In this document: positions 1 to 64,000 of the stretch, one piece after another
How positions within the stretch are numbered: position 1 is the stretch's first letter
Layout of the letters: each line of letters begins with the position of its first letter
Assembly (NCBI GenBank): GCA_047495785.1
Contig: JBLDXI010000021.1
Span: 124,001 to 188,000, forward strand
DNA: 64,000 nucleotides
Source: Lepidodermella squamata
Lineage: Eukaryota > Animalia > Gastrotricha
Direction: 5' to 3'
Notes under the pieces: generated by a model
Databases searched by the model: none
What the model was told of the DNA's origin: nothing
The model's input: the letters and a program-made list of their open reading frames with translations, nothing else
Translations under genes and position numbers: made by a program

Positions 1-297
1 GTTTGCGCTTGCTCCTCACTCTTGGGCTTCACAGTGGGGCTTGTGGCTTAGGCGCTTAGGCGAAAAAAGGCATGTCTAGGCTTGCATATATCAGCGTCTA
101 TGGAATAGCCTATGCCTACGCAGGGTAGCATCACACATTTAAAACGCCTTCACTATTTAACCCATCTTGGAAACCGCTCAAGAAATGAGCCCAATCAATG
201 TTATGCGGTTCAAGGCAGCTGCCTCCTGAATGCAAATGTCACTCCGGAAAGATTTTTGTTGAAAATGATCGTCGATCTATTTATTTAAATCATTATG

Positions 298-2462
298 TCA
301 GAAGCAGTCGACAGTAGTCTTGCAAAGATCGGGTTTAGACATGGGAATGATAACAAACATGACAAGAGGCGTGAAAGCTACGCAAGAAAGATAAACGAGG
401 AAAACTATCCGCTTTGACACATTGGCAATATACATCCACTGGTGGCGGAGGCTTTGAAGATAGCTAGATTCACGCATTTTTATCAGTATATCATCCACAA
501 TAATAGCCATTCTTCTATGATTCTGACTGGGAACAACTGAGTCCACTGTTAGCTGAATTGATTCGACGGCCAATTCCGTGACTGAATCAGGTAAATTGCC
601 GTTGCTCTCATGATTCGGCATCTCACGATTATTACCATGATCAGGCGATTGGTAATCATTTTGAGCTGTTGCAGTGTTACCATTTGATCTCACATTTTTC
701 TTCACAGGGTTTTCGTGAGTTAACTCCGAAATCTTTAGGAATTCCTTGTCAGGAGGAAGAAGGAGAACGAAGCCAACGATGCGCGCGGTCCGTGCCAGCC
801 AACCAGGAACCGGCTTTAAATAGAAATAGGTCATTTCAGATCATTTTCCACTCATTTTCATCAACAATTATCAGTACCTTTCGTTTCTGAGCATTGTCAA
901 TCAATAGGTATATAATACCCTCGCCCATCAAAGCCAAACCGATATAGGCCTTGAAAAATGAAGCTCAAGGTAATTTTATCCGTGAGCTTGATAACTCACC
1001 ATTTGTAAGACGATATAAACGCTCAAAGCTGGCGTCTTGGTTCCAGACCGCGGAACATCATCGACGATCATAAGCTAGACGATACGCAAAAAACTTGTCA
1101 TTTTTACTAATTATATTATACCAAAAGCTTACTTGGAATACCGTATACGCCAGTAGAGCAGTGAAGCTGATAACCATTTTCAACACCTCAGCTGTCTAAT
1201 GAACATCAAAATAAATGAATAAATGGGGGAAGAAGGAATCGAACACTTGCCGGCAATGTAAACGTCACCAGCTCAACTGCACTGATGATCGTGCTTGGAA
1301 TGATGACATTCGTGTTGTAATACTAATTCAAGTGAGTTCAATAATATGTCGATCTTGTTAAAGGAAACAAACTTACCGCGGCCTTTCGTTTGAGGTAAAA
1401 CATGAATTCAATCTGGAAGCCACCGTAAAATGTGTGCATTTATAGGACCGCAAACGTTAATAAGTATAATACCCGATCGTACTCAGTCGAATCGATTTCG
1501 TACGTAACAGAATATTTGAGAGTACCAGTTCCAACAAGATCCCACATTTCGTTTTCTGTCCAATGAATTAGATAGATGGAGGGCTGGGTTAAATTGAATC
1601 TTTGCATTTTAGAAGTTGAAAGCCAGCTAAGCAAAGAATGCAATTATTGAAAGAATATATTTGGTGTTTAAAAATCCAACCTTTCGACGTTTATGCTGCA
1701 TAGTTGATCATCAAAGGGAAACTGACATGAACAAATATAAATGCATATACAGATTACTTATAGAATACTCACGTAAGTTAGATCGAAGTTGCAAAACACA
1801 CTGAAAGTCGTTTCAGGGTAGAAAATACACTGTCCGTTGCTGTTAACCTCTACTTTGTGACCGGGACTCCGCAAAATTTCGTATATATCTCCGCTGTTTG
1901 TGATCGCTACATCAGGCATCCAGACGTCTACAGGGCGAATTTTTATGAGAAGAGCTATCGGCTATAATTATCTTAAAATAACCTTCCGCAGGAAGATGAA
2001 GACTCTCAACGCATGACAAATCTTCCGTGTCATTCCATACAAAATATTCGTTGTACCAACCGATTGCTAAATACCCTGTGAAGTGGATTTCCTGTTCTTT
2101 TTCTACCTATTTGAAATACAGCAAGGAGATTGAATAGGTAAACATCAGGCCAGAGCATAGTAGCTTACTATTTTGTTGATTCTCTGAGCAACCAAGTAAA
2201 TTTGAACTTCGACAGTTTCTCGACTGTTTTTGCGGGGCCTTACTGACTTCTCGTAGCCATTCAAGATATGTTCCCGAACAGCTCCCTCCGAAGGTATGGA
2301 ATTTTTCTGCCCACATCGGTCCAAAGGCGTAGGTCGTTCATTCTCGGAAAGAGTTGAGTTCGTTGCGTTGCTTACATCTTGGGAGCCAGCCAGCCTGCAA
2401 AACGTTACTATGGCCAATAATGGAAGCAGCATTCTTTCAGCGAGTTCAATTTTTTGTGACAT
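298..2462 (-). CDS. Cys-loop ligand-gated ion channel subunit 1 (nAChR-like, non-alpha), multi-exon
   Basis: Signal peptide (MLLPLLAIVTFCRLAGS), YEKSVRP, WMPD, spliced Cys-loop CNFDLTY|FPFDDQLC (C-x13-C), loop B ESW, M1 YYNTNVIIPS, M2 LKMVISFTALLAYTVF, M4 preceded by WMYIANVSKR. No vicinal CC in loop C (YEIDSTEYD). Confidence 0.92.
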
Positions 2463-2788
2463 CGAGCCAGCGATAATCTAGGATAGTTCCAGGTGCGAGT
2501 TTTTTTTCGATATCCAGCGAAAAATTACAGCGTTTGACAAGCAAATTCTGATGTTTACCCAATTTAGGACTGGTGATCACTGAAAAATGAGCTAGTGCCC
2601 AAAATATCACTCGGTAAACATTGCGGTAATTTTCTGTGAGTGCTCTATATGTTTATTTACTTTCGATAATTGGGCTAGAGTTTAACATCATTAAAAAGCC
2701 AAGGTAGGGCCTAATGCGCAAGCCTATGCGATTGCAACCAGTAGAGCCGATTGATCTGCCGTAAAAGTCAATTCAAACAACCAGAAAA

Positions 2789-4616
2789 ATGAACTCGTTG
2801 CTCTTCGAAGTTTTGATAATACTGGGACTATTTCGATGCATAACGGCGAAGGGCATGTCCAATGATCAGATGCCACCGACTACAGAGGAGCCTGAGGAAG
2901 AATCCTTCGGAAAAGGGGCCTCTGTGGACCAGAAGCACGAAAAATCATGCGAGAATGCAATAGGTAAGATTTTTAATTTGAAAGCTAAATCCAAATTTGC
3001 ATTTTCCCGCATTAGTTTCCGAGGCGGAAGTTGTAAGATACATTCTTGCCAACTATACCAAGTCGGTTCGACCTGTGAAGAGTGCCAGACGAATTCTCAA
3101 CGTCACGGTTTCCCTCGCATTAAAGGCGATCAATGAAATAGTGAGTTTAATTTTGAAAATGTCTCACGTTAAGCTGATTTACAGAAAGAAAAAGAACAAC
3201 TGATGATTGCAACAGGTCATATTACGGCATCATGGGTAAATGAATATTTCGTGTGGCGCAACGTTCCTCGACTTCGTTGTGTCGATTCGATATATCTACC
3301 GGCTGAAGTAAGCTGATTGCAGGTATCTGGCTCCTTAATAAAAGCCATCTTTTCATAGAGAGTTTTCCTTCCTGATTTAGCGGTAATCAACACGTAAGTG
3401 AAGATCTTCCTGAAAAGCCTAGGTTCACTGATATTTTTTCAGTCCCAATATCTATGAAATAACAACCCAGAGTCACCAAAACGTAATCGTAACAAGTGAT
3501 GGGCGATGTTCTTACTTTCCTGAGATAACGTTTACGGTAATGGTTAAAAGAATTTAAAGGAGCTGAAAATATTAAATTTTATTTTAGATACATTGCCATT
3601 TCGATTTTACCCAATTTCCGTATGCCTTATTGAACTCCACGACAGTATTTCATGAATTATTTCTTTTAGTTTTGATCGACAGTCTTGTCCGGTCTTGATC
3701 GAATCATGGTAAGCCACGGAACCTGGCTGAATCATAAATAATTTTTATTAGGTTGTCCATGACGAATTCACAACGCTTCATAATTGGCCGACCCGCTTTC
3801 ACGAATCACAACATGACGGAGAATGAGCAATGGAGCCTTGACAGAGTTACGTATCACCAGTACAACATTTCGTATGAAAATCCTGCAGAAATATTCGACG
3901 GAGTTGAGTTTCGAGTTCACGTCACGCGTCGGACATCTTATTACGTTTTAAACATAATCGGACCAGCATTTATTCTTGCTTGTGTTGAAATATTTACATT
4001 TTCTCTGCCTACAACAGAAGTGCATAAGGTCGGAATGGGTTTTACTTGCCTACTAAGCTACACGATGTTCCAAACTTTGATTGTGAAAGACCTGCCTAGA
4101 ACCTCCCATACTCCTAGCTTGACCATTTTCGTCCTGATGCAAATGGCTTGCATTGGGTTGGCTCTATTCGGGTTAGCTGCTGTTTTTGTATTCCTCGGTT
4201 ACGCGAAGCAAGCGGTCGATGTCCCAAACTGGTTGTATCAGTCTGCAACTTGGATAGGCCGTGTTTTCGGCATGCATCTACCACATCTGCACAAAAAGCA
4301 TCACAATGAGCAGGACGAAGATATTATTGACGACGACCTGCACTATCTTGCAATCACGACCTACCACCCCGATCCAGCTATTCATTTAGCTAACAGCCAG
4401 AAGAAATTGATTGCCGAATTAGCTTCAAGAATTCTGGGCGCTCGAAGGCGTAAAACCAATCAAAACCAGTGGCTATACATAGCAAAAGTTGCTGACCGCC
4501 TAACATTTTATCTGTACCTAATTGGTCTCATCTGCACACCAGCAGTTATGTTTGCATCGGTTGCGAAAAACGACGAAAAACCGCCAGTCAAAGCTACTTT
4601 TATTACGAACGAATAA
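2789..4616 (+). CDS. Cys-loop ligand-gated ion channel subunit 2 (nAChR-like, non-alpha), multi-exon
   Basis: Signal peptide, YTKSVRPV, FLPD, spliced Cys-loop CHFDFTQFP|FDRQSC, ESW. Large last exon holds RRTSYYVLNIIGP (M1), HKVGMGFTCLLSYTMF (M2) and WLYIAKVADR (M4). Confidence 0.92.
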
Positions 4617-4629
4617 CGGAACTTCGAAA

Positions 4630-6940
4630 TTATATGCCATCGTCTTTGTCCGTATTATCCTCAGTTAGTCTGGAGATAGCTGGCATCAAAGCGAACATGA
4701 TTAGAGGTGTAGTGACAATAGCGGTGAGATAAAGTAAGCCTATTAATCTGTCGATTACCGAAGCAATAAAAAGCCAAGTTGTTCTAAGCTTGTTATCATT
4801 TCTTGACTTTTTCAAACGGTGCAGGAGTTCAAGGACAAGAGCTCGATTCTCGCCGTCCGTAGCTTGAGCTTTTCCTGATTTCGGACGACCATTTTGACCT
4901 ATTCCGTTGTTTTCAGTAGGCGTCGTCGTGCTTGCATTGCTGTCTTGACGCGATAAGTTGCCTTGCGGAATATTCGCGAAAGCCGCAGCTACTCCTGCCA
5001 AGGGAATGTTGTGGTTCGTCCGAAATGATGATCGCGGGCTACCGAATGGGGATATCGCTTCATTAACTTCAACTTCAAGATGATGATGGCGAGCAAGTGC
5101 TGCTTCAGCCTTCGAATCCTATTGAAAGGTGATCAATATTTCAATTCTAACTTCAATTCAACATACCTCGATGGATTCAGACGTAGCTTCTTCTTTGACT
5201 CGCAGAAGCGGTCCGAGAGAGCGAGTGAACGCGTACAGTTTTGGTGGTATCGGCTGAGAAAGTAAAGGGTATAGCAATAATAGACTGAAAATTCCTTAGT
5301 CCCTACCAGCAAACGCTCAAGATTCCAGCAGCACATGAAAACAAAGCCTTCGCCAACCAAGGCAAAGGCTATGAAACTCATTTGGAGCACGATGTAGATG
5401 CTACGGTTGAGTTAAAAGTTAGCAGCTTAGATTTAATTGAATAACCGCAAGTCAAACCTAAGTAGAGGCGTTCTCGTCGATGTTCGTGGCAGGTCATTGG
5501 TTACCATCAGCTGGAAAACGGAGTACGCCAGCAGGCAAGTGAAAGAAATAGGAATCTTTTCGATCTCGACAGTCTAGCATGGAAGAAATAAGTCAGTGCT
5601 AAAAACGAGCAATCAATGAATTACCGGTAGAAGAAAAATCACAAGCTCGACGTAGGAAATGATGACACTGGGTAGAATAACGTTGAATAAGTAATAGGCG
5701 ACCTTTCGCTCGACTTTGATGCTGAAGATGACCTGGAATAAAATTTAAATGGCAAAGATGCGAATGATATAACGAGTTTTACTGTATCAAAAGGATCTTC
5801 TTGCTCGGCATACGAAGTGTTGGTCATTCTCGCTGATAGACCTAAAAGACGCCACTGCTCGTTTTCAACCCAATGTATTCGCCTGATAGGGGTCTCTGCC
5901 AAAGTGAATCGCTGCTTCTTTATGGTATATACCCAAGATTCGAACCGCAGGTAGCACGTCTAAAAGATTTAACGTAATTATCCATTGGGAAATGAATGAA
6001 GACTTACCTGCTCATCGAGACTGAGTACCCCCAAAATAAAAATTGAGCGTGTCTGAATCATTTGGATTTCAGAGAGTTCAAACTTACGGAAACTGTAAAA
6101 AATATCACCATTCCATTATTGTTTCAAAGTTATCTTTCAAATTACGTAGGTAAGGTCCAGGTTGCAAAAAACGGAGAATGTTGTAGCTGGGAAGTAATTA
6201 CACAGGCCACTGCTAGCGATTTGGACTTTGTGACCGGGAGTTAGAAGCAGGGAATACATATCACCCCTGTAAAAATAAGTTTGTTTAGCCAATAAAGTCA
6301 AAATAAGACAACGTGCTTATACGAATTTGTAAGGCAGATGTCCGGCAGCCATAGTTCGTGTGCCTTCATTGTTGAAACAACGACGATATACGACACAATA
6401 AACAACAACATTCGGTAAAATTTGAACAAACCGGAAGAAGAATTTGTTCGACACATGCGTATTCAGTCTCATTCCAGACGAAAAATTCGTTGAACCAGGT
6501 GGCTCCGAAGTAACCCGTAATCATCATCATTTCGGATTTCTCCAACTTGAATCAAGCGTACAAAAGTAAAATGTTTAAACTAAGGGAGGATAACTTACCA
6601 ATTCGTTAAGCTTCTCGACATAGAATGCTAGTTCGACAACGATACTGGTTCTAGCATCTCGTACAGGTCTCACCGTCGACGTGTAATTATTTCGCGTTAT
6701 GTAACTCCGGACCACCGACTCAGAAGGAGGACCATTCGGCCCACAAGTGGGTGGGGTTGGATCTGACTCATTGCTGCCACTAGCTACCTTCGATTCGTTC
6801 CGAGGTGGCTCATAAAAAGTTTCGCCAACAAAGACAGTCGACGAGCTCTCTCTTTTTACCAAAGGGCGTAATGTTGCATCCGAGGAGTTCGCTAATCCAG
6901 ATGAAGCAAAGGACACAAAAATGATTAAACTTATTATCAT
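4630..6940 (-). CDS. Cys-loop ligand-gated ion channel subunit 3 (nAChR-like, non-alpha), includes 5-nt and 13-nt exons
   Basis: Signal peptide, YTSTVRPV, WLPD. Cys-loop CNLDLTY|FP|LDEQ|TC needs micro-exons 6088-6092 and 6008-6020. M2 EKIPISFTCLLAYSVF; WLFIASVIDR before M4. Confidence 0.9.
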
Positions 6941-7251
6941 GTCGTGCTGAACCCTGAAACTGCTGGTATATAGAATTCTTGTCTTGTTATAGACTCTCTG
7001 GCGAGACTGCTCGCCTTTTCAGTAAGTAAATACCGGTGTAAGTAAAGACCTTGCATAATAAATGTGGAATGAGTAATCAGTTCTGTAAGTCTCGACTCGG
7101 TCGATAATCAGAGTAAACATATTAGGCTCCGCCAGGGTGCGCATATTTTATGAGATTTGCTCCCCTCTCAAGACGTAAAAAATCACTCAATACAAGATAT
7201 ATCCTATGAAGTGCCTGTTTCTAAACCGGGAGATTTATTTGCTTTGAATCT

Positions 7252-8395
7252 TTAAAATCTAATCGAAAAAATTGGAAGAAGACTGAGGCCTAGGATCATT
7301 TCGCACCGTTCCGACCAGAAACTTCGGGCGTTGGAATATCGAGGCGTTGTCCTCTGAGGCGCATTGTTGCCATCGGACGTGGAGGGTAAGAAAATTGTGC
7401 CATTTTTGTAAATTCGGTAGTCAGCGTTGCACCAACACAGGCATTCCTTATTCATGCCAGTAACTGCGCAATTTAAAAGGCAGGAGTCGAGTGTTGCTGA
7501 GTGGCAATAAGTCAAACATGTGCCTCTCGTGCTGGTTTGAAATAAAAATTATCTCAACAAAGGATTTGCCTCGTCAACTTACACAACTTGAGCTCTCTGT
7601 GTGATGTTTTTTTCAACGAAACATCGTTGCCCGAGACCACAGTTGCCGTTAGGATTGAAAATTCCTTGCAAGCCATAACCAACGCTGCAAGAAACGTTGT
7701 CTGTAAACATATAAACCAACTTCGGCTATACTTCGTTACAATCAAGATTCTATAGGCCGACCTTGAAAATCAAACGCATTGCAGAGATCTGTGTAGCATC
7801 GATTGCATGAAAGTTTAGCTCCAGCTAGCACTCGTTGTGACGCTCCGGTAGAAAACCTGACAATTTCGGCTAAAAATGCAGGGTCAGCGTTTTGCGGATT
7901 CAGCTTGGCCACATTTTGAAGGTCTTCCTCGTATTTCTCGTGGTCAATCTGTACAACGAAGATGAGGGTTTCATCGAAGTAAAATGCTAGGAACTCACAT
8001 CACATCCGTCATCCCTAGGTATTTCTTGCTCGCATTTCAAAGTAAGCAGCCTTAAAAGTTAAACATTCAATTAGAATACTTGAAACAAATCTGTGGGCAT
8101 ACACTGTAGGGTAGGTAGTAATGGCTTGAACATTCTGCGTTATCACAACGCTGGAGCAAGCTTTGCAGTTTTGCTTGACCACTTGATAGTTCCATCTGTT
8201 CCAATAACGCTCATTCAGTGATGGTGGATTTATATTAGGATCGTTGGGCAACCAATCGCTCTTTCGCATTCCAGACCCGTCGTAGCATGACAGAGAGTTC
8301 GCTGATGTAAAACACTATGCAGGTTTCTCTGGAATTTCACAAATCAACTCACTTATCTGGAACAGTAGAGACAAGAAAATCCAATTGGTCAGCAT
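7252..8395 (-). CDS. Secreted, probably GPI-anchored Cys-rich protein with two Ly6/uPAR (three-finger, quiver/sleepless-like) domains; 5 exons
   Basis: Manual splicing gives MLTNWIFLSLLFQITNS-LSCYDGSG...CKAC...LKCE...GCD...CNRCYTDLCN, then a second Cys-rich unit (VSCSVG...C...C...TCLTYC...C...C...CLCWCNAD), an S/T/P linker and a hydrophobic tail (MILGLSLLPIFSIRF*). LxCY start and CxxDxCN end are three-finger hallmarks. Confidence 0.68.
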
Positions 8396-8790
8396 TGAAG
8401 GAGGATTAAATTTTCAAAAATTACCGCTGAGATGTGCGAAACGCAACAAAAGATATATTTGGCCGTGAGAAAAGCTAACAATGACGAATCAGTATCATTG
8501 CTCAGCGAAACACTTCATTTACGGTGTAAAGTAAATAGTGGGAAGTCGTCGCAGAAAATTGCTCATCGTTCCCGTATATAGTATATGCGTCTACTTCAAC
8601 TGATACTCAAGGTAAACACCGGATAATGGCAAAAAACGAAACCCTTAGAGCAGAACACCATTAAAGGTGAGAGTAAAATTATACTTTTATTCTTAATGCA
8701 AAATGCAATCAGCTGCCAGCTGCAAGAGCCAACATAAAATCATCATCATCACAAAAATGCAAGTTTTTAGCGCAAAACTGAAACGATGCT

Positions 8791-10882
8791 TCAGACAGTT
8801 GTAGGCAAAATGCCGAAAACCATGATTGGAGTTAGGACAATGCCGAGGACGTAGATCAGCAAGATGCAGCGATCAACGACTTCAGCCAAGAAAAGCCAGC
8901 GGCTCTTGATCGACGCATGCTCCTTTGCGGTTTCAATTCGCTCCATTATTTCCCTTGTCAAAACAGCCCTGTCAGTTCTACCGCCAGGCTTTGATACTGC
9001 GCGTCTAAGCGGAGTATGCGAAACGGAGCTGCTGTCCACCGGAGCATCCACGGACGCCTCCGCTTCCTCTGCAACCGTACTCAGACGTATATCGCTGTCA
9101 ACCTGGTCTATAGGGGGCATCATAACATTGCTTATCGACAACCGCCGGTGGCGAGACAGTATATCGGCATCACGTTCTACCATTAGAGACAAGCGACGCG
9201 CGTAGCTCCTCAACATTTCTTCGTCGGTTTCAGTCAAGTTGCTGTGAGAGACATTGCCGTTCGCAACATGACCATTGGTCCCATTGATTGGCGACACCTT
9301 GAAAGCAGGCTAGTAACTCAGTGAATACAATTTCACTGCCTACCTTGTAATTTGGGGCAGGGTGTGGGTCCTCTTCATCCTCCTTAACACCAATGTACTT
9401 ACTAATGAATTTTAGCGTTTTGTATAGTTTTGAAGGAATTGGCTAGAAAAATAACGAAGTTAAAATCTAGCTCTGTTAACCGCGCTTCCTACCTTTATCT
9501 GCTCTAGATTCCAGATGAAGACGAATACTACGCCTTGACCCATGATTGCAATAGACAGGTAAAGCATCTACGCAAGAGGTTGTCTTTGCTCCTAAAATGC
9601 GGATCATTTTAAAAATATTCACAAACCTGGAGGATGATATAATAACTGAGCATTGGAGTATGTTCTGAAGTTCTAGGCATGTCGTCATTTATCATGAGCT
9701 GAAATACAGTGTAAGCAAGGAGGCAAGAAAACGATATTGGAACTTTTTCGATCTCCACAGTCTGCAAAAAATTAGGCGTTAATATTTCATATTTTTGATC
9801 ATTTTCATTACCGGGAGCATGAATATCACGAGCTCGACAAATGCTATGATTATTGAAGGCGCGATGACGTTGATAGTGTAGTAGGCCACCCGTCGCTCGA
9901 GAACCAGAGTGAACACCACTCGATCAAAATGTTCTGTCGGAATCTCATAGACGACGTCTTGCAAATCAGCGTGAGTTGCCGTCAGTTTCCATTGGTCATT
10001 TTCACTCCATCGAACAAACTTGACAGGAGTCGGATCGTCGATTTTGAACCGCTGGTATTGCACTGTGTACAGCCAGGATTCGAAGTTCAGCTCGCAAACC
10101 TAAAAACAAATTCAATTGATACTAATTGTTGAGACAGCTCGTATTAACCAACCTGCTTGTCGAATCTGTGGGATAGGACACAAATAGAAATGAAAGGTTT
10201 CGGAAATCTAGAAATAAAGTTACGGAAACTGGAAGAAAACTTTAATTAGATTAAGGCAAAAAGAGAGCAATGTTGTTTACATAGGTCAAGTCGAGCTCGC
10301 AGAATATATCGAATTTTTTAGAAGGGCTGTAGGTATTTCTGCCGTCACTTCGGACTTTAACTTTGTATCCTTCCGACAGCATAAGGTCGTAAATGTCTCC
10401 TCTGTAAAAAAGAGAATGTGACATGATTTTTGAATACAAAATTCCTCCTTACGTGTTTGTCATAGCAACATCCGGTAGCCATAGATCTTCCTCAGAAAGT
10501 ACTAGGTCGTCAATGCAGCTAAAGTTGGAAACGTTTTGCCAACTCAAGTATTCATTATTCCACTGGAGTTCGATGAACCCTGTTAGGCTAAGCAGCTGAT
10601 CCTTTTCCAACTGTCAAAAAACCAGTTGATTAGATGTTGTAGAGCACTTTGGCTGGAACTTACAATATCATTTAGGCGGTTAATTGAAAGACTGATGGTA
10701 ACTTCCACTGGTTTAGTCGCATCTATAACCGGTCGTACTTTAGCGTAGTAGTCGGGATTGCTGACGATTAGATACTGTCGAAGGTCGATTTCTGAAGGAC
10801 ATGGCGAATAATCGGTGACATTGCTTCCAGAGATGGATGCGATGAAAATTGAAACAATCACATTTAATATCGCGCAGTTCAT
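8791..10882 (-). CDS. Cys-loop ligand-gated ion channel subunit 4 (nAChR-like, non-alpha), includes 5-nt and 13-nt exons
   Basis: Signal peptide, YYAKVRPV, LWLPD. Cys-loop CELDLTY|FP|FDKQ|VC uses micro-exons 10224-10228 and 10153-10165. ESW, RRVAYYTINVIAPS, M2 EKVPISFSCLLAYTVF, WLFLAEVVDR. Confidence 0.92.
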
Positions 10883-11226
10883 TGTCGAGAATCATTAGCT
10901 GGAAAGTGCATTATTGACTTAATTGGCCTTCAACTTCTTTCTTGATTTTCGCACTATTGACATTGCGACTGCTGAGTCATTGTCTTATAGGTCTAGACGT
11001 TGGTTTTTTCCCGTGTGTCGGCGGGTGCTATGGCCGATGAATTACCGAGGTACTTACCTACTTGGTAAACAAATTATGCATGCGTCTCTTTATTTTCGCG
11101 CGCGAAAGCCGAATCAATATAATTGGCAGATACCTGAGAGAAGCTCGAGTACAAAACTATGAATTTTTATTATTAAGAATTCACGGGGTTTTTTTTCATT
11201 TCAACACGCAGTTTCTCACTTCGAAC

Positions 11227-13459
11227 TCAGTCAGAACAAGGTGGTTGGTACAAATTGAAATAAGCTGCAGCCCAAGTATTGGTCGCGAAGAATACGATTA
11301 TCACGCCGATTATATTCATACCAATCCCGCACAGCGCCTAAAAATAGAAAATCAGATAAGTAAAATAATCCGCTGGCACGCATACCATGTCAACAATGCG
11401 TAGTCGATTGGTTGAAAATACCAGTGCATTAGGCGGCGTAGCTACAGGTAGCATGAAGGCAAATGCAGCCGAAAGAGCCGTGGGGAATAGGAAGAGTAAA
11501 GGACTGACATTCAAATCTTTCGCCAATTTCTCCATGATCGGAGAAATCAAGGTGACGCAGGCGATATTTGACATGAATTCCGTCATACATGCAACCATGA
11601 TTGAAGTCATGAGGACGCATAGACTCAGCGGGATACCTTCCATTATGTTCTTGAAAACTGGGGCAATGACGGCTGGCAGGCCTGAATCTTGCGCTCCAGC
11701 TGCAGCTGCCATTCCACCTCCTAGCAGAAGGATAACTCCAAAAGGGAAGTCTTTATCAACCTGCTTCCATTTAAGCAAAGGTGGCGGTATCTTGGCACTA
11801 GCTGAGCGGAACGAAGGTATCTCACTTGGAAATACGAAAAGGAAGGACGATACTAAAATTGTCGCTGTTGATTCTTTCACGTATTTTGGCGCGATTATCC
11901 CCCAACCTATGAAGTCAGCCCCTTGCCCCGTTGACATTTGCCTTGTTATTAGAAGGATGATTAACAACAGACAATGGGCTAATACGGCGTATTGTTGGAA
12001 ACCCATTGGATCAAGTTGGGAATAGAGTTGCGTTACAACCGCTGTTATTCTTTCAGCCTGCTTCTCTGCGTTAGTTTTCCGACTTTTTTCCTCCTCACTT
12101 TTCTTCTTGCCGAATAAGGCCCGCCAAGGCTCTGCTATCCATACTGCATAAACGTACCTATAAAAGGAAACGTGAAGGATGAGTTTCATGTGTGAGATCC
12201 TTACCTGTAGCCAAGGAAGAAGAACTGAAGCCAGAACCAAGCAATAAATATGAACATGTATCCAACGGGTACGCCGAATACTAGCCAAGATGTGAATGTC
12301 ACTGGTTGCGTACAGTTGAGACCTTCAAAGGCCTGGTCAGCTCGCTCTTTCATTACCAGGTTAGTTGGAGTGCCAATCAGGGTGCACATACCTCCGATTG
12401 ACGCACTGTAAGCTGCAGCGATAAGAAGCATCTTCTCGAGACCATCAATCGTCTTTTTCGACAAAACAGCCCCATCCTCAGGTTCTACTTCCTCATTCGT
12501 CGCAGCTGTAGTCGATTGAACAGCACTGATTGCTGTTGAGACAGTTTGAGACTCTATCTCCACACCCGGCTGGACGCTTTCACCATCGTCAATGACATCA
12601 CGCATCTGATCGGGCACATCGACTGGTAGTTCGTGCAGAGCTTTGATTTCGAGGATCCCGGAATTCGTTCGACCAAGATGGTGTAGTTCGATATCATGGG
12701 TATCAAAATTCGGTTCGACATCCTCGCCCACTGTCATTTTAACATTCTGTTCCGTTACAGCTGAAGTTATTGTTGAGCAGTCGGAGGTAGATCTTTCAAG
12801 GGTCTGAATGGCGTCTCCGTCACCTTTAGGCGATTTTTCCTTCTCAGATGCCTCCCGCAACTCGTCGATGATTCCCTTAACAATTGGCAGATGTAAAGCG
12901 CACGACATTGTGTTATTTGTGAACTGAAAAAAATCGAATTAATTCAAGTATTGCTAGAAGACTTTAATGATACCATTGATAAGAAGCAAGCTGACATCAT
13001 GGTACCGAATAACAGCCACCGCGGTTGGGGGCCAACTGTCAGTAGAATTCTCAGAGCAAATCTTTTGTGGAGATTCGCGCTTTCAAAGGCTATGACCATA
13101 ATGTAACTGCCGACGAAAGCCATGTTGACTTCCTATTAGGAGAAAAGTCCGCTTTCACGAAATCTTCCCATGTGCTTTATAAGACTTACGCTCATGTATT
13201 TCGGCGCCAATTCTTTTGCTGTCGTGATTTTCAGTAATGGATACAAGAACATCGGGATCAATGCTGTAACAGCGATAGGCAGGCATTCACTCGTCCAGAA
13301 TACGACAAGCATCAACAGAACAAAGGTACATCGTGCTGGCTTCTGATACTCGGTCCCGTCGTAGAGAAACAATAGCGAGAGTATGCAAGGTGTCAATATT
13401 GAAATGAGGTAGCTTCGCCAAGCAAAGGCTTGCCTTGCAATGTGAAGAAATTTAACCAT
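11227..13459 (-). CDS. SLC13 family Na+/dicarboxylate-citrate/sulfate cotransporter (Indy-like), paralog A
   Basis: FWTSECLPIAVTAL, NLHKRFAL, AAYSASIGGMCTLIGTPTNL, LLGGGMA, TEFMSNIA, FAFMLPVATPPNAL. Last exon ends NTWAAAYFNLYQPPCSD*. Confidence 0.93.
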
Positions 13460-14020
13460 AATCGAAGCTTTTAATGTTTCATTAAATTTCGGTGCAAAGT
13501 CTGCTATAGGATTTCAGCTGATAGTATGCACTGGGACGTACATTGAAGCTGAAAAAATTCGGCAACCGTGGTTCGATACGCTTGACTTGATGTCCAGCGA
13601 CATAAATTACGTGGCGTATTTTTCACTCAAAGCTATTTATAAGGGAATAAAATCTTACAGGAAACGCATGTTTTCCATCGATCTTCTTTTATTTTTTTAA
13701 CCAATTTTTAAATCAGCAACGAAATAATTCAATTTTAAATTAAAGAGGCAACTTAAAAACATTTTTTTCTCCAACCGAGTTTTCCAGTTTTCAGCGTCTG
13801 CAAATTATTGAGAAAAATGATAGAAACAAAAGGAGCCATTTTTTGGGTTCCTAAACGTGGGAATAAAATTTGATACAAAACAAAAAGAAAGGTGAGGATA
13901 AAAATCAAGAAAAAAAATTGATTATAAATTTTTCAATCGCTAAGGTCTTTCGTTATCAAGGTAGATATTTCGGAATTTTCGCGCTAAAAGCTCAGCAAAA
14001 CGTGATCGTGATTTCTTGCA

Positions 14021-17000
14021 TCAGTTTCCGCATGGCGGCTTGTAGAGTGAAAAGAAAGCGTTCCCCCACGTATTCGTCGCCAGGTAGACAACTAGAATGC
14101 CAATAATATTCATGCCAATGCCGCAGAATACCTAATAAAAAAATAATTAAAATGGAAAAAATCAAGGATAAAAAAGCGTACCATGTCAACGATTTTGAGA
14201 CGGTTCGTTGAGAAGACGAGAGCATTTGGCGGCGTGGCGACCGGTAACATGAAAGCAAACGAGGCAGACAAGGTTGTGGGAAACAAAAACAACAGGGGGC
14301 TGACATTCAATTCTTTGGCCTAAATTTAAAAAAAAAATAATCCATCTGAATTTTTTTTCAAAATCTGCGACTTACCAATTTCTCCATAATAGGAGCAACA
14401 AGAGTAACGCAAGCAATATTGGACATGAATTCGGTCTGACAGTAATAAGTAGGTCAAGCTCATAAAATGAGTGCAAATGAAAACAAACCATAGCAGCGAC
14501 TAAAATTGAGGTCATGAGAACAGCAAGGCTCAGCGAGATGCCTTTCATAAGATCGCGGAAAACCGGGGCGATAAGAGCGGGAAGGCCCGATTCTTGAGCA
14601 CCTGCCGCAGCGGCCATACCGCCGCCGAGCAGTAATATCACACCGAACGGGAATTCTTTGTCGACCTGGCGCCATTTCAACAACGTCGGCGGTGGTTCGA
14701 TTTTGCCATTTAGATTGAAACTACTAAGCGATGGCAATCGGCTCGGGAAAATGAACATGGACGCTGCGATGAAAATGGTCGCCGTTGATTCTTTGACGTA
14801 TTTAGGCGCGATGATGCCCCAGCCGATGAAGTGATCGTCGCCTGTCGACATTTGCCGCGTTATTAACAGCAGGATGAGAATGACGCAGTGGGAAAGGACG
14901 GCGTACTGCTCGAAGCCCATGGGCGTGAGCTGCGAGTACAACTGGCTGATAACGGCTGTGACGCGTTCCGCCTGTTTCGTTGCTCGTGCTTTAGCCCGCG
15001 TGACTTCGCGTGGCTTCATGCGGAAAAAGCAGAGGAATGGGTCGACGATCCAAACACCACACACATACCTGGAAAAAATGACAAAAAATTAGAAGTTGGT
15101 GGACAAAAACTTTCGTTGCAAAAATTCGTGAGCTGACTGACAGCTGAATTCAGTCGAATATGATAATTTTTAGGCGAATCACGGACTACTTTTGAAAATA
15201 TACTTTCAAAATCGAAGGAATTCTCAAGGCATCCATCTGAAGCTCAGGAATGAACTCGATTAATTCGGTTAAATACACCGCCTAGAGGAATTTCATTTTA
15301 CCCCTCATTTTCTCAATTTTCTTAAAAAATTCGATCCAAATTTCAGGGGAGAAAGGGCGTTTTCTATGGTCTAAAGTAACCGTTGAAAGTCCAAGGTTAG
15401 CAAACACCTGGGAAATCGCCAAAAATCAGATTAAAATTGAAAAATTATCAGCATTCTCTGGAAAATCAGGACAATCATTGTCCTTTTTTAGTTCAATTTT
15501 CAGAATTATCTAGCAACTGCTAAATTTTCTAAAAAAATGGCTTTTTAGTCCTAAAAGTCACCCCCTTGTAGCGGGACTGAAAATTGGCCCCTTATTTCAC
15601 ACCTGAAAAATTCATTTTCACTTTGTTCGCTAAGCTTTCAAATTTCGTCACGACCCGAAAATTTCGACATCCTTAGAGATTATAGCTCAAGTTTTGCGAA
15701 TATTTCTATATTTAAAAAAACTTACTTGGGCCCTAGGAAAAATATTTGCAGCCAGAACCAAGCGATGAAAATGAAAGAAAATCCAACAGGAAAGCCGAAG
15801 ACGAGCCAACTCGTGAAAGTAATCGGCTGCGTGCAATTGTATGACTCATACACCTGATCAGCGCGTTCTTTCATGATCAAATTTGTCGGCGTTCCGATCA
15901 AGGTGCACATGCCGCCGATGGACGCGCTATACGCCGCGGCTATCAGCAGCATCTTCTCCAAGCCATCGATTGTCTTCTGCGACAAAACATCACCGTCATC
16001 GCCAGGCCGCGGCGACGAGACATTTGACGATGAATCACCGGATGATAGGCCGCTTTTCGGGGTAAGCGACTGCCGCGCGGCCTGATCTTCTTTCGCGTCA
16101 AGTGTCTCTTTCACGTCGATTGAAAGCGGGACATCGATAGGGACGTCACTTGACGACGTCACCTCAACAACTGCGACACTATCGACCTCCAACTTCAGCG
16201 GCTCGCCGTTATTTTCGAGGTTTTCCTTATTATTAGCTTGGTCCAGCTCAATATCAGGGTCGTTGATGGACTCGGTGGATTTTTCGCAAATTTGACCGGA
16301 ACACACGGTTTCAACATCGACTATTGTCGACGAGCATTCCGTGACGACAATCGCCGGTGTTGGGCAGTCGATGTGCGCCTGTTTCTCGCTTTTATTCGCG
16401 TCTTCAGTTTGCTTATTACTCGTCCTCGTCGCTTGAGCCTCGCGCAGTTCATCGATGATACCCTTCACAATGGGCAGGTGAAGGGCGCAAGACATGGTAT
16501 TGTTCGTAAACTGTAAGTTCGGTTATGCGATATGACGCGTTCGAAGCATGAAATAAAACGAAACAAATATCAGGCGAAAAAGTGAAAGCTTTGTAAAAAT
16601 TGCCGACTGACCATTGATAGAAAACTCGCTGACATCATGGTGCCGAAGAGCAACCAACGCGGCTGCGGACCAACTGTCATGAGAATTCTCAAAGCGAATC
16701 GTTTGTGTAGGTTGGCGCTCTCGAACGCTATCACCATTATGTAACTGCCAACGAAAGCCATATTCACCTCCTGTGAAATTAAAAAATAATAAGAAAATAT
16801 TTAATTTAAAATAAAAAAGTCTTACGCTCATATATTTCGGTGCGAGGTCTTTAGCCGTTGATATTTGAAGCAAAGGATATAGGAACATGGGCAGTAGGGC
16901 AGTTACAGCAATCGGTATGCATTCGCTGGTCCAAAAGACGACAAGCATTAGCAGTACAAAGGTGCATCTCGCCGGCTTCTGGTACTCGGTCCCGTCGTAC

Positions 17001-17095
17001 AGGAACAACAATGAGAGGATCGTCGGCGTTAGGATGGTGATCAAATAGCTACGCCAAGCGAATATCAGCCTCAACAGCTTAATGACTCGCGCCAT
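14021..17095 (-). CDS. SLC13 family transporter, paralog B
   Basis: Same motifs as paralog A. Starts MARVIKLL, has a ~650-nt intron near 15068-15726, ends NTWGNAFFSLYKPPCGN*. Confidence 0.92.
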
Positions 17096-17784
17096 ATTAG
17101 CCCCGAAGTTGAACTCCTCTCGCACGTAACACTACTCTAGGCAATAAATTTAGGGCGTGGCAATTAAAATTGAAAAAATTGAGGGAGTGAGGATAATAAC
17201 AATGCACCTATGAGAAAAACGATTCGCACTTCAAGTTGAAAATTTGAGGGAGAGCGATTGAAATTGTTATTATTTCTTAAATAAGTCTCATTTTTCCTGA
17301 GGAAGGAAATCATTATTTTTCCTTCTAGAAGAGAGTGGGTTGCGACCCTAAAAAAACAAAATGCCCGCTTGCAGCCAGCGAGGGCACATAGAGGTGTGGC
17401 TAATGCATATTTAATTTACGCTAGAACGAACTGTAAAAAAACGTTGTAAATCGATAAATTTTACTATACATGAGATTAATTTACTTGGCTGAAGCTCAAG
17501 AAACATACTCTTCGTTATCTATAAATAATTTAGACACCGTTTTATGATATCACATTTCTGTGCGAATCGATCTATAAAAGTTGAGTGCGATCAAGAGGTC
17601 AAATTTCACGGAATTGAGTTTAAATATAAAAGCATATCATGCACCTGATGTGATGGTAAATATTATTATTCGGAAGAATGAAATTGGGAATAACTTGAAA
17701 ATTTCGTAAACACTTGTTGATAACGCGCGCGTTCGCCGGTAATTTTGCCCATTTTTACTCAACGTGATGAGACCGTCACCACAC

Positions 17785-17811
17785 GATGACGACGACGACG
17801 ACGACGACGAT
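17785..17811 (+). repeat. (GAC)7 microsatellite flanked by GAT
   Basis: Read directly: gat(gac)7gat in CpG-rich DNA upstream of SLC13 paralog B. Confidence 0.85.
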
Positions 17812-18673
17812 GAAGCGCGCGTTTGTCATGCTTATTCTTGCGCTGGATGGCTCGTTGAGATTGAACGAGGACGCAACACCAGCCGCCGCGTGCAACACAA
17901 AGAAGCCGCCGGCCTTTCGATGAGTGCAGACCTTAACTTGGCTGGACGCGCGCGTAACATTGGACGCGCAGTGGGGCCCACTAGACCGCATCGTTTTTGT
18001 TGCTGATAATAACTGCTGCTGCTGCTCATCCAACTTGTGAATATTATTTTATATTAAGGACGCGCGATTCTTAATGCCGCACGTGCGCGCCTGAGTTCAA
18101 AGCCGCTATGTGAACGCCGATTGACTGATATCAACATTTCGCTGACCTTGAGTCGCCGCGGCCTCACGTTGCAACGTGTCATACTCATCGTCGTCGCAAA
18201 ATTCCCACACCCTTCGATACGCCTCCACACAAAAAAATCGTCTAAAAAAAGAATGATGCATCCGCAAATTCACGCATCATCGCTTCGATGAAATAATATA
18301 ACGTTGAATGCGATTTTATTGCCTTTTGATGCGATATAATTGAGTATTATAAGAGGCGCGATATAATCTAGTTCGGATGCGTTATTGGCAAACCCGAGTG
18401 CGAAGCGTTTTTTAGGCTATGCGCGCGCGTCACTATTGTGCTTTTTTCTACTCGGAAAAATGACAAAAAAACAATAGAAAAATCTCATTATTTATTGCCG
18501 ATCGATTACTTGCAGCTGATCAATATACAGTATAGTGAAATGTCATCACTTTGCAGGAAGATGTATATTATTGGATCTAAGTCGTCGCTAAAACAAGAAA
18601 AACAATTGTAACGCACCTAAAATGTTCGTGAGTTCGACACTTTTTATATGCATTATTAATTTCGCAGAAAATG

Positions 18674-21180
18674 TCAATGAGAGCATGGAGCTTGGAAAAG
18701 CGAGAAGTACGAATTACCCCACGTATTGACGGCGGTGAAAACAACCAAGATGCCGATGAGATTCATACCGAGTCCGCATAGTACCATGTCCTTTATTTTG
18801 AGGCGATTCGTTGAAAATACGAGCGCGTTAGGAAGGGTCGCCACAGGTAGCATGAACGCAAAAGAAGCCGATAGCGTTGTAGGAAATAGGAAGAGAAGCG
18901 GATTCACATGAAGTTCGAAAGCCTGACAATGAAAAATAGCAAGCTTAAAAATCAGAGATTTGACAATTTGCTCGGAGTTGTTCACTAAGGATAGCTGTTC
19001 ACGTGAATCCTTAGGTTCAAAGGTCGTAATCATGGGAAGCCATGCACCATATTTTTCGAATAATATGACAGGCTGGCCACAGTCGGGAATTTCGAATCGC
19101 TCAGGTGCCAACATGGTTCAAGTCATTTTGGCCATTGTCTCGAATTTTCTCAGACAATTTCCCCAGAACAATTATAAGATTATTCCGCATTTTTTTCCAG
19201 GAATTAACTTTTATAAACATGTTTATTTTGAGGATTGTAAGAAATGAAAAAATAGAGAAATCATTTTAAATTGATTAAAAATTATTTAGAAATTATTTTA
19301 AATTTATAGATATTTGAAAAAATTTGAAAAGATTCGCCAATAATTAATGACTAAATTTGATTAATTGAAAAGCTATCCAGCATTTTTTGCTAAACATTCA
19401 ATAATAGGATCGAAAAAATGAGCTATCCTTACCAATTCCTCCATCACCGGTGAGATCAATGTGACACAAGCGACATTAGACATGACCTCAGTCATCGCTG
19501 CGACGAAAATCGACGTAATTAAAACTGTAAGACTGAACGGCATATCTTTGACCAGATCGTGAAATACTGGCGCGATAAGGAGAGGCAGGCCAGATTCCTG
19601 GGCTCCATAAGTCGCAGCCATGCCTCCTCCTAAAAGCAATATAACTCCAAAAGGAAACGACTCCTCAACTTGCGACCACTTCAGCAAGGGCTCCGGCGGC
19701 TGTTTCGTGTCAGCCATCGACGGCCATTTCGATGGGAATAGGAACATAGATGCCGTTATTAGGATTGCTGCCGTAGATTCTTCGACATACTCGGGCGCGA
19801 CTATGCCCCAACCGACGTAGTCATGCGAATCTCCAGTTGACATTTGCCGCGTTATCAGAAGTAAAACTAGCAGAATACAATGCGCTAAAACAGCATATTG
19901 ACGGAACCCCATCGGTTCTAATTGAGCGTTTAGTTGTTCGATAACAGCCGTAACTCGTTCCGCCTGTTTCTCCGCCTTCACTTGCGCCCGAGTTGCGACC
20001 CGATTTTGCGCAGGGAAAAAGCATCGAAATGGCTGGGTGATCCAGACTCGATAGACATATTTCGGCCCGAGGAAGAAAATTTGAAGCCAGAACCATGAGA
20101 TGAAGATGAAAAGATAGCCAACGGGAACACCGATAACCAGCCAACTCGTGAAGGTTATAGGGTGACTAGTGCAGTTGTAGTGCAGAAACACCTCATCGAC
20201 TCGTTCTTTCATGATTAAATTAGTCGGAGTTCCAATCAGCGTACACATACCGCCGATTGACGAACTATAAGCCGCTGCGATCAACAACATTTTCTCCAGG
20301 CCAGTGATAGCTTTCGGCGATAAGGCGCTCTCCTCTTCCTCCAACTCCTCCGCCTTAATAGGAGGTTCAGTTACTTCCGATTTCTCAATTTCCGGCTCAG
20401 CAACGCTTTCAGTCGAACTTTCAACTGGGTTGCTGCTGTCCGAAGAATTGTTGGAAAATGAAGTTTCATCTGTCCCAGTTTCTTGGATAGTTTCGACAAT
20501 CGTAACAACCGTCGGGCTCTCCTTCAACCCATCATCGCCTGATTTCAGGCTTTGCTTCTTCGAAGCTTCTCGAAGTTCGTCTATGATACCCTTCACGATC
20601 GGAAGATGCAGCGCGCATGAAACAGTGTTATTCGTAAACTAAAAATCGAAATTTCAGGAATTTTTTTTAAATTTTTTCCCGAAATTTTACCATGGATAGG
20701 AAGCAAGCAGACATCATTGTACCGAAGAGGAGCCAGCGAGGCTGTGGGCCGACAATTTTCAGAATTCGAAGCGCCAGTCGTTTATGGAGATTGGCCCGTT
20801 CGAACGCGATCACCATGATGTAACTGCCCATAAAGGCCATGATAACTTCCTGAATTAATCCTCCTTAAATATTTTTAAATTATTCTTAGTAATTTTCTTA
20901 CGTTCATGTATTTCGGCGCGACTTCTTTAGCTGTGACGATTCGTAATAACGGGTATAGGAACATCGGTAGAAGAGCCGTGACGGCGATTGGGATGCATTC
21001 ACTTGTCCAGAAAACAACGAGTAGCAGCAGAACGAAGCTGCATCGCGCCGGTTTTTGGTACTCGGTTCCGTCGTAGAGGAACAACAGCGACAAGACGGAC
21101 GGGGCGAGGATGGCGATGAGGTAACTTCGCCACACCCAAATTATCTTTAAAACCGGTGGACAACTGCCGCATGCTGGCAT
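18674..21180 (-). CDS. SLC13 family transporter, paralog C
   Basis: FWTSECIPIAVTAL, AAYSSSIGGMCTLIGTPTNL, TEVMSNVA, FAFMLPVATLPNAL. Ends NTWGNSYFSLFQAPCSH*. Confidence 0.92.
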
Positions 21181-23537
21181 TTTTACAGCAGGTGATGAGT
21201 TTTAGCCAACAACACTGCCGTGCCGTAATAACCATTCAACTTTGACAAAGCCTGGTTTTTTTTTTAATTCGAGTTGAAACTCGCTATTTGCGCGTCTTCG
21301 CAAGGTAAAATGAAAGAGCCTTGAGTAGTCGCTATAATAGTAAAATTTAGACGCAACAAATTGCGAAACACTTCATTTTCATCATCAGTTATGAATTGTA
21401 TGGATTTAACCTTTCCGTAATTCTCTCAGCCTAAAATGACAGACCTGAATGAGAAATTTTTACTTTAAGGTTAATTTTTTCATACATACATTTAGTCGTT
21501 ATTTTTCAATCTTTTCCAGCTCATGCATGAGAGAGTTTTAATCACCGGCGATCTCTCTGCCTTGAACTCCTTATTTTGAAAGTGCACCGAGTGACATCTC
21601 ATTGCACCGGACAGGTGCGTATGAAATTAATGAATACCACTGTTAAATTAAAAAATTATAAGTTGGCAAGGTTTATGAGAGTGATGAATAAAGATTGTTC
21701 TTGGCATATTTCTGATTTTATTTCACTGCCATCGCCTGTTACGTCGCTCTCGGCATCGTATAGCCTCATAGCCTCATAGACTTCAAAATTTATGATGCAA
21801 TCAATAATGTGAAAAGGCGATACAAAATTAACGGTAGAAAAAAGTAAAAGATTATCGTAAATTATTGAATAAAATCGAATGTTTATTCTCAAATTTTCCT
21901 GCCGATCATTGAAGTGATTCATTTCGACTGATCTAATTTTATCGACCAAAACCTGACATCATAGTCTCAAATTTCCAATTTCCACCTCAAGTTTCAGGTG
22001 GAGTGATTCAGTGTCTGCTCAGCGGCGCTTGTTGACAAGGAATCATCGCGAGAAAATAATATAAATTTTAGCGCTATAAAGTGGCGCGTATACGGCTGGA
22101 GAAAGCACGTGCTCATCGCGTGTAAAAAATGTGCTCATATTCAAATAAATAAAAATGATCGGAAATGTGAGTACTGAACTTCATGATCCTTACTTTTGGA
22201 AACGCTATTTTCGGCTGGTATAAGAAGTCAAATATAGAAAAGTGAATATTTATAGTACGTAATGCTTTGTTATATCAGCATCTCCTCGAAATGCAGCGGA
22301 AGCGATCGAAGAAGTGTCGCACTCAGTCTTTAGGTTCATACCCTTGAATTTTCCTTCTTCTCATCTTTTCCGCAGATCAATGAAAAGAAAATCTATTTCG
22401 TCAAGTGGCCTTGTAAATTGACGAATATTAAATCCTTCCGTCGTGCGAGTGCGGTAAAAAAATTCTTGTTGAACCATCTCTCGGCGCTCATAAATTAGCT
22501 GCGCGTCAGATCATATGTTATCAATTAGGGCGTGTCACGCAGACGCGTGTTTAATCACTTATTAATTCACTACTCTTCAAAATTCAAATCGCCGTGAACG
22601 GAAGGTCGACTTCACTATTATGCTTTGCTTTTTTTTCTTCATGGGCGTGTGGTAGCAAAAAAGCTTGTATTTGAATTATTAACGTATTTGAATGTTGGTT
22701 TGTGACAAGGGTCTCGTCAAAGAGATTGCTATTACCGTGTTTGCCTTTAAGTAAAATCAATAATTTTTCCATTCACCTTTTTCTAAAAAAATCTCATTTG
22801 CGACGTTTACAGTAGCTCGGTCACATTTTTCCCCCATGCTGTTCACGTGAACAACTAATATCTTTAGCAGGTCAAAATGTTATCTTATTGCCCGAGAGAT
22901 CCAGTTACAAAGACTTCTTTAAACGGAACTTTGATATGGCTGTTGTTTATCATAATAATCTACTGGACAGCACGTATTTTATACGGCTCGTATCAGCAAT
23001 TAGTGTCCAAATAAAGAATCACGCCCATTCATTCAGCATAAGCGCGTGAGCGTCCGAAGTCCAAGCTGAGTTCTTGCCAGATTTTTCATTTCACTCTCAT
23101 AAAAAATGACAATTTTTTGCCCCAGAAAATCAATATTTATATAAAATTGAATAATTCTTCCCGAACAATGTGGATTTTTTAATTAACTGACACTTCGTAG
23201 TGTTTCTTTTACCGTTTTTTAGGCCTGATATTGACACTTCATCCGCCAAATAAATACAAGACAAAGAATTTTACGCTGCGCAAAAAACTCCCTACATATA
23301 CGATGATATATAATACCATACTGCATCGTAGTATATGCCTGTATTTTATTATATATATAGGTACCAAGAACAACTCAGTCGGAACCACCCTATTATGTAT
23401 TCACATGTCTGCTCATTCTTATTTGACCTACTGGTATATACTGCATGCACGCCTCATTTCACTATTAAGAAAATTTTCTGAATATTTTTCGCATTATATT
23501 ATATCGTATATAGGAAACCTTTCTTCCCTAAATTATA

Positions 23538-26500
23538 ATGATCCTCATATCGCATAAATTTCTACCCGTTGCTGCGTTGTTATTAACGCTGCTGCAGTCA
23601 GCCTTCAGCCAACACAATTTTGATCTCTCTGGCTGTGGCTGGACTAAAGGATGCCAAGTGAACCCGCCCGATTGTTTGACGTCGGGATCACCTTGTTCGC
23701 AGGTCGTAACGTGGCAAACTTCGCCCGAAGACGCGACGAAAGTTCGGTATGAAATGTACGCAAATTATCAATACGATAACAATGGAACACCCGTTACACT
23801 CGGCTGGATTGGCGCTGCTCTATCGCCAAATCCAGCTTCAGTTATGGTAAAAAATTGAATTTTTAGAAAATTCCGGAAAATTAATAATATTTTCCTAGGA
23901 AGGATCTAGTGTTCTGCTATGTCGGCCAAACAAAGCTGTTTTGGCGAAAACTAGGAAATACGGAACCGACCCGTTACCTGACCAATTTGCGACGGCTGGA
24001 TTGTCGTCTTTGAAATACTCATCAACCAGCAATGGTTTTCAGTGTGTCGTAGACCGCTCGATAAAACCGATAAGTGGCCAAGATTCCCTGGCCCTCGATC
24101 AGCCGTGGGTTGTTGCATTCGCCTTTGGACCATACGACTCAACTAACGATAAAGTCAGCAAGCACGTTCGAGCTCGCCGGGCAGAACCGCAGCCTCAAAA
24201 GCTGACCGATTATCCGAAAAAGATCCCGTTCTCAGTGACTGGCTGCGGGTCAGATAAAGGATGCATCGTCAACCCGGCTGAGTGCTTGCAAACAACACCA
24301 GATGGATCTTCGTGCTGGCAAATCGTGACCTGGCAAACTTCACCTAGTGATTCTTCGAAAGTTCGATACGAGTTTTACACGGAAGGGAAATACAATAGCT
24401 CGGGTAATATGGTCGACGTTGGATGGATTGGCTCGGCTCTCTCTCCAAATCAACCATCTGTCATGGTAAAAAAGTTTATTATTATTTTTTTATAAATTTT
24501 TTTCCCAACATTTCCATGTTAATTATTTTTATCTAATTATTTTATTTATTTATTTAGCAAGATTCGAGTGTTTTGCTCTGCATGCGAACTGGAGTTGCTC
24601 TCGCTAAGACCCGAAAATACGGCACTGATCTTTTGCCGGGAGATTTCGCTAAAACCGGCTTGACTTTGATCGAATCAGCGACCATCAACGGCGACTTCAA
24701 ATGCATTGTCGATCGTAATGTTAAACCCGCGGCTGGTCAGGATTCGCTAGCCCTCGATAAACCGTGGGTCGTTGCGTTTGCAGTCGGTCCTTACGACAGC
24801 TCGACTAGCACTGTGAATAAGCACGTCAAAGCTAAACGTGCCGCGCCTGAGACCCAGACATTGACTGACTACCCGAAGAAAACCAGCGGTATTGACGTAT
24901 CGGGTTGCGGGTCGGCGAAAGGTTGCATCCTAAACCCGGCCGATTGCGCGACTACAACGCCTGATGGCTCGAGTTGTACGCAAATCGTGGCCTGGCAGAT
25001 CTCGCCGAGTGACAACACAAAAGTTCGCTTTGAAATGTACACCGAAGGCACTTGGAATGCGTCTGGCGTTATCACGGAGCTGGGATGGATCGGATTCGCG
25101 CTTTCGCCCGATAACACTTCAGTCATGGTAACGAAGAAATCGATTTTTTTAAAATAAATTCGATAAATTGATTTTAAATAAATTGACTAATGTTTTAAAT
25201 TTTTATTAAATTTTTAAAAATTAATTAAAAATTGGAAATGTCAGGTCAAGATTAAATACATTTATTTGTATCTCAGGTGAATTCGAATGCGATGATGTGC
25301 CGGCCGACTGGAGTTGCGCTCGGCAAAACTAGAAAATACGGCGTTGATCTTCTAGCCGGTAGCTTTGCAACCGCTGGCTTGGTCGCAATTGAAAATTCAA
25401 ACAAAAACGGAGCTTTCAAATGCGTGGTCGATCGAGCTATTGAGCCGCAAGCTGGTCAGGATTCGCTGCCGTTGAATAAGCCCTGGGTGGCAGCTTTCGC
25501 ATTTGGACCCTACAATTCGACTACTAACACATTCAACAAACACGTCCGAGCCCGTCGCGCTCAACCGGAGACTCAAACGGTGACCGACTACCCGAAATCG
25601 TCTACCAGCGCTCCTCAAACTACTCAAACAACCCCGTCGAATACTGATCGGCCGAATATCGATCTAACACAGTGCGGCACGAGCAAAGGGTGTTTGAAAA
25701 GCCCTAACGGCTGCACTACGACGAAGGATTGCGAGCAAATTATCACGTGGACAGTTCCAGCAGAGGATACCTCCGTTGTCAGATTCGAGTTGTCGTCACC
25801 GAAAAATGTCAGATCTGAAATTGGTTACATGGCTTTTGCCCTTGCGAAAGATACCGCGTTTATGGTAAAAGACCGTGATTTTTTTAAGGAGGAGTTGTTT
25901 ATTATTTTTTATTTTTAAAGAGCGATGCAAGTGTGATAGTTTGCGGTGTTCAATCAAACTCTGCGGCTATGAGGGCCTATCTATCTCACAATGCGAACGG
26001 GGAAAGCACGCCATTACCCGCTAACCTTCAAACCGGCATCAGCCTCGTTAAATCGCAAGTTACTGGCTCTTACGTGTATTGCACCGTCGACCGAAAAATC
26101 AAGCCGACAAAGGAGCAAGAGGGCAAAGTTTTGCCGCTTGACGGCTTGTGGTACCCAGCGTGGGCCGTTGGACCTAACGCAGCGTCTGGTGATTTGTCAT
26201 ACCACGTAGCTAAAACGCCGTTTTCAAGCAGAATCAACTGCACGGATGCTACGTCATCGGCGTCTTCGGACTCGTCTAAAGAACTGTTGTGGAAACTTCA
26301 CGCCCTTTTCATGATGATTGGCTGGATGATATGCGCTGCCTGTAGCATTTTAACGCCTCGCTACCTGAGAACACATTGGATCTCGACCAAAATATGTTCT
26401 GCTCAAATGTGGTTTGTAGTCCACAGAGCGCTGATGGTATGACAAAATTTCCCCGATTTTTTCAGCTAATTTATCTGAATTTTTTAGATTTCTGGCGTTG

Positions 26501-27277
26501 TTGCTGTCATCATTGGCCTAGTGTTGATTTTTGTCGCTAAAGACTTCAAATTTATTTCGGTAAAATTTCGAATATTTTTTATTCCGTCCCTGTAAATTTC
26601 GGTTTCAGATGGGTCCGTCTTATCCAGGGGCGCTGCACCCAGCTTTCGGCCTAGCTGCTAGTATCATTATGTTTATTAATGTTGGTTTATTAATTCTTGA
26701 AAATTTGAAAAAATAATTCATTTAAATTTTACTATTAGCCTATCGGTGCTATATTCCGACCACATCCTGGTACCAAAAACCGGTGGATTTTCAACTGGGT
26801 TCATGGCATGACAGGCGGCATCGGGTTCATTCTAGCGGCGTGCAACATAATTTTCGGAGCTATTTACGTCAAATCATCAGCTCTTTACCCGCTGATTGCC
26901 TGGGCAGCTGCTCATGTCGTAGTAGAAATTATCTATGTTCTCCTAATGGTGTCGGCTCGCAACAGACCGCGCACAAATACCGATATGCAGCTTCATTCGC
27001 CAGGTAAAAAAAACCGGTTTTTGAGAACAATATTCAAGTTTTTTCAATTTAAATAGGATCAAGCAGTGACCAGTCATCAGATGACCATGATGTAAATGGC
27101 AAGAATAAAGCGAAGACAACCGAGGTATAGTTTTAAATTTTGCTATTATTTTATTTTAAATTTTAAATTTTCCCTTTTATTTAGTACAAGGTATCGACAG
27201 CCGTGTTTTTCATCTATTTCCTTGTTACAATAGGCCTGACGATTGCCGCCACGGTTCTGCTGTTCGTCCAAAAATAA
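23538..27277 (+). CDS. FRRS1/SDR2-like ferric-chelate reductase: signal peptide + 4 DOMON domains + cytochrome b561
   Basis: Four repeats opening with CGxxKGC..P..C..C, then TW, VR(Y/F)E, a Met at an exon end and a late His. b561 domain has four His: KLHALFMMIGW, WFVVHRALM, ALHPAFG, FNWVHGMTG. Confidence 0.9.
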
Positions 27278-28249
27278 TAAATTCTCATCTATAATCATTC
27301 TTAACTTGATGTCTGCCTATATGCACCAGATATGAAGCGATGAACAATCCAGCTTTTATCCTTTATTTTTTGAGTCATTTAGTTTTCCAAAATGCCGTAT
27401 ATTCACCATGCTGATTTCGAAAGACTATGCCGTTTACAATCAAAAATGAAATATGAATTGAAATAAAGATGTTGCCAGAAATTGTTTTTTTTTAACATAT
27501 CGCGGAACGGTACAATTTTGACAAGAAAAAGGTACAACTTTGTAAAAAAAAATGCCAGAAAATCACTTCAGGTGAATTCTTAGCAAATTGTATCACCGCC
27601 TAGAGGGCGATTTTAGGGTTTTCGAGGATTCGATTCTAAAAATCAGCAGTCAATAATGGAACCGAATTCGGGAAAACAAAATCGATACCCTTATTCTACA
27701 GGAGCCAATGGATTTTTAGATATTTTTCCAAAACTTGAGGCAAAGGATTGTTTCAGAATTGAACGATGCGTCTTACCCAGAATTTTACACTGAATTTAAT
27801 GGCTATTTATTTAGAATTATATCGGTCAATTATGGCATCCTTAAAGCTCCGAAAAGAAGTTTTAGGGACATTAAAAATTCCAAAATTTCGTTCCGCTAAA
27901 GCAAATTAGGTTCCGCCCGCGATACATTTGGTTCTGGTAAAAGGAGGACCCTTTTCAAAATCGATGATACTTCAAACCACGTAAATGGAAACTTATCGGT
28001 GCGTGGCAAACGATTTTTGGTCAATTTGCGTACCATTTCAGCTTATCTCAATGGGTTAAATCTGATAAGGAAGCCAAAATAATTACTATTACGCTTATGG
28101 GCGGTATTCACCTACTTCACTGGTCTTGTGTGGATGCTAATCTTCAGCTTTAAATAAGTCAAAACCACTTGGTTCAAATTTTGCACCGAGCAAAGTCCAC
28201 TCTGTATAAATATTTTACTTCAAGTAATTTCGATAATTTTTCGATCCGG

Positions 28250-31200
28250 ATGCGAGAATTTTCACTTCTGCCAGTAATTCTGGCATGTTGCCAGCTCGTA
28301 TCTGGCCAAAGTGGCTTCGATTTGTCTACATGCGGAACTTCTAAGGGGTGCCTTCTGAACCCTATAGACTGCATGATTCGAACCCTAGATGGTTCTAGCT
28401 GCCGGCAAGTTGTCACCTGGCAACAATCCCCAGCTGGTGCAGATAAGGTCCGATTTGAAATGTTCAGCAATATCGTTTGGTTCGGAGCAAATGGAAACCT
28501 CGACATTTTTTGGATCGGATTTGCCTTATCTGACAACCCTAATTCCGTTATGGTAATCCTTTATTAGCTGCGTTTTCCTTATTTTTCGGTTATTTTTCTC
28601 AGATAAATTCCAGTGGCCTATTTTGCATGAAAGATGTTGACACCGGGGTACTTTCAGCGAAACTAGGCAAAATAGCTTCGCGGCCTAAGAAAAACGTAAC
28701 TTTACTCGAGGGTGAGTTAGCAACAGAAGGCTTGACGTCAATATCCACTGAATCATTGAGCTACGGTTTCAAATGCGTGGTTGATCGAGCTGTTAAGCCC
28801 AGTCCAGCTCAAAACGGCTTATCCTACCCTCTAGACGAGCCATGGACGCTAGCCTTCGCTGCCGGTCCTATCTCGACATACTCCAAGGCAATGCAGCAAC
28901 ACTTTTTCCGGCGTAAACTAGACGCGGGCCTTGTGACATTGACCGAAAAAGGCGACTACGCCAAATCAGCTGTACCCTATGTACCTGGCCAAATCGATTT
29001 GAGTGGCTGCGGTAAATCGAAGGGGTGTATTAGGAACCCTCCGGATTGCAGCCCGTCGGATAAATGTACCCAGGTTATCACGTGGGAACCAACGCCGATA
29101 ACTAGCAATCTACGCCCGAGTGAGATTCGGTTTGAAATGATGACATCAACTACCCAGTTTTACGAACCATCGAACCCGACTAATGCCGTCTCGAAATCAT
29201 TGGAATTTATCGCGCTTGGTCTGGCTAAGGCGCCTGGAAGTTATATGTTAGACGCCAGTGTTATTGTCTGCGGTCTTAGCGATACAGCCCCCTCGCCAAG
29301 AGCTTATCTTTCCTACAACAGCCAGGGTTCGAGTAAATCACTAGCCGAAGATGAGTACAAAGACATTCTGAAACTTGTTAGGAGTGATGTTGTAGGCTCT
29401 AAACTGTTATGCATCGTCGATCGTTTGATTGATAATAAGACTGAAAGCGATGAAATTCGGCGAGATGCGACGAGCCCGATCTTCTCCCTCGACCAGCCGT
29501 TGTACCAGGCTTGGGCAGCGGGGCCTAATGAGAACGGTTTCGCGTCATACCACGACAGGTCTGTCCAACCCTTCGCGACCCCAGTCACCCTGACCGATCC
29601 AATCGGGGGCATTCCTACAACCCCGAAACCAAGTGATAAGCTGGATTTGTCGCAATGCGATCAAGCTAAGGGATGTCTTCGCTATCCTGATAGCTGCCAG
29701 TCAGCTGCTGATTGCCAGCAAGTCGTAACTTGGCGGCAGTCTCCTTCAGATCAAGATGCAGTTCGATTCGAAATGATGACCTCTGCCACTTACGTTTCCG
29801 GCAGCTCTGTCAAACCATTAGAATACGTTGCGTTTGGTCTGTCCCGCACCAATCAATTTATGATAGCGGCCAGTGTGATGGTTTGTGGTCTTAACGAGGC
29901 TGGAACTAGTCTAACCACCTACTTTTCATTCAATTCTGACTACAGCAGCACGCCGCTACCTAAAGATCAAAATCAAGTAGGGCTTACTTTGATCGAGAGT
30001 GAATTGAACGGCGGGTCTTTGCTGTGCGTTGTCGATAGAAAAATCCAGTCATCGAACGTTGAAGTATTCCCTCTTGATGAATTATTGACCCCTGCAATTG
30101 CTGTTGGTTCGAACAAGAACGGCTACCTGTCCTATCACGATAGAAAGAATAGTTTCCAAACTAAAATAAACTGCAGCGAACCCTTCTCAGGCGAGATAAA
30201 GCCGGCTACTACAACGCAACCTACCTCAACTTCATTCCCTAACATCGATTTAACGAAATGCGGTAGGGAGAAGGGATGCCTTAAAAACCCAGAGGATTGT
30301 ACTGATAGCAAAACCTGTAAACAAATGATAACTTGGACAATTTCACCCGATGATTCATCATCGGTTCGTTTCGAAATTTCAACACCTAGACGTTACGCTT
30401 CGGACAACAACATCGAATATGTCGCGCTTGCTTTGGCCGAAGGGAGGAACACTTTTATGACTAACGCGAGTGTCTTGGTTTGCGGATTGAGTCCTGGCGG
30501 TAGTTCACTTAGGGCCTATTTGTCTCATAATGAGAAAACAACTAGCACGCCCCTTCCTACCGCGATTTACCAGACTGGAGTGACCATGATTAGGGCAGAC
30601 GTTACGAGTTCCTATATTCTATGTGTCATCGATCGCAAGATTCGCTCGACAACCCCTGGTCATGCTGGTAAAGTTTTCCCGTTAGATGAACTTTGGTACC
30701 CAGCCTGGGCTGTTGGTTCAAACAACGCGAATGGTTACCTGACATATCACTCTTCAAAACAGCCGTATAATTCGCCGATAAATTGTACGGATGTCACATC
30801 AACGGCTGCTCCATCTTCAGATAAGGCCCTGATGCAGAAACTTCATGGCGTTTTTATGATGCTGGGTTGGATGGTTTGCGTATCGTGCAGCATCTTAACG
30901 CCGCGGTACTTGCGCCAACATTGGAATTCGAAAATCATCTGCGGGGTCGAACTTTGGTTTGCGGTTCATCGAGCGCTAATGGTATTCCTTTAAATCTTTC
31001 TTAAAAAAAAATCCCAAAAATTTATAATTCGCTTAGATTGGAGGGATCGTTCTCGTTATAGTCGGATTCGCTCTCATTTTGGCCGTAAACGACTACGTCA
31101 TAATCGGGGTATGTTTATAGGCTTTGTGGATTGGCTTCAATTAAATTCGAATTTTCAGATTGGTTCCGTTTATCCTGATGCTTTACATCCAATTTTCGGT

Positions 31201-31826
31201 CTGGCATCAATTGTTATCCTATTCCTAAATGTAAGAGATTTTGTAATGAAGGAAATTTCTTAATTTTTCCAATTTTTTCCAGCCCATCGGAGCCGTTTTC
31301 CGTTGTAACCCGGGCGATAAGTACCGTTGGCTATTTAATTGGGGCCACGGAATGCTTGGTGGTATCGGTTTCATCCTCGCTGCTCTCAATATGATATTCG
31401 GAGGCATAATTCTTGAACGAGCCGGATCTCAAGCGGTGTACCCGATCATTGCCTGGGCTGGAATTCACATTGTGGTAGAAATTATCTACGTCATTCTTGC
31501 TTTTTGCTGCCGTAATAAGAAGCCGAGCGTACAGGAAGATATTCAAATGAGATCGTCGCAAGGTATGAAATACAAAATTTGACCTAATTATTTTAATAAT
31601 TATTATTTATTCTCAAGGCTCCTTGCCGGAAAATTTCTATTACACACCTGAAGCACCGCCTGTTTCGAAAAATGTGATTTTTCTGATTTAATATTTTTTG
31701 TTTGTCAATTGAATGGCTCTTTTGCATATACAGATGATTGCATCCACGGCTGTTTTCATCATTTATTTCATGACCAGCGTGGCCCTGGCAACCGCCGCCT
31801 CACTCTTGCTGTTTGCTGAAATTTGA
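28250..31826 (+). CDS. FRRS1/SDR2-like ferric-chelate reductase: signal peptide + 4 DOMON domains + cytochrome b561
   Basis: MREFSLLPVILACCQLVSG signal. Repeats CGTSKGC, CGKSKGC, CDQAKGC, CGREKGC. b561 His motifs KLHGVFM, FAVHRALM, ALHPIFG, FNWGHGMLG. Confidence 0.9.
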
Positions 31827-32589
31827 AATAAGTGGCGAAAAAATACGCGCATTCAAAACAAAACAGCTTGTCATCGATTTCAATTTCCTTTGAAAAATAT
31901 TGTGTTTATCCTAAAATATTCGGCGTCTCAATAAAAAATATTCCCTTATATATAATATTATAAAATAATTTATGCGCATATTTTTGCTTTTAACTTTTGC
32001 GCTCACCCTGAAAGTTCGGAATAAATTTTCGCACCAAAAAGGTTGTACCTAATGCTATCATTATAATATTGTTATTAATTCATGCCTTTCAGCAAGCGGT
32101 TTCGCCGCTAATAAGCGATAGATTTTTTGTTTATTCAAACTGCGGAACAGCGCAGAGTGTTTAGGATAATGTGCGAATAATTTTTCAATGAACAGTTTAC
32201 ATGTTTTTGTTGCAAATTTGAGAAGAGCTCCCGTGGCGGTGTAATTAAACTGGCCCAGTGCGAATGAATTATTTGTTCAATGAAAGCAAGTAGTAGCAAA
32301 TTTCGTCGTACCCGCGCGCGCGTCACCTGGCGTCGCGCTCTTTGTGTTTGGCCAAGACGCGTGCAATAATACAAAAACAAGGCAGTGAGAGAGCACTCGG
32401 TGGCATGTTAGCGTTACGGTACTGAGCATATGCCGCTCGTCCACGCCGGCTAGTCTTCAAGACACCACATGTCGCCGCCAATTTAACTCTTTTCATAAAA
32501 GAAACAGGGGCAAGAAATAATGCGAGCACATTTTTCTCCACCAGAATTTCCTGAATTTTTCAAATTAAATCTTTTTCTTCCATAGGAGG

Positions 32590-35053
32590 ATGGTTAGGAT
32601 CGTTTTCACTGCCCTGACAGTAGCTATTTCCTTCAGCTGCTGTTTTGGCTTTGATTTACTATCAATTAACACCGACGAATGCCACTCGTCAAAAGGCTGC
32701 CTCGTTCAACCTGATGGCTGCTTGGAGACTAAAACTTGCAATCTCATCTTCTCATGGACTAAATCGCCAGAAAATGACTCGTACATCCGATTCGAAATGT
32801 CCGCCCATTCGAAATTTCCAACAGCCGGAGGAAATCGGAAGCCAGTTCGCTATGTCGCCTTTGGACTTGGCGTTGACGGAAAGCACTTCATGGTATATTA
32901 CCCATTTTTTTAATTTTTTGAAATTTTTTGAAATTTTTTAGAGCAATTCAAGCGTGACGGTCTGTTCGTTCGACCTGAATAACCCTGAACCGAAAGCGTT
33001 TTTACTCCATCTCCCCGATCAAAGCAAGACATCAGAAGGCGTTAAGTTAATCAAAGGGGTCAATAAGGACAATCACATGCATTGCGTCATCGATCGCCTC
33101 ATCGAGTCATCGAATCCAACCAAATTTTTCCCTCTTGACGCCAATTGGTACCCGGCCTGGGCCGTTGGTGACCACATCGAGGGTGAAATGAAGTATCACG
33201 GCGAGACAAAGTACGGTTTCCGGGCTGCGGTAAATTTCAGCGACTATTCAAGCGGAAAGCAGTTGAAGGTATTCAACTCTGGCATCAGTTTGCCGCATGT
33301 GAAAGATGGGGCTAAAATCAATTTCGATGGCTGCCTTAATAAAAATCGATGCATTCGCCACCCGGAGGATTGCACGTCGACCGATGATTGCGAACAAGCG
33401 ATTTTGTGGTCTGTATCACCCGATGATTCTAAATCGATTCGCTTCGAATTTTATTCGGCCCGATCTCACAAGTCTAAACATCATGAAGGCGATCAAGTGG
33501 AATATTTAGCTCTCGGCCTTTCTGGCGATAAACATTTCATGGTATGAAAATTTCTAAAATTATCGAATCGATATCATGCTATTTTTCTATAGACGAATGC
33601 CAGTGTTTTGGTCTGTGGCCTGGCTAAGAATGGGACTTCCGCCGATGTTTACTTCAGCCATAACGAGCACAAATATAGCCAGCCTTTGTCTGAAAATTTG
33701 CGAAAAGTCGGATTGAAATTGATCCGGAGTGAAGTTAATTCCGACTCTTTTCATTGCGTTGTCGATCGGAAAATTACGCCAACTGATGATCAAGCTGGGC
33801 TGGTTTTCCCGTTCGATCAAACTTGGCATCCAGCTTACGCTTTTGGTCCGAATGACGGCGACGGTAACTAAATCAAATTTTCAAGAAACGTGTTTGATAT
33901 AATTTCAAAAATATATAGGGCTTTTAACACGTCACTACCGAGCTCATGGCTTCAAACATTGCGACATCGATTTTACAGCTGATGAAGCTCCTTATTGCGG
34001 CAAGAAGACACTTTTTCAGAAACACGTCGCATGGAAACTTCACGGTAAAAATTTCGGCATCCTAATGAATATAAACTGATCATTTGAAATTTTTCAGGAA
34101 TTTTTATGATGATCGGCTGGCTGGTTTGCATTGCCTGTGCTCTATTTACCCCGAGGTACCACCGCAATCACTGGTCCAAAACGGTTTTCGGCGTCGAGCT
34201 GTGGTTTTTGGTTCATCGCGCATTGATGGTTGGTTCATGAAATGTCTAAGCCCGCGGATATTTATATTTTCAAACCTCTAGATCATCGGTATCCTGTTCA
34301 TTATCGCCGGGTTTTTGTTCATTTTAGCCGCTAACGATTTCCTAATTGTCACGGTGAGTTTTCGCGAATTTTCAGGATTTTATTTAATATTATTTTTAAT
34401 TTTAGCCTAGTGGCAAGTTTCCCGAGGTTATTCACCCTTATTTGGGCCTGGTTGCTTTGTCGTTGCTTTTCGCCAATGTAAGTTTTATATTAATTTCAGC
34501 CGAAATTCAAGATTTATCGTGACTTTTTCAGCCGATTGTTGCTGTGTTCAGATGTAGTCCCGGGCATAGGTACCGAGCGATTTTCACTCGAATTCACGGC
34601 CTCATCGGCGGCAGCGCGTTTTCTCTCGGCGCCGTGACTCTGGCTATCGGGGCTTTTATGGTTCAGTCACTTGCCTTCTACCCCGTTGTTGCCTGTCTAG
34701 TGCTTTACTTTGTCGTCGAACTCGCGTTTTACATGAAAATAATCAAGGGCCAAAATTCGGCTCCAAAACCACCGGCTACAATGTACGGCACTACCGAAGA
34801 GCCGCTACCGGCTGAGGTCAGCAGGTCATCTACAATCGAACACGGCAGCAGTTTCAGCTCAACAGCTTCAGTCCTTAGCAACCGAACTCAATCATCTGCA
34901 ATCGTCGATCAATCATCGGTAAAATTTTCGATAAACAATTATCGCAAATTTATCGATTTTTTCCAGGTCAAAATGGCAAGCGGTCTTTTCGTATTTTACG
35001 TTGTCTGCTCATCTCTGTTGGTCGCTATCGCATCAATTTTGTTATTCGCGTGA
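32590..35053 (+). CDS. FRRS1/SDR2-like ferric-chelate reductase: signal peptide + 2 DOMON domains + cytochrome b561
   Basis: Repeats CHSSKGC and CLNKNRC. b561 His motifs WKLHGIFM, FLVHRALM, VIHPYLG, FTRIHGLIG. Confidence 0.88.
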
Positions 35054-35148
35054 ACAAATCCCGTTGTTTATTAAAAAATAAAATTACGAAAAAAAACAAT
35101 ATTTATTTTTCACAACAGAATTGCATGAGATCACAGCAGAAATGATTA

Positions 35149-38100
35149 TTATTCAGATGAGATTTTACGAGATGTTGAGATAATTTTTGTAGACATCAAA
35201 AATGGGTCATTATAAGCAATCGTTCTGGCTATCATCAACGCATCTACAGCTTTTCCACTCGTCAGAGCCACCAGAATTTTGTCGAAATTTTCACGTAAAA
35301 CTAGGTCTAAACGAGACAGATTTTTCAGCCCACGCGGGTAGGAATAAATCGAGGCAAGTAGTTCTAACGCATCGGCTTCACTCAGGCTTTTCAAATCGCC
35401 GGCAGAGCGGAAAATGTTGAAACGCGGCGATTCGTCATGTTCGCTCGGAATTTTCGCCATTTGCGCAAATTTATCCGCCGTCATTTTGCGAATACTCCGC
35501 AGAACTGGTACTAACATTTCGTCGAATTGCGGCCGGCGGGTCGGTTGCGGCGGCGAATAACGCCTCCGTCGACGCGAACTACTCGCAATTTCGTCCAAAT
35601 TTGAGTTGGCGATGTAGTCCGCCGCATCGATTAAACTATTCGCAAATATATTTCCGGGTGAATTTTGGCTCGATTTTTCTGAATTTCGATTCGAATTTAC
35701 GCATTTTTTCAGTAATATACTAACAAAATCTGTCAATCCATTTGAAGGATGGGCGATGCAATAGGCACCAATTGCGAGTTTCATCGACAGATCCATCGAG
35801 TCGAAAACTGCGGGTAATTGCTCGAAAAAAGCTAATTGACTCCTTTCAAGGTAAATTTGCCCTTGACCTCCAACTGATTGACAACCGCAAGGCATTGACT
35901 GAAATTGAGTTGAAGCTTCAAAGTACAAACGGCACCGGTTGTAGGTCAATTCAAGGCATTGGTACCACTCGACGACATCCTCCGCCAACATTTCCCCGAT
36001 TTTTGAGATCAGGCCGTGATTCATGTCCGAGTTTATAATTAAGGTGGCATAAATCGCTCGCCCCAACAAATTCGGCTCAACATTCGAAAAAGAGGCCGCT
36101 CGGAGGCAATTCAGCAAAATTAGCACATTTTCGTTAGAATCAGATACACCCCTCGAAATTTCTAGCATTATTTCAATAATTGTCGACGAGCAAATTAATC
36201 GGACTGTCAATAAATGGCTTGAAGCCGGGTGGCAAGATAGGATGAGTAGTAGAAAAACCGGCAGTAAATTATCGTTCGCTAAACCAGTCAGGCTTAACGA
36301 ATCCAGAATCCAATCAATCGGCGAAGATGGTTGAAAATTCGACCCGGTCACGTCGTGGTAGTGTTTAGTCAACGTGTTGCCCAGGGCGTTGTAACTCGCG
36401 ACTAGGTCTCGCAGTTCAATCGGCACGGAATCGACGGAACTCAGGCCAATTGATGAGAAGGTCGATGATAAATTCGAGCCGGCTAATTCGGGTGATTTCA
36501 GGCCGATGAATAGGAGATTGACGGCGAAATGCAACGCCAGGTGGATGTCGACGGTTCGAGCCGAGGATGAGTTGACCAGGCGGGCTGTTATGCGTTCGAA
36601 CGAGGCCAGCGCGACTGATAGGTAGATGTGGGAGACGCTTTGCGGCGGCAGGATTTTGCTGATTCGCATGTACCACAGGCTCATGTTGAGAGCCCAGGCG
36701 ACCAAGGCGGCTGGAGGACCATTGTCACTGCCTAAAATAATGATAAGAGACGTAATTTTAGCGATTTTAACAGAAAAATAGTAGAATTATATTTTTCAGT
36801 TTTATAGGCTCTTTTGTACAATGCTTTCCATTCAGGGCTTCAAATCGGACTTTTCCGAGATCGGACTGACTTTTACGCAGCTACGTAGCCTGCTTTCACC
36901 TTGAAAGGAGGCATTGCAGCGGCTTGAAAAGCGGTTTCATCAAAATGAAGTATCTTTGAAGTAAATTCAACGAAATAAGGCCCCATCTAAATTTTGCCAA
37001 CACTGTCAACTTTTCTTTGCATATTGACTCATCATAGCGACCCCGATTGCTCAGTCACGGGAGGACCCGAAAATTCACCCAGCGAAAACTTCGACATCCG
37101 TGCCCCGCGTCAACGTTAATGCTCAACGTTTTCATCTATTTCCCAATAGGACACCGACCCAGTTTTCGGGCCCATTGGTTTACGAGCTGAATCATCGTTC
37201 ACGGTAGTGCCAGTCGACGACATTCTCGTACCTCAACTAACATGGAACTTCATTTCACCAACTGATTTAGCGGCGATTCAGCTGAACGAAACTAGACGCT
37301 TCACCGACCCGTTAGGTTTCGTCAGCCAGGAAGAAACCCCAGCGCCTGTCACGCATACAAAAAGCGGCATTGTATGTACTTTTATTACTCCTGATTTGTT
37401 CAATTTTCAGTTTTTCAGAATCGTCCGCTGACAAAAATGGACTTCACTCTAAAGCTATCGCCTCTGGTCAGCGTAAAAATGTGTGTATGGGAAGACCAAA
37501 TTCCCGCCCTCAAACACGCGACCAAACCGAAAATCGTGGCCTTCAAACACGCGACAATTCAGCGCTCGGAAAGTTTCGGTCTTCAGGTCTCCTGCTAGTC
37601 AACCCTGACATAGAAGAAGCCTTAGTGCTGGTACCAATGCGAAAATAACATTTTCACAGTGCATCGTTACTACTCATTTTTCATCATATTATCATTTCAT
37701 TAAACCAGTTATCACATCCAATTAATCATGCTGAGGTCAAGTCATTTCTACGTAATTTGACAGATGTCAATGATCAACTTCTGGATTATTGGCCTTTCAT
37801 TGAGATCGTACATAACGAAAATTCTTGGAACGAGAAAGATCAATGCTACATGGAGAGCTACATTACAATTTGTTTCCGCTATGGGCCGAGCGTTGAGCAT
37901 TTTCGTCAAATGAACGGTGTCCTACAATGGGACGAGTGGCACTGGTCAAACATTCAAATCATACCAACACCAGGTTTCCCTCCCAAGACGATGAAAATCT
38001 TGGAGAACATCTTGTAAGATAAATTCTCAGCTTCAAAAAGGCGAAATTCCTTGGATAACTCTCAAATAGGCGCAGTTCGCAAATGAGTCCAACAAAATTC

Positions 38101-41100
38101 AAGCCTAGGTTCGACAATTGAAAAACAAAATTAAACGCGAATTCGATGTGGCTCCTTGAATTTGCAACTTACAACCGTTTCCGCCAGACTCATAGTAGCC
38201 GACACTATAATTATTTGGTCCAAATGTTAGTGTCGGAAGCCGTACGTACCCTAGCAGTCCCTAGTCGTAAACATTATGTCAATGCGAAAAGACTAGCATT
38301 TCATCGGCTATTTTCTATGATTTTTTTCTTTATATTAGCCGAAAAGACTTGCAAATCAGTCTTGGATCTAGGCCGATCAGAAGCTGTCGCCTCTAACAGA
38401 AGGTAACAGGGTTCATGGTTTCTATACATGATCCATTAATAGTATATAAAAACGCTCTTCGTCGGTTTTAGTTACTAATGAACGATACGAAAACCCAACA
38501 TTAGGTGCTTTTCTCTACGCCTACGACAACCCGAACGAAGCGACATATGTCATGACCGGATTGTCGAATATTCCCCGGCCTGACGTGTTCTCCACAGCCG
38601 AGTGGACCAGTTAGACCAACTTAACGCAACAGTAAATTCAGAACTACACACGTGTCTTGTGCCTAATAAGAAAAACCGAGTGGACGTTGTACTGCCGAGT
38701 AAGCTGGAAGGCGGACTTGCAACGTTCGAAAATCATTCGCGGAGGATCGGAACTCTGGTTTATGGTGATGCACTTATAATGAATATAACTGGCTCGCGTG
38801 TCATCCGAGTCTACTGGGCTATCATCGTCGAAATCCTCAACTCCACCTCAAAAACTAATAGTTGATCAAATAGCCCGCATCGAATTATAGCCACGTACCT
38901 GAAAATCAGGTTGAAGCCTGGAAAAATCATCCGGCCTGAAATGATTAGAAATAGCTTTTCCGACTGTGGAATCCCTTCTACACACTAGGTTTAGGTCTTT
39001 CAACCATTCAACCTTTTGGAAGTCCTCATATCAACTTATGAACTTCATTAAAATGATGAAGCGACCTTTCTGGGTTAATAAACCTCCCTAAAAAATTTTC
39101 AATATTTTTCGAGTTCGGAGAAAAGCAATAGTCATTGATAAAATACGGTAACCCGTCTGAAGTTTAAAATTAAAAAAACCAAACTGAAAAAAACGTACCA
39201 TCAGGCATCGGAATTTTTCGCCAATCTAGCAGCAACGAGTCCAGCAACAATCTTGCATGCAGTGCGATGATTCTCGCGTGCATTTCATCCAACTGGCCGC
39301 GAACATAGTCGCGCAACTCGCTGATTATCCGCTGTGTAAGCCCTGCACAAGACACCGAAGCCAGCACCAGTTTCATCGAATTGAGATGCCGTTCAAGGTA
39401 CGACAAATCAGCTACAACCAAATGAGCAGCCGGCTCATTACTCGCGAAATCTTGCATTAACCTAGCAAATTCTTGCGCCCGGAAGTCGACAAACGATTTG
39501 ATAACGATTGCAGTTGCGTCAAGTGATGAATGCTGATTCGCAGCTGATGATACAATTCGATTTTCGACGAAAAATAGCTGAATGTAAGTCCCGAAAACGT
39601 CCCACAAAACCCAGCAGCTTTTAGATATCGCTCTTGGCCATCGATCGGCATCAGCTTGATAAGCGACAGGTTTAACTTCGTCGATTGAGACAGGTGAATT
39701 ATCGACTTCACCGCCAAAACTTTGGCTGATTGCTTCGCTGAATAGTCGTAGCAGAGTCAAATCGGTGTGGGCGGATGTTATAGGCATTTTAGCACCAGAA
39801 TCGCCCTCGGCGCTAACAGAGCGAATACTCGCTGAAAATGGGAGCAAAGAAAAAATATAACTAAATATACATTTAAGATGAAAAGTGAAAAAGTGGGGTT
39901 GGGCAACAAAATTTACTTACATTTTATTTGACTTTTAATTTCATCGGTTTACTCCGTCACACCATAAATGTTCTTATTAATTTCTTAAACCAAGTCGATG
40001 GGCTTTTCCAATCTGTTAAGGAGGATTATTTTAGCATTCCAAAGGGCTAAAACTTGATTGATTTGAAATTTCAAAATCTACGAAAAATCTAGTTCAGCAT
40101 GATAAAAGCAAAGAGCATTATGTGACCACTTGTTGGGCGGGAATCCCTTTGTTCTGTGATTGGTTCATTCAAATGAGACGCGTGCAATTCAAACGAGCAG
40201 TTTTTTCATGAAAATAGAGTTTTTCTGTCAAGGTCGCACGCGATTTGCTGAGCGATCGCGCGAAAATGGAGTAAAAGCGTTGAAAATCGCAGAAAAATGC
40301 TCGTTTGAATCGCACGCGTCTCATTTGAATGAGCCAATCAGAGAACAAAGGGATTCCCGCCTAAAAAGTGGTCACATAATGGAATCTTTATGCTGAACAA
40401 TGTTGCCAAATCCAAATTTCCGCTTTTTAACGGCAAAATATTGTCCAAAAAAATGAAGGAGAAATTACAAAATAACTTAACAGCCCCAAAAACAAATCAA
40501 TTTGGAAGAACAGAAAATTATTCACTAAAGAGGAGAAAAAGAAAATTTCTTGAAAGTAGAGAATTTTGACAAATTTACCTTTTAGCAAGGAACCAGATTT
40601 CGGTCTAACAGAAACGCAATGGCCAATAGGGTGGAGAAACGATTCTCGAGACCGCAATTGCTCCGACCGAAGACACGCCAAGAGCCAATGCGACAAATCT
40701 TTAGTCGCCGGGGCCGAGGTTGTTTGCAGAAAATTTAGCGCCTGTATTTTAATGCGATTCGCGCAATCATTCGCCGCCGTTTGGTACAACTCGGCAAATT
40801 GACGCCAACGCGTTCGCCCGGCAACTTGCATAACAGTCGATAGATCAGAATCGCATTGAAGCGACAGCCGATCGATAAGGGTGATAATGCCATCGGGCGA
40901 GTCGATTCTACCGCTTACCGCGCTGCGAGATGAGTTTACATTAGGACTTCGCGATGAATTGAGAGTTCCGCCTATTTCAGCATGTAACCAATTGGCCCGC
41001 TGGTCGCGAAGGGCGGCACAAGCGGCGTCACACCCTTGATATAAAAAAATTACAAAAATTCACGATTTTCAACAAAAATACCCACCTGCTAATCGGCAGT

Positions 41101-41509
41101 AGCTATCAAAAGCGAGTAAAGCGTTCGGCAATAGCACGTTTTTACGAGTGTTAAAAGGCAACGACTGTAGCTGAGGCCTCAAATCGTAGGATAGCAGTAA
41201 TCGCGAAATACGTCCGGTCAAACTTCGAATCAGATCATTAATCTGAGACTGCTCTTCAGTCAAAGACCGGCCGTTTGAATAGTCGTCATTTTTACCATCT
41301 AAATCGTCGTTTGAGTAACCTTTGTGGCGTTTCAGCAATTGAATAGCGATTGCTAATCGATTCGGAACAGCCAGTAGAACAGACTTGTTGTCACTATCCA
41401 AGTCGATCAAACTGCTGATTTGCGATAAGAATCTCCGACATTCCGCATGCGAAGGAGTATTAGCGCATAAAATATCGCCAAGTTTGTTATCATTCGAAAT
41501 TGAAAACAT
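35149..41509 (-). CDS. Large helical protein (~1031 aa), resembling KIAA0825; proposed exons 41509-41086, 41034-40579, 39831-39199, 36731-35149
   Basis: All three junctions are GT-AG and phase-compatible; the exons total 3096 nt. The segment LLLDSLLLDW...AWALNMSLWYMRISKILPPQSVSHIYLSVALASFERITARL recalls the KIAA0825 core from memory, so the family call is tentative. Confidence 0.6.
40116..40381. mobile_element. MITE / foldback element with ~90-bp imperfect terminal inverted repeats, inside an intron
   Basis: cattatgtgaccact...gggaatccctttgttctgtgattggttcattcaaatgagacgcgtgcaattcaaacgagca pairs with tgctcgtttgaatcgcacgcgtctcatttgaatgagccaatcagagaacaaagggattcccgcc...agtggtcacataatg. An outer gttcagcat/atgctgaac pair extends it to about 40092-40398. 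Confidence 0.85.
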
Positions 41510-41631
41510 CTACATTATTGGGAAAAGCGAGAGAATTTATTGAAAATTAGGGTGAAAAAAGCTTTTGATTGCCAAAGGAAAGCGCATAGCAAAAAATTAG
41601 CACCAAATAAAAAATAAAAATCTGTCAAGTC

Positions 41632-44245
41632 TCAGCCTCGACCAACTGGTCGAGTCTTAGCTCGATTGATTAGCAACCATAAAATTCCCCATCCAGCCAT
41701 GAAAACAACGATTGTGTAGCCGAAGAGATAGAAAAGTTCGTCCCAAATCGACGTTAGCGGCACTTCGTACTCTTTCAAAACGTCGTAACCAGTTCGAAAT
41801 TTCTGGCAGAGCGGATGCAGCTCCCATGAACACGGTATAGCCGGGTCGCCTTAAAAACATAATATTGTCAAGAATAATCGGCAAATTTTCAGGACTTTCA
41901 TACCTCTGTAAGCGATTTTCAGTAAGGCCCAAAATGAAGCGTAGCCAAAAACAAGGAAATGAATCCAGCTTAAAACAACAGTAACAAGGCCGAAGGCAAT
42001 CGAATAGCCGCCCAGGACCCAAGTCAGCATGATGATTGCAAAAGGTAGGTACATCGCACTACGTTCATCAGCCAAGATTCCTGAAACGATATCGTAAAAA
42101 AAGTTTAGGGTAGATTTGGGATTCCAGCACCAAATCTAGCCAAAATATGGGTTTCGAGTTCGTTGAAAGTCGCAAAAATCGAAAAGAAAATCCGAAAAAT
42201 TAAGTGCTAGAACCTCAAGTTTTAGGGTCCGAAACCCCAATTAAATTACCAACCTAAAATGAAGCCAAAACCTTGCGAAAGAACGGTAACTAAAGCCACC
42301 ACAGCGATCTGTAGAGTCAAGCCCTCGGCAGCTGGAGGTAATTGATGCGTCAAAAACCAAGTTCCAACAGGTAAAATCCAGCTGATGAACAGTTGAAACG
42401 GCACATCGGCCAAACTTTTCGCCCAGTAGAATGCAGTTAAATGGTACCAGGAATTGATATTCTCGCGAAGGATAACGCCGAAATGCGACGGCCCACTCAT
42501 GATTGCCGTGATTACAGGCGGGCAAATCGACATCATGTTAACGAAATTAACAAAAGCTGTATTCGTGTACACCTTAGTCGCATCTTGGCCACAGCCTTGA
42601 AAGGCGACACCCAATAACACCGTGCAGAAAATTGCAGCTATAACTCGTCCGAGGAAAGAAGCCTGTAAAATCAATGTTTTAAATTTAGAAAAATCATAAC
42701 TTGAATCCGAATTTCAAATTTACCACATCGCGCAAGTAAACAATGAAACTTCGTTTCAGTAAAACAAAAAATTGGACCATCGGCTTAGCGCGAGAACTGC
42801 ACAATCGAACGAGCTGAAACGAGGAAGGCATGTGATTGATAATCGAAAATTTTAAGCTAGGTTAGTTGCGGTACCAGTAAGCCTATTGGTCAATTAGTAT
42901 AGCTCAAGCTCGTTAGTAGGCATTTCTAAAAACCGTTTGATCGTCGTGCATGATCAGCTCCTGCCAAATCAAAATGTATTTTTCATCTGAGAAAATCCAA
43001 GAAATTTACCGCCCGTTTAGACGGTGGAGGTTCGGGTTTCTCGCGCAGATCTGACATTGATTGCGATGGAATTATTGCTACGACAGCATTACTCTGTTCT
43101 CCCTTCTTTCGATAGGTGACTCTTCTAGTAGGTTTTGCTGAAGGTCTGGTGTCCCCTTTGCCAAGAGGTCCAGTTCGTCGGATATCCGGCGGAAGAGTCT
43201 TACCAGCTTCAACCAAGCGCTGCACAAATTCTGGTTAAAGATTTACAAGACGGCTGAAGTTAGCATTACCTCTATGTTGTCTTCCTCAAAAACGAAGTCA
43301 GCAGGGTTGTCAGTAGCCGGACAATTAGGTAAGCGACAAATTTGCATGTATTCCACCAAATATTCAGCTGGAAATAGGAATGCAATGAATTGACTCTGTC
43401 ACTAGAAAACAAACTAACCTGGGCCTTGGTATGCGCAACGGCCCCCTTTAGCCAAAAGCATAAGCGTGTCAAACATGTGAAATATTTTCGAGTTGGGTTG
43501 ATGAATCTTCAATTTTAACGAAATAATAATGTTGAATTGATCAGCCAAATTTTCAATCAATTTACCGTGCAAATGACATTACACCCTGACATAGCGATAT
43601 TTTTCAGCAGCTCAATGAGACGGTAACTCGAAACACTGTCAAGTCCAGTAGTAGGCTCGTCAAGGAATAGTACTGGCGGAAAGTTTATCAGCTCGACCGC
43701 TACAGATACACGCTTTCGCTGACCGCCAGATAATCGTCCGATTCTCCGGTCGGCAACTTCATTTAAACTCAAACGATTCAACAATAATTTAGTCATTCGC
43801 TCTCGCTCTTTAGCCGAGTTAACATTTGGAGGTAACTTCATCCAAGCGGCATAGTTCAGCGATTCCCTTACAGTCAGTTGTGGGAAAAGGAAGTCATCCT
43901 GCAGAATGTAGTTAGCTATCACTGACATTATTTTTGAGCAATGAGACAACGGGTGTTCACGACCGTTTATAACGACTGTTCCCGTGGCTCCAGTTTGGAA
44001 TCCAGCTAGCGCATTCAGAAGACTTGACTTTCCGGCACCGGAGGGGCCCATCTAAACATACAGCGCTATGTAAACAGTACTTTACTATTACAAGAGACCA
44101 TTACAATGCAATTCAATAGACCGTGGCTGAAAACACCGTTCACTCCATCCAGCAAGGTTTTTTGAACGTTTTTGGACACGTTCACTTGGTAGCGCACGTT
44201 GTGGAAAGCTAAATCTGCAGCATATGGCCGATGAGTGAGGTCCAT
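41632..44245 (-). CDS. ABCG half-transporter (white/ABCG1/4-like), multi-exon
   Basis: Walker A GPSGAGKS, YILQDD, signature LSGGQRKRVSVAVEL, Walker B LFLDEPTTGLDS, RENINSWYHLTAFYWAKSLADVPF. Spliced last exon PC...LCQKF...WLLINRAKTRPVGRG*. Start inferred as MDLTHRPY. Confidence 0.92.
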
Positions 44246-44351
44246 CCTTATATTCTATTAATCTCCTACAAATGTCAAAAATAAAGAATAAGTGAAAAAC
44301 TGACATAGTAAATTAAAACAAAGACTGAGCTGAAGACGTCTAGAAGTCAAC

Positions 44352-45325
44352 TTAGACTTGATTGAGGTTAGCCAAAGGAACAAAAGCAACACCGTTGAAG
44401 ATTGTCATCGTTGGAGGAAGCACATACGTATGGTGATGTTCGTAGCCGTAAGTCGCCAGAAATAAGATAATGAAAAAGCTCATGGCCCATTCTGAAATTG
44501 CACTGATCAAATGATAGCTCCAGCCCTGAAAGATATCGTAAAACAGATATTCCATGAAAAGAAACTATCAGATTACTGCATCCTGAGGACGCCATTTCCT
44601 CTTATCGATACCATCGAAGCATGAAAATGAAAGAAAAGCGAAGATTTGCGCTGAAAATAAAGTTCGATCGTCACCTAACGATTGAAAAAGTAACAACATA
44701 CTTAGCATGAATGCCACCAAAAATAAAGCTGCGAGTATGCTGCGAATATATGCAATTGGCTTTAAAACGCATTGAGGAGCAGTGGCGAAGGAGATGACGC
44801 TTTCGAACACCATGTAAAGGCCGGCTGAGAAAAATGCAATGAAAGCCCCGATCATGTGAACCACAAGAACCGATGTTTCCTGGAAGTTTGCCACGATAGA
44901 CACGCCGAAAGCAGCCATCAACCCAAAGACGAGGGCAACAGAATTAAGGCATTTTACTCGAGGAGGGTTGAGCAGTTTCAGATATTGTTGCACTTGCAGG
45001 TAACGCAAATATACGATTAATCCAACTGTCCGAGGTTAACACAGAATAAAAGTAAAAGGAACCAAAGCGAACAAGTCATACATAAAGCTGACGTCATATT
45101 AAGCATTTGAGAAAACACGCAGCTCTCGGGTACCGTCGTACCAGTATCACTGATGTACGGGAAATCTGCTGTAGCATGACCCAACAATACTGCGATGATG
45201 TATCTGCAAGAGTCCAATGAAATGCTAAATGCACGCCTATTAGCTGCCACATAAATGGCTCACGCTGTTATCATCGTCATCGGAAAAAATATCAGCAAAG
45301 CCACTAAAACATTTTGCAACCGCAT
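44352..45325 (-). CDS. DRAM/TMEM150 (Frag1/DRAM/Sfk1 family) membrane protein
   Basis: YIIAVLLGH...FPYISDTGTTVPESCVFSQMLN, GVSIVANFQET...VHMIGA, GWSYHLISAISEW. A possible upstream exon ending at a donor near 45877 would be in frame. Confidence 0.9.
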
Positions 45326-45349
45326 TCTCGTGTCTTGGAGGCTAAAAAA

Positions 45350-45725
45350 GGGTCCCCTACAGAGCAGCAGGCTTCAAAGCAGGATAAACTCAAAAGCGGT
45401 GCAAACGCCACGCAACAATAAATCGAATTAATTACGATAAAATTCGGCGTAGTTTTCTGAATATGTACTCATCATAACTTTAGTAGTCCGGCTTATTAAT
45501 TTTGAAAAATTTTCGAAAAACGACTTTTTCGACCAAAGTGAGGTCTGAGCTACATTACGGAGTTTTGATGACTTATGCTCCTCAATTTTTGGTGTGAAAA
45601 GCTAGAATAGCTGACCATCATGTTAGTCCATTGGTTGAAAATCAGAGGCTAAGCCTGAGCGCCTGCTGAGAGGACTGGTTAGTGCGTTTTCCCTGCTTTG
45701 AAGCCTGCTGCTCTGTGGGGGACCC
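45350..45725. mobile_element. MITE (376 bp) with ~34-bp TIRs and an 8-bp target-site duplication CTAAAAAA
   Basis: Left gggtcccctacagagcagcaggcttcaaagcagg; right cctgctttgaagcctgctgctctgtgggggaccc. ctaaaaaa lies at 45342-45349 and 45726-45733. GG termini plus an 8-bp TSD fit Merlin or hAT-type elements. Confidence 0.9.
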
Positions 45726-47629
45726 CTAAAAAAGAATGAAACTCAAAATCTACAAACCGGTGAGTTGCGTGAAGAAGCGTGGGTAGCAACAAGACTAAGC
45801 CAGATTTCGCGCTATGTAATGGTCAAGGATACAATAATTTATTTTTTATTTACGTATTCGAAATTAAAATAACTTACATAATAGTTTGTAAATAAATTTG
45901 ACTGAAATATAAAGGATTATTTGCCGCTGTGGTAATTCCAAAAGTTCCAGGTTCCATCATGTCTCGCCAGAGGTCAGCGGTCACTTTTGGTATTTTAGTT
46001 TGAGCAGCCTGATACCGCTCATATTTTCAGACTTGTGGTGAAAAGTCTGCGCCCGAGGCAAGCCTATTCAGCGGGCCAATGTAATTTATATTGGTGAGGA
46101 ATTTCACTTTCGATATGTTTGCCATTCATTGGAATCAGAAGAAATCGCAACTCGTTTTCGATTTATTAGGATTCTCTCGGATTGAGAGCTATGGCGTTTT
46201 AAAGATTCGGACTGTAACAAATTGCCACTTTTGTTTAGACCCAACACGAGGCTGGAAAATCAGGCAAATGTTGATTCTGGTTCAATCCAATGGAAAACAA
46301 ATTATTGTTTTATTTCATTTGGGCTGTAAGAAGGATGACCGTTCGATTCTCTCAACAATGAATCACCCTCACTTGCGCAACGTTTGATATTATCCACTAT
46401 TATTGATTGTTGCAGTACGCGTTTTTTCTCCGGAATGATTGCCATAGCTTTATCGGAAATGATAATATTATTAAGCATCAGAGGCGTCTTTTCATGTAAA
46501 TCTTTTGAGTTTTAGTGACGCGTGGAACAATTACAGCACCCGTTTAGCGGGTGACTAAGAACTCTCTCGCGCTCTCAGTTTATTTTATTTTTTTCATAAT
46601 TTCATTACGAAGAAATAATCATTTCAATTTGAAAGCATTCTTTCCTTAACACGATTTCTTGCAACAATAATTGAAGCATCCTTGTGTCACGTACTGAGCT
46701 GCAGATAGGAAGCTGGAGATGCCGAAAGCATCGAAAGCTGCTTCATACAGGGAAAAAAGTTGCACATTGCCGAAATTATGTTACATGAGAATGTGCGTTC
46801 GCTTATTAATAACATTATCTTGCTCTTGTAATGGTGTGTTTATAAGAAAAATGACACATTACAAAAAAACTGCAACAAAACGATGCCTGTGAAGTTTATT
46901 ACATATAACCTATAATAATATTATAATTTCCTTCGATGCAGTGGCAATTATTCTGGAGAAAAAAGCGTAAAAAACAATCAATAATAAAAAATAACAAAAA
47001 GAGATGAGCAAGTGAGGGATAATCTTAAAAATAATAAGCAAAATGTTCACGTGAGAAATATTAGCGGCATGCAGACTGAATAAAGACCGATTTCATAATT
47101 CACGTGACGGCAAAAGCGGTTATCTTCATACTACCACGCAACACTATCAGCCAGGTTGCAGTTTGGAATGTAAAAAACCATTATTCACACTATGTAGGGC
47201 AAAGCGCAATCAAAATTCTGTTGCCGCAAGTAGTGTATCAACAATATGAATGAGCTTTACGTAGTACTCGTATTAGACGCCGTGGTGTAAAAAATGAAGC
47301 CGGTATAAAGACTAACAACACTAACAGATTACGCATGGAATAGCTGACTACTTATATCCTGGCGAGGCCACTAAATCATGCCGATGAACGATGCCCCCTG
47401 TTTTCCTTATCTAATCTTACTTCTGAACTAGAAAACCGCATTGCTAACGTCTCGTGCAAACTTTTGTAAGGGTGAGTAAACAATGGAAGCGTAATCGCTT
47501 GGAGACACTTTAGTCCGGAAGTCATCGATAAGAGCAACATAGATACAGAGAAACTTCTGGTGCGAACGACCTTTGCCCATTGCATCTCGATTGAGTTATT
47601 TAACAACTGCATCGATCAAGATCACCGAC

Positions 47630-50600
47630 ATGGCGGTGACAAAGCAGGCATTCACCGGCTTGCTACTTTTAGCATTAATATCTATTACCCTGGCTGATGC
47701 AGATGGGCCAAACATCGATTTGACGAAATGTGATGTCAGCAAGGGGTGCTTACGAAACCCACCTAACTGCAGCCCAGCATCCGCCTGCTCTCAAATCATA
47801 ACATGGACTGTGAGTCCGGATGATCCTGGATCTGTTCGATTTGAAATGGCTTCTGTGGTAAATTACACGGGCAAGGAGATACAATTTATTGCGTTTGGAT
47901 TAACCGTCAATGAGACCAGTATTATGGTGGGAGAATTGTGTTTTGTCTTAAGCTCAAGTTTTAACCTTGAATATTTTAGCTTAATACCAGCGTAATTGTT
48001 TGTGCTAACAATCAAACCGGCACTTCTTTGACCGCTTACTTGTCGCACAATGCCGACCACGTGAGCACTCCGCTGCCGGCGAAGGATTTCAAAACTGGCT
48101 TGAAAATGATATCAAGTGCCTATGACTCTGGCTACATCCAATGCGTGGTCGATAAGCAGATCTTACCGACTCAATCACAAATCGGTCTCATTTTCTCGCT
48201 TGAAGAATCTTACTATCCGGCTTTTGCTGCAGGGCCCACTGATGCTAATGGCATTTTACAAGGCCATTACGTCAAACATGTTTTGCCCGACACCATAACG
48301 GCAACAGATTTTACTCAACAGCTGTCAATAGATGTATCTCTTTGCGGCGTTTCCCGTTATTGCCTACGAAACCCACCAAACTGCCAATCTCTGGGAGATT
48401 GCGAACAGATCGTTTCGTGGCACCCTCTGCAAGCTGGTGACAAGGTTCGATTCGAACTTAGCACGAAACGTTCAAACGATTACGTCGCTTTTGGGCTCAC
48501 AGGCATTTCTGGAATAGATGGCTTTATGGTAAATTAAAAATACCTACTTGATCAAATTTTACTATTATTGTCTATAGAAAAATAACAGTGTACTTGCCTG
48601 CGCGATGAATCACACAACCGGACAAGTGATCGCATTCCAATCGCACAATCAGGTCAATGCTAATACTCACTTCGAGAACGTCATCACCGACAAGCCTTTG
48701 TTAGGAGTGACTACTCAATTGATCAGTGCAATCGATGATCGTATATTTTGCGTCCTGGATCAAAACGTTTTACCAGACCCAACTTTGAACGGAATTATCT
48801 TCCCTCTGGATCGACCTTGGTATCCAAGCTGGGCAAGTGGGCCGACTAAGAACGGTAACCCCTAAAAATGATAACGTACATTCATATGAACTATTAACGC
48901 TGTTGTAGGTTTTTTGAGTTTCCACGACGACTCAAAGCAGGGTTCGATTTCGGAAGTAATTTGCTCCGAACCTTTCACCCCCCTTCCTCCCTCCCCAATG
49001 CCGGACGTATCAACGTGCAACTCAATGAAAGGCTGTTTCCTGGTACCACCTGGCTGCACGAACGATTGTTCCCAAATCGTCACTTGGAGGGTTTCACCCG
49101 ATAACGCTGGTGATGTCCGCTTCGAAATGTATACAAGAACGGAAAAGGTCAAAAACAAAACTGTAGACTACGTAGCTTTTGGGTTGACTCACAATTCTAG
49201 CACTCCAATGGTTAGTTTGAAATGTCCATTTTCCTTTCCATAATTATCATATTCGGCCTTCATTTTTCAAGGTGGATACAAGTGTTTTAGTATGTGCTTT
49301 GAATCACTCTGATGGATCGGTTACTGCTTACCTTTCTCATAATGCTGATCACACGAGCACGATGTTACCAGGCAACGAAGCTCGCGAAGGATTGACGTTA
49401 CTGAAAACAACTCAAGGAAGCTTCTCCTTGTATTGCCTCATTGATCGATCAATCTTGCCTTCGCCAGAGCAGGCCAATCTCGCGTTCCCTCTGAACGAAC
49501 CTTGGCTTCCAATTATGGCCATTGGACCGACCAATGACTTGGGAGTTCTGCAGCACCACGTTGGTGTGCAAGAAATGGAAGATAAGGTCATTTTGACGAA
49601 TTATACAGTTGGCGTTGGCATTGATTTATCCGGCTGTAACGTCACACAAGGATGTGTTGTTACGCCATCTGATTGCCGCGAGTTGAAAGATTGCAAGCAA
49701 GTTGTTACGTGGCAAGCATCGGATGATGGCACCTATGTCAGGTTCCAACTCGCTGCTAAGAGGGCCAGTTTCGATTACATTGCATTCGGCCTGTCCGATG
49801 GGGATGACGAGGATGGAATTATGGGAAACTCGAGTGTTTTAGCCTGCGCTTTCAATCATACGACATCAATGCTCGAGGTTTTCAACTCACACAACCAAGT
49901 CAATCCAGCCACAAAACACTACGCCAACGTGATTACCAGCGATCCCCAACTTGGCCTGCGGGTTTTGTTGTTAACTGCCACAAATGACGACATCATTTGC
50001 GTGGTCGATCGAGCGGTTAAGCCAGATCCCTCACTTAACGGAATAATTTTCCCTCTTGATCAACCTTACTACCCAGTTTGGGCCTCAGGTCGCACTGAAA
50101 ATGGGGCACTCTATTATCACTTCGACGACAAGTATAAGCTGCTCAACAAAATTACGGTGACTGGACCTTATGGCCCGTTGTCGCCGTCAATAGATTTATC
50201 GACCTGCGGAGTGACCAAGGGCTGCGTAAGAATGCCGAGCAACTGCCAAAATACAGGAGATTGTACGCAAATTGTCACATGGCGTGTTTCGCCAAATGAT
50301 GCTAGCAAGATCAGGTTCGAAATGGCGACTGTTACGACAATAGCAAATAAAGACATCAACTGGGTTGGTTTCGGTTTATCAGTCGACGCAAAAAGCTTGA
50401 TGGTACCTCCTTAAGTTCGCCAACATCCATGTTTAATTAGTATTTTTCAGACAAACACCAGCGTTTTGGTTTGCGCTCAAAACAGTTCGGACCCTAGCCA
50501 GCTGTGGACCTACTTGACACATAACAAGAACTACACCAGCACGATTTTGCCAGGTCAACTTGCATTCGACGGCGTTGAGTTGATCGAATCACTCAATTCG

Positions 50601-53600
50601 CAATCTTACTTCCAATGTATCATTGATCGAGATATCGAACCGAATTTCGAGCAGTTCGGTTGGGACTTTTCTCTAGATTTGTAAGTTTCAAGTTAACAAT
50701 CTGTTCTGTAATGGATCCATTTTTATAGACCGTGGATTCCCGCGATTGCTGCTGGTCCCAATGACCCAAAAACTGGTCTATTAGCACCTCACTACGTGAA
50801 ACAGAAGTTCCCAGACTATGTCACGCTAACAGATTTTGCCAACAGCACAGTCATCGACATTTCCGGGTGTGGAACGACAAAGGGCTGTCTGTTAAATCCA
50901 CCGGGTTGCGCAAGCTTCGCAAATTGCACCCATATCGTTACGTGGTCGCTACTACAACCAGGCGACTTTGTTCGCTTCGAACTAGCGACACTTCGTGCTG
51001 ATTACGACTACATTGCTTTTGGCCTATCCGGCGGCTTCGCGGCAGGTGATATAATGGTACAGATAACCATAAGATTTTCAAGACAAATTTATTGAGATTG
51101 TTGTTGGATATTAGGGTAACTCCAGTGTGCTCGCATGCGCCTACAACGCAACAATGGCCCAAGTTGCTGTTTTCAATTCGCATAATATGCTCAACCAGAC
51201 TTCTGGACGTTACGTCAACGTACCAACATCTAACGAGCAGTTGGGCTTGAGACCAATCTTGACATCGGCAACTAATGACCATATCATCTGCGTCGTTGAC
51301 CGCGCTGTTAAGCCTGATGCTTCTTTGAACGGTATCATCTTCCCCCTTGACGAGCCTTGGTTCCCAGTTTGGGCCTCGGGACCTACGAAGAATGGTTACC
51401 TCACTTACCACGATGAGTCGAAAAAGAAGTACCCGTACAAGGTCGTTGTTGCTGGGCCTGGTTACGGGCCGGTTACGCCTGCTATCAGCGTTGAGGGCTG
51501 CGGCACTTCTAAAGGCTGCCTAACGCTTCCAGACGGATGCAAAACAGGCGATTGTACGCAAATAGTGACCTGGCGAGTTTCGCCCGATGACGCGTCTCTA
51601 GTTCAATTCGAAATGGCAACAACAACCACCAATGTTAGCGGAGTAATTCTGGACTACGTTGCATTCGGATTAACTGGAAATCCGCAGTCAATAATGGTAA
51701 GGCGTTTTCCTTGCTTAAATCTGTTCGGGTTTTGAATTTTTTCGTGCAGCTGAACACGAGCGTTCTAGTTTGTGCCTACAACGAAACAGATTCCAAAGTA
51801 ACAGCCTATCTTTCACACAACGCCAATCACACCAGCACAATTTTGCCGCGAGAAATATATCAACTCGGTGTTAATTTGGTCGAATCTTGGTACTACGGCC
51901 AATATTTCGTGCAATGTCAAATCGAAAAGACAATCTTACCGGCCTCACCTGCCCAGGTGGGTTTGGTTTTCCCGTTGGACTTACCCTGGTATCCGGCAAT
52001 GGTTGCTGGGCCGACTTCGAATGGTGTTCTCCAGCATCACAAAGTCGTGGATTTGCAGCAGTCGCCTGTTACCGTAACTTCATTCACGAATGGGTCAGAA
52101 ATCGATGTTTCACAATGTAACGTTACTCGCGGCTGTCTGCTCCAACCGCCTGGCTGCTCGACATTTGAAACATGCCAACAAGTCGTTAGCTGGTACCTGT
52201 TGCCTGGCGGGGACCACGTCCGATTTGAAATGTCAACAATTCGTAAGAACTTCGACTACATCGCTTTCGGCTTGACAAGTGGCGAAATCATGGCTAATGG
52301 ATCCGTGCTGGCCTGTGCGTTGAATGAAACTTCCGCTCGAGTCGAGGTCTTCAATTCGCATAACCACTGTAACGAGACGGCTCAACGATGCTACAGTGTC
52401 ATAACAGATGACCCGCAAGTCGGTTTGCGTCCGATTTTGACAACGGCAAATGACGACCACATTCTTTGCATTGTTGACCGAGCTGTTAAACCAGATCCGT
52501 CTTATGACGGAATAATTTTCCCTCTAGACGAAGCTTGGTACCCAGCTTGGGCGGCTGGGCCAACGGTTAATGGCCAGTTGTCGTACCACCATGATACAAA
52601 ACGGCTGTACGATACGGAAATAGTTGTCACTCAGAACATGTCTCCACCAGATCCTATCTCTCCAAGCACCACATCGGCTCCACCAGTTGGACCGGAGATC
52701 GATTTGACCTCCTGCAATGAGCAAAAGGGCTGTTTTAGGAATCCGCCTGACTGTTACCCGTCTTCGCTTTGCTCGCAAGTAGTCACTTGGACCGTGAGCC
52801 CGGACGATCCAGCTGCAGTTAGATTCGAAATGGCGACTCAACTAAACTACAACGGCAAGCAAGTTCAGTTTGTGGCTTTCGGTCTTACAACGGATCCAGC
52901 CGACATTATGGTAAAACATTTCATTGCATCCTTAAATGAATTTTCAAACTGAATTTTTATAGTTGAATTCGAGTATCTTGGTTTGTGCCGCCAATCAAAC
53001 TGGCTCAGTTGTCACTGCCTATTTGTCTCATAATGCTGATCATAAGAGCACCCCTCTGCCTACAACGGATTTCAAAGTCGGCGTAGAACTCGTCCGAGGG
53101 GAAATGGGCGCGACTTATATCCTTTGCGTTATCGACAAGAAAATCATGCCGTCCGCCCCTAGTCAAACTGGCCTGATTTTCCCGCTATACATGCCATTTT
53201 ACCCGGCATTTGCTGCCGGTCCAGCTGATGCGAATGGCATTCTTCAGGGTCATTACTTCAAGACGGTCTTGTCGACTCCTGTTACTCCGACTGATTTCAC
53301 GAATCAAACATCGATCGACATTTCGCTTTGCGGAATCACGCATGGCTGTTTGCTGAACCCGCCAGATTGCACGTCACTCGAGTCTTGCCAGCAAATGGTA
53401 ACTTGGCACGTTCTCCAATCTGGTAGCGTAGTTAGGTTCGAACTTTCTACAACGCGAACTCATGACTATATCGCTTTTGGACTCACTGCTTCCAATACCA
53501 AAGAAGGATTCATGGTAAATTTAATTACTTTAATTTTAGTTTATTTTGAAAGCAAGATTATGATTGAAATAGGGTAACAACAGTGTCCTGGCTTGCGCGA

Positions 53601-55087
53601 TGAATCATACCAGCGGGCAGTTGATTGCCTTTCATTCTCACAATCAGAAGGATTTGGCCGGCGGCTTTAAGAGTGTCATCACCCCGAACCCTATGATTGG
53701 AATAAATCCACAAAAAATTATCGCTGGAGACGATCGACTGATATGCGTGCTTGATCAAAACGTCACACCTGATCCGTCGTTGAGCGGAAAAATATTCCCA
53801 CTCAATGACCTGTGGTATCCAAGCTGGGCGAGTGGACCTACCGCAGATGGTGAGTATTTAGGTCATATTTCTGTTTCTGTAAAATTCTTAATATTTACCC
53901 TAGGTGAGCTGGATTATCACGACAAAGTTAAGATGGGCTATGACTTTAGGGTGGACTGTACGAAACCTTTCGCGCCCCCAGTGCCGATACCCAGTAATAA
54001 ACAGCTTATGAAAAAGCTACACGGTAAGTTGACCCTTTTGCTAAAAATTTGAATGTAATATTAACTTTCACAATTGTTCAGCCATCTTTATGATGTTTGG
54101 TTGGATGGTTTGCGTGGCCTGCAGTATTCTGACGCCACGATTCCTTCGCAAGCACTGGACCACGATGCGCTATCTCAATTTGCAACTTTGGTTCGTCGTT
54201 CACCGAACTTTGATGGTCAGTTAATTTTTCTTAAAAATTGCTTTCGATAATTAAATTTCTTTAAATTAGTTAATCGGAGTCCTTTTTGTGATCATCGGAT
54301 TTGTCCTGATTTTGTGGGTCAATGACTTCGAACTGCTGCAGGTTAGCAAATGACTTTAATCTCTATTTCAAGTTATTTTCAAATTGATTTTTCAAGATGC
54401 CGCCGTCTTACGATGGATCTTGGCTGCATCCTTACTTTGGTCTAGCCGCTGTCATCATCATTTTCATTAATGTATAGACCCTAGCTTTTGGTGTTCCTAG
54501 TATACTAATTATTCCTTCTCAGCCTATCATCGCAATGTTCCGGCCCAAACCAGACCACGAGCAGCGGCCTGTTTTCAATTGGATACACGGTCTTATAGGT
54601 GGCGCCGGCTTCATTTTGGCCATTGTCAATATTTTGATCGGCGGCTATATGTTCCAAGAAAACGGGTCGCCTGCGATTTACGCTATCTGGGCTTGGGTCG
54701 GTCTTCACGCTCTAGTCGAACTCATCTATCTAGTCCTATGGCGAATTCGTGCTCAACGTGAATCGGATGAAGCCAGGCCACTGATGCCAAACGCGGATAC
54801 GGCTAATATTGGTATACCTAATTCTATAAATGAGTAAGTATATTTTCAAATAACGTTATGCCTTAATAACAGCCAACTATAGCGGCAGTACGACGTTAGC
54901 TGCAATCGACGACGATTCTCCAACACCAATGGTATTACCAAATAAATTTTAGCAAATTGTTTATTAATTTTCTCAATTTATTTTTCAGCACAAATTTTCA
55001 TCCGGACTTTTTGTGTTCTACGCCGTCAGTTCTGTCATTTTGACATCGGTTGCGTCCGGACTGATTTTTCAAATGAAGTCCACTTAG
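47630..55087 (+). CDS. Giant FRRS1/SDR2-like protein: signal peptide + 10 DOMON domains + cytochrome b561 (roughly 2,100 aa, estimated)
   Basis: Ten CxxxxxC..P..C repeats near 47.71, 48.33, 49.00, 49.62, 50.19, 50.85, 51.48, 52.10, 52.70 and 53.31 kb, joined by short GT-AG introns. b561 motifs KKLH, FVVHRTLM, WLHPYFG, FNWIHGLIG. Ends FQMKST*. Confidence 0.88.
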
Positions 55088-55449
55088 TTTTAGCACACGA
55101 GGTGCTGCTGAAAAGTGACAATTTCTTGTTATAGGTGATATTATTCTTCAAATTTCTGTGAAACTATTGATTTTTCAACTACAAAGTATTTTGATCACAC
55201 GTTTTTGTCATTCCAGCTGCGATTCGTTTTTCCTGTTTTCATCAAAAAAATCTTAGCTTTTTTGCGAGTCAATGAAATAAAAAGCGCGCTAATATGGAAT
55301 TTATTTTTTCCTTATAATACCTTTTATGGAATAGCACAGAGCAGTATAAAGCTGGTGAGGCAGTTAAGGTATAAACTAATTAAATTATCGTGATTTTTCG
55401 ACTTCTATAGGAAAGACAGACTTGGCACAAACACCAAAATGCGTTAGTT

Positions 55450-55779
55450 TTAAAATTGAGTAATTTTGCGCCCAATTTCACGCTCGTGGATGAAAGCTTT
55501 ATTCGGGCTGTGACTCGTGAACACCATCGGCTTGAGCGGGTAAACCACGCTGATATGGCGCCGTTTCTCCGGCGGCGTCGCCCAGTGAATATCGTTGAAT
55601 CGCCGCTGCATTGGCCAGTACTGATGATCGACCGAATTACGGCTCCTCTTCGAACCGGCCTTCATATTTTTCGCAGCTGTTTCGCTTCGATTTTTACCAG
55701 AATTTTTCTCGGCTGCACTACGGCTCGTGACGTCCTCATCGTCACTATCAACCGATTTTTTGCTCCTGCCACAGCCCAT
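55450..55779 (-). CDS. Uncharacterised myristoylation-signal family, member 1 (MGCGRSKK...YPLKPMVF...RKITQF*)
   Basis: Single-exon ORF with an MGxxxSK start and a C-terminal motif shared with three neighbours. Confidence 0.8.
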   Translation of the reverse strand: MGCGRSKKSVDSDDEDVTSRSAAEKNSGKNRSETAAKNMKAGSKRSRNSVDHQYWPMQRRFNDIHWATPPEKRRHISVVYPLKPMVFTSHSPNKAFIHEREIGRKITQF

Positions 55780-55976
55780 TGATAACATTTAACTTAAAAT
55801 ATCGGAGTATCAAAATAATAATCTAAACCATCTAAAAATTAAAAATAAATAGATGAAATTAAAAATTATTATTGTAAAAATTATTGAAAGTGAAAACAGT
55901 CGCACCAGGTGAGCACCTTGAAATAGCTTCGTGAAAGTAACAACAGCAGTTGTGTAAAAGGCATCGGAATGTAGCT

Positions 55977-56774
55977 CTAATAGGAAGTGACTTTTCGAAT
56001 GACGTCTTTCTGATAATACTTGACAGGATCACTGCTGCTCAACGTGAATACCATTGGAGGCAATGGGTAAGTTTTTCGACGGCCGTTACTGCTGATACCA
56101 GTGGAAACGCTGACGTTGCTATTAGTTATCTCTGGGTTGGCTTGGAACATAGCAGCCTGATTGTCCGGATCCGATGGTGGTTTGTTTATTTCGCCCAAAT
56201 TCGCAGTATTTTTCTTCCATTTTTGGCGCCGCGGGGGTGCGGAATCTGTCTGATCTCCGCTATCAGTCATCGCTTCACTACTACCGATTTCAACGTTATC
56301 GACTTGATTAGGATGGATTGGACGAGGCTTTTTGATCGGCACAGATTTCCTCGGACTAATATCAGGCTTCAGTTTCGGAACATTCACTGGGGTGGAAGGT
56401 GGTTTCCTAGTTTCGCTGATTGGCTCTTTTTTGTTCAAATTTCTAGTTCGCCGGCCATCAACTGGCGAAGACGGCAACGCGCCTTCCTCTTCATCGAGTG
56501 ATTTCCCGCGAAATCGAGACATTTTACTGTCGAAAACAGTTCGAGTCCGCTGTCGCTTGACTGAATCGTCCTCCGCCTCGCCTGTTGTTGTATCCATTGG
56601 TGATGAGGTCTCGATGCCTGAATCGCCGCTTTTTATTGAAGACGGAGTTGCGAGTTCGATTATTGCTGTCGGCTCTTCATCTTTCGAAGCAAAATTGTCC
56701 AAACTGGGTCGGAATTCTAGTGCCAAAGTTTCGCTCGATTGCGATTGCTTGGTTTTGCTTCCACCACCTCCCAT
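55977..56774 (-). CDS. Uncharacterised myristoylation-signal family, member 2 (MGGGGSKT...YPLPPMVF...RKVTSY*)
   Basis: Single-exon ORF with a low-complexity S/P/K/E body and the shared C-terminal motif. Confidence 0.82.
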   Translation of the reverse strand: MGGGGSKTKQSQSSETLALEFRPSLDNFASKDEEPTAIIELATPSSIKSGDSGIETSSPMDTTTGEAEDDSVKRQRTRTVFDSKMSRFRGKSLDEEEGALPSSPVDGRRTRNLNKKEPISETRKPPSTPVNVPKLKPDISPRKSVPIKKPRPIHPNQVDNVEIGSSEAMTDSGDQTDSAPPRRQKWKKNTANLGEINKPPSDPDNQAAMFQANPEITNSNVSVSTGISSNGRRKTYPLPPMVFTLSSSDPVKYYQKDVIRKVTSY

Positions 56775-57141
56775 TAAATTAAACCCACTAAAAATAGAAA
56801 ATTGAACTACATTAATCTTGAATATCATTTTATGGCGGTGAAAAATGACCGGTAAATATCATAATTTTGATAAAACGTGAAATCAACGGTATTTTTAGCT
56901 GTCACCAAAATTCGTGTGCGATAGATATTGAGCGGAAAATTGAAAAAGTGTCGCTAATAGGGAAGATCTTCGAAAATTTCGTGCAAGTAAATCATTGATA
57001 GGAAAGACAAGGAAAAGGGCAGAAATATTTTTAATAAAGCTAATTTGGGAGCACTTGAATCACCAATGCAAAAATCAAGTTGACGATTTGAGAAAAATAG
57101 CGCCAAAAATTTGAACACCTTGAAAATTGTTAAATCAATTT

Positions 57142-57753
57142 CTAATATGACGTGACTTTCCGACTTAAATCGTGGCTGTTGCGAACAAATTTGTTGATGT
57201 CTTGATTTTGCTCGCGGTACGTAATGAAAACCATAGGCGGTAACGGGTAACGGGTGACGCGATGCGTGACCAGCGATTCTCCGTCGTCGTGGTTTCGGAT
57301 TGTTACATCATCATAGGCGTCTTCTTCCCCACCACTGCCGATCGTTCCACCATCTGAATTGTGACTATCGTGCCTGGAACGGCGGCGATTTTTCGCAAGG
57401 GATTTCCCAGTTATTACCTTATTCTTCACGCCGTGGCTGTCGTAGTAAAATTCGCCAGCATCGCCATCATCAACAGAATTTGGATGTTGAGCTCGGCTAC
57501 TTTTCCCGCGTCTAGTCGATCGTCCGTCATCGTTTGAAGCTTTTTTGCCTAGGCGACTTTTCCCCGATTTCGCCTCGGTAATATTATCAATATCATTTTC
57601 GTTCCTTCGAGCGCCGATTTTGTTCGATTTCAAGCTTCGTCCGTCTGAACCGCTTGTCTTGCCCCGCTTCAAACTTTTGACCTCCTCGTCCTCTGAAGAG
57701 GTGGCAGCAGGTGGTGGTGGCACTCCCTTCTTTTTACTGCCGCCAAGACCCAT
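57142..57753 (-). CDS. Uncharacterised myristoylation-signal family, member 3 (MGLGGSKK...YPLPPMVF...RKVTSY*)
   Basis: Single-exon ORF with a charged disordered body and the shared C-terminal motif. Confidence 0.85.
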   Translation of the reverse strand: MGLGGSKKKGVPPPPAATSSEDEEVKSLKRGKTSGSDGRSLKSNKIGARRNENDIDNITEAKSGKSRLGKKASNDDGRSTRRGKSSRAQHPNSVDDGDAGEFYYDSHGVKNKVITGKSLAKNRRRSRHDSHNSDGGTIGSGGEEDAYDDVTIRNHDDGESLVTHRVTRYPLPPMVFITYREQNQDINKFVRNSHDLSRKVTSY

Positions 57754-57897
57754 GGGTTAAAAAATAAATAAAAAATCTAAAAAATTAGAAAAAAAGTTAG
57801 AAAAAAATGTGATTATTTGAAAATTCAGCAGCAACTTTTTGATCACTCGGGCGGGCAGATTATCAAACAGTTTTTATAAAAACTTGAATTTTGATTC

Positions 57898-58296
57898 TCA
57901 GTAGCGAGTCACTTTTCTGGCCATATCCCTCTCTTGCCGTAGCACAGTCTCCGGGTTGTAGCTGGCGAACACCATCGGAGGTAAAGGAAAGGTTATTTTC
58001 TTCGGTTTCTGCTCCTCTTCCTCCTCCTCTCCCTCTTCTTCGTTCGAGTCGTAGATCTCCTCCTCCTCGTCGTCTTCTGTTCGTTTGGATGCTAGTGACT
58101 GTCGACTTCCTCGTAGCGCTGTAGTTTTCTCTCGATCGAGGCCGGGTTTGCCTGCTTTGGTTTTTTCGCGTTCCAATTTCACCGTCTTCTCGCGCTTCAG
58201 CGCTCCTCCAGTTTTCTTGCGGCCTTTTTTGGGCGTTTCAGGTTCCGGTTCAGTCTCAGGCTCAGGTTCTGCTGCTTTAGTTGATTTGGAGCCCAT
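57898..58296 (-). CDS. Uncharacterised myristoylation-signal family, member 4 (MGSKSTK...FPLPPMVF...RKVTRY*)
   Basis: Single-exon ORF with three L(K/E/D)REKT repeats, a poly-Glu tract and the shared C-terminal motif. Confidence 0.85.
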   Translation of the reverse strand: MGSKSTKAAEPEPETEPEPETPKKGRKKTGGALKREKTVKLEREKTKAGKPGLDREKTTALRGSRQSLASKRTEDDEEEEIYDSNEEEGEEEEEEQKPKKITFPLPPMVFASYNPETVLRQERDMARKVTRY

Positions 58297-59587
58297 TTTC
58301 GTGTTCTGGCTTTAAAAAGCCCTAAACACTAAAACGGATAATTAATAAAAAATCTCATTCATTCATATATGGGTGGCACTTTTCGAGAAAACTACTAACG
58401 GATCCAGTCGATAATGTTGTAATACGTATAGCGCAAGTATCTGTCTGTCATCGGTGATTTTCTACGCACGGCTGATCGCGTGCTTGCCTGAATTTATTGG
58501 CTTAAAATTGCAGTGGTGTTAAAAATGCACGCGCAAATAATATACGTGAGAGCGACCTTGCCGACGCCCCTTAGCAACCGAACCGGACCGGAAGCCAAAA
58601 TCGCCTTTTCATATAGCCGTCTACGCTCCTTCCTGCTGGCTCTGTGACATGAAAACTTTGCGGAAAGAAACCTATTAATAATTAATAGTCCAAGTGCGAA
58701 AAGAAACCTTGAATTTTCAAATTTTTCGGCAGACGGTGTATCACGTGACTCAGTTCAAAGTTATACTTAGGCCAACATAGCGTGAGTCATAGATAAAACC
58801 GAAAAATCTGTGTAAAATTGAGGAGACTGCAAAGATTTGAATGAATGGGGCCAAAATTTTAATATTCATCTCCAATTTCCACTGAAATTTGAATAGAAAG
58901 AGACGGATTTTTTTAATTGATGCCCAACATTTTAGCTGATCGATAAATCAATTTATATAAATATTGAATAAGAGTACGCGTTCTGCTTTTGGAATATTAT
59001 TGAATTATCGAGATTTATGTTATTTTCCTCTTTTTCAATTGTTCGAATATTTTTCAGATAAATGATAATGACTGTTAATATAGCTGATGAGCAACCGAGC
59101 TGTGATGACATTCTTCGAACTCAGCCGATGGTTGACAGAAAAAATCGAACTCAGTCTGTATTTCGAATGCACTCAAATTTTATTATACTCTTACAAGAGC
59201 CACGTGATTCAGCCTGTGCCACAGCCAATCCTCAATAATTCATGTAATAGTAGAGAGAAAGCGCAGCACTTGAACAGCCGTGGGCTATATAGCGAATCAT
59301 CATTTTCCACACTATAAGAGATAAACAGCCAAGAATGCACTCTTATCACTTGGAAGCCACGCTTAGAATAGCTGTGATTTTTACAAAAAAAATTAATGCG
59401 CTTTTTTTTTCTTAAACGAACTTTAATCGATGAAATGATAGCACCACGCTTGTTCTCGCATTCAGATGTTATGACTTTTGTGGGCCCATCAAACGTACTA
59501 CTATGCGTACTCAACAACAATTTATTATATAGAAAAATTACCACAAAATTCTGTTTATTATTCAATCATTGTTGGTATTATATCGAC

Positions 59588-61235
59588 ATGCAAATAGAGC
59601 AGGTACAATAAAACTAAATTTTTTAGCTCAAATTTAATTATTTTGCCTTGTTAGCTTCTGACCTGTTCTTTGTGCTCACTGCCGTTTTCTAATCCTAAAA
59701 TACTGCCGAAATGCGGGCACACCTTCTGCTTCAACTGCCTCAAAAAGTGGACTTCGACCAATCAAGGATCTATCGCCTGTCCAGAATGTAAAACCGTTTC
59801 ACTGCTATCAATTAACGAAGGTCAAACTGAAAATCCAGGTTAAATTACAACCTTTGAAATTATCATGGAAATAAATCGCCGTCTTTTGTCATAATAGATT
59901 TAAATCGCGAACTACTTCCCGAAGATTTGCCGTCGAACCGGCTTGTTGAAAGGATGCTTCACAACCTGGCTTCTGCGTCTAATCAAGAACAAGGGCCGTC
60001 GATCTCGAAATGCGCGTTCTACCAGGCAAATCACGATAAAATGTGCCGGCATTGCGGTTCCAAATTTTGTGAACATTGCCTCTTTCAGCATCTTGAGGTC
60101 ATGAAAATCGAGCTGTTTTGGATGGCCATCAGAGTAAAAATTTTATTCTGTTTTTCATTCAATTTATTTCACGTAATTTTTTTTAGCTTGACTCGCGATT
60201 TTACAAACTGAGCCACCTGCTTCGGATGAAATACCCTGCTCGAAGGAGAAAATCAAGTAACTGGTCTAAAATTTTTTCATGGTGCCATTACCCTTCGGAA
60301 GCGCCCGAGGACGAGGTGAAAATCATGGCCCATAATCAGCGTCAAGGAGTAGAAAAAATTACGGCTCTTAATCGCCTCTACGAAACATTCAAAGGCAGCA
60401 TAATCGAAGCCTATAGTCTCTCACTTCAGACAATCCTGAGTCTTTCTTTCGATAATCTATTGTCGGTCCATGAAGCGCTGCTTCAATACGATGAAAAGGT
60501 TAAATTAATTTTATTAAGAATATTTTTTTTTATTTTTTTTCTCATCAGATGGGCGAGCTTGAATTTGAATTTTCGGACGACCTTCGTTATTTTATTTACA
60601 AACGACCAGCTAATCATAACAGGGTATTCCTTGATTTTCTACGACTTCACGGCGCCGCTGGTCGAGGCGATTCGCATTTATTGGAAAAACTGCTTCTATC
60701 AAAACATCCGAAACCTCGCGATCGGTTCTCAAATTTGATGAAACTTTATTCGAAAAGTTGGCAATCGATAATTGCGAATCATGTCAATGCAAGCGATTTT
60801 AACAAAACGCCCTTAATTCAAGCTGGAGAAAACGGCCATCTCGACTGTGTAAGGCTGCTAATCGAAGCCGGTGCTGATCTGAGCGCGAGAGTTGAGGATG
60901 CTAGGAGCTCGGCGACGATTCACCTGGCAGCTGAAAACGGGCACTTTTCAATCGTGAAATTTTTGTTGGAAAAAGACGCCGCTTTAACTCAGTTATTGGA
61001 TGCCAACGGCTATACTGCTATACAACGCGCTGCTGATGCTGGACAAACTGGTGTGGTAATTGCTTGTCTGCTTGAGATTCAACTGCAGGATTCGTCGTGC
61101 AATTTGAAGCGAGCAGTTGAAGAAGCTGGACAAATTTACTCGAGAGCCATTCAAAAGAGTCAACTAGACTTGATTCGTGCGTTGATCAGAACATTCCCGG
61201 ATCTGCTTTCTGTAAATGAGGTATTAATGTCATAA
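59588..61235 (+). CDS. RING-HC + B-box-like + helical region + ankyrin repeats (TRIM-like E3 ligase); 3' end uncertain
   Basis: Spliced MQIEQ|LLTCSLC...PKILPKCGHTFCFNC...IACPEC (C3HC4), then LPSNRLV, CRHCGSKFCEHCLFQH, and ankyrins TPLIQAGENGHLDCVRLLIEAGAD, TIHLAAENGHFSIVKFLL, TAIQRAADAGQ. A GT donor after 61221 may lead to further exons. Confidence 0.82.
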
Positions 61236-61303
61236 CCGTTCGAATTTTTCAATAAAAACTGGTATAAGCCTAAAGCCGTTTTAAAAGCGAAAAATGAAAA
61301 AGA

Positions 61304-61374
61304 GCTCGCACCAGGCATCGAACCAATGATGCCCTGTCACCTAAACAGCATTCCTACCACTAGACTACAAGGGC
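61304..61374 (-). pseudogene. tRNA-derived sequence (tRNA pseudogene or SINE-type head)
   Basis: Minus strand reads gcccttgTAGTCTAGTGGtagg...GGTTCGATGCCtggtgcgagc followed by T-rich sequence. A- and B-boxes are at tRNA spacing (71 nt), but the acceptor stem is mispaired. Confidence 0.55.
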
Positions 61375-61439
61375 TGGATAAATCAAGATGCTCAATTTTG
61401 GTATTTTAGTGCATTAAGAAAAGCTTCTGATAATAGTTT

Positions 61440-61529
61440 TGTGGTCACCAGTGGCTCGTGAAAGATTGCTGATGCTTTTAACATTAGCTTAAAAGCATCA
61501 ATACACGTTCGATTCCTGGTGGCGCACAT
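61440..61529 (+). other. Long hairpin with a tRNA B-box-like 3' arm, followed by a T-run
   Basis: gtggtcaccag pairs with ctggtggcgcac; an inner perfect 12-bp stem tgatgcttttaa/ttaaaagcatca; GTTCGATTCC; then a T run. Confidence 0.5.
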
Positions 61530-63102
61530 TTTTTATTTATAATTTTTTCTCAATATTTTCATCAAGTTTGGTTGAATTCATTAGGGGGATGAACCAAAAT
61601 TATAGGTAAAAAGACCAATAACCTACGCGAAAACAATCAGGACATGAGCAGCAACGTGGAATAAAAACACACAAACCGCCTGTCCACACGTGTTTTGCGA
61701 GTTGACGAGCAAAAAACTCGGAAGCCAGCTGCCACATAAACTTGACTCTCTCGTCTTCGCCTTGCGAGTCTCGTTTCAGTGTTGCTAAGCCCTCGACTAA
61801 CTCGCTACGCCTCGTGAGTCTCGAGCGTTGCAACTCATGTGGGGCCTCGTATTTGCTCGTAAACTCGCATATCCACTATGACCACGCGGTTTGTCTATCA
61901 CAATACAATGATGCTATTTGATGCTAAACATGCCGACACGTACAAATATTCCGGGTCAAAACTAGGAAAACTCAGCATGTTTCGCCGTCGCATTCCTGTG
62001 GCAAAATCTTTGCGTCAAATTAATTTTTATAAATTAAAAAATATTTGAAAGCAATTATTACTAATGATTTTGAATTTAAAAAAATAATTAATGTCGAAAA
62101 CAAAAACCAGCTAAAAAGGTCCATTTTTTAAATGTCGCATTTTTTACAACAGCCTCGTCCGGTAAACTCGCGACTCGCGACTCAGCTTCGGTGACGTAAT
62201 ACTCAGTACTCAGTGTTGGCTCTCCTGCTGCCAGGAAGACCCTTGACAGAGCCCAAGACAACGCCATCCGATGGCGGCGCCCCACCTGGCGAAGAATCTT
62301 GCCCTCTAAACAAATTGGCCAGTGAACCCGATTTAAGACATTTCCAGACATTACATATTTGAATACTTCTGTTGTTAACGCGTCGATTTACTTATGTAAA
62401 AATTACGGAGGAACTCGTGTCCGCTGTGTCCCTAAATCCGCCCAATGTGCCGTCACTAGGGGGTTTTACCTGATTTTTGGCATAGTATGACGTTTTCCAG
62501 GTGACGTTTCATGTGCCCAAGTGCTTCATGTCCCATCGGCGATTTTAGATTTAGACAGGCCATATTTCAAGCCTCAAACTAGTGTCGGTTTCATCTAATT
62601 TAAAATTTGAGCAGTTTTTACCCCTTACCGGCCCTACTCCTTCTTGTTCTTACATAACACATGGAAACAATTAGCATGTGGAATAAAGAAGGCGCGAATG
62701 ATATAGACATTTAACATAACTTATAATTTTAGAATCAAACTCATATGCAAGTTAGTCTTCTCAATGCCCCTGCTTGACTTGGTATTGCTCATGCAGTTTT
62801 CTGGGTGCAACCAAATAGCAGTAGAGATTTTTAGAAAGATTCCTTTAGTCTTGATAGCTGTACGCGTGGTATGATACATTAGCACCGTATAAGCGCCTTC
62901 TGTAAAGGTGTATGTGGGCTCGTAGGTTTATACTTTAGGTGCCGATAGGACAATGTTAAAACATTGAAGCGTCGTTACTTTTCATGATCATGATGAAGTA
63001 AGCAGTAGGCAATGATCTGTAGTGAGTTTATCTGACACCTCATATCGCCCTCTCTGATGTATCATTTTTATATGTGTTGTTTAGTCTTATTTTTATTCTG
63101 GT

Positions 63103-63736
63103 ATGGCTGGGTTGAAACCGCTAGCCTCTATGCCGCACGAAGATGTTTATTTACTCGACACAAATTTGGTTATCGGCTACTTGAATAATGACATTGCCGG
63201 ATGGAAGGAATGGGCTGATGAGCATATCAGTCAAGGTAAGCATAATTCAGTCTTAATGATTACAACGATTACACGCAGTTCTTACAAACAACTTAGGGAA
63301 GAAGTTCTATTTACTACAACAGAGTGTTCAAGAAGTTGCAGTAAAACATCCACAATTGCCAGATGGATTCGAGCCTTTGAAACTAGAGGATGATGGCTAT
63401 GGCATCCCGCAACTAAAACTTGATAGTGTCTACCAACAAATCGCTGATGAATTCAACATAAATGTGAACGAGAGAGTGAAGCTCAAGAAAGACATCGAAT
63501 TAATTTCGGAAGCTGGCTATTATGCTGGATTTGCCGACATCTCACAAATATCAGACGAAGATATTTTCGCCGGTCGAGTTGTTTTTGCATCCAACAACTA
63601 TGCGATCATCGAGCGTTTGCTGTCTACCAAAGAAAAGACCGACAAGCTTGAGAAGATATTGGACGACAACGGCTTTGAACATCTCATTACAGTTCGTTTT
63701 GTGTCGAATGCGCAAGCTTGGACTGATTTCTTCTAA
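63103..63736 (+). CDS. Stand-alone PIN-domain (VapC-like) putative ribonuclease, 190 aa, one intron (63236-63296)
   Basis: YLLDTNLVI (beta1 Asp), SVQE, KDIELISEA, VVFASNN. Joining 63103-63235 to 63297-63736 through a GT-AG intron gives one continuous 573-nt frame. Confidence 0.75.
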
Positions 63737-63803
63737 TGAGCAAAACAAAACAATTGATGTGGTAGATAAAATATCAACTGATAAAACCAACATTTAAAAA
63801 AAA

Positions 63804-64000
63804 GCCCTTAATTCAAGCTGGAGAAAACGGCCATCTTGACTGTGTAAGGCTGCTAATCGAAGCCGGTGCTGATCTGAGCGCGAGAGTTGAGGATGCTAGG
63901 AGGTCGTCGATAGCAGCTAGCAACTGCAGGGTTCGTTGTGCATTTGAAGCGAGCAGTTGAAGAAGCTGGAAAAATTTAATTTACTCGAGAGCCATTCAAA
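63804..64000 (+). pseudogene. Degenerate partial duplicate of the ankyrin exon
   Basis: 63804-63902 matches 60809-60907 with one mismatch. 63921-64000 matches from 61080 onward with a 1-nt deletion and a 5-nt insertion. The ~172 nt in between are replaced by 18 nt. Confidence 0.85.

Follow-up and report, generated by a model that had tools for sequence, protein, structure and literature searches.

Reeler-less cytochrome b561 proteins with two to ten DOMON domains as a probable tethered electron relay

The CYBDOM proteins, which combine a cytochrome b561 with DOMON domains, were assigned a function only recently, with the description of HYP1 and CRR as plant ferric/cupric reductases (2024; PMC10784544, PMC10784552). 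Both of these Arabidopsis proteins consist of a signal peptide, a single DOMON with the haem pair Met90/His174 and a b561 domain; a route over three haems, by which electrons of ascorbate would reach apoplastic Fe(III)/Cu(II), has been modelled for them, and currents have been measured in oocytes (PMC10784544, PMC10784552). For HYP1, the currents were driven by ascorbate and ferric chelates were reduced (PMC10784544).

In animals, the canonical form is that of FRRS1/SDR2 (ferric-chelate reductase 1; CG8399 in Drosophila), in which a Reeler domain is combined with one extracellular haem-type DOMON with Met/His and disulfides, a four-His b561 and a later C-terminal transmembrane (TM) helix. Ferric reductase activity in vitro has reportedly been seen for SDR2/CG8399, again recently. 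The haem ligands of Drosophila CG8399 are M286 and H379, and only 19 of 888 CYBDOM matches in insects contain two DOMONs (PMC10691727).

Four plus-strand genes of this kind, here called A to D, were rebuilt as spliced models with GT-AG introns of 48-149 nt in the window, which is the whole 64,000-nt stretch of Lepidodermella squamata DNA that was analysed. A sequence-only reading had proposed four genes at 23538-55087 with 4, 4, 2 and 10 DOMONs and a b561 domain each, and the spliced models returned the same outer coordinates and counts. The features are as follows.

23538..27277, + strand: gene A, 1039 aa encoded in 10 exons, with signal peptide, 4 DOMON, b561 core and a TM helix at the C-terminus; spliced model from sequence
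23613..26256, + strand: gene A DOMON array A1-A4, from the repeat alignment
26296..26963, + strand: gene A b561 core, 5 TM helices, His805/846/884/920, over 4 exons; HMM E 3.9e-45
27185..27277, + strand: gene A last exon, additional C-terminal TM helix
28250..31826, + strand: gene B, 7 exons, 1084 aa; 4 DOMON repeats at 28310-30801; spliced model from sequence
30841-31522, + strand: gene B b561 core
31734-31826, + strand: gene B last exon
32590..35053, + strand: gene C, 9 exons, 682 aa; 2 DOMON repeats at 32659-33998; spliced model from sequence
34038-34738, + strand: gene C b561 core
34967-35053, + strand: gene C last exon
47630..55087, + strand: gene D, 18 exons, 2177 aa; 10 DOMON, b561 core, C-terminal TM helix
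47708..53977, + strand: gene D DOMON array D1-D10, five odd/even (A-type/B-type) pairs
54017..54741, + strand: gene D b561 core, His1935/1976/2015/2051; introns confirmed by RNA-derived contigs
54812..54872, + strand: gene D corrected intron, from RNA-derived contigs
54989..55087, + strand: gene D last exon, additional C-terminal TM helix; RNA joint 54931/54989

Transcript evidence is available for positions 49200-55100 of gene D; the initial 1.6 kb of D and all of genes A-C are predicted models. Along this stretch of gene D, 12 of the 13 introns tested were matched exactly by GT..AG joints in RNA-derived contigs from run X1 (49200-55100), and contigs from DNA run X2 over the same stretch carried no splice joints. 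All junctions between 49211 and 54988 are spliced in frame in the RNA-derived contigs. Gene D, the longest of the four, is transcribed and spliced between 49200 and 55100. Its penultimate intron had been placed at 54834-54882 in the first model; this was ruled out by the RNA joints, the real intron being 54812-54872. Beside the cytochrome genes lies an SLC13 gene, whose matches reach 54-59% in environmental contigs and about 32% in named animals.

All four proteins share one layout, in which a signal peptide is followed by 4 (A), 4 (B), 2 (C) or 10 (D) DOMONs, a b561 core and a C-terminal TM helix. Signal peptide, DOMON and b561 recur in HYP1 and CRR, whose single DOMON stands against 2-10 in A-D, and the FRRS1/SDR2 features listed above are likewise held in common, with two differences from the canonical form: the number of DOMONs and the lack of a Reeler. 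The Reeler domain (PF02014) is absent from A-D, in agreement with the sequence-only reading, and there is no room for one because the first DOMON lies at residue 21-27, right behind the signal peptide. A Reeler is present in single-DOMON relatives and also in Lymnaea and Ostrea. A-D are kin to FRRS1/SDR2 of animals as well as to HYP1 and CRR, the ferric reductases of plants, the comparison with the latter two being one of domain layout.

The b561 regions of A-D match an HMM of Pfam-validated relatives over its whole length (E 1e-39 to 4e-47). Their four histidines, placed on consecutive TM helices as expected for two haem b sites and in the motifs KLH, VHR, (L/I)HP and xHG, are kept throughout, as had been read from the letters, and align with those of relatives whose b561 passes the Pfam cut-off. 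Taken alone, one b561 exon piece scores 17.5 bits with PF03188, below the cut-off of 23. The extra C-terminal TM helix, which follows a cytosolic linker, is also found in three further relatives and in Ostrea FRRS1; in D it lies on the spliced transcript.

The 20 DOMON repeats, delimited by a regular expression and a MAFFT alignment, are mutually homologous, each matching the other 19 in an all-against-all BLASTP comparison (weakest E 1e-9) with a mean pairwise identity of 36%. Intron-free repeats of B and D match the Pfam DOMON PF03351 (E 2.6e-21, 1.5e-15 and 2.5e-07), with repeats B2-B4 lacking introns, and DOMON pieces within the window are confined to genes A-D in a six-frame HMM scan. The 20 repeats agree without exception in twelve alignment columns: six are Cys, and P, W, L, M, G and H account for one apiece. 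The Met/His pair that had been claimed for every domain is therefore invariant in the alignment, at a spacing of 86-102 residues. Repeats A1-A3 are 56-64% identical to one another. In 15 of the 20 repeats, a phase-0 intron directly follows the Met codon, so that a single repeat could easily be gained or lost with the frame preserved; the arrays were probably enlarged by internal duplication.

Relatives of A-D were retrieved by an exhaustive HMMER search (E down to 1e-25); in a word-index protein search, the 793-aa exon of gene B gave no match. DOMON copies per protein range from 1 to 8 among the 150 best relatives, a maximum exceeded by the ten of gene D. For example, seven copies occur in b561 proteins of the tardigrade Hypsibius exemplaris (OWA54550) and the bivalve Solemya velum (KAL5022071), six in the brittle star Amphiura filiformis (XP_072017628), five in Mesorhabditis spiculigera, and four in Caenorhabditis remanei (E3NIU3), Allacma, Chamberlinius and Artemia. 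A Lymnaea relative combines a Reeler with 4 DOMONs, a metagenome relative has 8, and one relative with 7-8 repeats is a single intron-free ORF. The poly-DOMON invertebrate proteins resemble A-D in architecture and in the conserved Met, His and Cys columns, at 22-32% identity per repeat. Given this identity, and given that no one-to-one repeat orthology was found between A-D and the arrays of other phyla, independent expansion of the arrays is probable.

The sequence-only reading had allowed that such architectures might already be widely described. This holds for the databases, in that b561 proteins with 4-8 DOMONs are common in public invertebrate proteomes, but not for the literature searched, in which at most two DOMONs per protein were discussed and no study of the 4-8-DOMON proteins was found. 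Long DOMON arrays with a full haem-ligand pair in each repeat are thus common in invertebrates and reach ten copies here. A-D are new, extreme members of the known CYBDOM/FRRS1 family with a layout that is not unique; as annotation alone, they are ordinary.

An AlphaFold model of repeats B3-B4 (pLDDT 90.3) has a fold in common with the haem-b cytochrome domains of cellobiose dehydrogenase (CDH; 1D7B, 1D7C, 4QI3, 4QI6, 4QI7) and pyranose dehydrogenase (6JT6), with Z 10.7-11.6 over 152-160 aligned residues, and unrelated sandwiches reach Z <=5.8. Among single structures, human DBH scores highest with its haem-free DOMON (Z 12.3); the match to MtrC is weak (Foldseek probability 0.33). By sequence, a profile made from five intact repeats matched no PDB chain, even with the E threshold relaxed to 1. 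Met and His of the repeats lie within ~8 residues of Met65/His163 of CDH, as judged from aligned ranges rather than a residue-level superposition, and the spacing of the haem b ligands, 98 residues in CDH, is matched by 97 between Met and His in the modelled repeat. The two dehydrogenases are fungal, secreted flavocytochromes with one cytochrome domain and 10-15% identity, and they draw electrons from a flavin or PQQ domain, whereas the source in A-D would be b561.

Closer to home, the Met/His columns of the repeats coincide with M279/H373 in the CG8399 orthologue from Bactrocera. This protein served as the bridge, Drosophila CG8399 having been sought among the homologue matches via its Met286/His379 positions and not found there. 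Of the 271 repeats examined in relatives, 98.5% retain the Met and 93% the His. The fold, together with this near-universal Met/His pair, makes one b-haem per domain likely, and models and sequence conservation both point to haem b as a likely ligand of every DOMON in A-D.

The reading that we favour, with a probability of about 0.6, is that A-D are four paralogous, Reeler-less CYBDOM genes whose 4, 4, 2 and 10 haem-type outer DOMONs work as a tethered relay. This raises the question of whether all haems are loaded and redox-connected and, if so, whether through fixed contacts or tethered collisions.

A different possibility is that only the proximal DOMON is wired to b561, with the distal repeats serving in surface haem capture or storage, as a redox buffer, or as a spacer above cuticle or glycocalyx. 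The membrane-proximal repeats A4, B4 and C2 form a similarity group of their own (40-55%), which suggests a special role beside b561, and both the flexible linkers and the 38 N-glycosylation sequons in the gene D ectodomain would suit distal repeats of this sort. Set against this, D10, which occupies the proximal position in D, is an even-type repeat like any other, and no haem-transport partner is evident within the window. The ligand pair and the disulfide pattern are also alike at all positions, here and in relatives, which fits a shared cofactor chemistry. We regard this alternative as unlikely.

How the repeats are joined bears on a second alternative, a rigid wire in which up to 10 DOMON and 2 b561 haems would lie within tunnelling distance (<~14 Å edge to edge) and carry electrons over tens of nanometres like bacterial multihaem cytochromes. 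Pro/Thr-rich linkers of 8-19 residues break the array in every gene. In gene A, the A1-A3 junctions are tight (gaps of 0-2 residues) and an 18-residue Thr/Pro linker precedes A4, while gene D has gaps of 1-2 residues within its odd/even pairs and Pro-rich linkers of 8-17 residues between them. In the AlphaFold model, B3 and B4 are joined by a disordered Pro/Thr linker (pLDDT <50, pair pTM 0.63), and linkers of this kind probably also follow A3, B1, B2, C1 and each even-numbered repeat of D. A tight repeat pair (residues 207-580) of a homologue ~25-31% identical to the repeats of A-D was modelled with pTM 0.85. On these models, the rigid junctions are likely to be the tight ones only.

The disordered and Pro/Thr-rich linkers thus count against a rigid wire, even though the tight junctions within A1-A3 and within each D pair, the tight homologue pair and the invariance of Met/His in distal repeats favour it, as does the regular five-fold pair pattern of D, which suggests a defined assembly. 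Haem density points the same way as the linkers: MtrC-type conduits have about one haem per 65-75 residues, and A-D would have one per ~190-residue beta-sandwich. Indeed, the likeness to MtrC/OmcS lies in the proposed role only, namely the passing of electrons to distant acceptors via many haems; the four proteins contain no CxxCH, the covalent c-type haem motif, their putative haem b would be non-covalent, and the fold is unrelated. A rigid wire is decidedly unlikely.

In the favoured tethered relay, the inner b561 haem would be reduced by cytosolic ascorbate and the electron would cross to the outer b561 haem. From there it would pass to the haem of the DOMON nearest the membrane, a step that has been modelled for HYP1 with an Fe-Fe distance of about 21 Å. 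It would then move from proximal to distal DOMON haems and on to an acceptor outside the cell, such as Fe(III) or Cu(II). For this onward leg, the likeliest mechanism is a relay of tethered cytochromes, not a single rigid wire. Tightly joined repeats (A1-A2-A3; each odd-even D pair) would behave as fixed units, and transfer across the Pro/Thr-rich linkers would occur by collisions of mobile domains, for which the CDH haem domain, mobile on a flexible linker, offers a precedent. What weighs against this reading is geometry: CYBDOM models place the DOMON haem at the end that faces the membrane, so in a straight chain one haem could be a full domain length from the next (35-45 Å or so, by geometric estimate), a distance over which tunnelling would be of little use. 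Differing copy numbers may give differing reach and electron capacity; the four paralogues, with 2, 4, 4 and 10 repeats, offer a natural length series for biochemistry within a single genome.

A bolder form of the relay, which we hold to be rather unlikely, would see rigid two-haem pairs and short Pro-rich hinges as a eukaryotic long-range extracellular relay, formed by the protein with ten DOMONs and by its relatives with 4 to 8 in other invertebrates. Such a relay could span tens of nanometres, for instance through cuticle or glycocalyx, to mineral or chelated metals, and would be an independently evolved animal counterpart of bacterial multihaem conduits.

It is very improbable that the ten-DOMON protein is a gene-model artefact, with D representing two or more genes or alternative transcripts. 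No single RNA-derived contig spans D, its 5' 1.6 kb lies outside the transcript evidence, and Amphiura relatives have isoforms one repeat length apart; against this stand the in-frame joints described above, the relatives with 7-8 repeats, including the intron-free one, and the absence of any internal signal peptide, TM helix or stop between D1 and b561.

Least probable of all is that the repeats are cofactor-less or sugar-binding DOMONs (DBH or bacterial type) for adhesion or matrix binding, with b561 acting alone: the haem-free DBH DOMON is the top structural match, but the haem-b cytochrome domains tie with it, and the Met/His pair that is invariant here is not conserved in sugar-binding DOMONs or DBH (PMC10691727).

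The window encodes four proteins that belong securely to the CYBDOM family, with tandem DOMON repeats followed by a b561 domain. Its DNA is eukaryotic in type, with short and AT-rich GT-AG introns. Open frames were chained using scored donor/acceptor pairs, with small 3' exons placed by eye, giving four coding sequences without internal stops:

23538-27277, + strand: gene A, 10 exons, 1039 aa, 4 DOMON repeats
28250-31826, + strand: gene B, 7 exons, 1084 aa, 4 DOMON repeats
32590-35053, + strand: gene C, 9 exons, 682 aa, 2 DOMON repeats
47630-55087, + strand: gene D, 18 exons, 2177 aa (corrected), 10 DOMON repeats

These spliced models, with 20 aligned homologous repeats, bear out the repeat numbers proposed in the sequence-only reading. 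Genes A, B and C are mutually adjacent, and a gap of ~12.5 kb occupied by minus-strand genes separates C from D. Introns of the four genes measure 48-149 nt, most in phase 0. Read evidence covers 49200-55100; the models of genes A-C and of the initial 1.6 kb of D are sequence-based. This stretch is contained in two public sequencing runs, of which one (X1, labelled 'RNA?') has RNA-derived contigs carrying GT..AG joints, while the other (X2) is DNA and colinear with the genome. The X1 joints correspond to 12 of 13 predicted gene D introns, and a loose contig end at 49271 agrees with the intron preceding the supported stretch. They also relocate one intron to 54812-54872, which alters a few cytosolic-tail residues and trims the protein from 2181 aa to its final 2177. 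Across 49200-55100, last exon included, the joints thus show that gene D is transcribed and that its splicing follows the model. The two runs represent the same species or a very close one, but other strains or haplotypes, with ~145 differences from the window in this interval, many at single positions and some 1-base intronic indels.

A hydrophobic signal sequence opens each protein and the first repeat begins directly behind it, at residue 21-27. A Reeler domain could not fit in between and is absent from all four, as had been claimed. The excised repeats (183-216 residues each) share a mean pairwise identity of 36% (range 24-64%), and each matches all other 19 by BLASTP (weakest E 1e-9). 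Pfam DOMON matches the repeats contained within single exons, and a six-frame scan of the window found no further DOMON pieces outside the four genes. Twelve alignment columns are invariant (six Cys plus P, W, L, M, G and H), so the Met/His pair proposed for every repeat is present in 20/20. The two residues lie 86-102 positions apart, compared with 98 in cellobiose dehydrogenase (CDH), 84 in HYP1 (PMC10784544) and 93 in CG8399 (PMC10691727). A phase-0 intron sits immediately behind the codon of the putative haem-ligand Met in 15/20 repeats (e.g. 47924-47990 and 50400-50465). Exons thus span from one mid-repeat to the next, making their gain or loss frame-neutral. In 13/20 repeats, the residue two past the Met begins an N-glycosylation sequon (M-x-N-x-S/T).

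The membrane part, behind the final DOMON, opens with five hydrophobic helices; a hydrophilic linker then leads to a sixth, for which the last exon codes. The four b561 histidines, also anticipated, occur in all four proteins on helices 1-4 (motifs KLH, VHR, (L/I)HP and xHG) and align with those of relatives whose b561 exceeds the Pfam threshold. An HMM built from Pfam-validated b561 domains matches A-D over its full length (E 1e-39 to 4e-47) and, with the Pfam DOMON matches, upholds the family assignment. The extra C-terminal helix recurs in the relatives, among them an oyster protein named FRRS1; by sequence comparison it is a family trait and nothing novel.

Repeats, numbered from the N-terminus, are not equally related. 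In gene D, two types alternate, with identities of 43-63% between odd repeats and 46-60% between even repeats, but 31-40% between the two; the nearest partner of D1 is D9 (63%) and that of D2 is D10 (60%). A1-A3, 56-64% identical to one another, are by this measure a recent triplication, to which B1 is related at 42-45%. The membrane-proximal A4, B4 and C2 cluster together at 40-55%. Junctions are tight (gaps of 0-2 residues) in A1-A2-A3 and within every D pair; all others are Pro/Thr-rich linkers of 8-19 residues.

An exhaustive protein search found 505 relatives at E <=1e-3. The best is only 41% identical overall, with one 215-aa fragment at 56%, indicating that this genome's own proteins lie outside the searched set. 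An HMM of the 20 repeats was run on the best 150 of the 505, which include 14 cluster duplicates, subtracted only in the approximate (~) figures.

DOMON copies per protein among the best 150 of 505 relatives
1 copy: 75 proteins
2 copies: 44 proteins
3 copies: 15 proteins
4 copies: 9 proteins
5 copies: ~5 proteins
6 copies: ~4 proteins
7 copies: 2 proteins
8 copies: 1 protein

Pfam verified 6-7 DOMONs plus b561 in several relatives. Seven copies occur in Hypsibius exemplaris (annotated 'putative ferric-chelate reductase 1') and Solemya velum, six in Amphiura filiformis, five in Mesorhabditis spiculigera, and four in Caenorhabditis remanei, Allacma fusca, Chamberlinius hualienensis, Artemia franciscana and, behind a Reeler, Lymnaea stagnalis. 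In insects, two-DOMON proteins are reported to be rare (19/888 hits; PMC10691727). The A. filiformis isoforms XP_072017628 (1459 aa, six repeats) and XP_072017631 (1264 aa, five repeats) are 195 residues apart in size, which equals one repeat; this species may adjust its chain length through alternative splicing. The eight-DOMON relative with b561 (P0005, 1804 aa) is a single intron-free 5.4-kb ORF (L001:7635-13049) on a 33.6-kb scaffold from environmental metagenome ERZ23486790. Since the scaffold's other gene calls are short and have zero Pfam matches, the protein probably comes from a micro-eukaryote or small animal not yet sampled. Whether such architectures were already widely described had been left as a test of the reading, and the answer is divided: they are present in public data, but long arrays are not treated in the papers found with the term CYBDOM or with electron-conduit terms.

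Across 271 full-length repeats of relatives, Met occupies its column in 98.5% and His its own in 93%, while conservation of the Cys columns is 92-99%. Repeats from other phyla are 22-32% identical to those of the window and show no positional correspondence with them, suggesting that arrays probably expanded independently in different phyla.

An AlphaFold2 model of B3-B4, from an alignment of 118 tandem pairs, reached a mean pLDDT of 90.3 and a pTM of 0.63, with pLDDT <50 in the 13-residue Thr/Pro linker. Both domains match (Z 10.7-12.3) the human DBH DOMON (4ZEL), the pyranose dehydrogenase cytochrome b domain (6JT6) and CDH cytochrome domains (1D7B, 1D7C, 1PL3, 4QI3, 4QI6, 4QI7); antibody Fabs rank next (Z <=5.8). 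The B4 Met and His fall within ~8 residues of CDH Met65 and His163 by aligned ranges, not at residue level, consistent with equivalence to the CDH haem ligands. With the ligand pair kept at all positions across phyla and a predicted cytochrome-type fold, one haem per repeat is likely.

By analogy with HYP1, CRR, SDR2 and CG8399, ascorbate electrons would enter via b561. The sequence-only reading took the arrays as multi-haem chains able to pass cytosolic electrons outward; this wire mechanism is a hypothesis. By our own geometric estimate, neighbouring haems in a straight chain would sit about one domain length apart, a spacing that speaks against simple tunnelling if the pairs are not packed face to face. 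A tight pair modelled in a homologue (P0015:207-580) gave pLDDT 95.6 and pTM 0.85 with zero disordered segments; set against the disordered B3-B4 linker, this suggests that two tightly joined domains probably make up a rigid unit, unlike those joined by a linker. With rigid pairs and disordered hinges both present, tethered cytochromes acting as a relay are favoured over a single rigid wire.

Other genes in the window are:

3753-4616, + strand: Cys-loop neurotransmitter-gated ion channel, transmembrane-region exon (PF02932, E 1e-13)
8791-20596, - strand: SLC13 Na+/sulfate-carboxylate symporter pieces in several ORFs (PF00939, PF03600)
35149-36705, - strand: uninterrupted 518-aa ORF that follows gene C immediately but runs opposite to it
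42246-42674 (ABC2_membrane) and 43557-44051 (ABC_tran), - strand: ABCG-type half transporter, between C and D
44568-45008, - strand: Frag1/DRAM/Sfk1 family protein, between C and D

The 518-aa ORF matched no Pfam family, and for the genes between C and D (42246-45008) no functional connection with the cytochromes is apparent. The SLC13-like pieces, whose best named relatives are only ~32% identical, resemble a tandem set of paralogous transporter genes, two or three in number.

Follow-up and report, generated by a model that had tools for sequence, protein, structure and literature searches.

CYBDOM proteins carry three b-haems through which cytosolic ascorbate reduces extracellular ferric or cupric acceptors, and the haem of their DOMON domain is held by a Met/His pair (PMC10784544). 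In the plant members, electrons pass from two cytochrome b561 haems to the Met/His-ligated DOMON haem and from there to ferric or cupric acceptors (PMC10784544, PMC10784552). The plant proteins comprise CYBDOMs of DOMON + b561 design (Arabidopsis HYP1 and CRR, soybean CYBDOM) and the DOMON-only AIR12; the CYBDOMs are described with 'one or more' DOMONs, although those studied have one. In animals, FRRS1, SDR2 and CG8399 combine a Reeler domain with one DOMON and b561, and two DOMONs are rare in FRRS1-type insect proteins (PMC10691727). Outside these families, the fungal enzymes cellobiose dehydrogenase (CDH) and pyranose dehydrogenase (PDH) carry a mobile, surface-exposed haem-b cytochrome domain, a single domain on a flavoenzyme, which ferries electrons to an external partner.

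Here we analysed a window of 64,000 nucleotides from the gastrotrich Lepidodermella squamata and describe a gene in it (Table 1) whose product has the DOMON + b561 design of the plant CYBDOMs, with ten DOMONs in two alternating classes in place of one. The sequence and fold marks of a CYBDOM are present, namely the DOMON, a four-His b561 core, DOMON N-terminal to b561 and the Met/His pair, and no close sequence relationship to the plant proteins was found. Its DOMON and b561 domains are homologous to those of FRRS1, SDR2 and CG8399; in both, the DOMON precedes a four-His b561 and is placed on the non-cytoplasmic side, and the Met/His pair and GLSxDxxMGxDSV motif occupy the same columns (PMC10691727); the single-DOMON relatives that we found are annotated ferric-chelate reductase 1. 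The protein is nevertheless not of the kind that would mark an orthologue of FRRS1, SDR2 or CG8399, which have a Reeler with a single DOMON and an acidic SXDXXMGXD motif. It has no Reeler (no match in the N-terminal exon, and domain 1 begins five residues past the signal peptide), it has ten DOMONs, and by hydropathy its C-terminal end has one hydrophobic helix more, the sixth. We think it reasonably probable that it is a giant CYBDOM protein, in which ten haem-type DOMONs relay or store electrons outside the cell on a b561 anchor.

Table 1. Coding features of the ten-DOMON gene, in window coordinates, with predicted haem ligands.
Feature	Position	Strand	Residues	Details
Whole coding region	47630..55087	+	2177 aa	18 exons; splice-site and frame analysis, RNA contigs
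Exons 1-6	47630-47926, 47980-48528, 48578-48854, 48909-49210, 49272-50402, 50451-50680	+		
Exons 7-12	50729-51056, 51115-51696, 51750-52910, 52963-53514, 53573-53849, 53904-54023	+		
Exons 13-18	54082-54215, 54270-54341, 54397-54471, 54523-54811, 54873-54931, 54989-55087	+		
Signal peptide	47630..47701	+	1-24	MAVTKQAFTGLLLLALISITLADA; only hydrophobic N-terminal segment
DOMON 1, class A	47714..48327	+	29-215	Met99, His195
DOMON 2, class B	48328..49003	+	216-406	Met282, His380; seventh Cys in tail, then Pro-rich linker
DOMON 3, class A	49004..49619	+	407-591	Met475, His571
DOMON 4, class B	49620..50189	+	592-781	Met659, His758; single exon; modelled
DOMON 5, class A	50190..50852	+	782-970	Met852, His950
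DOMON 6, class B	50853..51483	+	971-1161	Met1038, His1137
DOMON 7, class A	51484..52100	+	1162-1349	Met1232, His1329
DOMON 8, class B	52101..52697	+	1350-1548	Met1413, His1512; single exon; then longest Pro-rich linker
DOMON 9, class A	52698..53313	+	1549-1736	Met1619, His1716; sister of domain 1
DOMON 10, class B, membrane-proximal	53314..53962	+	1737-1915	Met1803, His1901; sister of domain 2
Cytochrome b561 membrane domain	54014..55069	+		Six hydrophobic helices; His1935, His1976, His2015, His2051 on helices 1-4

The locus is one expressed, spliced animal gene. Splice-site and frame analysis gave 17 introns, all GT..AG and 48–61 bp long. Contigs derived from RNA run X1, compared over 49150–55149, skip every intron in that stretch (14 of the 17) at the coordinates of the model, from 49211 to 54988 and including the tail introns 54812–54872 and 54932–54988. 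Introns 1–3 (47927–48908) were placed by frame, GT..AG ends and domain homology, and the first 1.5 kb (47630–49150) come from the gene model. The RNA support consists of several contigs, each shorter than the gene: one spans 53128–54161 in spliced form and runs from D9/D10 across the linker exon into b561 TM1, and others bridge D7-D8-D9. The small exon 53904–54023 encodes both the ligand His of DOMON 10 and the first b561 His. As every domain boundary is exon-internal and every intron domain-internal, no gene boundary fits within the array. An independent DNA run, X2, is co-linear over the compared stretch at ~99% identity; the differences among those listed comprise 30 synonymous and 8 nonsynonymous changes, and purifying selection is evident.

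The ten DOMONs are homologous and span 185–199 residues each (~188 typically), with 179 in the last. Pfam DOMON (PF03351) covers domain 4 over its full profile (E 1.4e-15) and matches domain 8 at E 1.8e-07 and 31.8 bits, slightly below the Pfam gathering cut-off of 32.7 bits; a profile built from B domains only finds every A domain at E <= 3e-30. Each domain has six conserved Cys and is acidic (pI 4.6–6.1). By its sequence the anchor is a cytochrome b561, whose four His lie on helices 1–4 and make two predicted haem sites: Pfam Cytochrom_B561 (PF03188) matches the exon 54523–54810 (E 5.7e-05), and phmmer aligns all four His with those of relatives' b561. The array is predicted to be non-cytoplasmic, N-terminal to b561 on the same polypeptide. 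A preliminary description of this DNA had proposed a single gene from 47630 to 55087 encoding a ten-DOMON ectodomain on a transmembrane anchor, and had asked for transcript evidence to tell one gene from several. Its ends and its single gene proved right, with exons bridging the domain boundaries and RNA contigs joining domains and b561 over 49150–55149, and both its ten domains and its anchor were borne out. Its motifs are present as quoted, in the odd domains and shared (TW(T/R)VSP..FEM, SHN), in the even domains (V(I/P)T...G, PD(P/A)(S/T)xxG(I/K)IFPL, WA(S/A)G(P/R)T) and in the end pairs (RNPP.C.P.S.CSQ, ILQGHY, MNHT.GQ.IAF.SHNQ, CVLDQNV), and the many NxS/T sequons that it noted number 38 in the ectodomain.

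A Met/His pair is present in 10 of 10 domains, 96–99 residues apart. In a family alignment of 49 domains its columns are conserved at 90% or more, and they read M+H in 263 of 284 domains of relatives. We assigned the pair as haem ligands after studies of CG8399 and HYP1 (PMC10691727, PMC10784544); in Drosophila CG8399 the ligands are Met286/His379, at a spacing of 93, and CDH also has Met/His ligation (PMC10691727). The His of the SHN motif was rejected as a ligand: all ten domains have it, yet the position reads H/Y/F/L in paralogues in the window, and its column is unconserved in the family alignment, where only the adjoining Asn is kept. An upstream conserved His was likewise excluded in Arabidopsis HYP1 (PMC10784544). 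The surroundings of the Met have changed. The family consensus there is MGxDSV, and the SXDXXMGXD pocket of CG8399 is proposed for metal binding (PMC10691727). All ten domains keep the Met and replace the Asp three residues past it (T, N, T, S, T, S, T, G, S and N in domains 1–10), nine of them with an N-x-S sequon at this site. Because this Asp is lost throughout, ferric reduction at each domain is not implied.

An AlphaFold2 model of domain 4 (pLDDT 92.4) gives it the fold of DOMON and haem-b cytochrome domains. Introns interrupt all the A domains, and the single-domain model was taken from this single-exon B domain. Its best structural match is the human DBH DOMON (Z 12.8), followed by the cytochrome b domain of pyranose dehydrogenase (6JT6; Z 12.2), the CDH cytochrome domain (1D7B, 4QI3; Z 11.6–11.8) and, at Z 10.4, the haem-b subunit of ethylbenzene dehydrogenase. 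Ig-like structures, which are unrelated, reach Z ~5. The match to 1D7B (Z 11.6) extends over 155 residues, model 3–185 against chain 3–177. CDH also places Met before His at a similar spacing, 99 residues in domain 4 vs 98 in CDH, whose ligands we take to be Met65/His163. Sequence searches of the PDB with the 377-aa exon product and the 49-domain profile returned nothing meaningful, with no HMMER likeness to the CDH/PDH cytochrome, and an ESM Atlas feature search returned generic DOMON clusters alone.

The domains fall into two classes, A (odd) and B (even), as the preliminary description had claimed. Pairwise identity is 43–63% within class A and 49–62% within class B vs 31–40% between them, and domain trees separate the two at supports from 99/96 to 100/100. 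A further claim, that the pairs are laid out as (AB)(A'B')3(AB), stands for the ends: D1/D9 (63% identical) and D2/D10 (62%) are sister pairs at 99–100% support, and two further features unite the end pairs (D1-2, D9-10), an additional phase-1 intron and a seventh tail Cys. Its second group of inner pairs lacks clear support but is not refuted: the inner A domains come together at only 65/7, and the inner B domains are not one clade in the best tree, although a single clade is not rejected (p-AU 0.17). When paralogues are added to the tree, D5 joins paralogue domains. A recent duplication of D1-2 and D9-10 was ruled out, as their exon DNA is only 64–68% identical and the introns they share resemble each other no more than controls do.

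The two kinds of junction differ. Measured from ligand His to the first Cys of the next domain, each of the five A-to-B junctions has exactly 26 residues, vs 31, 29, 30 and 42 residues in the Pro-rich B-to-A junctions, in keeping with the short and Pro-rich linkers first noted, and this difference supports the A-B unit. The array was built by duplicating an A-B pair as a unit. With A-B junctions of fixed length and variable Pro-rich spacers between pairs, the likely working unit is an A-B module that would hold two haems, and successive modules would be free to move. A two-domain piece of a relative with a 26-residue junction was modelled with a confident junction (pLDDT 91, pTM 0.73), as a proxy from a protein only 31–34% identical that has no A/B classes. 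Of the rigid di-haem A-B module put forward in the preliminary description, as the repeat of a putative extracellular rod, the duplicated unit, its fixed junction and the Met/His pair in every domain are supported; because that pair is kept in all ten, one may fairly predict two haems for each A-B pair.

Arrays of 6–8 DOMONs with b561 are already a known kind of protein, of which this is the longest version here. We found 6 DOMONs + b561 in the brittle star Amphiura filiformis (XP_072017628), 7 in the bivalve Solemya velum (KAL5022071), 7 by custom profile count in the tardigrade Hypsibius exemplaris (OWA54550) and 8 in metagenome protein P0001; all of the best 150 relatives have at most 8, and the annotations of the poly-DOMON proteins read 'uncharacterized' or 'putative ferric-chelate reductase 1'. 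These proteins also have a signal peptide, tandem DOMONs that keep Met/His and then b561, with junctions of about 25–27 residues common. Among the proteins compared, only the ten-DOMON one showed A and B domains in strict alternation and a B class of its own; it is at most about 31–38% identical to any library relative. Each lineage's domains form their own clade, which points to separate array expansion or separate homogenisation. Three shorter paralogues lie upstream of the ten-DOMON gene, at least two of them with b561. An SLC13 transporter gene neighbours the locus (closest named proteins at most 34% identical). Our literature search on tandem or multiple DOMON arrays found no paper on three or more DOMONs with b561 and no haem, redox or structural measurement for any poly-DOMON protein; a 'three DOMON' match proved to concern three separate coral genes, not an array.

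As a giant CYBDOM protein, the product would work as follows. The signal peptide would put ten glycosylated, disulphide-bonded DOMONs outside the cell or in a lumen, with the C-terminal b561 as anchor. If it resembles the characterised CYBDOMs, the two b561 haems would take electrons from cytosolic ascorbate, and the outer one would pass them to haem b on Met1803/His1901 of DOMON 10. The nine other DOMONs are predicted to bind one Met/His-ligated haem b each, twelve haems in total, so that reducing equivalents could be carried or stored well away from the membrane and handed to extracellular acceptors, perhaps a partner oxidoreductase or chelates of ferric or cupric ions. In this scheme we infer haem occupancy, the direction and route of the electrons, the rigidity of the modules, the acceptor and the physiological role. 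Domains placed end to end with equivalent haem sites would leave gaps of ~4 nm, too long for direct tunnelling, and a relay would need face-to-face packing or domain motion.

A bolder form of the giant-CYBDOM reading, which we consider unlikely, is a b-haem wire: twelve b-haems (two in b561 and ten in the DOMONs), arranged in five two-haem A-B modules, would take ascorbate electrons some 40 nm out from the plasma membrane, for example through cuticle or glycocalyx, to extracellular acceptors, and such wires would have arisen independently, through tandem expansion of DOMONs, in several invertebrate phyla. The bacterial multihaem c-type cytochrome conduits MtrC/OmcA and OmcS filaments offer an analogy only: they too hold many haems in one extracellular protein with a transmembrane electron path, but their folds are unrelated and their covalent c-haems are packed within 4–6 angstroms. 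With one non-covalent b-haem per ~20-kDa domain, such close packing is not assured in a DOMON array.

Perhaps only DOMON 10 works with b561, and the nine distal DOMONs independently capture, store, buffer or sense haem. What the Met/His pairs reveal is selection to bind haem, as distinct from selection to relay electrons; the Pro-rich spacers hint at a beads-on-a-string layout; and the acidic metal-site motif beside the Met is lost in all ten domains (PMC10691727). We also looked across the ten domains for a charge complementarity between A and B that could point to docking, and saw none, the two classes being similarly acidic. Even so, we regard independent haem binding as doubtful. The array is fused to b561 here, and so are the arrays of unrelated animal lineages and of at least two of the paralogues (of three), which is hard to explain if most of the domains never see an electron. 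The constant A-to-B junction, together with duplication by pairs, also indicates that the two domains have a defined geometry. We know of no DOMON that serves as a haem carrier.

Less probable still is a mainly structural or adhesive stalk, a glycocalyx or cuticle spacer or carbohydrate binder in which most domains are cofactor-free and Met/His persists by descent. That Met and His stand in 10 of 10 domains only 31–63% identical, and in nearly all of the relatives' domains, argues against it, as does the evident purifying selection, and the pair is unconserved in sugar-binding DOMONs and in DBH (PMC10691727). On the other side, some DOMON-fold domains bind sugars or nothing, the DBH DOMON that best matches domain 4 is haem-free (PMC10691727), CBM9 modules match the model at Z 6–7, and the sequons and Pro-rich linkers would suit a stalk. 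Finally, a ten-domain artefact, in which the locus holds more than one gene or a tandem repeat was assembled wrongly, is barely credible: although introns 1–3 and continuity over the first 1.5 kb come from the gene model and no single RNA contig spans the gene, it is contradicted by the exon-internal domain boundaries, the RNA bridges from D7 to b561, co-linearity with run X2 and domains too diverged, at 31–63% identity, for repeat collapse or expansion.

Plant CYBDOMs were recently shown to be three-haem conduits that set the redox state of extracellular iron and copper, and their animal counterparts FRRS1 and SDR2 have no clear physiological role yet. The gene described here shows that the DOMON part can multiply to ten haem-ligand-bearing copies on one b561, in a regular two-domain repeat, and similar arrays expanded separately in echinoderm, mollusc, tardigrade and gastrotrich lineages. 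The A-B pair is a small, expressible unit, and the question is directly testable either way. If the distal haems are redox-connected, animals would gain their first known long-range extracellular electron path made of protein, and no earlier path of this sort would have used non-covalent b-haems; otherwise the arrays would constitute a new class of extracellular haem-binding proteins.

The ten-domain gene encodes a CYBDOM protein, that is, a cytochrome b561 fused to DOMON domains, and the core of this assignment (signal peptide, haem-type DOMONs and four-histidine b561) is supported. A 24-residue signal peptide precedes ten homologous units of ~188 amino acids each (D1 to D10). Pfam recognizes the even domains as DOMON, with D4 covering the whole profile (E 1.4e-15). 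An intron interrupts every odd domain, and the resulting half-domains fall below Pfam detection, but the odd domains match a profile made from the even domains at E <= 3e-30. At the C-terminus, six hydrophobic helices carry His1935, His1976, His2015 and His2051, one on each of helices 1–4; this region matches Pfam Cytochrom_B561 and aligns to the b561 parts of relatives. No Reeler domain was found in the gene.

The gene model joins 18 exons across a eukaryotic region (47.6–55.1 kb, plus strand) of open segments in shifting frames, separated by 48–61-bp gaps with GT..AG ends. We aligned contigs from two public runs (X1 and X2) to window 49150-55149. Run X1 is RNA-like: its contigs lack 14 of the 14 introns predicted in this interval, at the predicted coordinates. 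Among these 14 are the weak-looking tail introns at 54812-54872 and 54932-54988, whose removal places the stop codon at 55085-55087. One X1 contig of 1,305 nt spans D7-D8-D9, and another, 863 nt long, connects D9/D10 with b561 helix 1 by way of the linker exon. For introns 1–3 (47927-48908), placement relies on reading frame, domain homology and splice-site consensus. Run X2, a genomic run, is co-linear with the window over 49150-55149 and ~99% identical to it; its listed exonic differences are 30 synonymous and 8 nonsynonymous, which indicates purifying selection on the gene. At 54873-54874, the first two bases past intron 54812-54872, the window reads CC and an X1 contig CA, leaving the Ala codon unchanged; this difference is probably allelic.

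Although profile searches against PDB sequences returned no match, an AlphaFold2 model of D4, built with a 49-domain family alignment as input (pLDDT 92.4, pTM 0.89), matched the human dopamine beta-hydroxylase DOMON (Z 12.8), the pyranose dehydrogenase cytochrome b domain (Z 12.2), the cellobiose dehydrogenase cytochrome domain (Z 11.6–11.8, nearly full length) and the ethylbenzene dehydrogenase haem-b subunit (Z 10.4). All four are well above the Ig-like background (Z ~5). In the family alignment, Met68 and His167 (D4 numbering) are the only near-invariant side chains of ligand character, Cys and Gly aside. The candidate Met and His are present in all ten domains, 96–99 residues apart; among relatives, the ligand columns read Met and His in 263 of 284 domains. 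In cellobiose dehydrogenase this Met/His pair holds haem b, and each of the ten domains is predicted to bind haem likewise. The same pair has been assigned as ligands in the DOMONs of CG8399/FRRS1 (Met286/His379; PMC10691727) and Arabidopsis HYP1 (M90/H174; PMC10784544).

The family consensus GLSxDxxMGxDSV is the counterpart of the published SXDXXMGXD motif (PMC10691727). Unlike in CG8399/FRRS1, the Asp at Met+3 is substituted in all ten domains of the ten-domain gene, and an N-x-S sequon occupies the site in 9 of the 10. The SHN histidine picked out in the preliminary description is conserved only within this gene, as judged against the family alignment and the window paralogues. Directly after the candidate ligand Met codon lies a phase-0 intron in eight domains (D1, 2, 3, 5, 6, 7, 9 and 10; window 47924-53514), lost from D4 and D8; this makes all the exons concerned phase 0-0, and their omission from a transcript would preserve the frame.

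The preliminary description had proposed an (AB)(A'B')3(AB) layout, with odd domains as class A and even domains as class B, and all of its quoted motifs were found in the gene. Pairwise identity is 43–63% among odd domains, 49–62% among even domains and 31–40% between classes. Maximum-likelihood trees place all ten domains in one clade relative to relatives (100/100) and support the A|B split at 99/96 to 100/100. The proposed likeness of the end pairs holds: D1 and D9 are sisters, as are D2 and D10, at 99–100%, and the pairs have in common an extra phase-1 intron and a B-domain tail with a seventh Cys. The D1-2 and D9-10 exon DNA is 64–68% identical and their introns are no closer than controls, which indicates that the end-pair duplication is old. 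For the proposed second group of inner pairs, the inner A domains come together at 65/7 support; the inner B domains form no clade in the best tree, and forcing them together was not rejected (p-AU 0.17).

The seventh Cys, apparently unpaired, lies within a common motif, V.C(S/T)(E/K)PF, in the D2 and D10 tails (window 48940-48960 and 53940-53960). A similar motif, INC(T/S)(D/E), occurs in the b561-proximal domains of both four-DOMON paralogues and in one more paralogue domain. This tail motif suggests that D2 derived from a copy of a membrane-proximal domain.

The expectation of short A-to-B and Pro-rich B-to-A linkers was borne out. Counted from the candidate ligand His up to the following domain's first Cys, 5 of 5 A-to-B junctions measure 26 residues and carry a conserved (V/I)T.T(D/N/S)(F/Y) strand, whereas the four B-to-A junctions contain Pro-rich inserts and measure 31, 29, 30 and 42 residues. 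The commonest junction spacing in relatives' arrays is likewise 25–27, so a tight junction is what the family has by default, with the Pro-rich spacers as additions between the pairs. Support for an A-B module comes from the fixed A-to-B junction, the duplication by pairs and the varying length of the Pro-rich spacers. A proxy model of two domains of a relative that are joined across 26 residues (pLDDT 91, pTM 0.73, junction confident) lends some support to the idea that this junction would fix two domains relative to each other, the proxy being a relative's piece and not an A-B pair of the ten-domain gene.

Three poly-DOMON paralogues lie in tandem upstream. All 20 window DOMONs form one clade (99/98), and the A/B split puts the paralogue domains with class A; the B class is therefore private to the ten-domain gene. 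The SLC13-type transporter gene is possibly present in two copies, and its best relatives are metagenome proteins (54–59% identity; named animals <=34%). Together with introns of about 50 bp and the nearby Cys-loop receptor exon, this low identity to named species marks the source as an animal from a sparsely sampled lineage.

Positions of the DOMON genes and neighbouring features in the window
Feature	Position	Strand	Content
Ten-domain gene	47630-55087	+	2,177 aa; 10 DOMONs, b561
Paralogue 1	~23600-27100	+	4 DOMONs, b561 pieces read
Paralogue 2	~28170-31600	+	4 DOMONs, b561 pieces read
788-aa ORF	28627-30993 (+)		Three complete DOMONs and first b561 helices
Paralogue 3	~32590-34000	+	2 DOMONs (examined for DOMON only)
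SLC13 and Cys-loop receptor exons	11338-20596 (-); 3753-4616 (+)		SLC13-type Na+/dicarboxylate-sulfate transporter exons and a Cys-loop receptor transmembrane exon

An exhaustive HMMER search (E <= 0.001) matched 212 proteins, the best at 31% identity; thus there is no close orthologue among the 1.84 billion representatives searched. Many of the matches are DOMON arrays themselves. The closest relative, P0001 (1,804 aa; 8 DOMONs plus b561), is encoded at 7635-13049 (locus L001) on metagenome scaffold ENA ERZ23486790. Arrays also occur in the bivalve Solemya velum (7 DOMONs), the tardigrade Hypsibius exemplaris (7 by the profile made here; annotated as putative ferric-chelate reductase 1) and the brittle star Amphiura filiformis (6). 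Single-DOMON matches of ~600 aa, annotated as ferric-chelate reductase 1, came from a nemertean, Daphnia, a bivalve and an annelid. In the domain tree, domains group by species, indicating that arrays grew, or were homogenised, lineage by lineage.

The P0001 ORF is intron-less and uninterrupted, on a 33.6-kb environmental scaffold whose neighbouring called genes are almost without Pfam matches; its source is probably an unsampled eukaryote. Annotated Amphiura filiformis isoforms (P0008, P0153-P0158; XP_0720176xx) measure 1,459 versus 1,264 aa, a difference of 195 aa or about one DOMON, and domain number there may vary through alternative splicing.

Among the best 150 relatives, the maximum is 8 domains per protein, and of the arrays examined here, that of the ten-domain gene is the longest and has the most regular pattern. 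In an insect survey, even two DOMONs were uncommon (PMC10691727). We found no paper on arrays of at least three DOMONs with b561; databases thus contain this architecture, but it is undescribed.

In characterized plant CYBDOM proteins, the path runs from ascorbate through two b561 haems and the DOMON haem to an extracellular acceptor (PMC10784544), and by analogy the ten-domain protein would likely follow the same route. Electrons may hop along the DOMON array; alternatively, the proximal domain alone may be wired to b561, or the distal domains may serve haem binding as such. What distinguishes the protein from its characterized plant counterparts is its nine extra predicted haem domains and their pairing.

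Follow-up and report, generated by a model that had tools for sequence, protein, structure and literature searches.

An undescribed four-gene family with a putative lipid anchor and a conserved, putative docking module at the C-terminus in the gastrotrich Lepidodermella squamata

What kind of protein is encoded by neighboring genes that begin alike and end alike and have middles that cannot be aligned? The question is raised by four intronless ORFs on the minus strand of a 64,000-nucleotide stretch of the Lepidodermella squamata genome (GCA_047495785.1, contig JBLDXI010000021.1, positions 124,001 to 188,000; hereafter the window, in which coordinates are given). The array opens with gene D (57898-58296, 132 aa, start MGSKSTK, tail FPLPPMVF...RKVTRY), followed by gene C (57142-57753, 203 aa, start MGLGGSKKK) and gene B (55977-56774, 265 aa from MGGGGSK), and closes with gene A (55450-55779, 109 aa from MGCGRSK, tail YPLKPMVF...RKITQF). 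The ORFs are separated by 144, 367 and 197 nt, and on the contig the array occupies C21:179453-182296. Each ORF starts with MG-x3-(S/T)-K, and all four end in [YF]PL[PK]PMVF, 13-18 residues, [DE]-x-x-RK[VI]T-x-[YF] and a stop codon. Residues M1, G2 and K7, the segment P-L-x-P-M-V-F and the residues R-K-x-T are invariant across the four proteins. A first-pass annotation of the window had reported these starts, a common tail and the unalignable middles, all of which the ORF list and our alignments bear out. Its formula for the tail was right as to the motif and the ends, and off by one in the spacer that separates MVF from the acidic residue: C has 18 residues there and the other three genes, A, B and D, have 13, against the 14-19 stated. 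The C-terminal module spans 30 residues in D (57901-57990, minus strand; an EVH1-type octapeptide, a predicted short helix and the RKVT-x-Y end), in B (55980-56069, minus) and in A (55453-55542, minus), and 35 residues in C (57145-57249, minus), where the spacer carries a 5-residue insertion.

Two of these ORFs are longer when counted from the first in-frame ATG, namely B (55977-56828, 283 aa) and A (55450-55788, 112 aa), and the choice of start codon bears on the nature of the N-terminus. A TAG resembling a splice acceptor lies 13-43 nt 5' of the MG ATG in all eight family genes of the two organisms treated here, with no ATG in between in seven of them. In the window these sites, all on the minus strand, are found 25 nt before the ATG of D (58322-58324, no ATG between; a second site is at 58329-58331), 23 nt before that of C (57777-57779, preceded by a T-rich tract), 13 nt before the MG ATG of B (56788-56790) and 43 nt before that of A (55823-55825, with a second site at 55832-55834). 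The upstream in-frame ATG of gene B, at 56828, sits 5' of its acceptor-like TAG, and splicing at 56788-56790 would strip it from the message. That of gene A, at 55788, lies three codons before MG and 3' of the acceptor-like TAG; if used, it would block myristoylation of A, and this we count against the reading favored below. Searches of this genome with nematode SL1 and one bdelloid rotifer leader found neither. Nor does an SLC13 exon speak for a rotifer: it matches no rotifer protein and is only 32% identical to its best named matches. A check for human DNA was negative for the contig.

The genome searched comprises 121.2 Mb in 151 contigs and contains four copies of the family, all within the array, which is therefore a single locus. 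A profile built from the four window tails only was run against 1.84 billion (1.84e9) representative proteins. Its three true matches (P0002, P0005 and P0006; E = 1e-9, 1.3e-5 and 2.5e-4) are proteins of 91-118 aa with an MG start and the module at the extreme C-terminus, and all three come from one metagenome organism, referred to here as the relative. Their genes lie one behind another on shared contigs, and the row includes one more member, the divergent g2, which starts MGCCNSK and ends PTKY. Four other matches, the long repeat proteins P0001, P0003, P0004 and P0007, were rejected as summed partial matches with neither the PLPP nor the RK[VI]T motif, and the 55 matches of a YPLPPMVF DNA pattern in metagenome contigs were set down to chance, since none had an RK[VI]T tail or a correctly spaced stop. 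A word-index search with full-length alignment was dominated by low-complexity words and gave only g2 among the matches listed, out of at most 8000 candidates; a word-index protein search with the tail of C gave no candidate. Both were judged uninformative. Because a profile made from the window alone found the C-termini of small MG-starting proteins elsewhere, the family pattern is more than chance.

Gene D is the ortholog of g1 (L010:3030-3350), each being the head of its array (BLASTP E = 3e-15), and gene A is the ortholog of g4 (L010:4557-4913), each at the end (E = 3e-12 over 58 aa). D and g1 are 67% identical across their last 30 aa, in keeping with the annotation's description of a conserved C-terminal module, which by alignment is the conserved part of the protein. 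A and g4 have in common an additional element found in no other member, YW-x4-RFNDI-x-W-x2-PP (55570-55620 in A, minus strand). When the two organisms are compared, a control enzyme shows no more than 49-75% identity, so the array is old. Beside the array of the relative lies a zinc-finger gene whose best match here (58% identity) is found about 68 kb downstream, on the contig and strand of the present array, a synteny that is loose but present. The family has so far been seen only in this genome and in one deeply diverged relative, as a row of four genes in each. Pfam has no match for any of the eight proteins, a PDB profile search gave only a 13-residue motif of SH3BGRL (E = 1.9), the best ESM Atlas score (0.76) is below the usable level, and a literature search for the motif string returned no match. 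The family thus has no named relative in Pfam, PDB, the 1.84e9 representatives or the ESM Atlas. The first-pass annotation had called the family unrecognised and proposed the tail-profile search, which matched the relative's proteins and no described family. Judged by their sequences, all four ORFs are genuine protein-coding genes; the family to which they belong is undescribed, lineage-restricted and of a familiar kind.

Variation in the relative shows where these proteins are constrained. Among seven haplotypes there are 33 coding substitutions, with no frameshift and no stop, and none of the 33 falls in P-L-x-P-M-x-F or R/H-K-x-T. The ratio of nonsynonymous to synonymous changes is 22:11, which implies very little constraint on the greater part of each protein and is a point against the favored reading. 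AlphaFold predicts no tertiary fold (mean pLDDT 59.5, pTM 0.17). The ordered parts, in the numbering of gene A, are 10-residue blocks over residues 71-90 (mean pLDDT 75-83) and a helix at 92-101; the proline motif belongs to an extended segment of the model. The middles are disordered and fast-evolving, as the annotation's disordered, variable spacer implied: no fold is predicted for them, and none of the relative's substitutions falls in the conserved motifs.

The N-terminus agrees with the annotation's assignment to the MGxxx(S/T)K myristoylation consensus. Gly2 directly follows the initiator Met in all eight members from the two species, position 6 is Ser or Thr in seven and Cys in g4 (S/T/C in 8 of 8), and K7 is present in seven. 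This agrees with the pattern of NMT substrates, which have a small or hydroxyl residue (S, T, A, G, C or N) at position 6, no Pro at position 7 and preferably a basic residue at 7-8. One member, g3, has Phe at position 3, a residue disfavored there by the PROSITE myristoylation pattern. The segment would act as an SH4-like acylation signal in which Gly2 is myristoylated once Met has been removed. Membrane attachment would be reinforced by palmitoylation of Cys3 or a nearby Cys in A, g1, g2 and g4, and by the following lysines instead in B, C, D and g3.

The proline-rich half of the module resembles a known class of ligand. The overlapping Ena/VASP-Homer EVH1 motif is [FWYL]-P-x-hydrophobic-P-x-x-[FWY] and the relaxed Homer motif is [PIALV]-P-x-x-[FWY] (Singer, Ramos and Keating 2024, PMC11237882). 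Pro1 and an aromatic residue at position 4 are essential for Homer1 binding and Pro0 is less so (PMC11237882). EVH1 ligands of this kind include peptides from DVL3 and FAT1 as well as the classical PPxxF sites in group I mGluRs, Shank and drebrin. The octapeptide [YF]PLPPMVF fits the canonical and the overlapping motif position by position in six of the eight family members and the relaxed Homer motif in seven, although several proline-motif classes were tried before this fit was found and short-motif matches are weak evidence. The family never varies either of the residues essential for Homer1, Pro1 and Phe4; gene A deviates at position 0 only, where it has Lys. As in the overlapping EVH1 ligands, the motif lies within a disordered region. 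Homer1 disfavors Pro at position 5 and Homer favors D or N at position 6 (PMC11237882); position 5 is not Pro in seven of the eight members, and position 6 is D or N in three. Less easily accommodated is the basic flank upstream of the motif, since Ena/VASP EVH1 domains favor acidic flanks (PMC11237882). Moreover, the x positions, which are free in known EVH1 ligands, are conserved here as Met and Val. Known ligands reside in receptors or large scaffolds, whereas the carriers here are tiny and predicted to be lipid-anchored. A candidate partner is encoded in the genome: a Homer EVH1 domain (G000:C7:749566-749871; E = 7e-38 to 1ddv) retains F14, I16, W24, F74, Q76 and G89, so that its pocket residues are intact and it looks competent. 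An Ena/VASP EVH1 domain is also encoded (C17:3397613-3397927).

The first-pass annotation had left the proline half of the module unread, and the octapeptide is an exact match to the Ena/VASP-Homer EVH1 motif. A near repeat of it, G-Y-P-L-P-P-Q-I-F, occurs in SH3BGR/SH3BGRL, the source of the sole PDB match. In SH3BGRL the PLPPQIF motif combines an SH3 PxxP site with a Homer PPxxF site, and it is buried in a thioredoxin-fold protein and unlikely to bind (PMC12827327). Membership of the SH3BGR family was rejected on the E value of 1.9 for the 13-residue match, the lack of a Pfam match and the absence of a predicted thioredoxin-like fold, the family proteins having no predicted fold at all in AlphaFold. 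Other motif classes were dropped on inspection: PP1 RVxF has the wrong spacing and CPI-17-type RVTVKY the wrong register, LC8 TQT is present in gene A only, a class I SH3 site ([RK]xxPxxP) in B only, and calcineurin PxIxIT and LxVP and WW PPxY were likewise discarded.

At the module's opposite end, all eight members terminate in T-x-[Y/F/M]-stop, Thr at -2 being kept even in the divergent g2, and all eight fit the class I PDZ pattern [S/T]-x-hydrophobic at a free C-terminus. An aromatic last residue is atypical among class I PDZ ligands. Arg-Lys precedes the Thr in six members; g4 has His for Arg, and g2 has no basic residues there. The same six fit, in sequence, the 14-3-3 mode III pattern R-x-x-[S/T]-x(1-2)-COOH, which makes a mode III site a rival to the PDZ assignment. 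Such sites have the form R-x-x-pS/pT-x(1-2)-COOH, the C-terminal PKA site of AANAT being an example.

These observations can be read in several ways. In a version close to the annotation's, the extreme C-terminus might be the only functional part, a class I PDZ ligand that a basophilic kinase switches at Thr -2 and that is presented on tethers whose lengths matter. The invariable T-x-[YFM]-COOH and the Arg-Lys before Thr in six of eight members speak for this, yet we consider it very unlikely: it ignores the best-conserved block, P-L-x-P-M-x-F, its aromatic C-terminal residue would be unusual for a class I PDZ ligand, and R-x-x-T-x-x-COOH suits 14-3-3 mode III equally well. Nor do tether lengths hold between orthologs (132 aa in D and 106 in g1; 109 in A and 118 in g4), which leaves the idea that different lengths are important without support. 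A stronger competitor keeps the whole architecture and takes the 30-residue module as one unit that binds something other than an EVH1 or a PDZ domain, such as a kinase or phosphatase with R-K-V-T as substrate or pseudosubstrate, or a lineage-specific protein; the EVH1 match would then be a coincidence. It draws on the conservation of Met2, Val3, the helix and [DE]-x-x-R-K beyond what EVH1 or PDZ binding needs (Met2, Val3 and the helix we count against the favored reading), on motif and helix being ordered together in AlphaFold, on the canonical motif being broken at position 0 in gene A, and on screens, in which the majority of motif instances show no binding and 97% of relaxed Homer-motif instances failed to enrich (PMC11237882). 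Against it, Pro1 and the position-4 aromatic, which the family never varies, are the positions shown by experiment to be essential in EVH1 ligands (PMC11237882), and g2 has lost the rest of the module and retains exactly V-P-x-x-F and T-x-Y, which suggests two separable short motifs and not one long interface. On balance we find a single interface rather unlikely.

It must also be asked whether the array has any function at all, its members being ORFs that arose by chance, duplicates in decay, or fragments of a mobile element or virus. Long antisense ORFs overlie all four genes, the middles have a high ratio of nonsynonymous to synonymous changes, and exact-protein look-ups gave no expression record: no record matched the products of A (109 and 112 aa), B, C or D, and a 15-billion-protein collection contains none of the four, a negative result that also counts against the favored reading. 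Nevertheless, termini, intact frames and the array itself have been kept in a relative as distant as the control enzyme indicates, there is one locus per genome with loose zinc-finger synteny, an acceptor-like TAG precedes every MG codon, and no repeats or mobile-element genes were found around the array. A lack of function is thus hardly credible, and the same is true of its variant in which, for example, a myristoylated Gag-like protein carries a late-domain-like proline motif.

The reading that we favor, and regard as probable, is that the family consists of disordered adaptors, anchored by myristate with or without palmitate, that present a composite EVH1 plus PDZ/14-3-3 docking tail. The linker would be a fast-evolving, charged, intrinsically disordered chain of about 50 to 220 residues, and the C-terminal module of 30-35 residues a composite docking peptide rather than a folded domain. 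In its first half, [YF]-P-L-P-P-M-V-F would serve as a ligand for EVH1 domains of the Homer and/or Ena/VASP type, and a short helix comes next. The last residues, R-K-[VI]-T-x-[YF] with a free C-terminus, would offer a second site, either a ligand of the class I PDZ type or, after phosphorylation of the Thr by a basophilic kinase, a site of 14-3-3 mode III. So built, the adaptors would recruit or hold cytoplasmic scaffold proteins at the membrane. We infer the expression of the genes, the lipidation of their products, every binding partner and the phosphorylation switch.

If this reading holds, the family is a natural example of a compact membrane adaptor whose only parts are a signal for acylation, a disordered linker and a pair of short docking motifs, and it would be a simple system in which to study the action of lipid-tethered EVH1, PDZ or 14-3-3 motifs. 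A bolder proposal, which we think improbable as a whole, is that the array is an ancient, gastrotrich-specific and possibly operon-transcribed set of four "receptor-tail mimics", each a lipid-anchored dual Homer/Ena-VASP EVH1 ligand with a phospho-regulated PDZ/14-3-3 C-terminus. If true, such mimics would build or compete for Homer-type membrane scaffolds without a receptor and provide a minimal, genetically tractable scaffold-anchoring system. The first published genome of the phylum dates from 2024, and such orphan families are numerous whenever a phylum's first genome is read, so that one more is unsurprising in itself; this one is a four-gene array kept across a deep split, and it adds a marker for gastrotrich genomics.

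SH4-type anchors combine myristate with palmitate, or myristate with basic residues, and the dual-acylation N-termini of Src-family kinases such as Lyn and Yes and of G-alpha i/o have the same MG-C-x-x-S-K, or MG-x3-S-K plus lysines. The acylated disordered proteins BASP1/CAP-23, GAP-43, MARCKS and smAKAP are likewise small, charged and disordered. In both comparisons homology ends after the first seven residues, Pfam shows no match with the family, and the known proteins are not known to carry the C-terminal module. At the other terminus, six of eight members have R-K-[VI]-T-x-[YF]-COOH, in which, as in 14-3-3 mode III sites, Arg stands at -3 relative to a Thr two residues from the free C-terminus. 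In overall layout the family can be compared with the distal C-tails of group I metabotropic glutamate receptors, where a Homer site, PPxxF, precedes a class I PDZ-binding C-terminus by some tens of residues. The two have no sequence homology, the last residue of the family is aromatic, and in place of a seven-helix receptor there is a predicted lipid anchor on a disordered chain, but the order of elements is the same: a Homer-type motif, a short spacer and a membrane-held [ST]-x-hydrophobic C-terminus.

The four tandem genes of the array all lie on the minus strand, in the order D (57898-58296, 132 aa), C (57142-57753, 203 aa), B (55977-56828, 283 aa from the first ATG or 265 aa from MGGGGSK at 56774) and A (55450-55788, 112 aa from the first ATG or 109 aa from MGCGRSK at 55779). 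Each is a single coding exon, since its reading frame is unbroken between the MG and stop codons. In an alignment of the four products M1, G2 and K7 are invariant, the middles cannot be aligned and a tail is common to all: [YF]-P-L-[PK]-P-M-V-F, a spacer, and [DE]-x-x-R-K-[VI]-T-x-[YF]-stop. The ORF listing and alignments thus agree with the first-pass annotation on the tandem single-exon ORFs, their MG starts, the unalignable middles and the shared tail; only its spacer count of 14-19 was one too high, the actual lengths being 13 residues (A, B and D) and 18 (C). Antisense ORFs of 77-183 aa mirror all four genes (55456-55782, 55950-56501, 56332-56805 and 57891-58124, plus strand); we regard these as by-products of codon composition, because it is in the minus-strand frame that the MG start and tail are conserved between the species.

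These genes constitute a real, undescribed and lineage-restricted family. The tail profile finds exactly four places in the 121-Mb genome, namely A, B, C and D. Neither these genes nor their relatives match Pfam, a word-index protein search with the tail of C gave no candidate, searches of the ESM Atlas and PDB profiles gave no usable match, and the motif string was not found in the literature searched. When the tail profile was scored against all of 1.84 billion cluster representatives, seven matches were obtained at E <= 0.001. Four of these are long repeat proteins in which partial matches are summed and the motif is absent. The other three (106, 118 and 91 aa) start MGCGSSK, MGSCCC and MGFGNSK, respectively, and carry the module at the extreme C-terminus. 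The [YF]PLPPMVF-type octapeptide that begins the module, used as a degenerate DNA pattern on the metagenome_contigs collection, gave 55 matches, none with the tail, and these are attributed to chance.

The three true matches share the same ENA metagenome contigs, on one of which (L010) four consecutive genes lie 139-243 bp apart: g1 (L010:3030-3350), g2 (L010:3593-3988), g3 (L010:4143-4418) and g4 (L010:4557-4913). The divergent member is g2, which starts MGCCNSK and retains of the tail only L-V-P-L-K-F, R-D and T-K-Y-stop. The contigs are mutually 98.2-99.6% identical and, judged by this figure, are haplotypes of one organism or very close strains. In BLASTP comparisons D matches g1 with E = 3e-15, the last 30 residues being 67% identical, and A matches g4 with E = 3e-12 over 58 residues, including an additional YW...RFNDI.W element that no other member shares. 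By these alignments the orthology of D with g1 and of A with g4, that is, of both array ends, is clear. For a PALP-domain enzyme the identity between the two organisms is no more than 49-75%, which implies a deep split; on the sequence comparison the array as a whole, or its two end genes at the least, is older than that split. The relative is probably another gastrotrich. Directly downstream of its array is a C2H2 zinc-finger gene whose best match and orthologue (58% identity, E = 4e-77) is at C21:110524-111706, on the minus strand of the contig that bears the A-D array, the same strand as the array, about 68 kb downstream and outside the window. Genes for a ten-DOMON b561 protein, SLC13 and others lie between the two. 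The earlier claim that the motif belongs to no recognised family has held: Pfam, the 1.84-billion-protein profile search, the literature, the ESM Atlas and the PDB supplied no named relative, and the proposed check of the tail profile against the genome and other proteins gave, besides A-D themselves and the four motif-less repeat proteins, only the relative's genes. The suggestion that different tether lengths matter found no support, as orthologous pairs do not keep the same tether length.

Gly2 is present in all eight members, and S/T at position 6 followed by K7 in seven, g4 having Cys at position 6. Cys occurs within positions 3-6 of A, g1, g2 and g4, and the remaining members have lysines after the motif. 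SH4 domains and BASP1-type proteins combine myristate with palmitate or with basic residues, and the same acylation arrangement is predicted for the eight N-termini. Every gene has, 13-43 nt before its MG ATG, a TAG that follows a T-rich tract (window 55823-58331, minus strand, and L010:3000-4560), with no intervening ATG in 7 of 8. In gene B this acceptor-like site would remove the upstream in-frame ATG; the exception is gene A, where an in-frame ATG persists three codons before MG, a caveat for its start. The intergenic gaps, all on one strand, are 144, 367 and 197 nt in the A-D array and 243, 155 and 139 nt in the relative. Such tight spacing fits an operon, and the array is a candidate spliced-leader operon in both organisms.

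Among seven haplotypes of the relative, 33 substitutions fall in coding sequence, 22 of them nonsynonymous and 11 synonymous, and a further 8 are intergenic. No frameshift or stop is found among them, and none alters P-L-x-P-M-x-F or [RH]-K-x-T; the last three residues are touched only once, at the variable x of T-x-F in g3. In the middles, change is almost unconstrained. This overall pattern would be expected of a disordered linker joining two functional ends. The region L010:2900-5100, compared with L011-L016, is more polymorphic in coding sequence (33/1338 sites) than in spacers (8/861), and g2 holds 19 of the 33 coding changes. This excess is unusual and may reflect constrained processing signals, diversifying proteins or mere small numbers. 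AlphaFold2, run on the gene A product with an 8-sequence alignment, gave a mean pLDDT of 59.5 and a pTM of 0.17; only the 10-residue blocks covering 71-90, octapeptide included, reach a mean of 75-83, and there is one helix (residues 92-101). On this model, the module is predicted to be a docking peptide, not a domain.

The sole PDB profile match, weak at E = 1.9, is the stretch G-Y-P-L-P-P-Q-I-F of SH3BGRL, in which PLPPQIF is described as both an SH3 PxxP site and a Homer EVH1 PPxxF site, yet is buried (PMC12827327). Ena/VASP domains recognise [FWYL]-P-x-hydrophobic-P and Homer PPxxF, relaxed to [PIALV]Pxx[FWY]; peptides of the overlapping form, [FWYL]-P-x-hydrophobic-P-x-x-[FWY], bind Homer1 better, and Pro at position 5 is disfavoured by Homer1 (Singer, Ramos and Keating, PMC11237882). 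Six of the eight octapeptides have exactly the overlapping form and seven fit the relaxed Homer form; gene A deviates solely at position 0, and g2 keeps V-P-x-x-F. Only Pro1 and Phe4 are unchanged in every member, and these are the residues essential for Homer binding (PMC11237882). The genome encodes an Ena/VASP EVH1 domain and a Homer EVH1 domain, the latter aligning gap-free to 1ddv (E = 7e-38) and retaining F14, I16, W24, F74, Q76 and G89. However, EVH1 docking leaves the conserved Met2 and Val3 and the helix without explanation, the flank upstream of the motif is basic, unlike the acidic ones preferred by Ena/VASP, 97% of relaxed Homer-motif instances did not enrich in a screen (PMC11237882), and the motif was fitted only after several other classes had been tried. 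Docking to an EVH1 partner specifically is a tentative and rather doubtful proposal.

All eight members have Thr at -2 and an aromatic residue or Met at the end. R-K-[VI]-T, in which Arg stands at -3 relative to the Thr, also reads as a basophilic kinase site and, when phosphorylated, could equally well be a 14-3-3 mode III site. Because T-x-aromatic/Met survives in g2 despite the loss of R-K, the comparison favours recognition of a free, PDZ-like T-x-hydrophobic end over a pure kinase site.

Elsewhere in the window, the array is flanked on the opposite strand (59670-61235, plus strand) by what is probably a single gene of E3-ligase type, oriented divergently to gene D. This neighbour combines ankyrin repeats (E = 2e-21) with a C3HC4 RING finger exon (E = 5e-9) and another exon, rich in Cys and His, whose match to FYVE or B-box-like domains is weak. 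Two SLC13 (Na/sulfate-citrate symporter) exon ORFs lie at 11341-12288 and 19376-20596 (minus strand). The best named relatives of the SLC13 exon are about 32% identical (vertebrates, molluscs) and metagenome proteins 54-59%, with no rotifer protein among the named matches; these identities illustrate the isolation of the lineage within the databases. A 518-aa ORF (35152-36705, minus strand) has no Pfam match at E <= 0.001. Two overlapping ORFs of 96 and 126 aa (63103-63736, plus strand) have none at E <= 0.01; the initial D-T-N-L-V-I-G of the 96-aa ORF recalls PIN-domain N-termini.

With the L. squamata assembly the phylum Gastrotricha gained its first genome (PMC11660948), and orphan families are expected in such a genome; this one is a four-gene array retained across a deep split. 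With moderate confidence we interpret its products as lipid-anchored, disordered adaptors with a docking tail. The acylation-type N-terminus would anchor the protein to the membrane, and a disordered linker would join this anchor to the tail, whose proline motif might dock an EVH1 scaffold while the phosphorylatable C-terminus might engage a second partner. In group I mGluRs the distal tails, held at the membrane, likewise order a proline motif, a spacer and an [ST]-x-hydrophobic end, a likeness that we offer as a functional analogy only.
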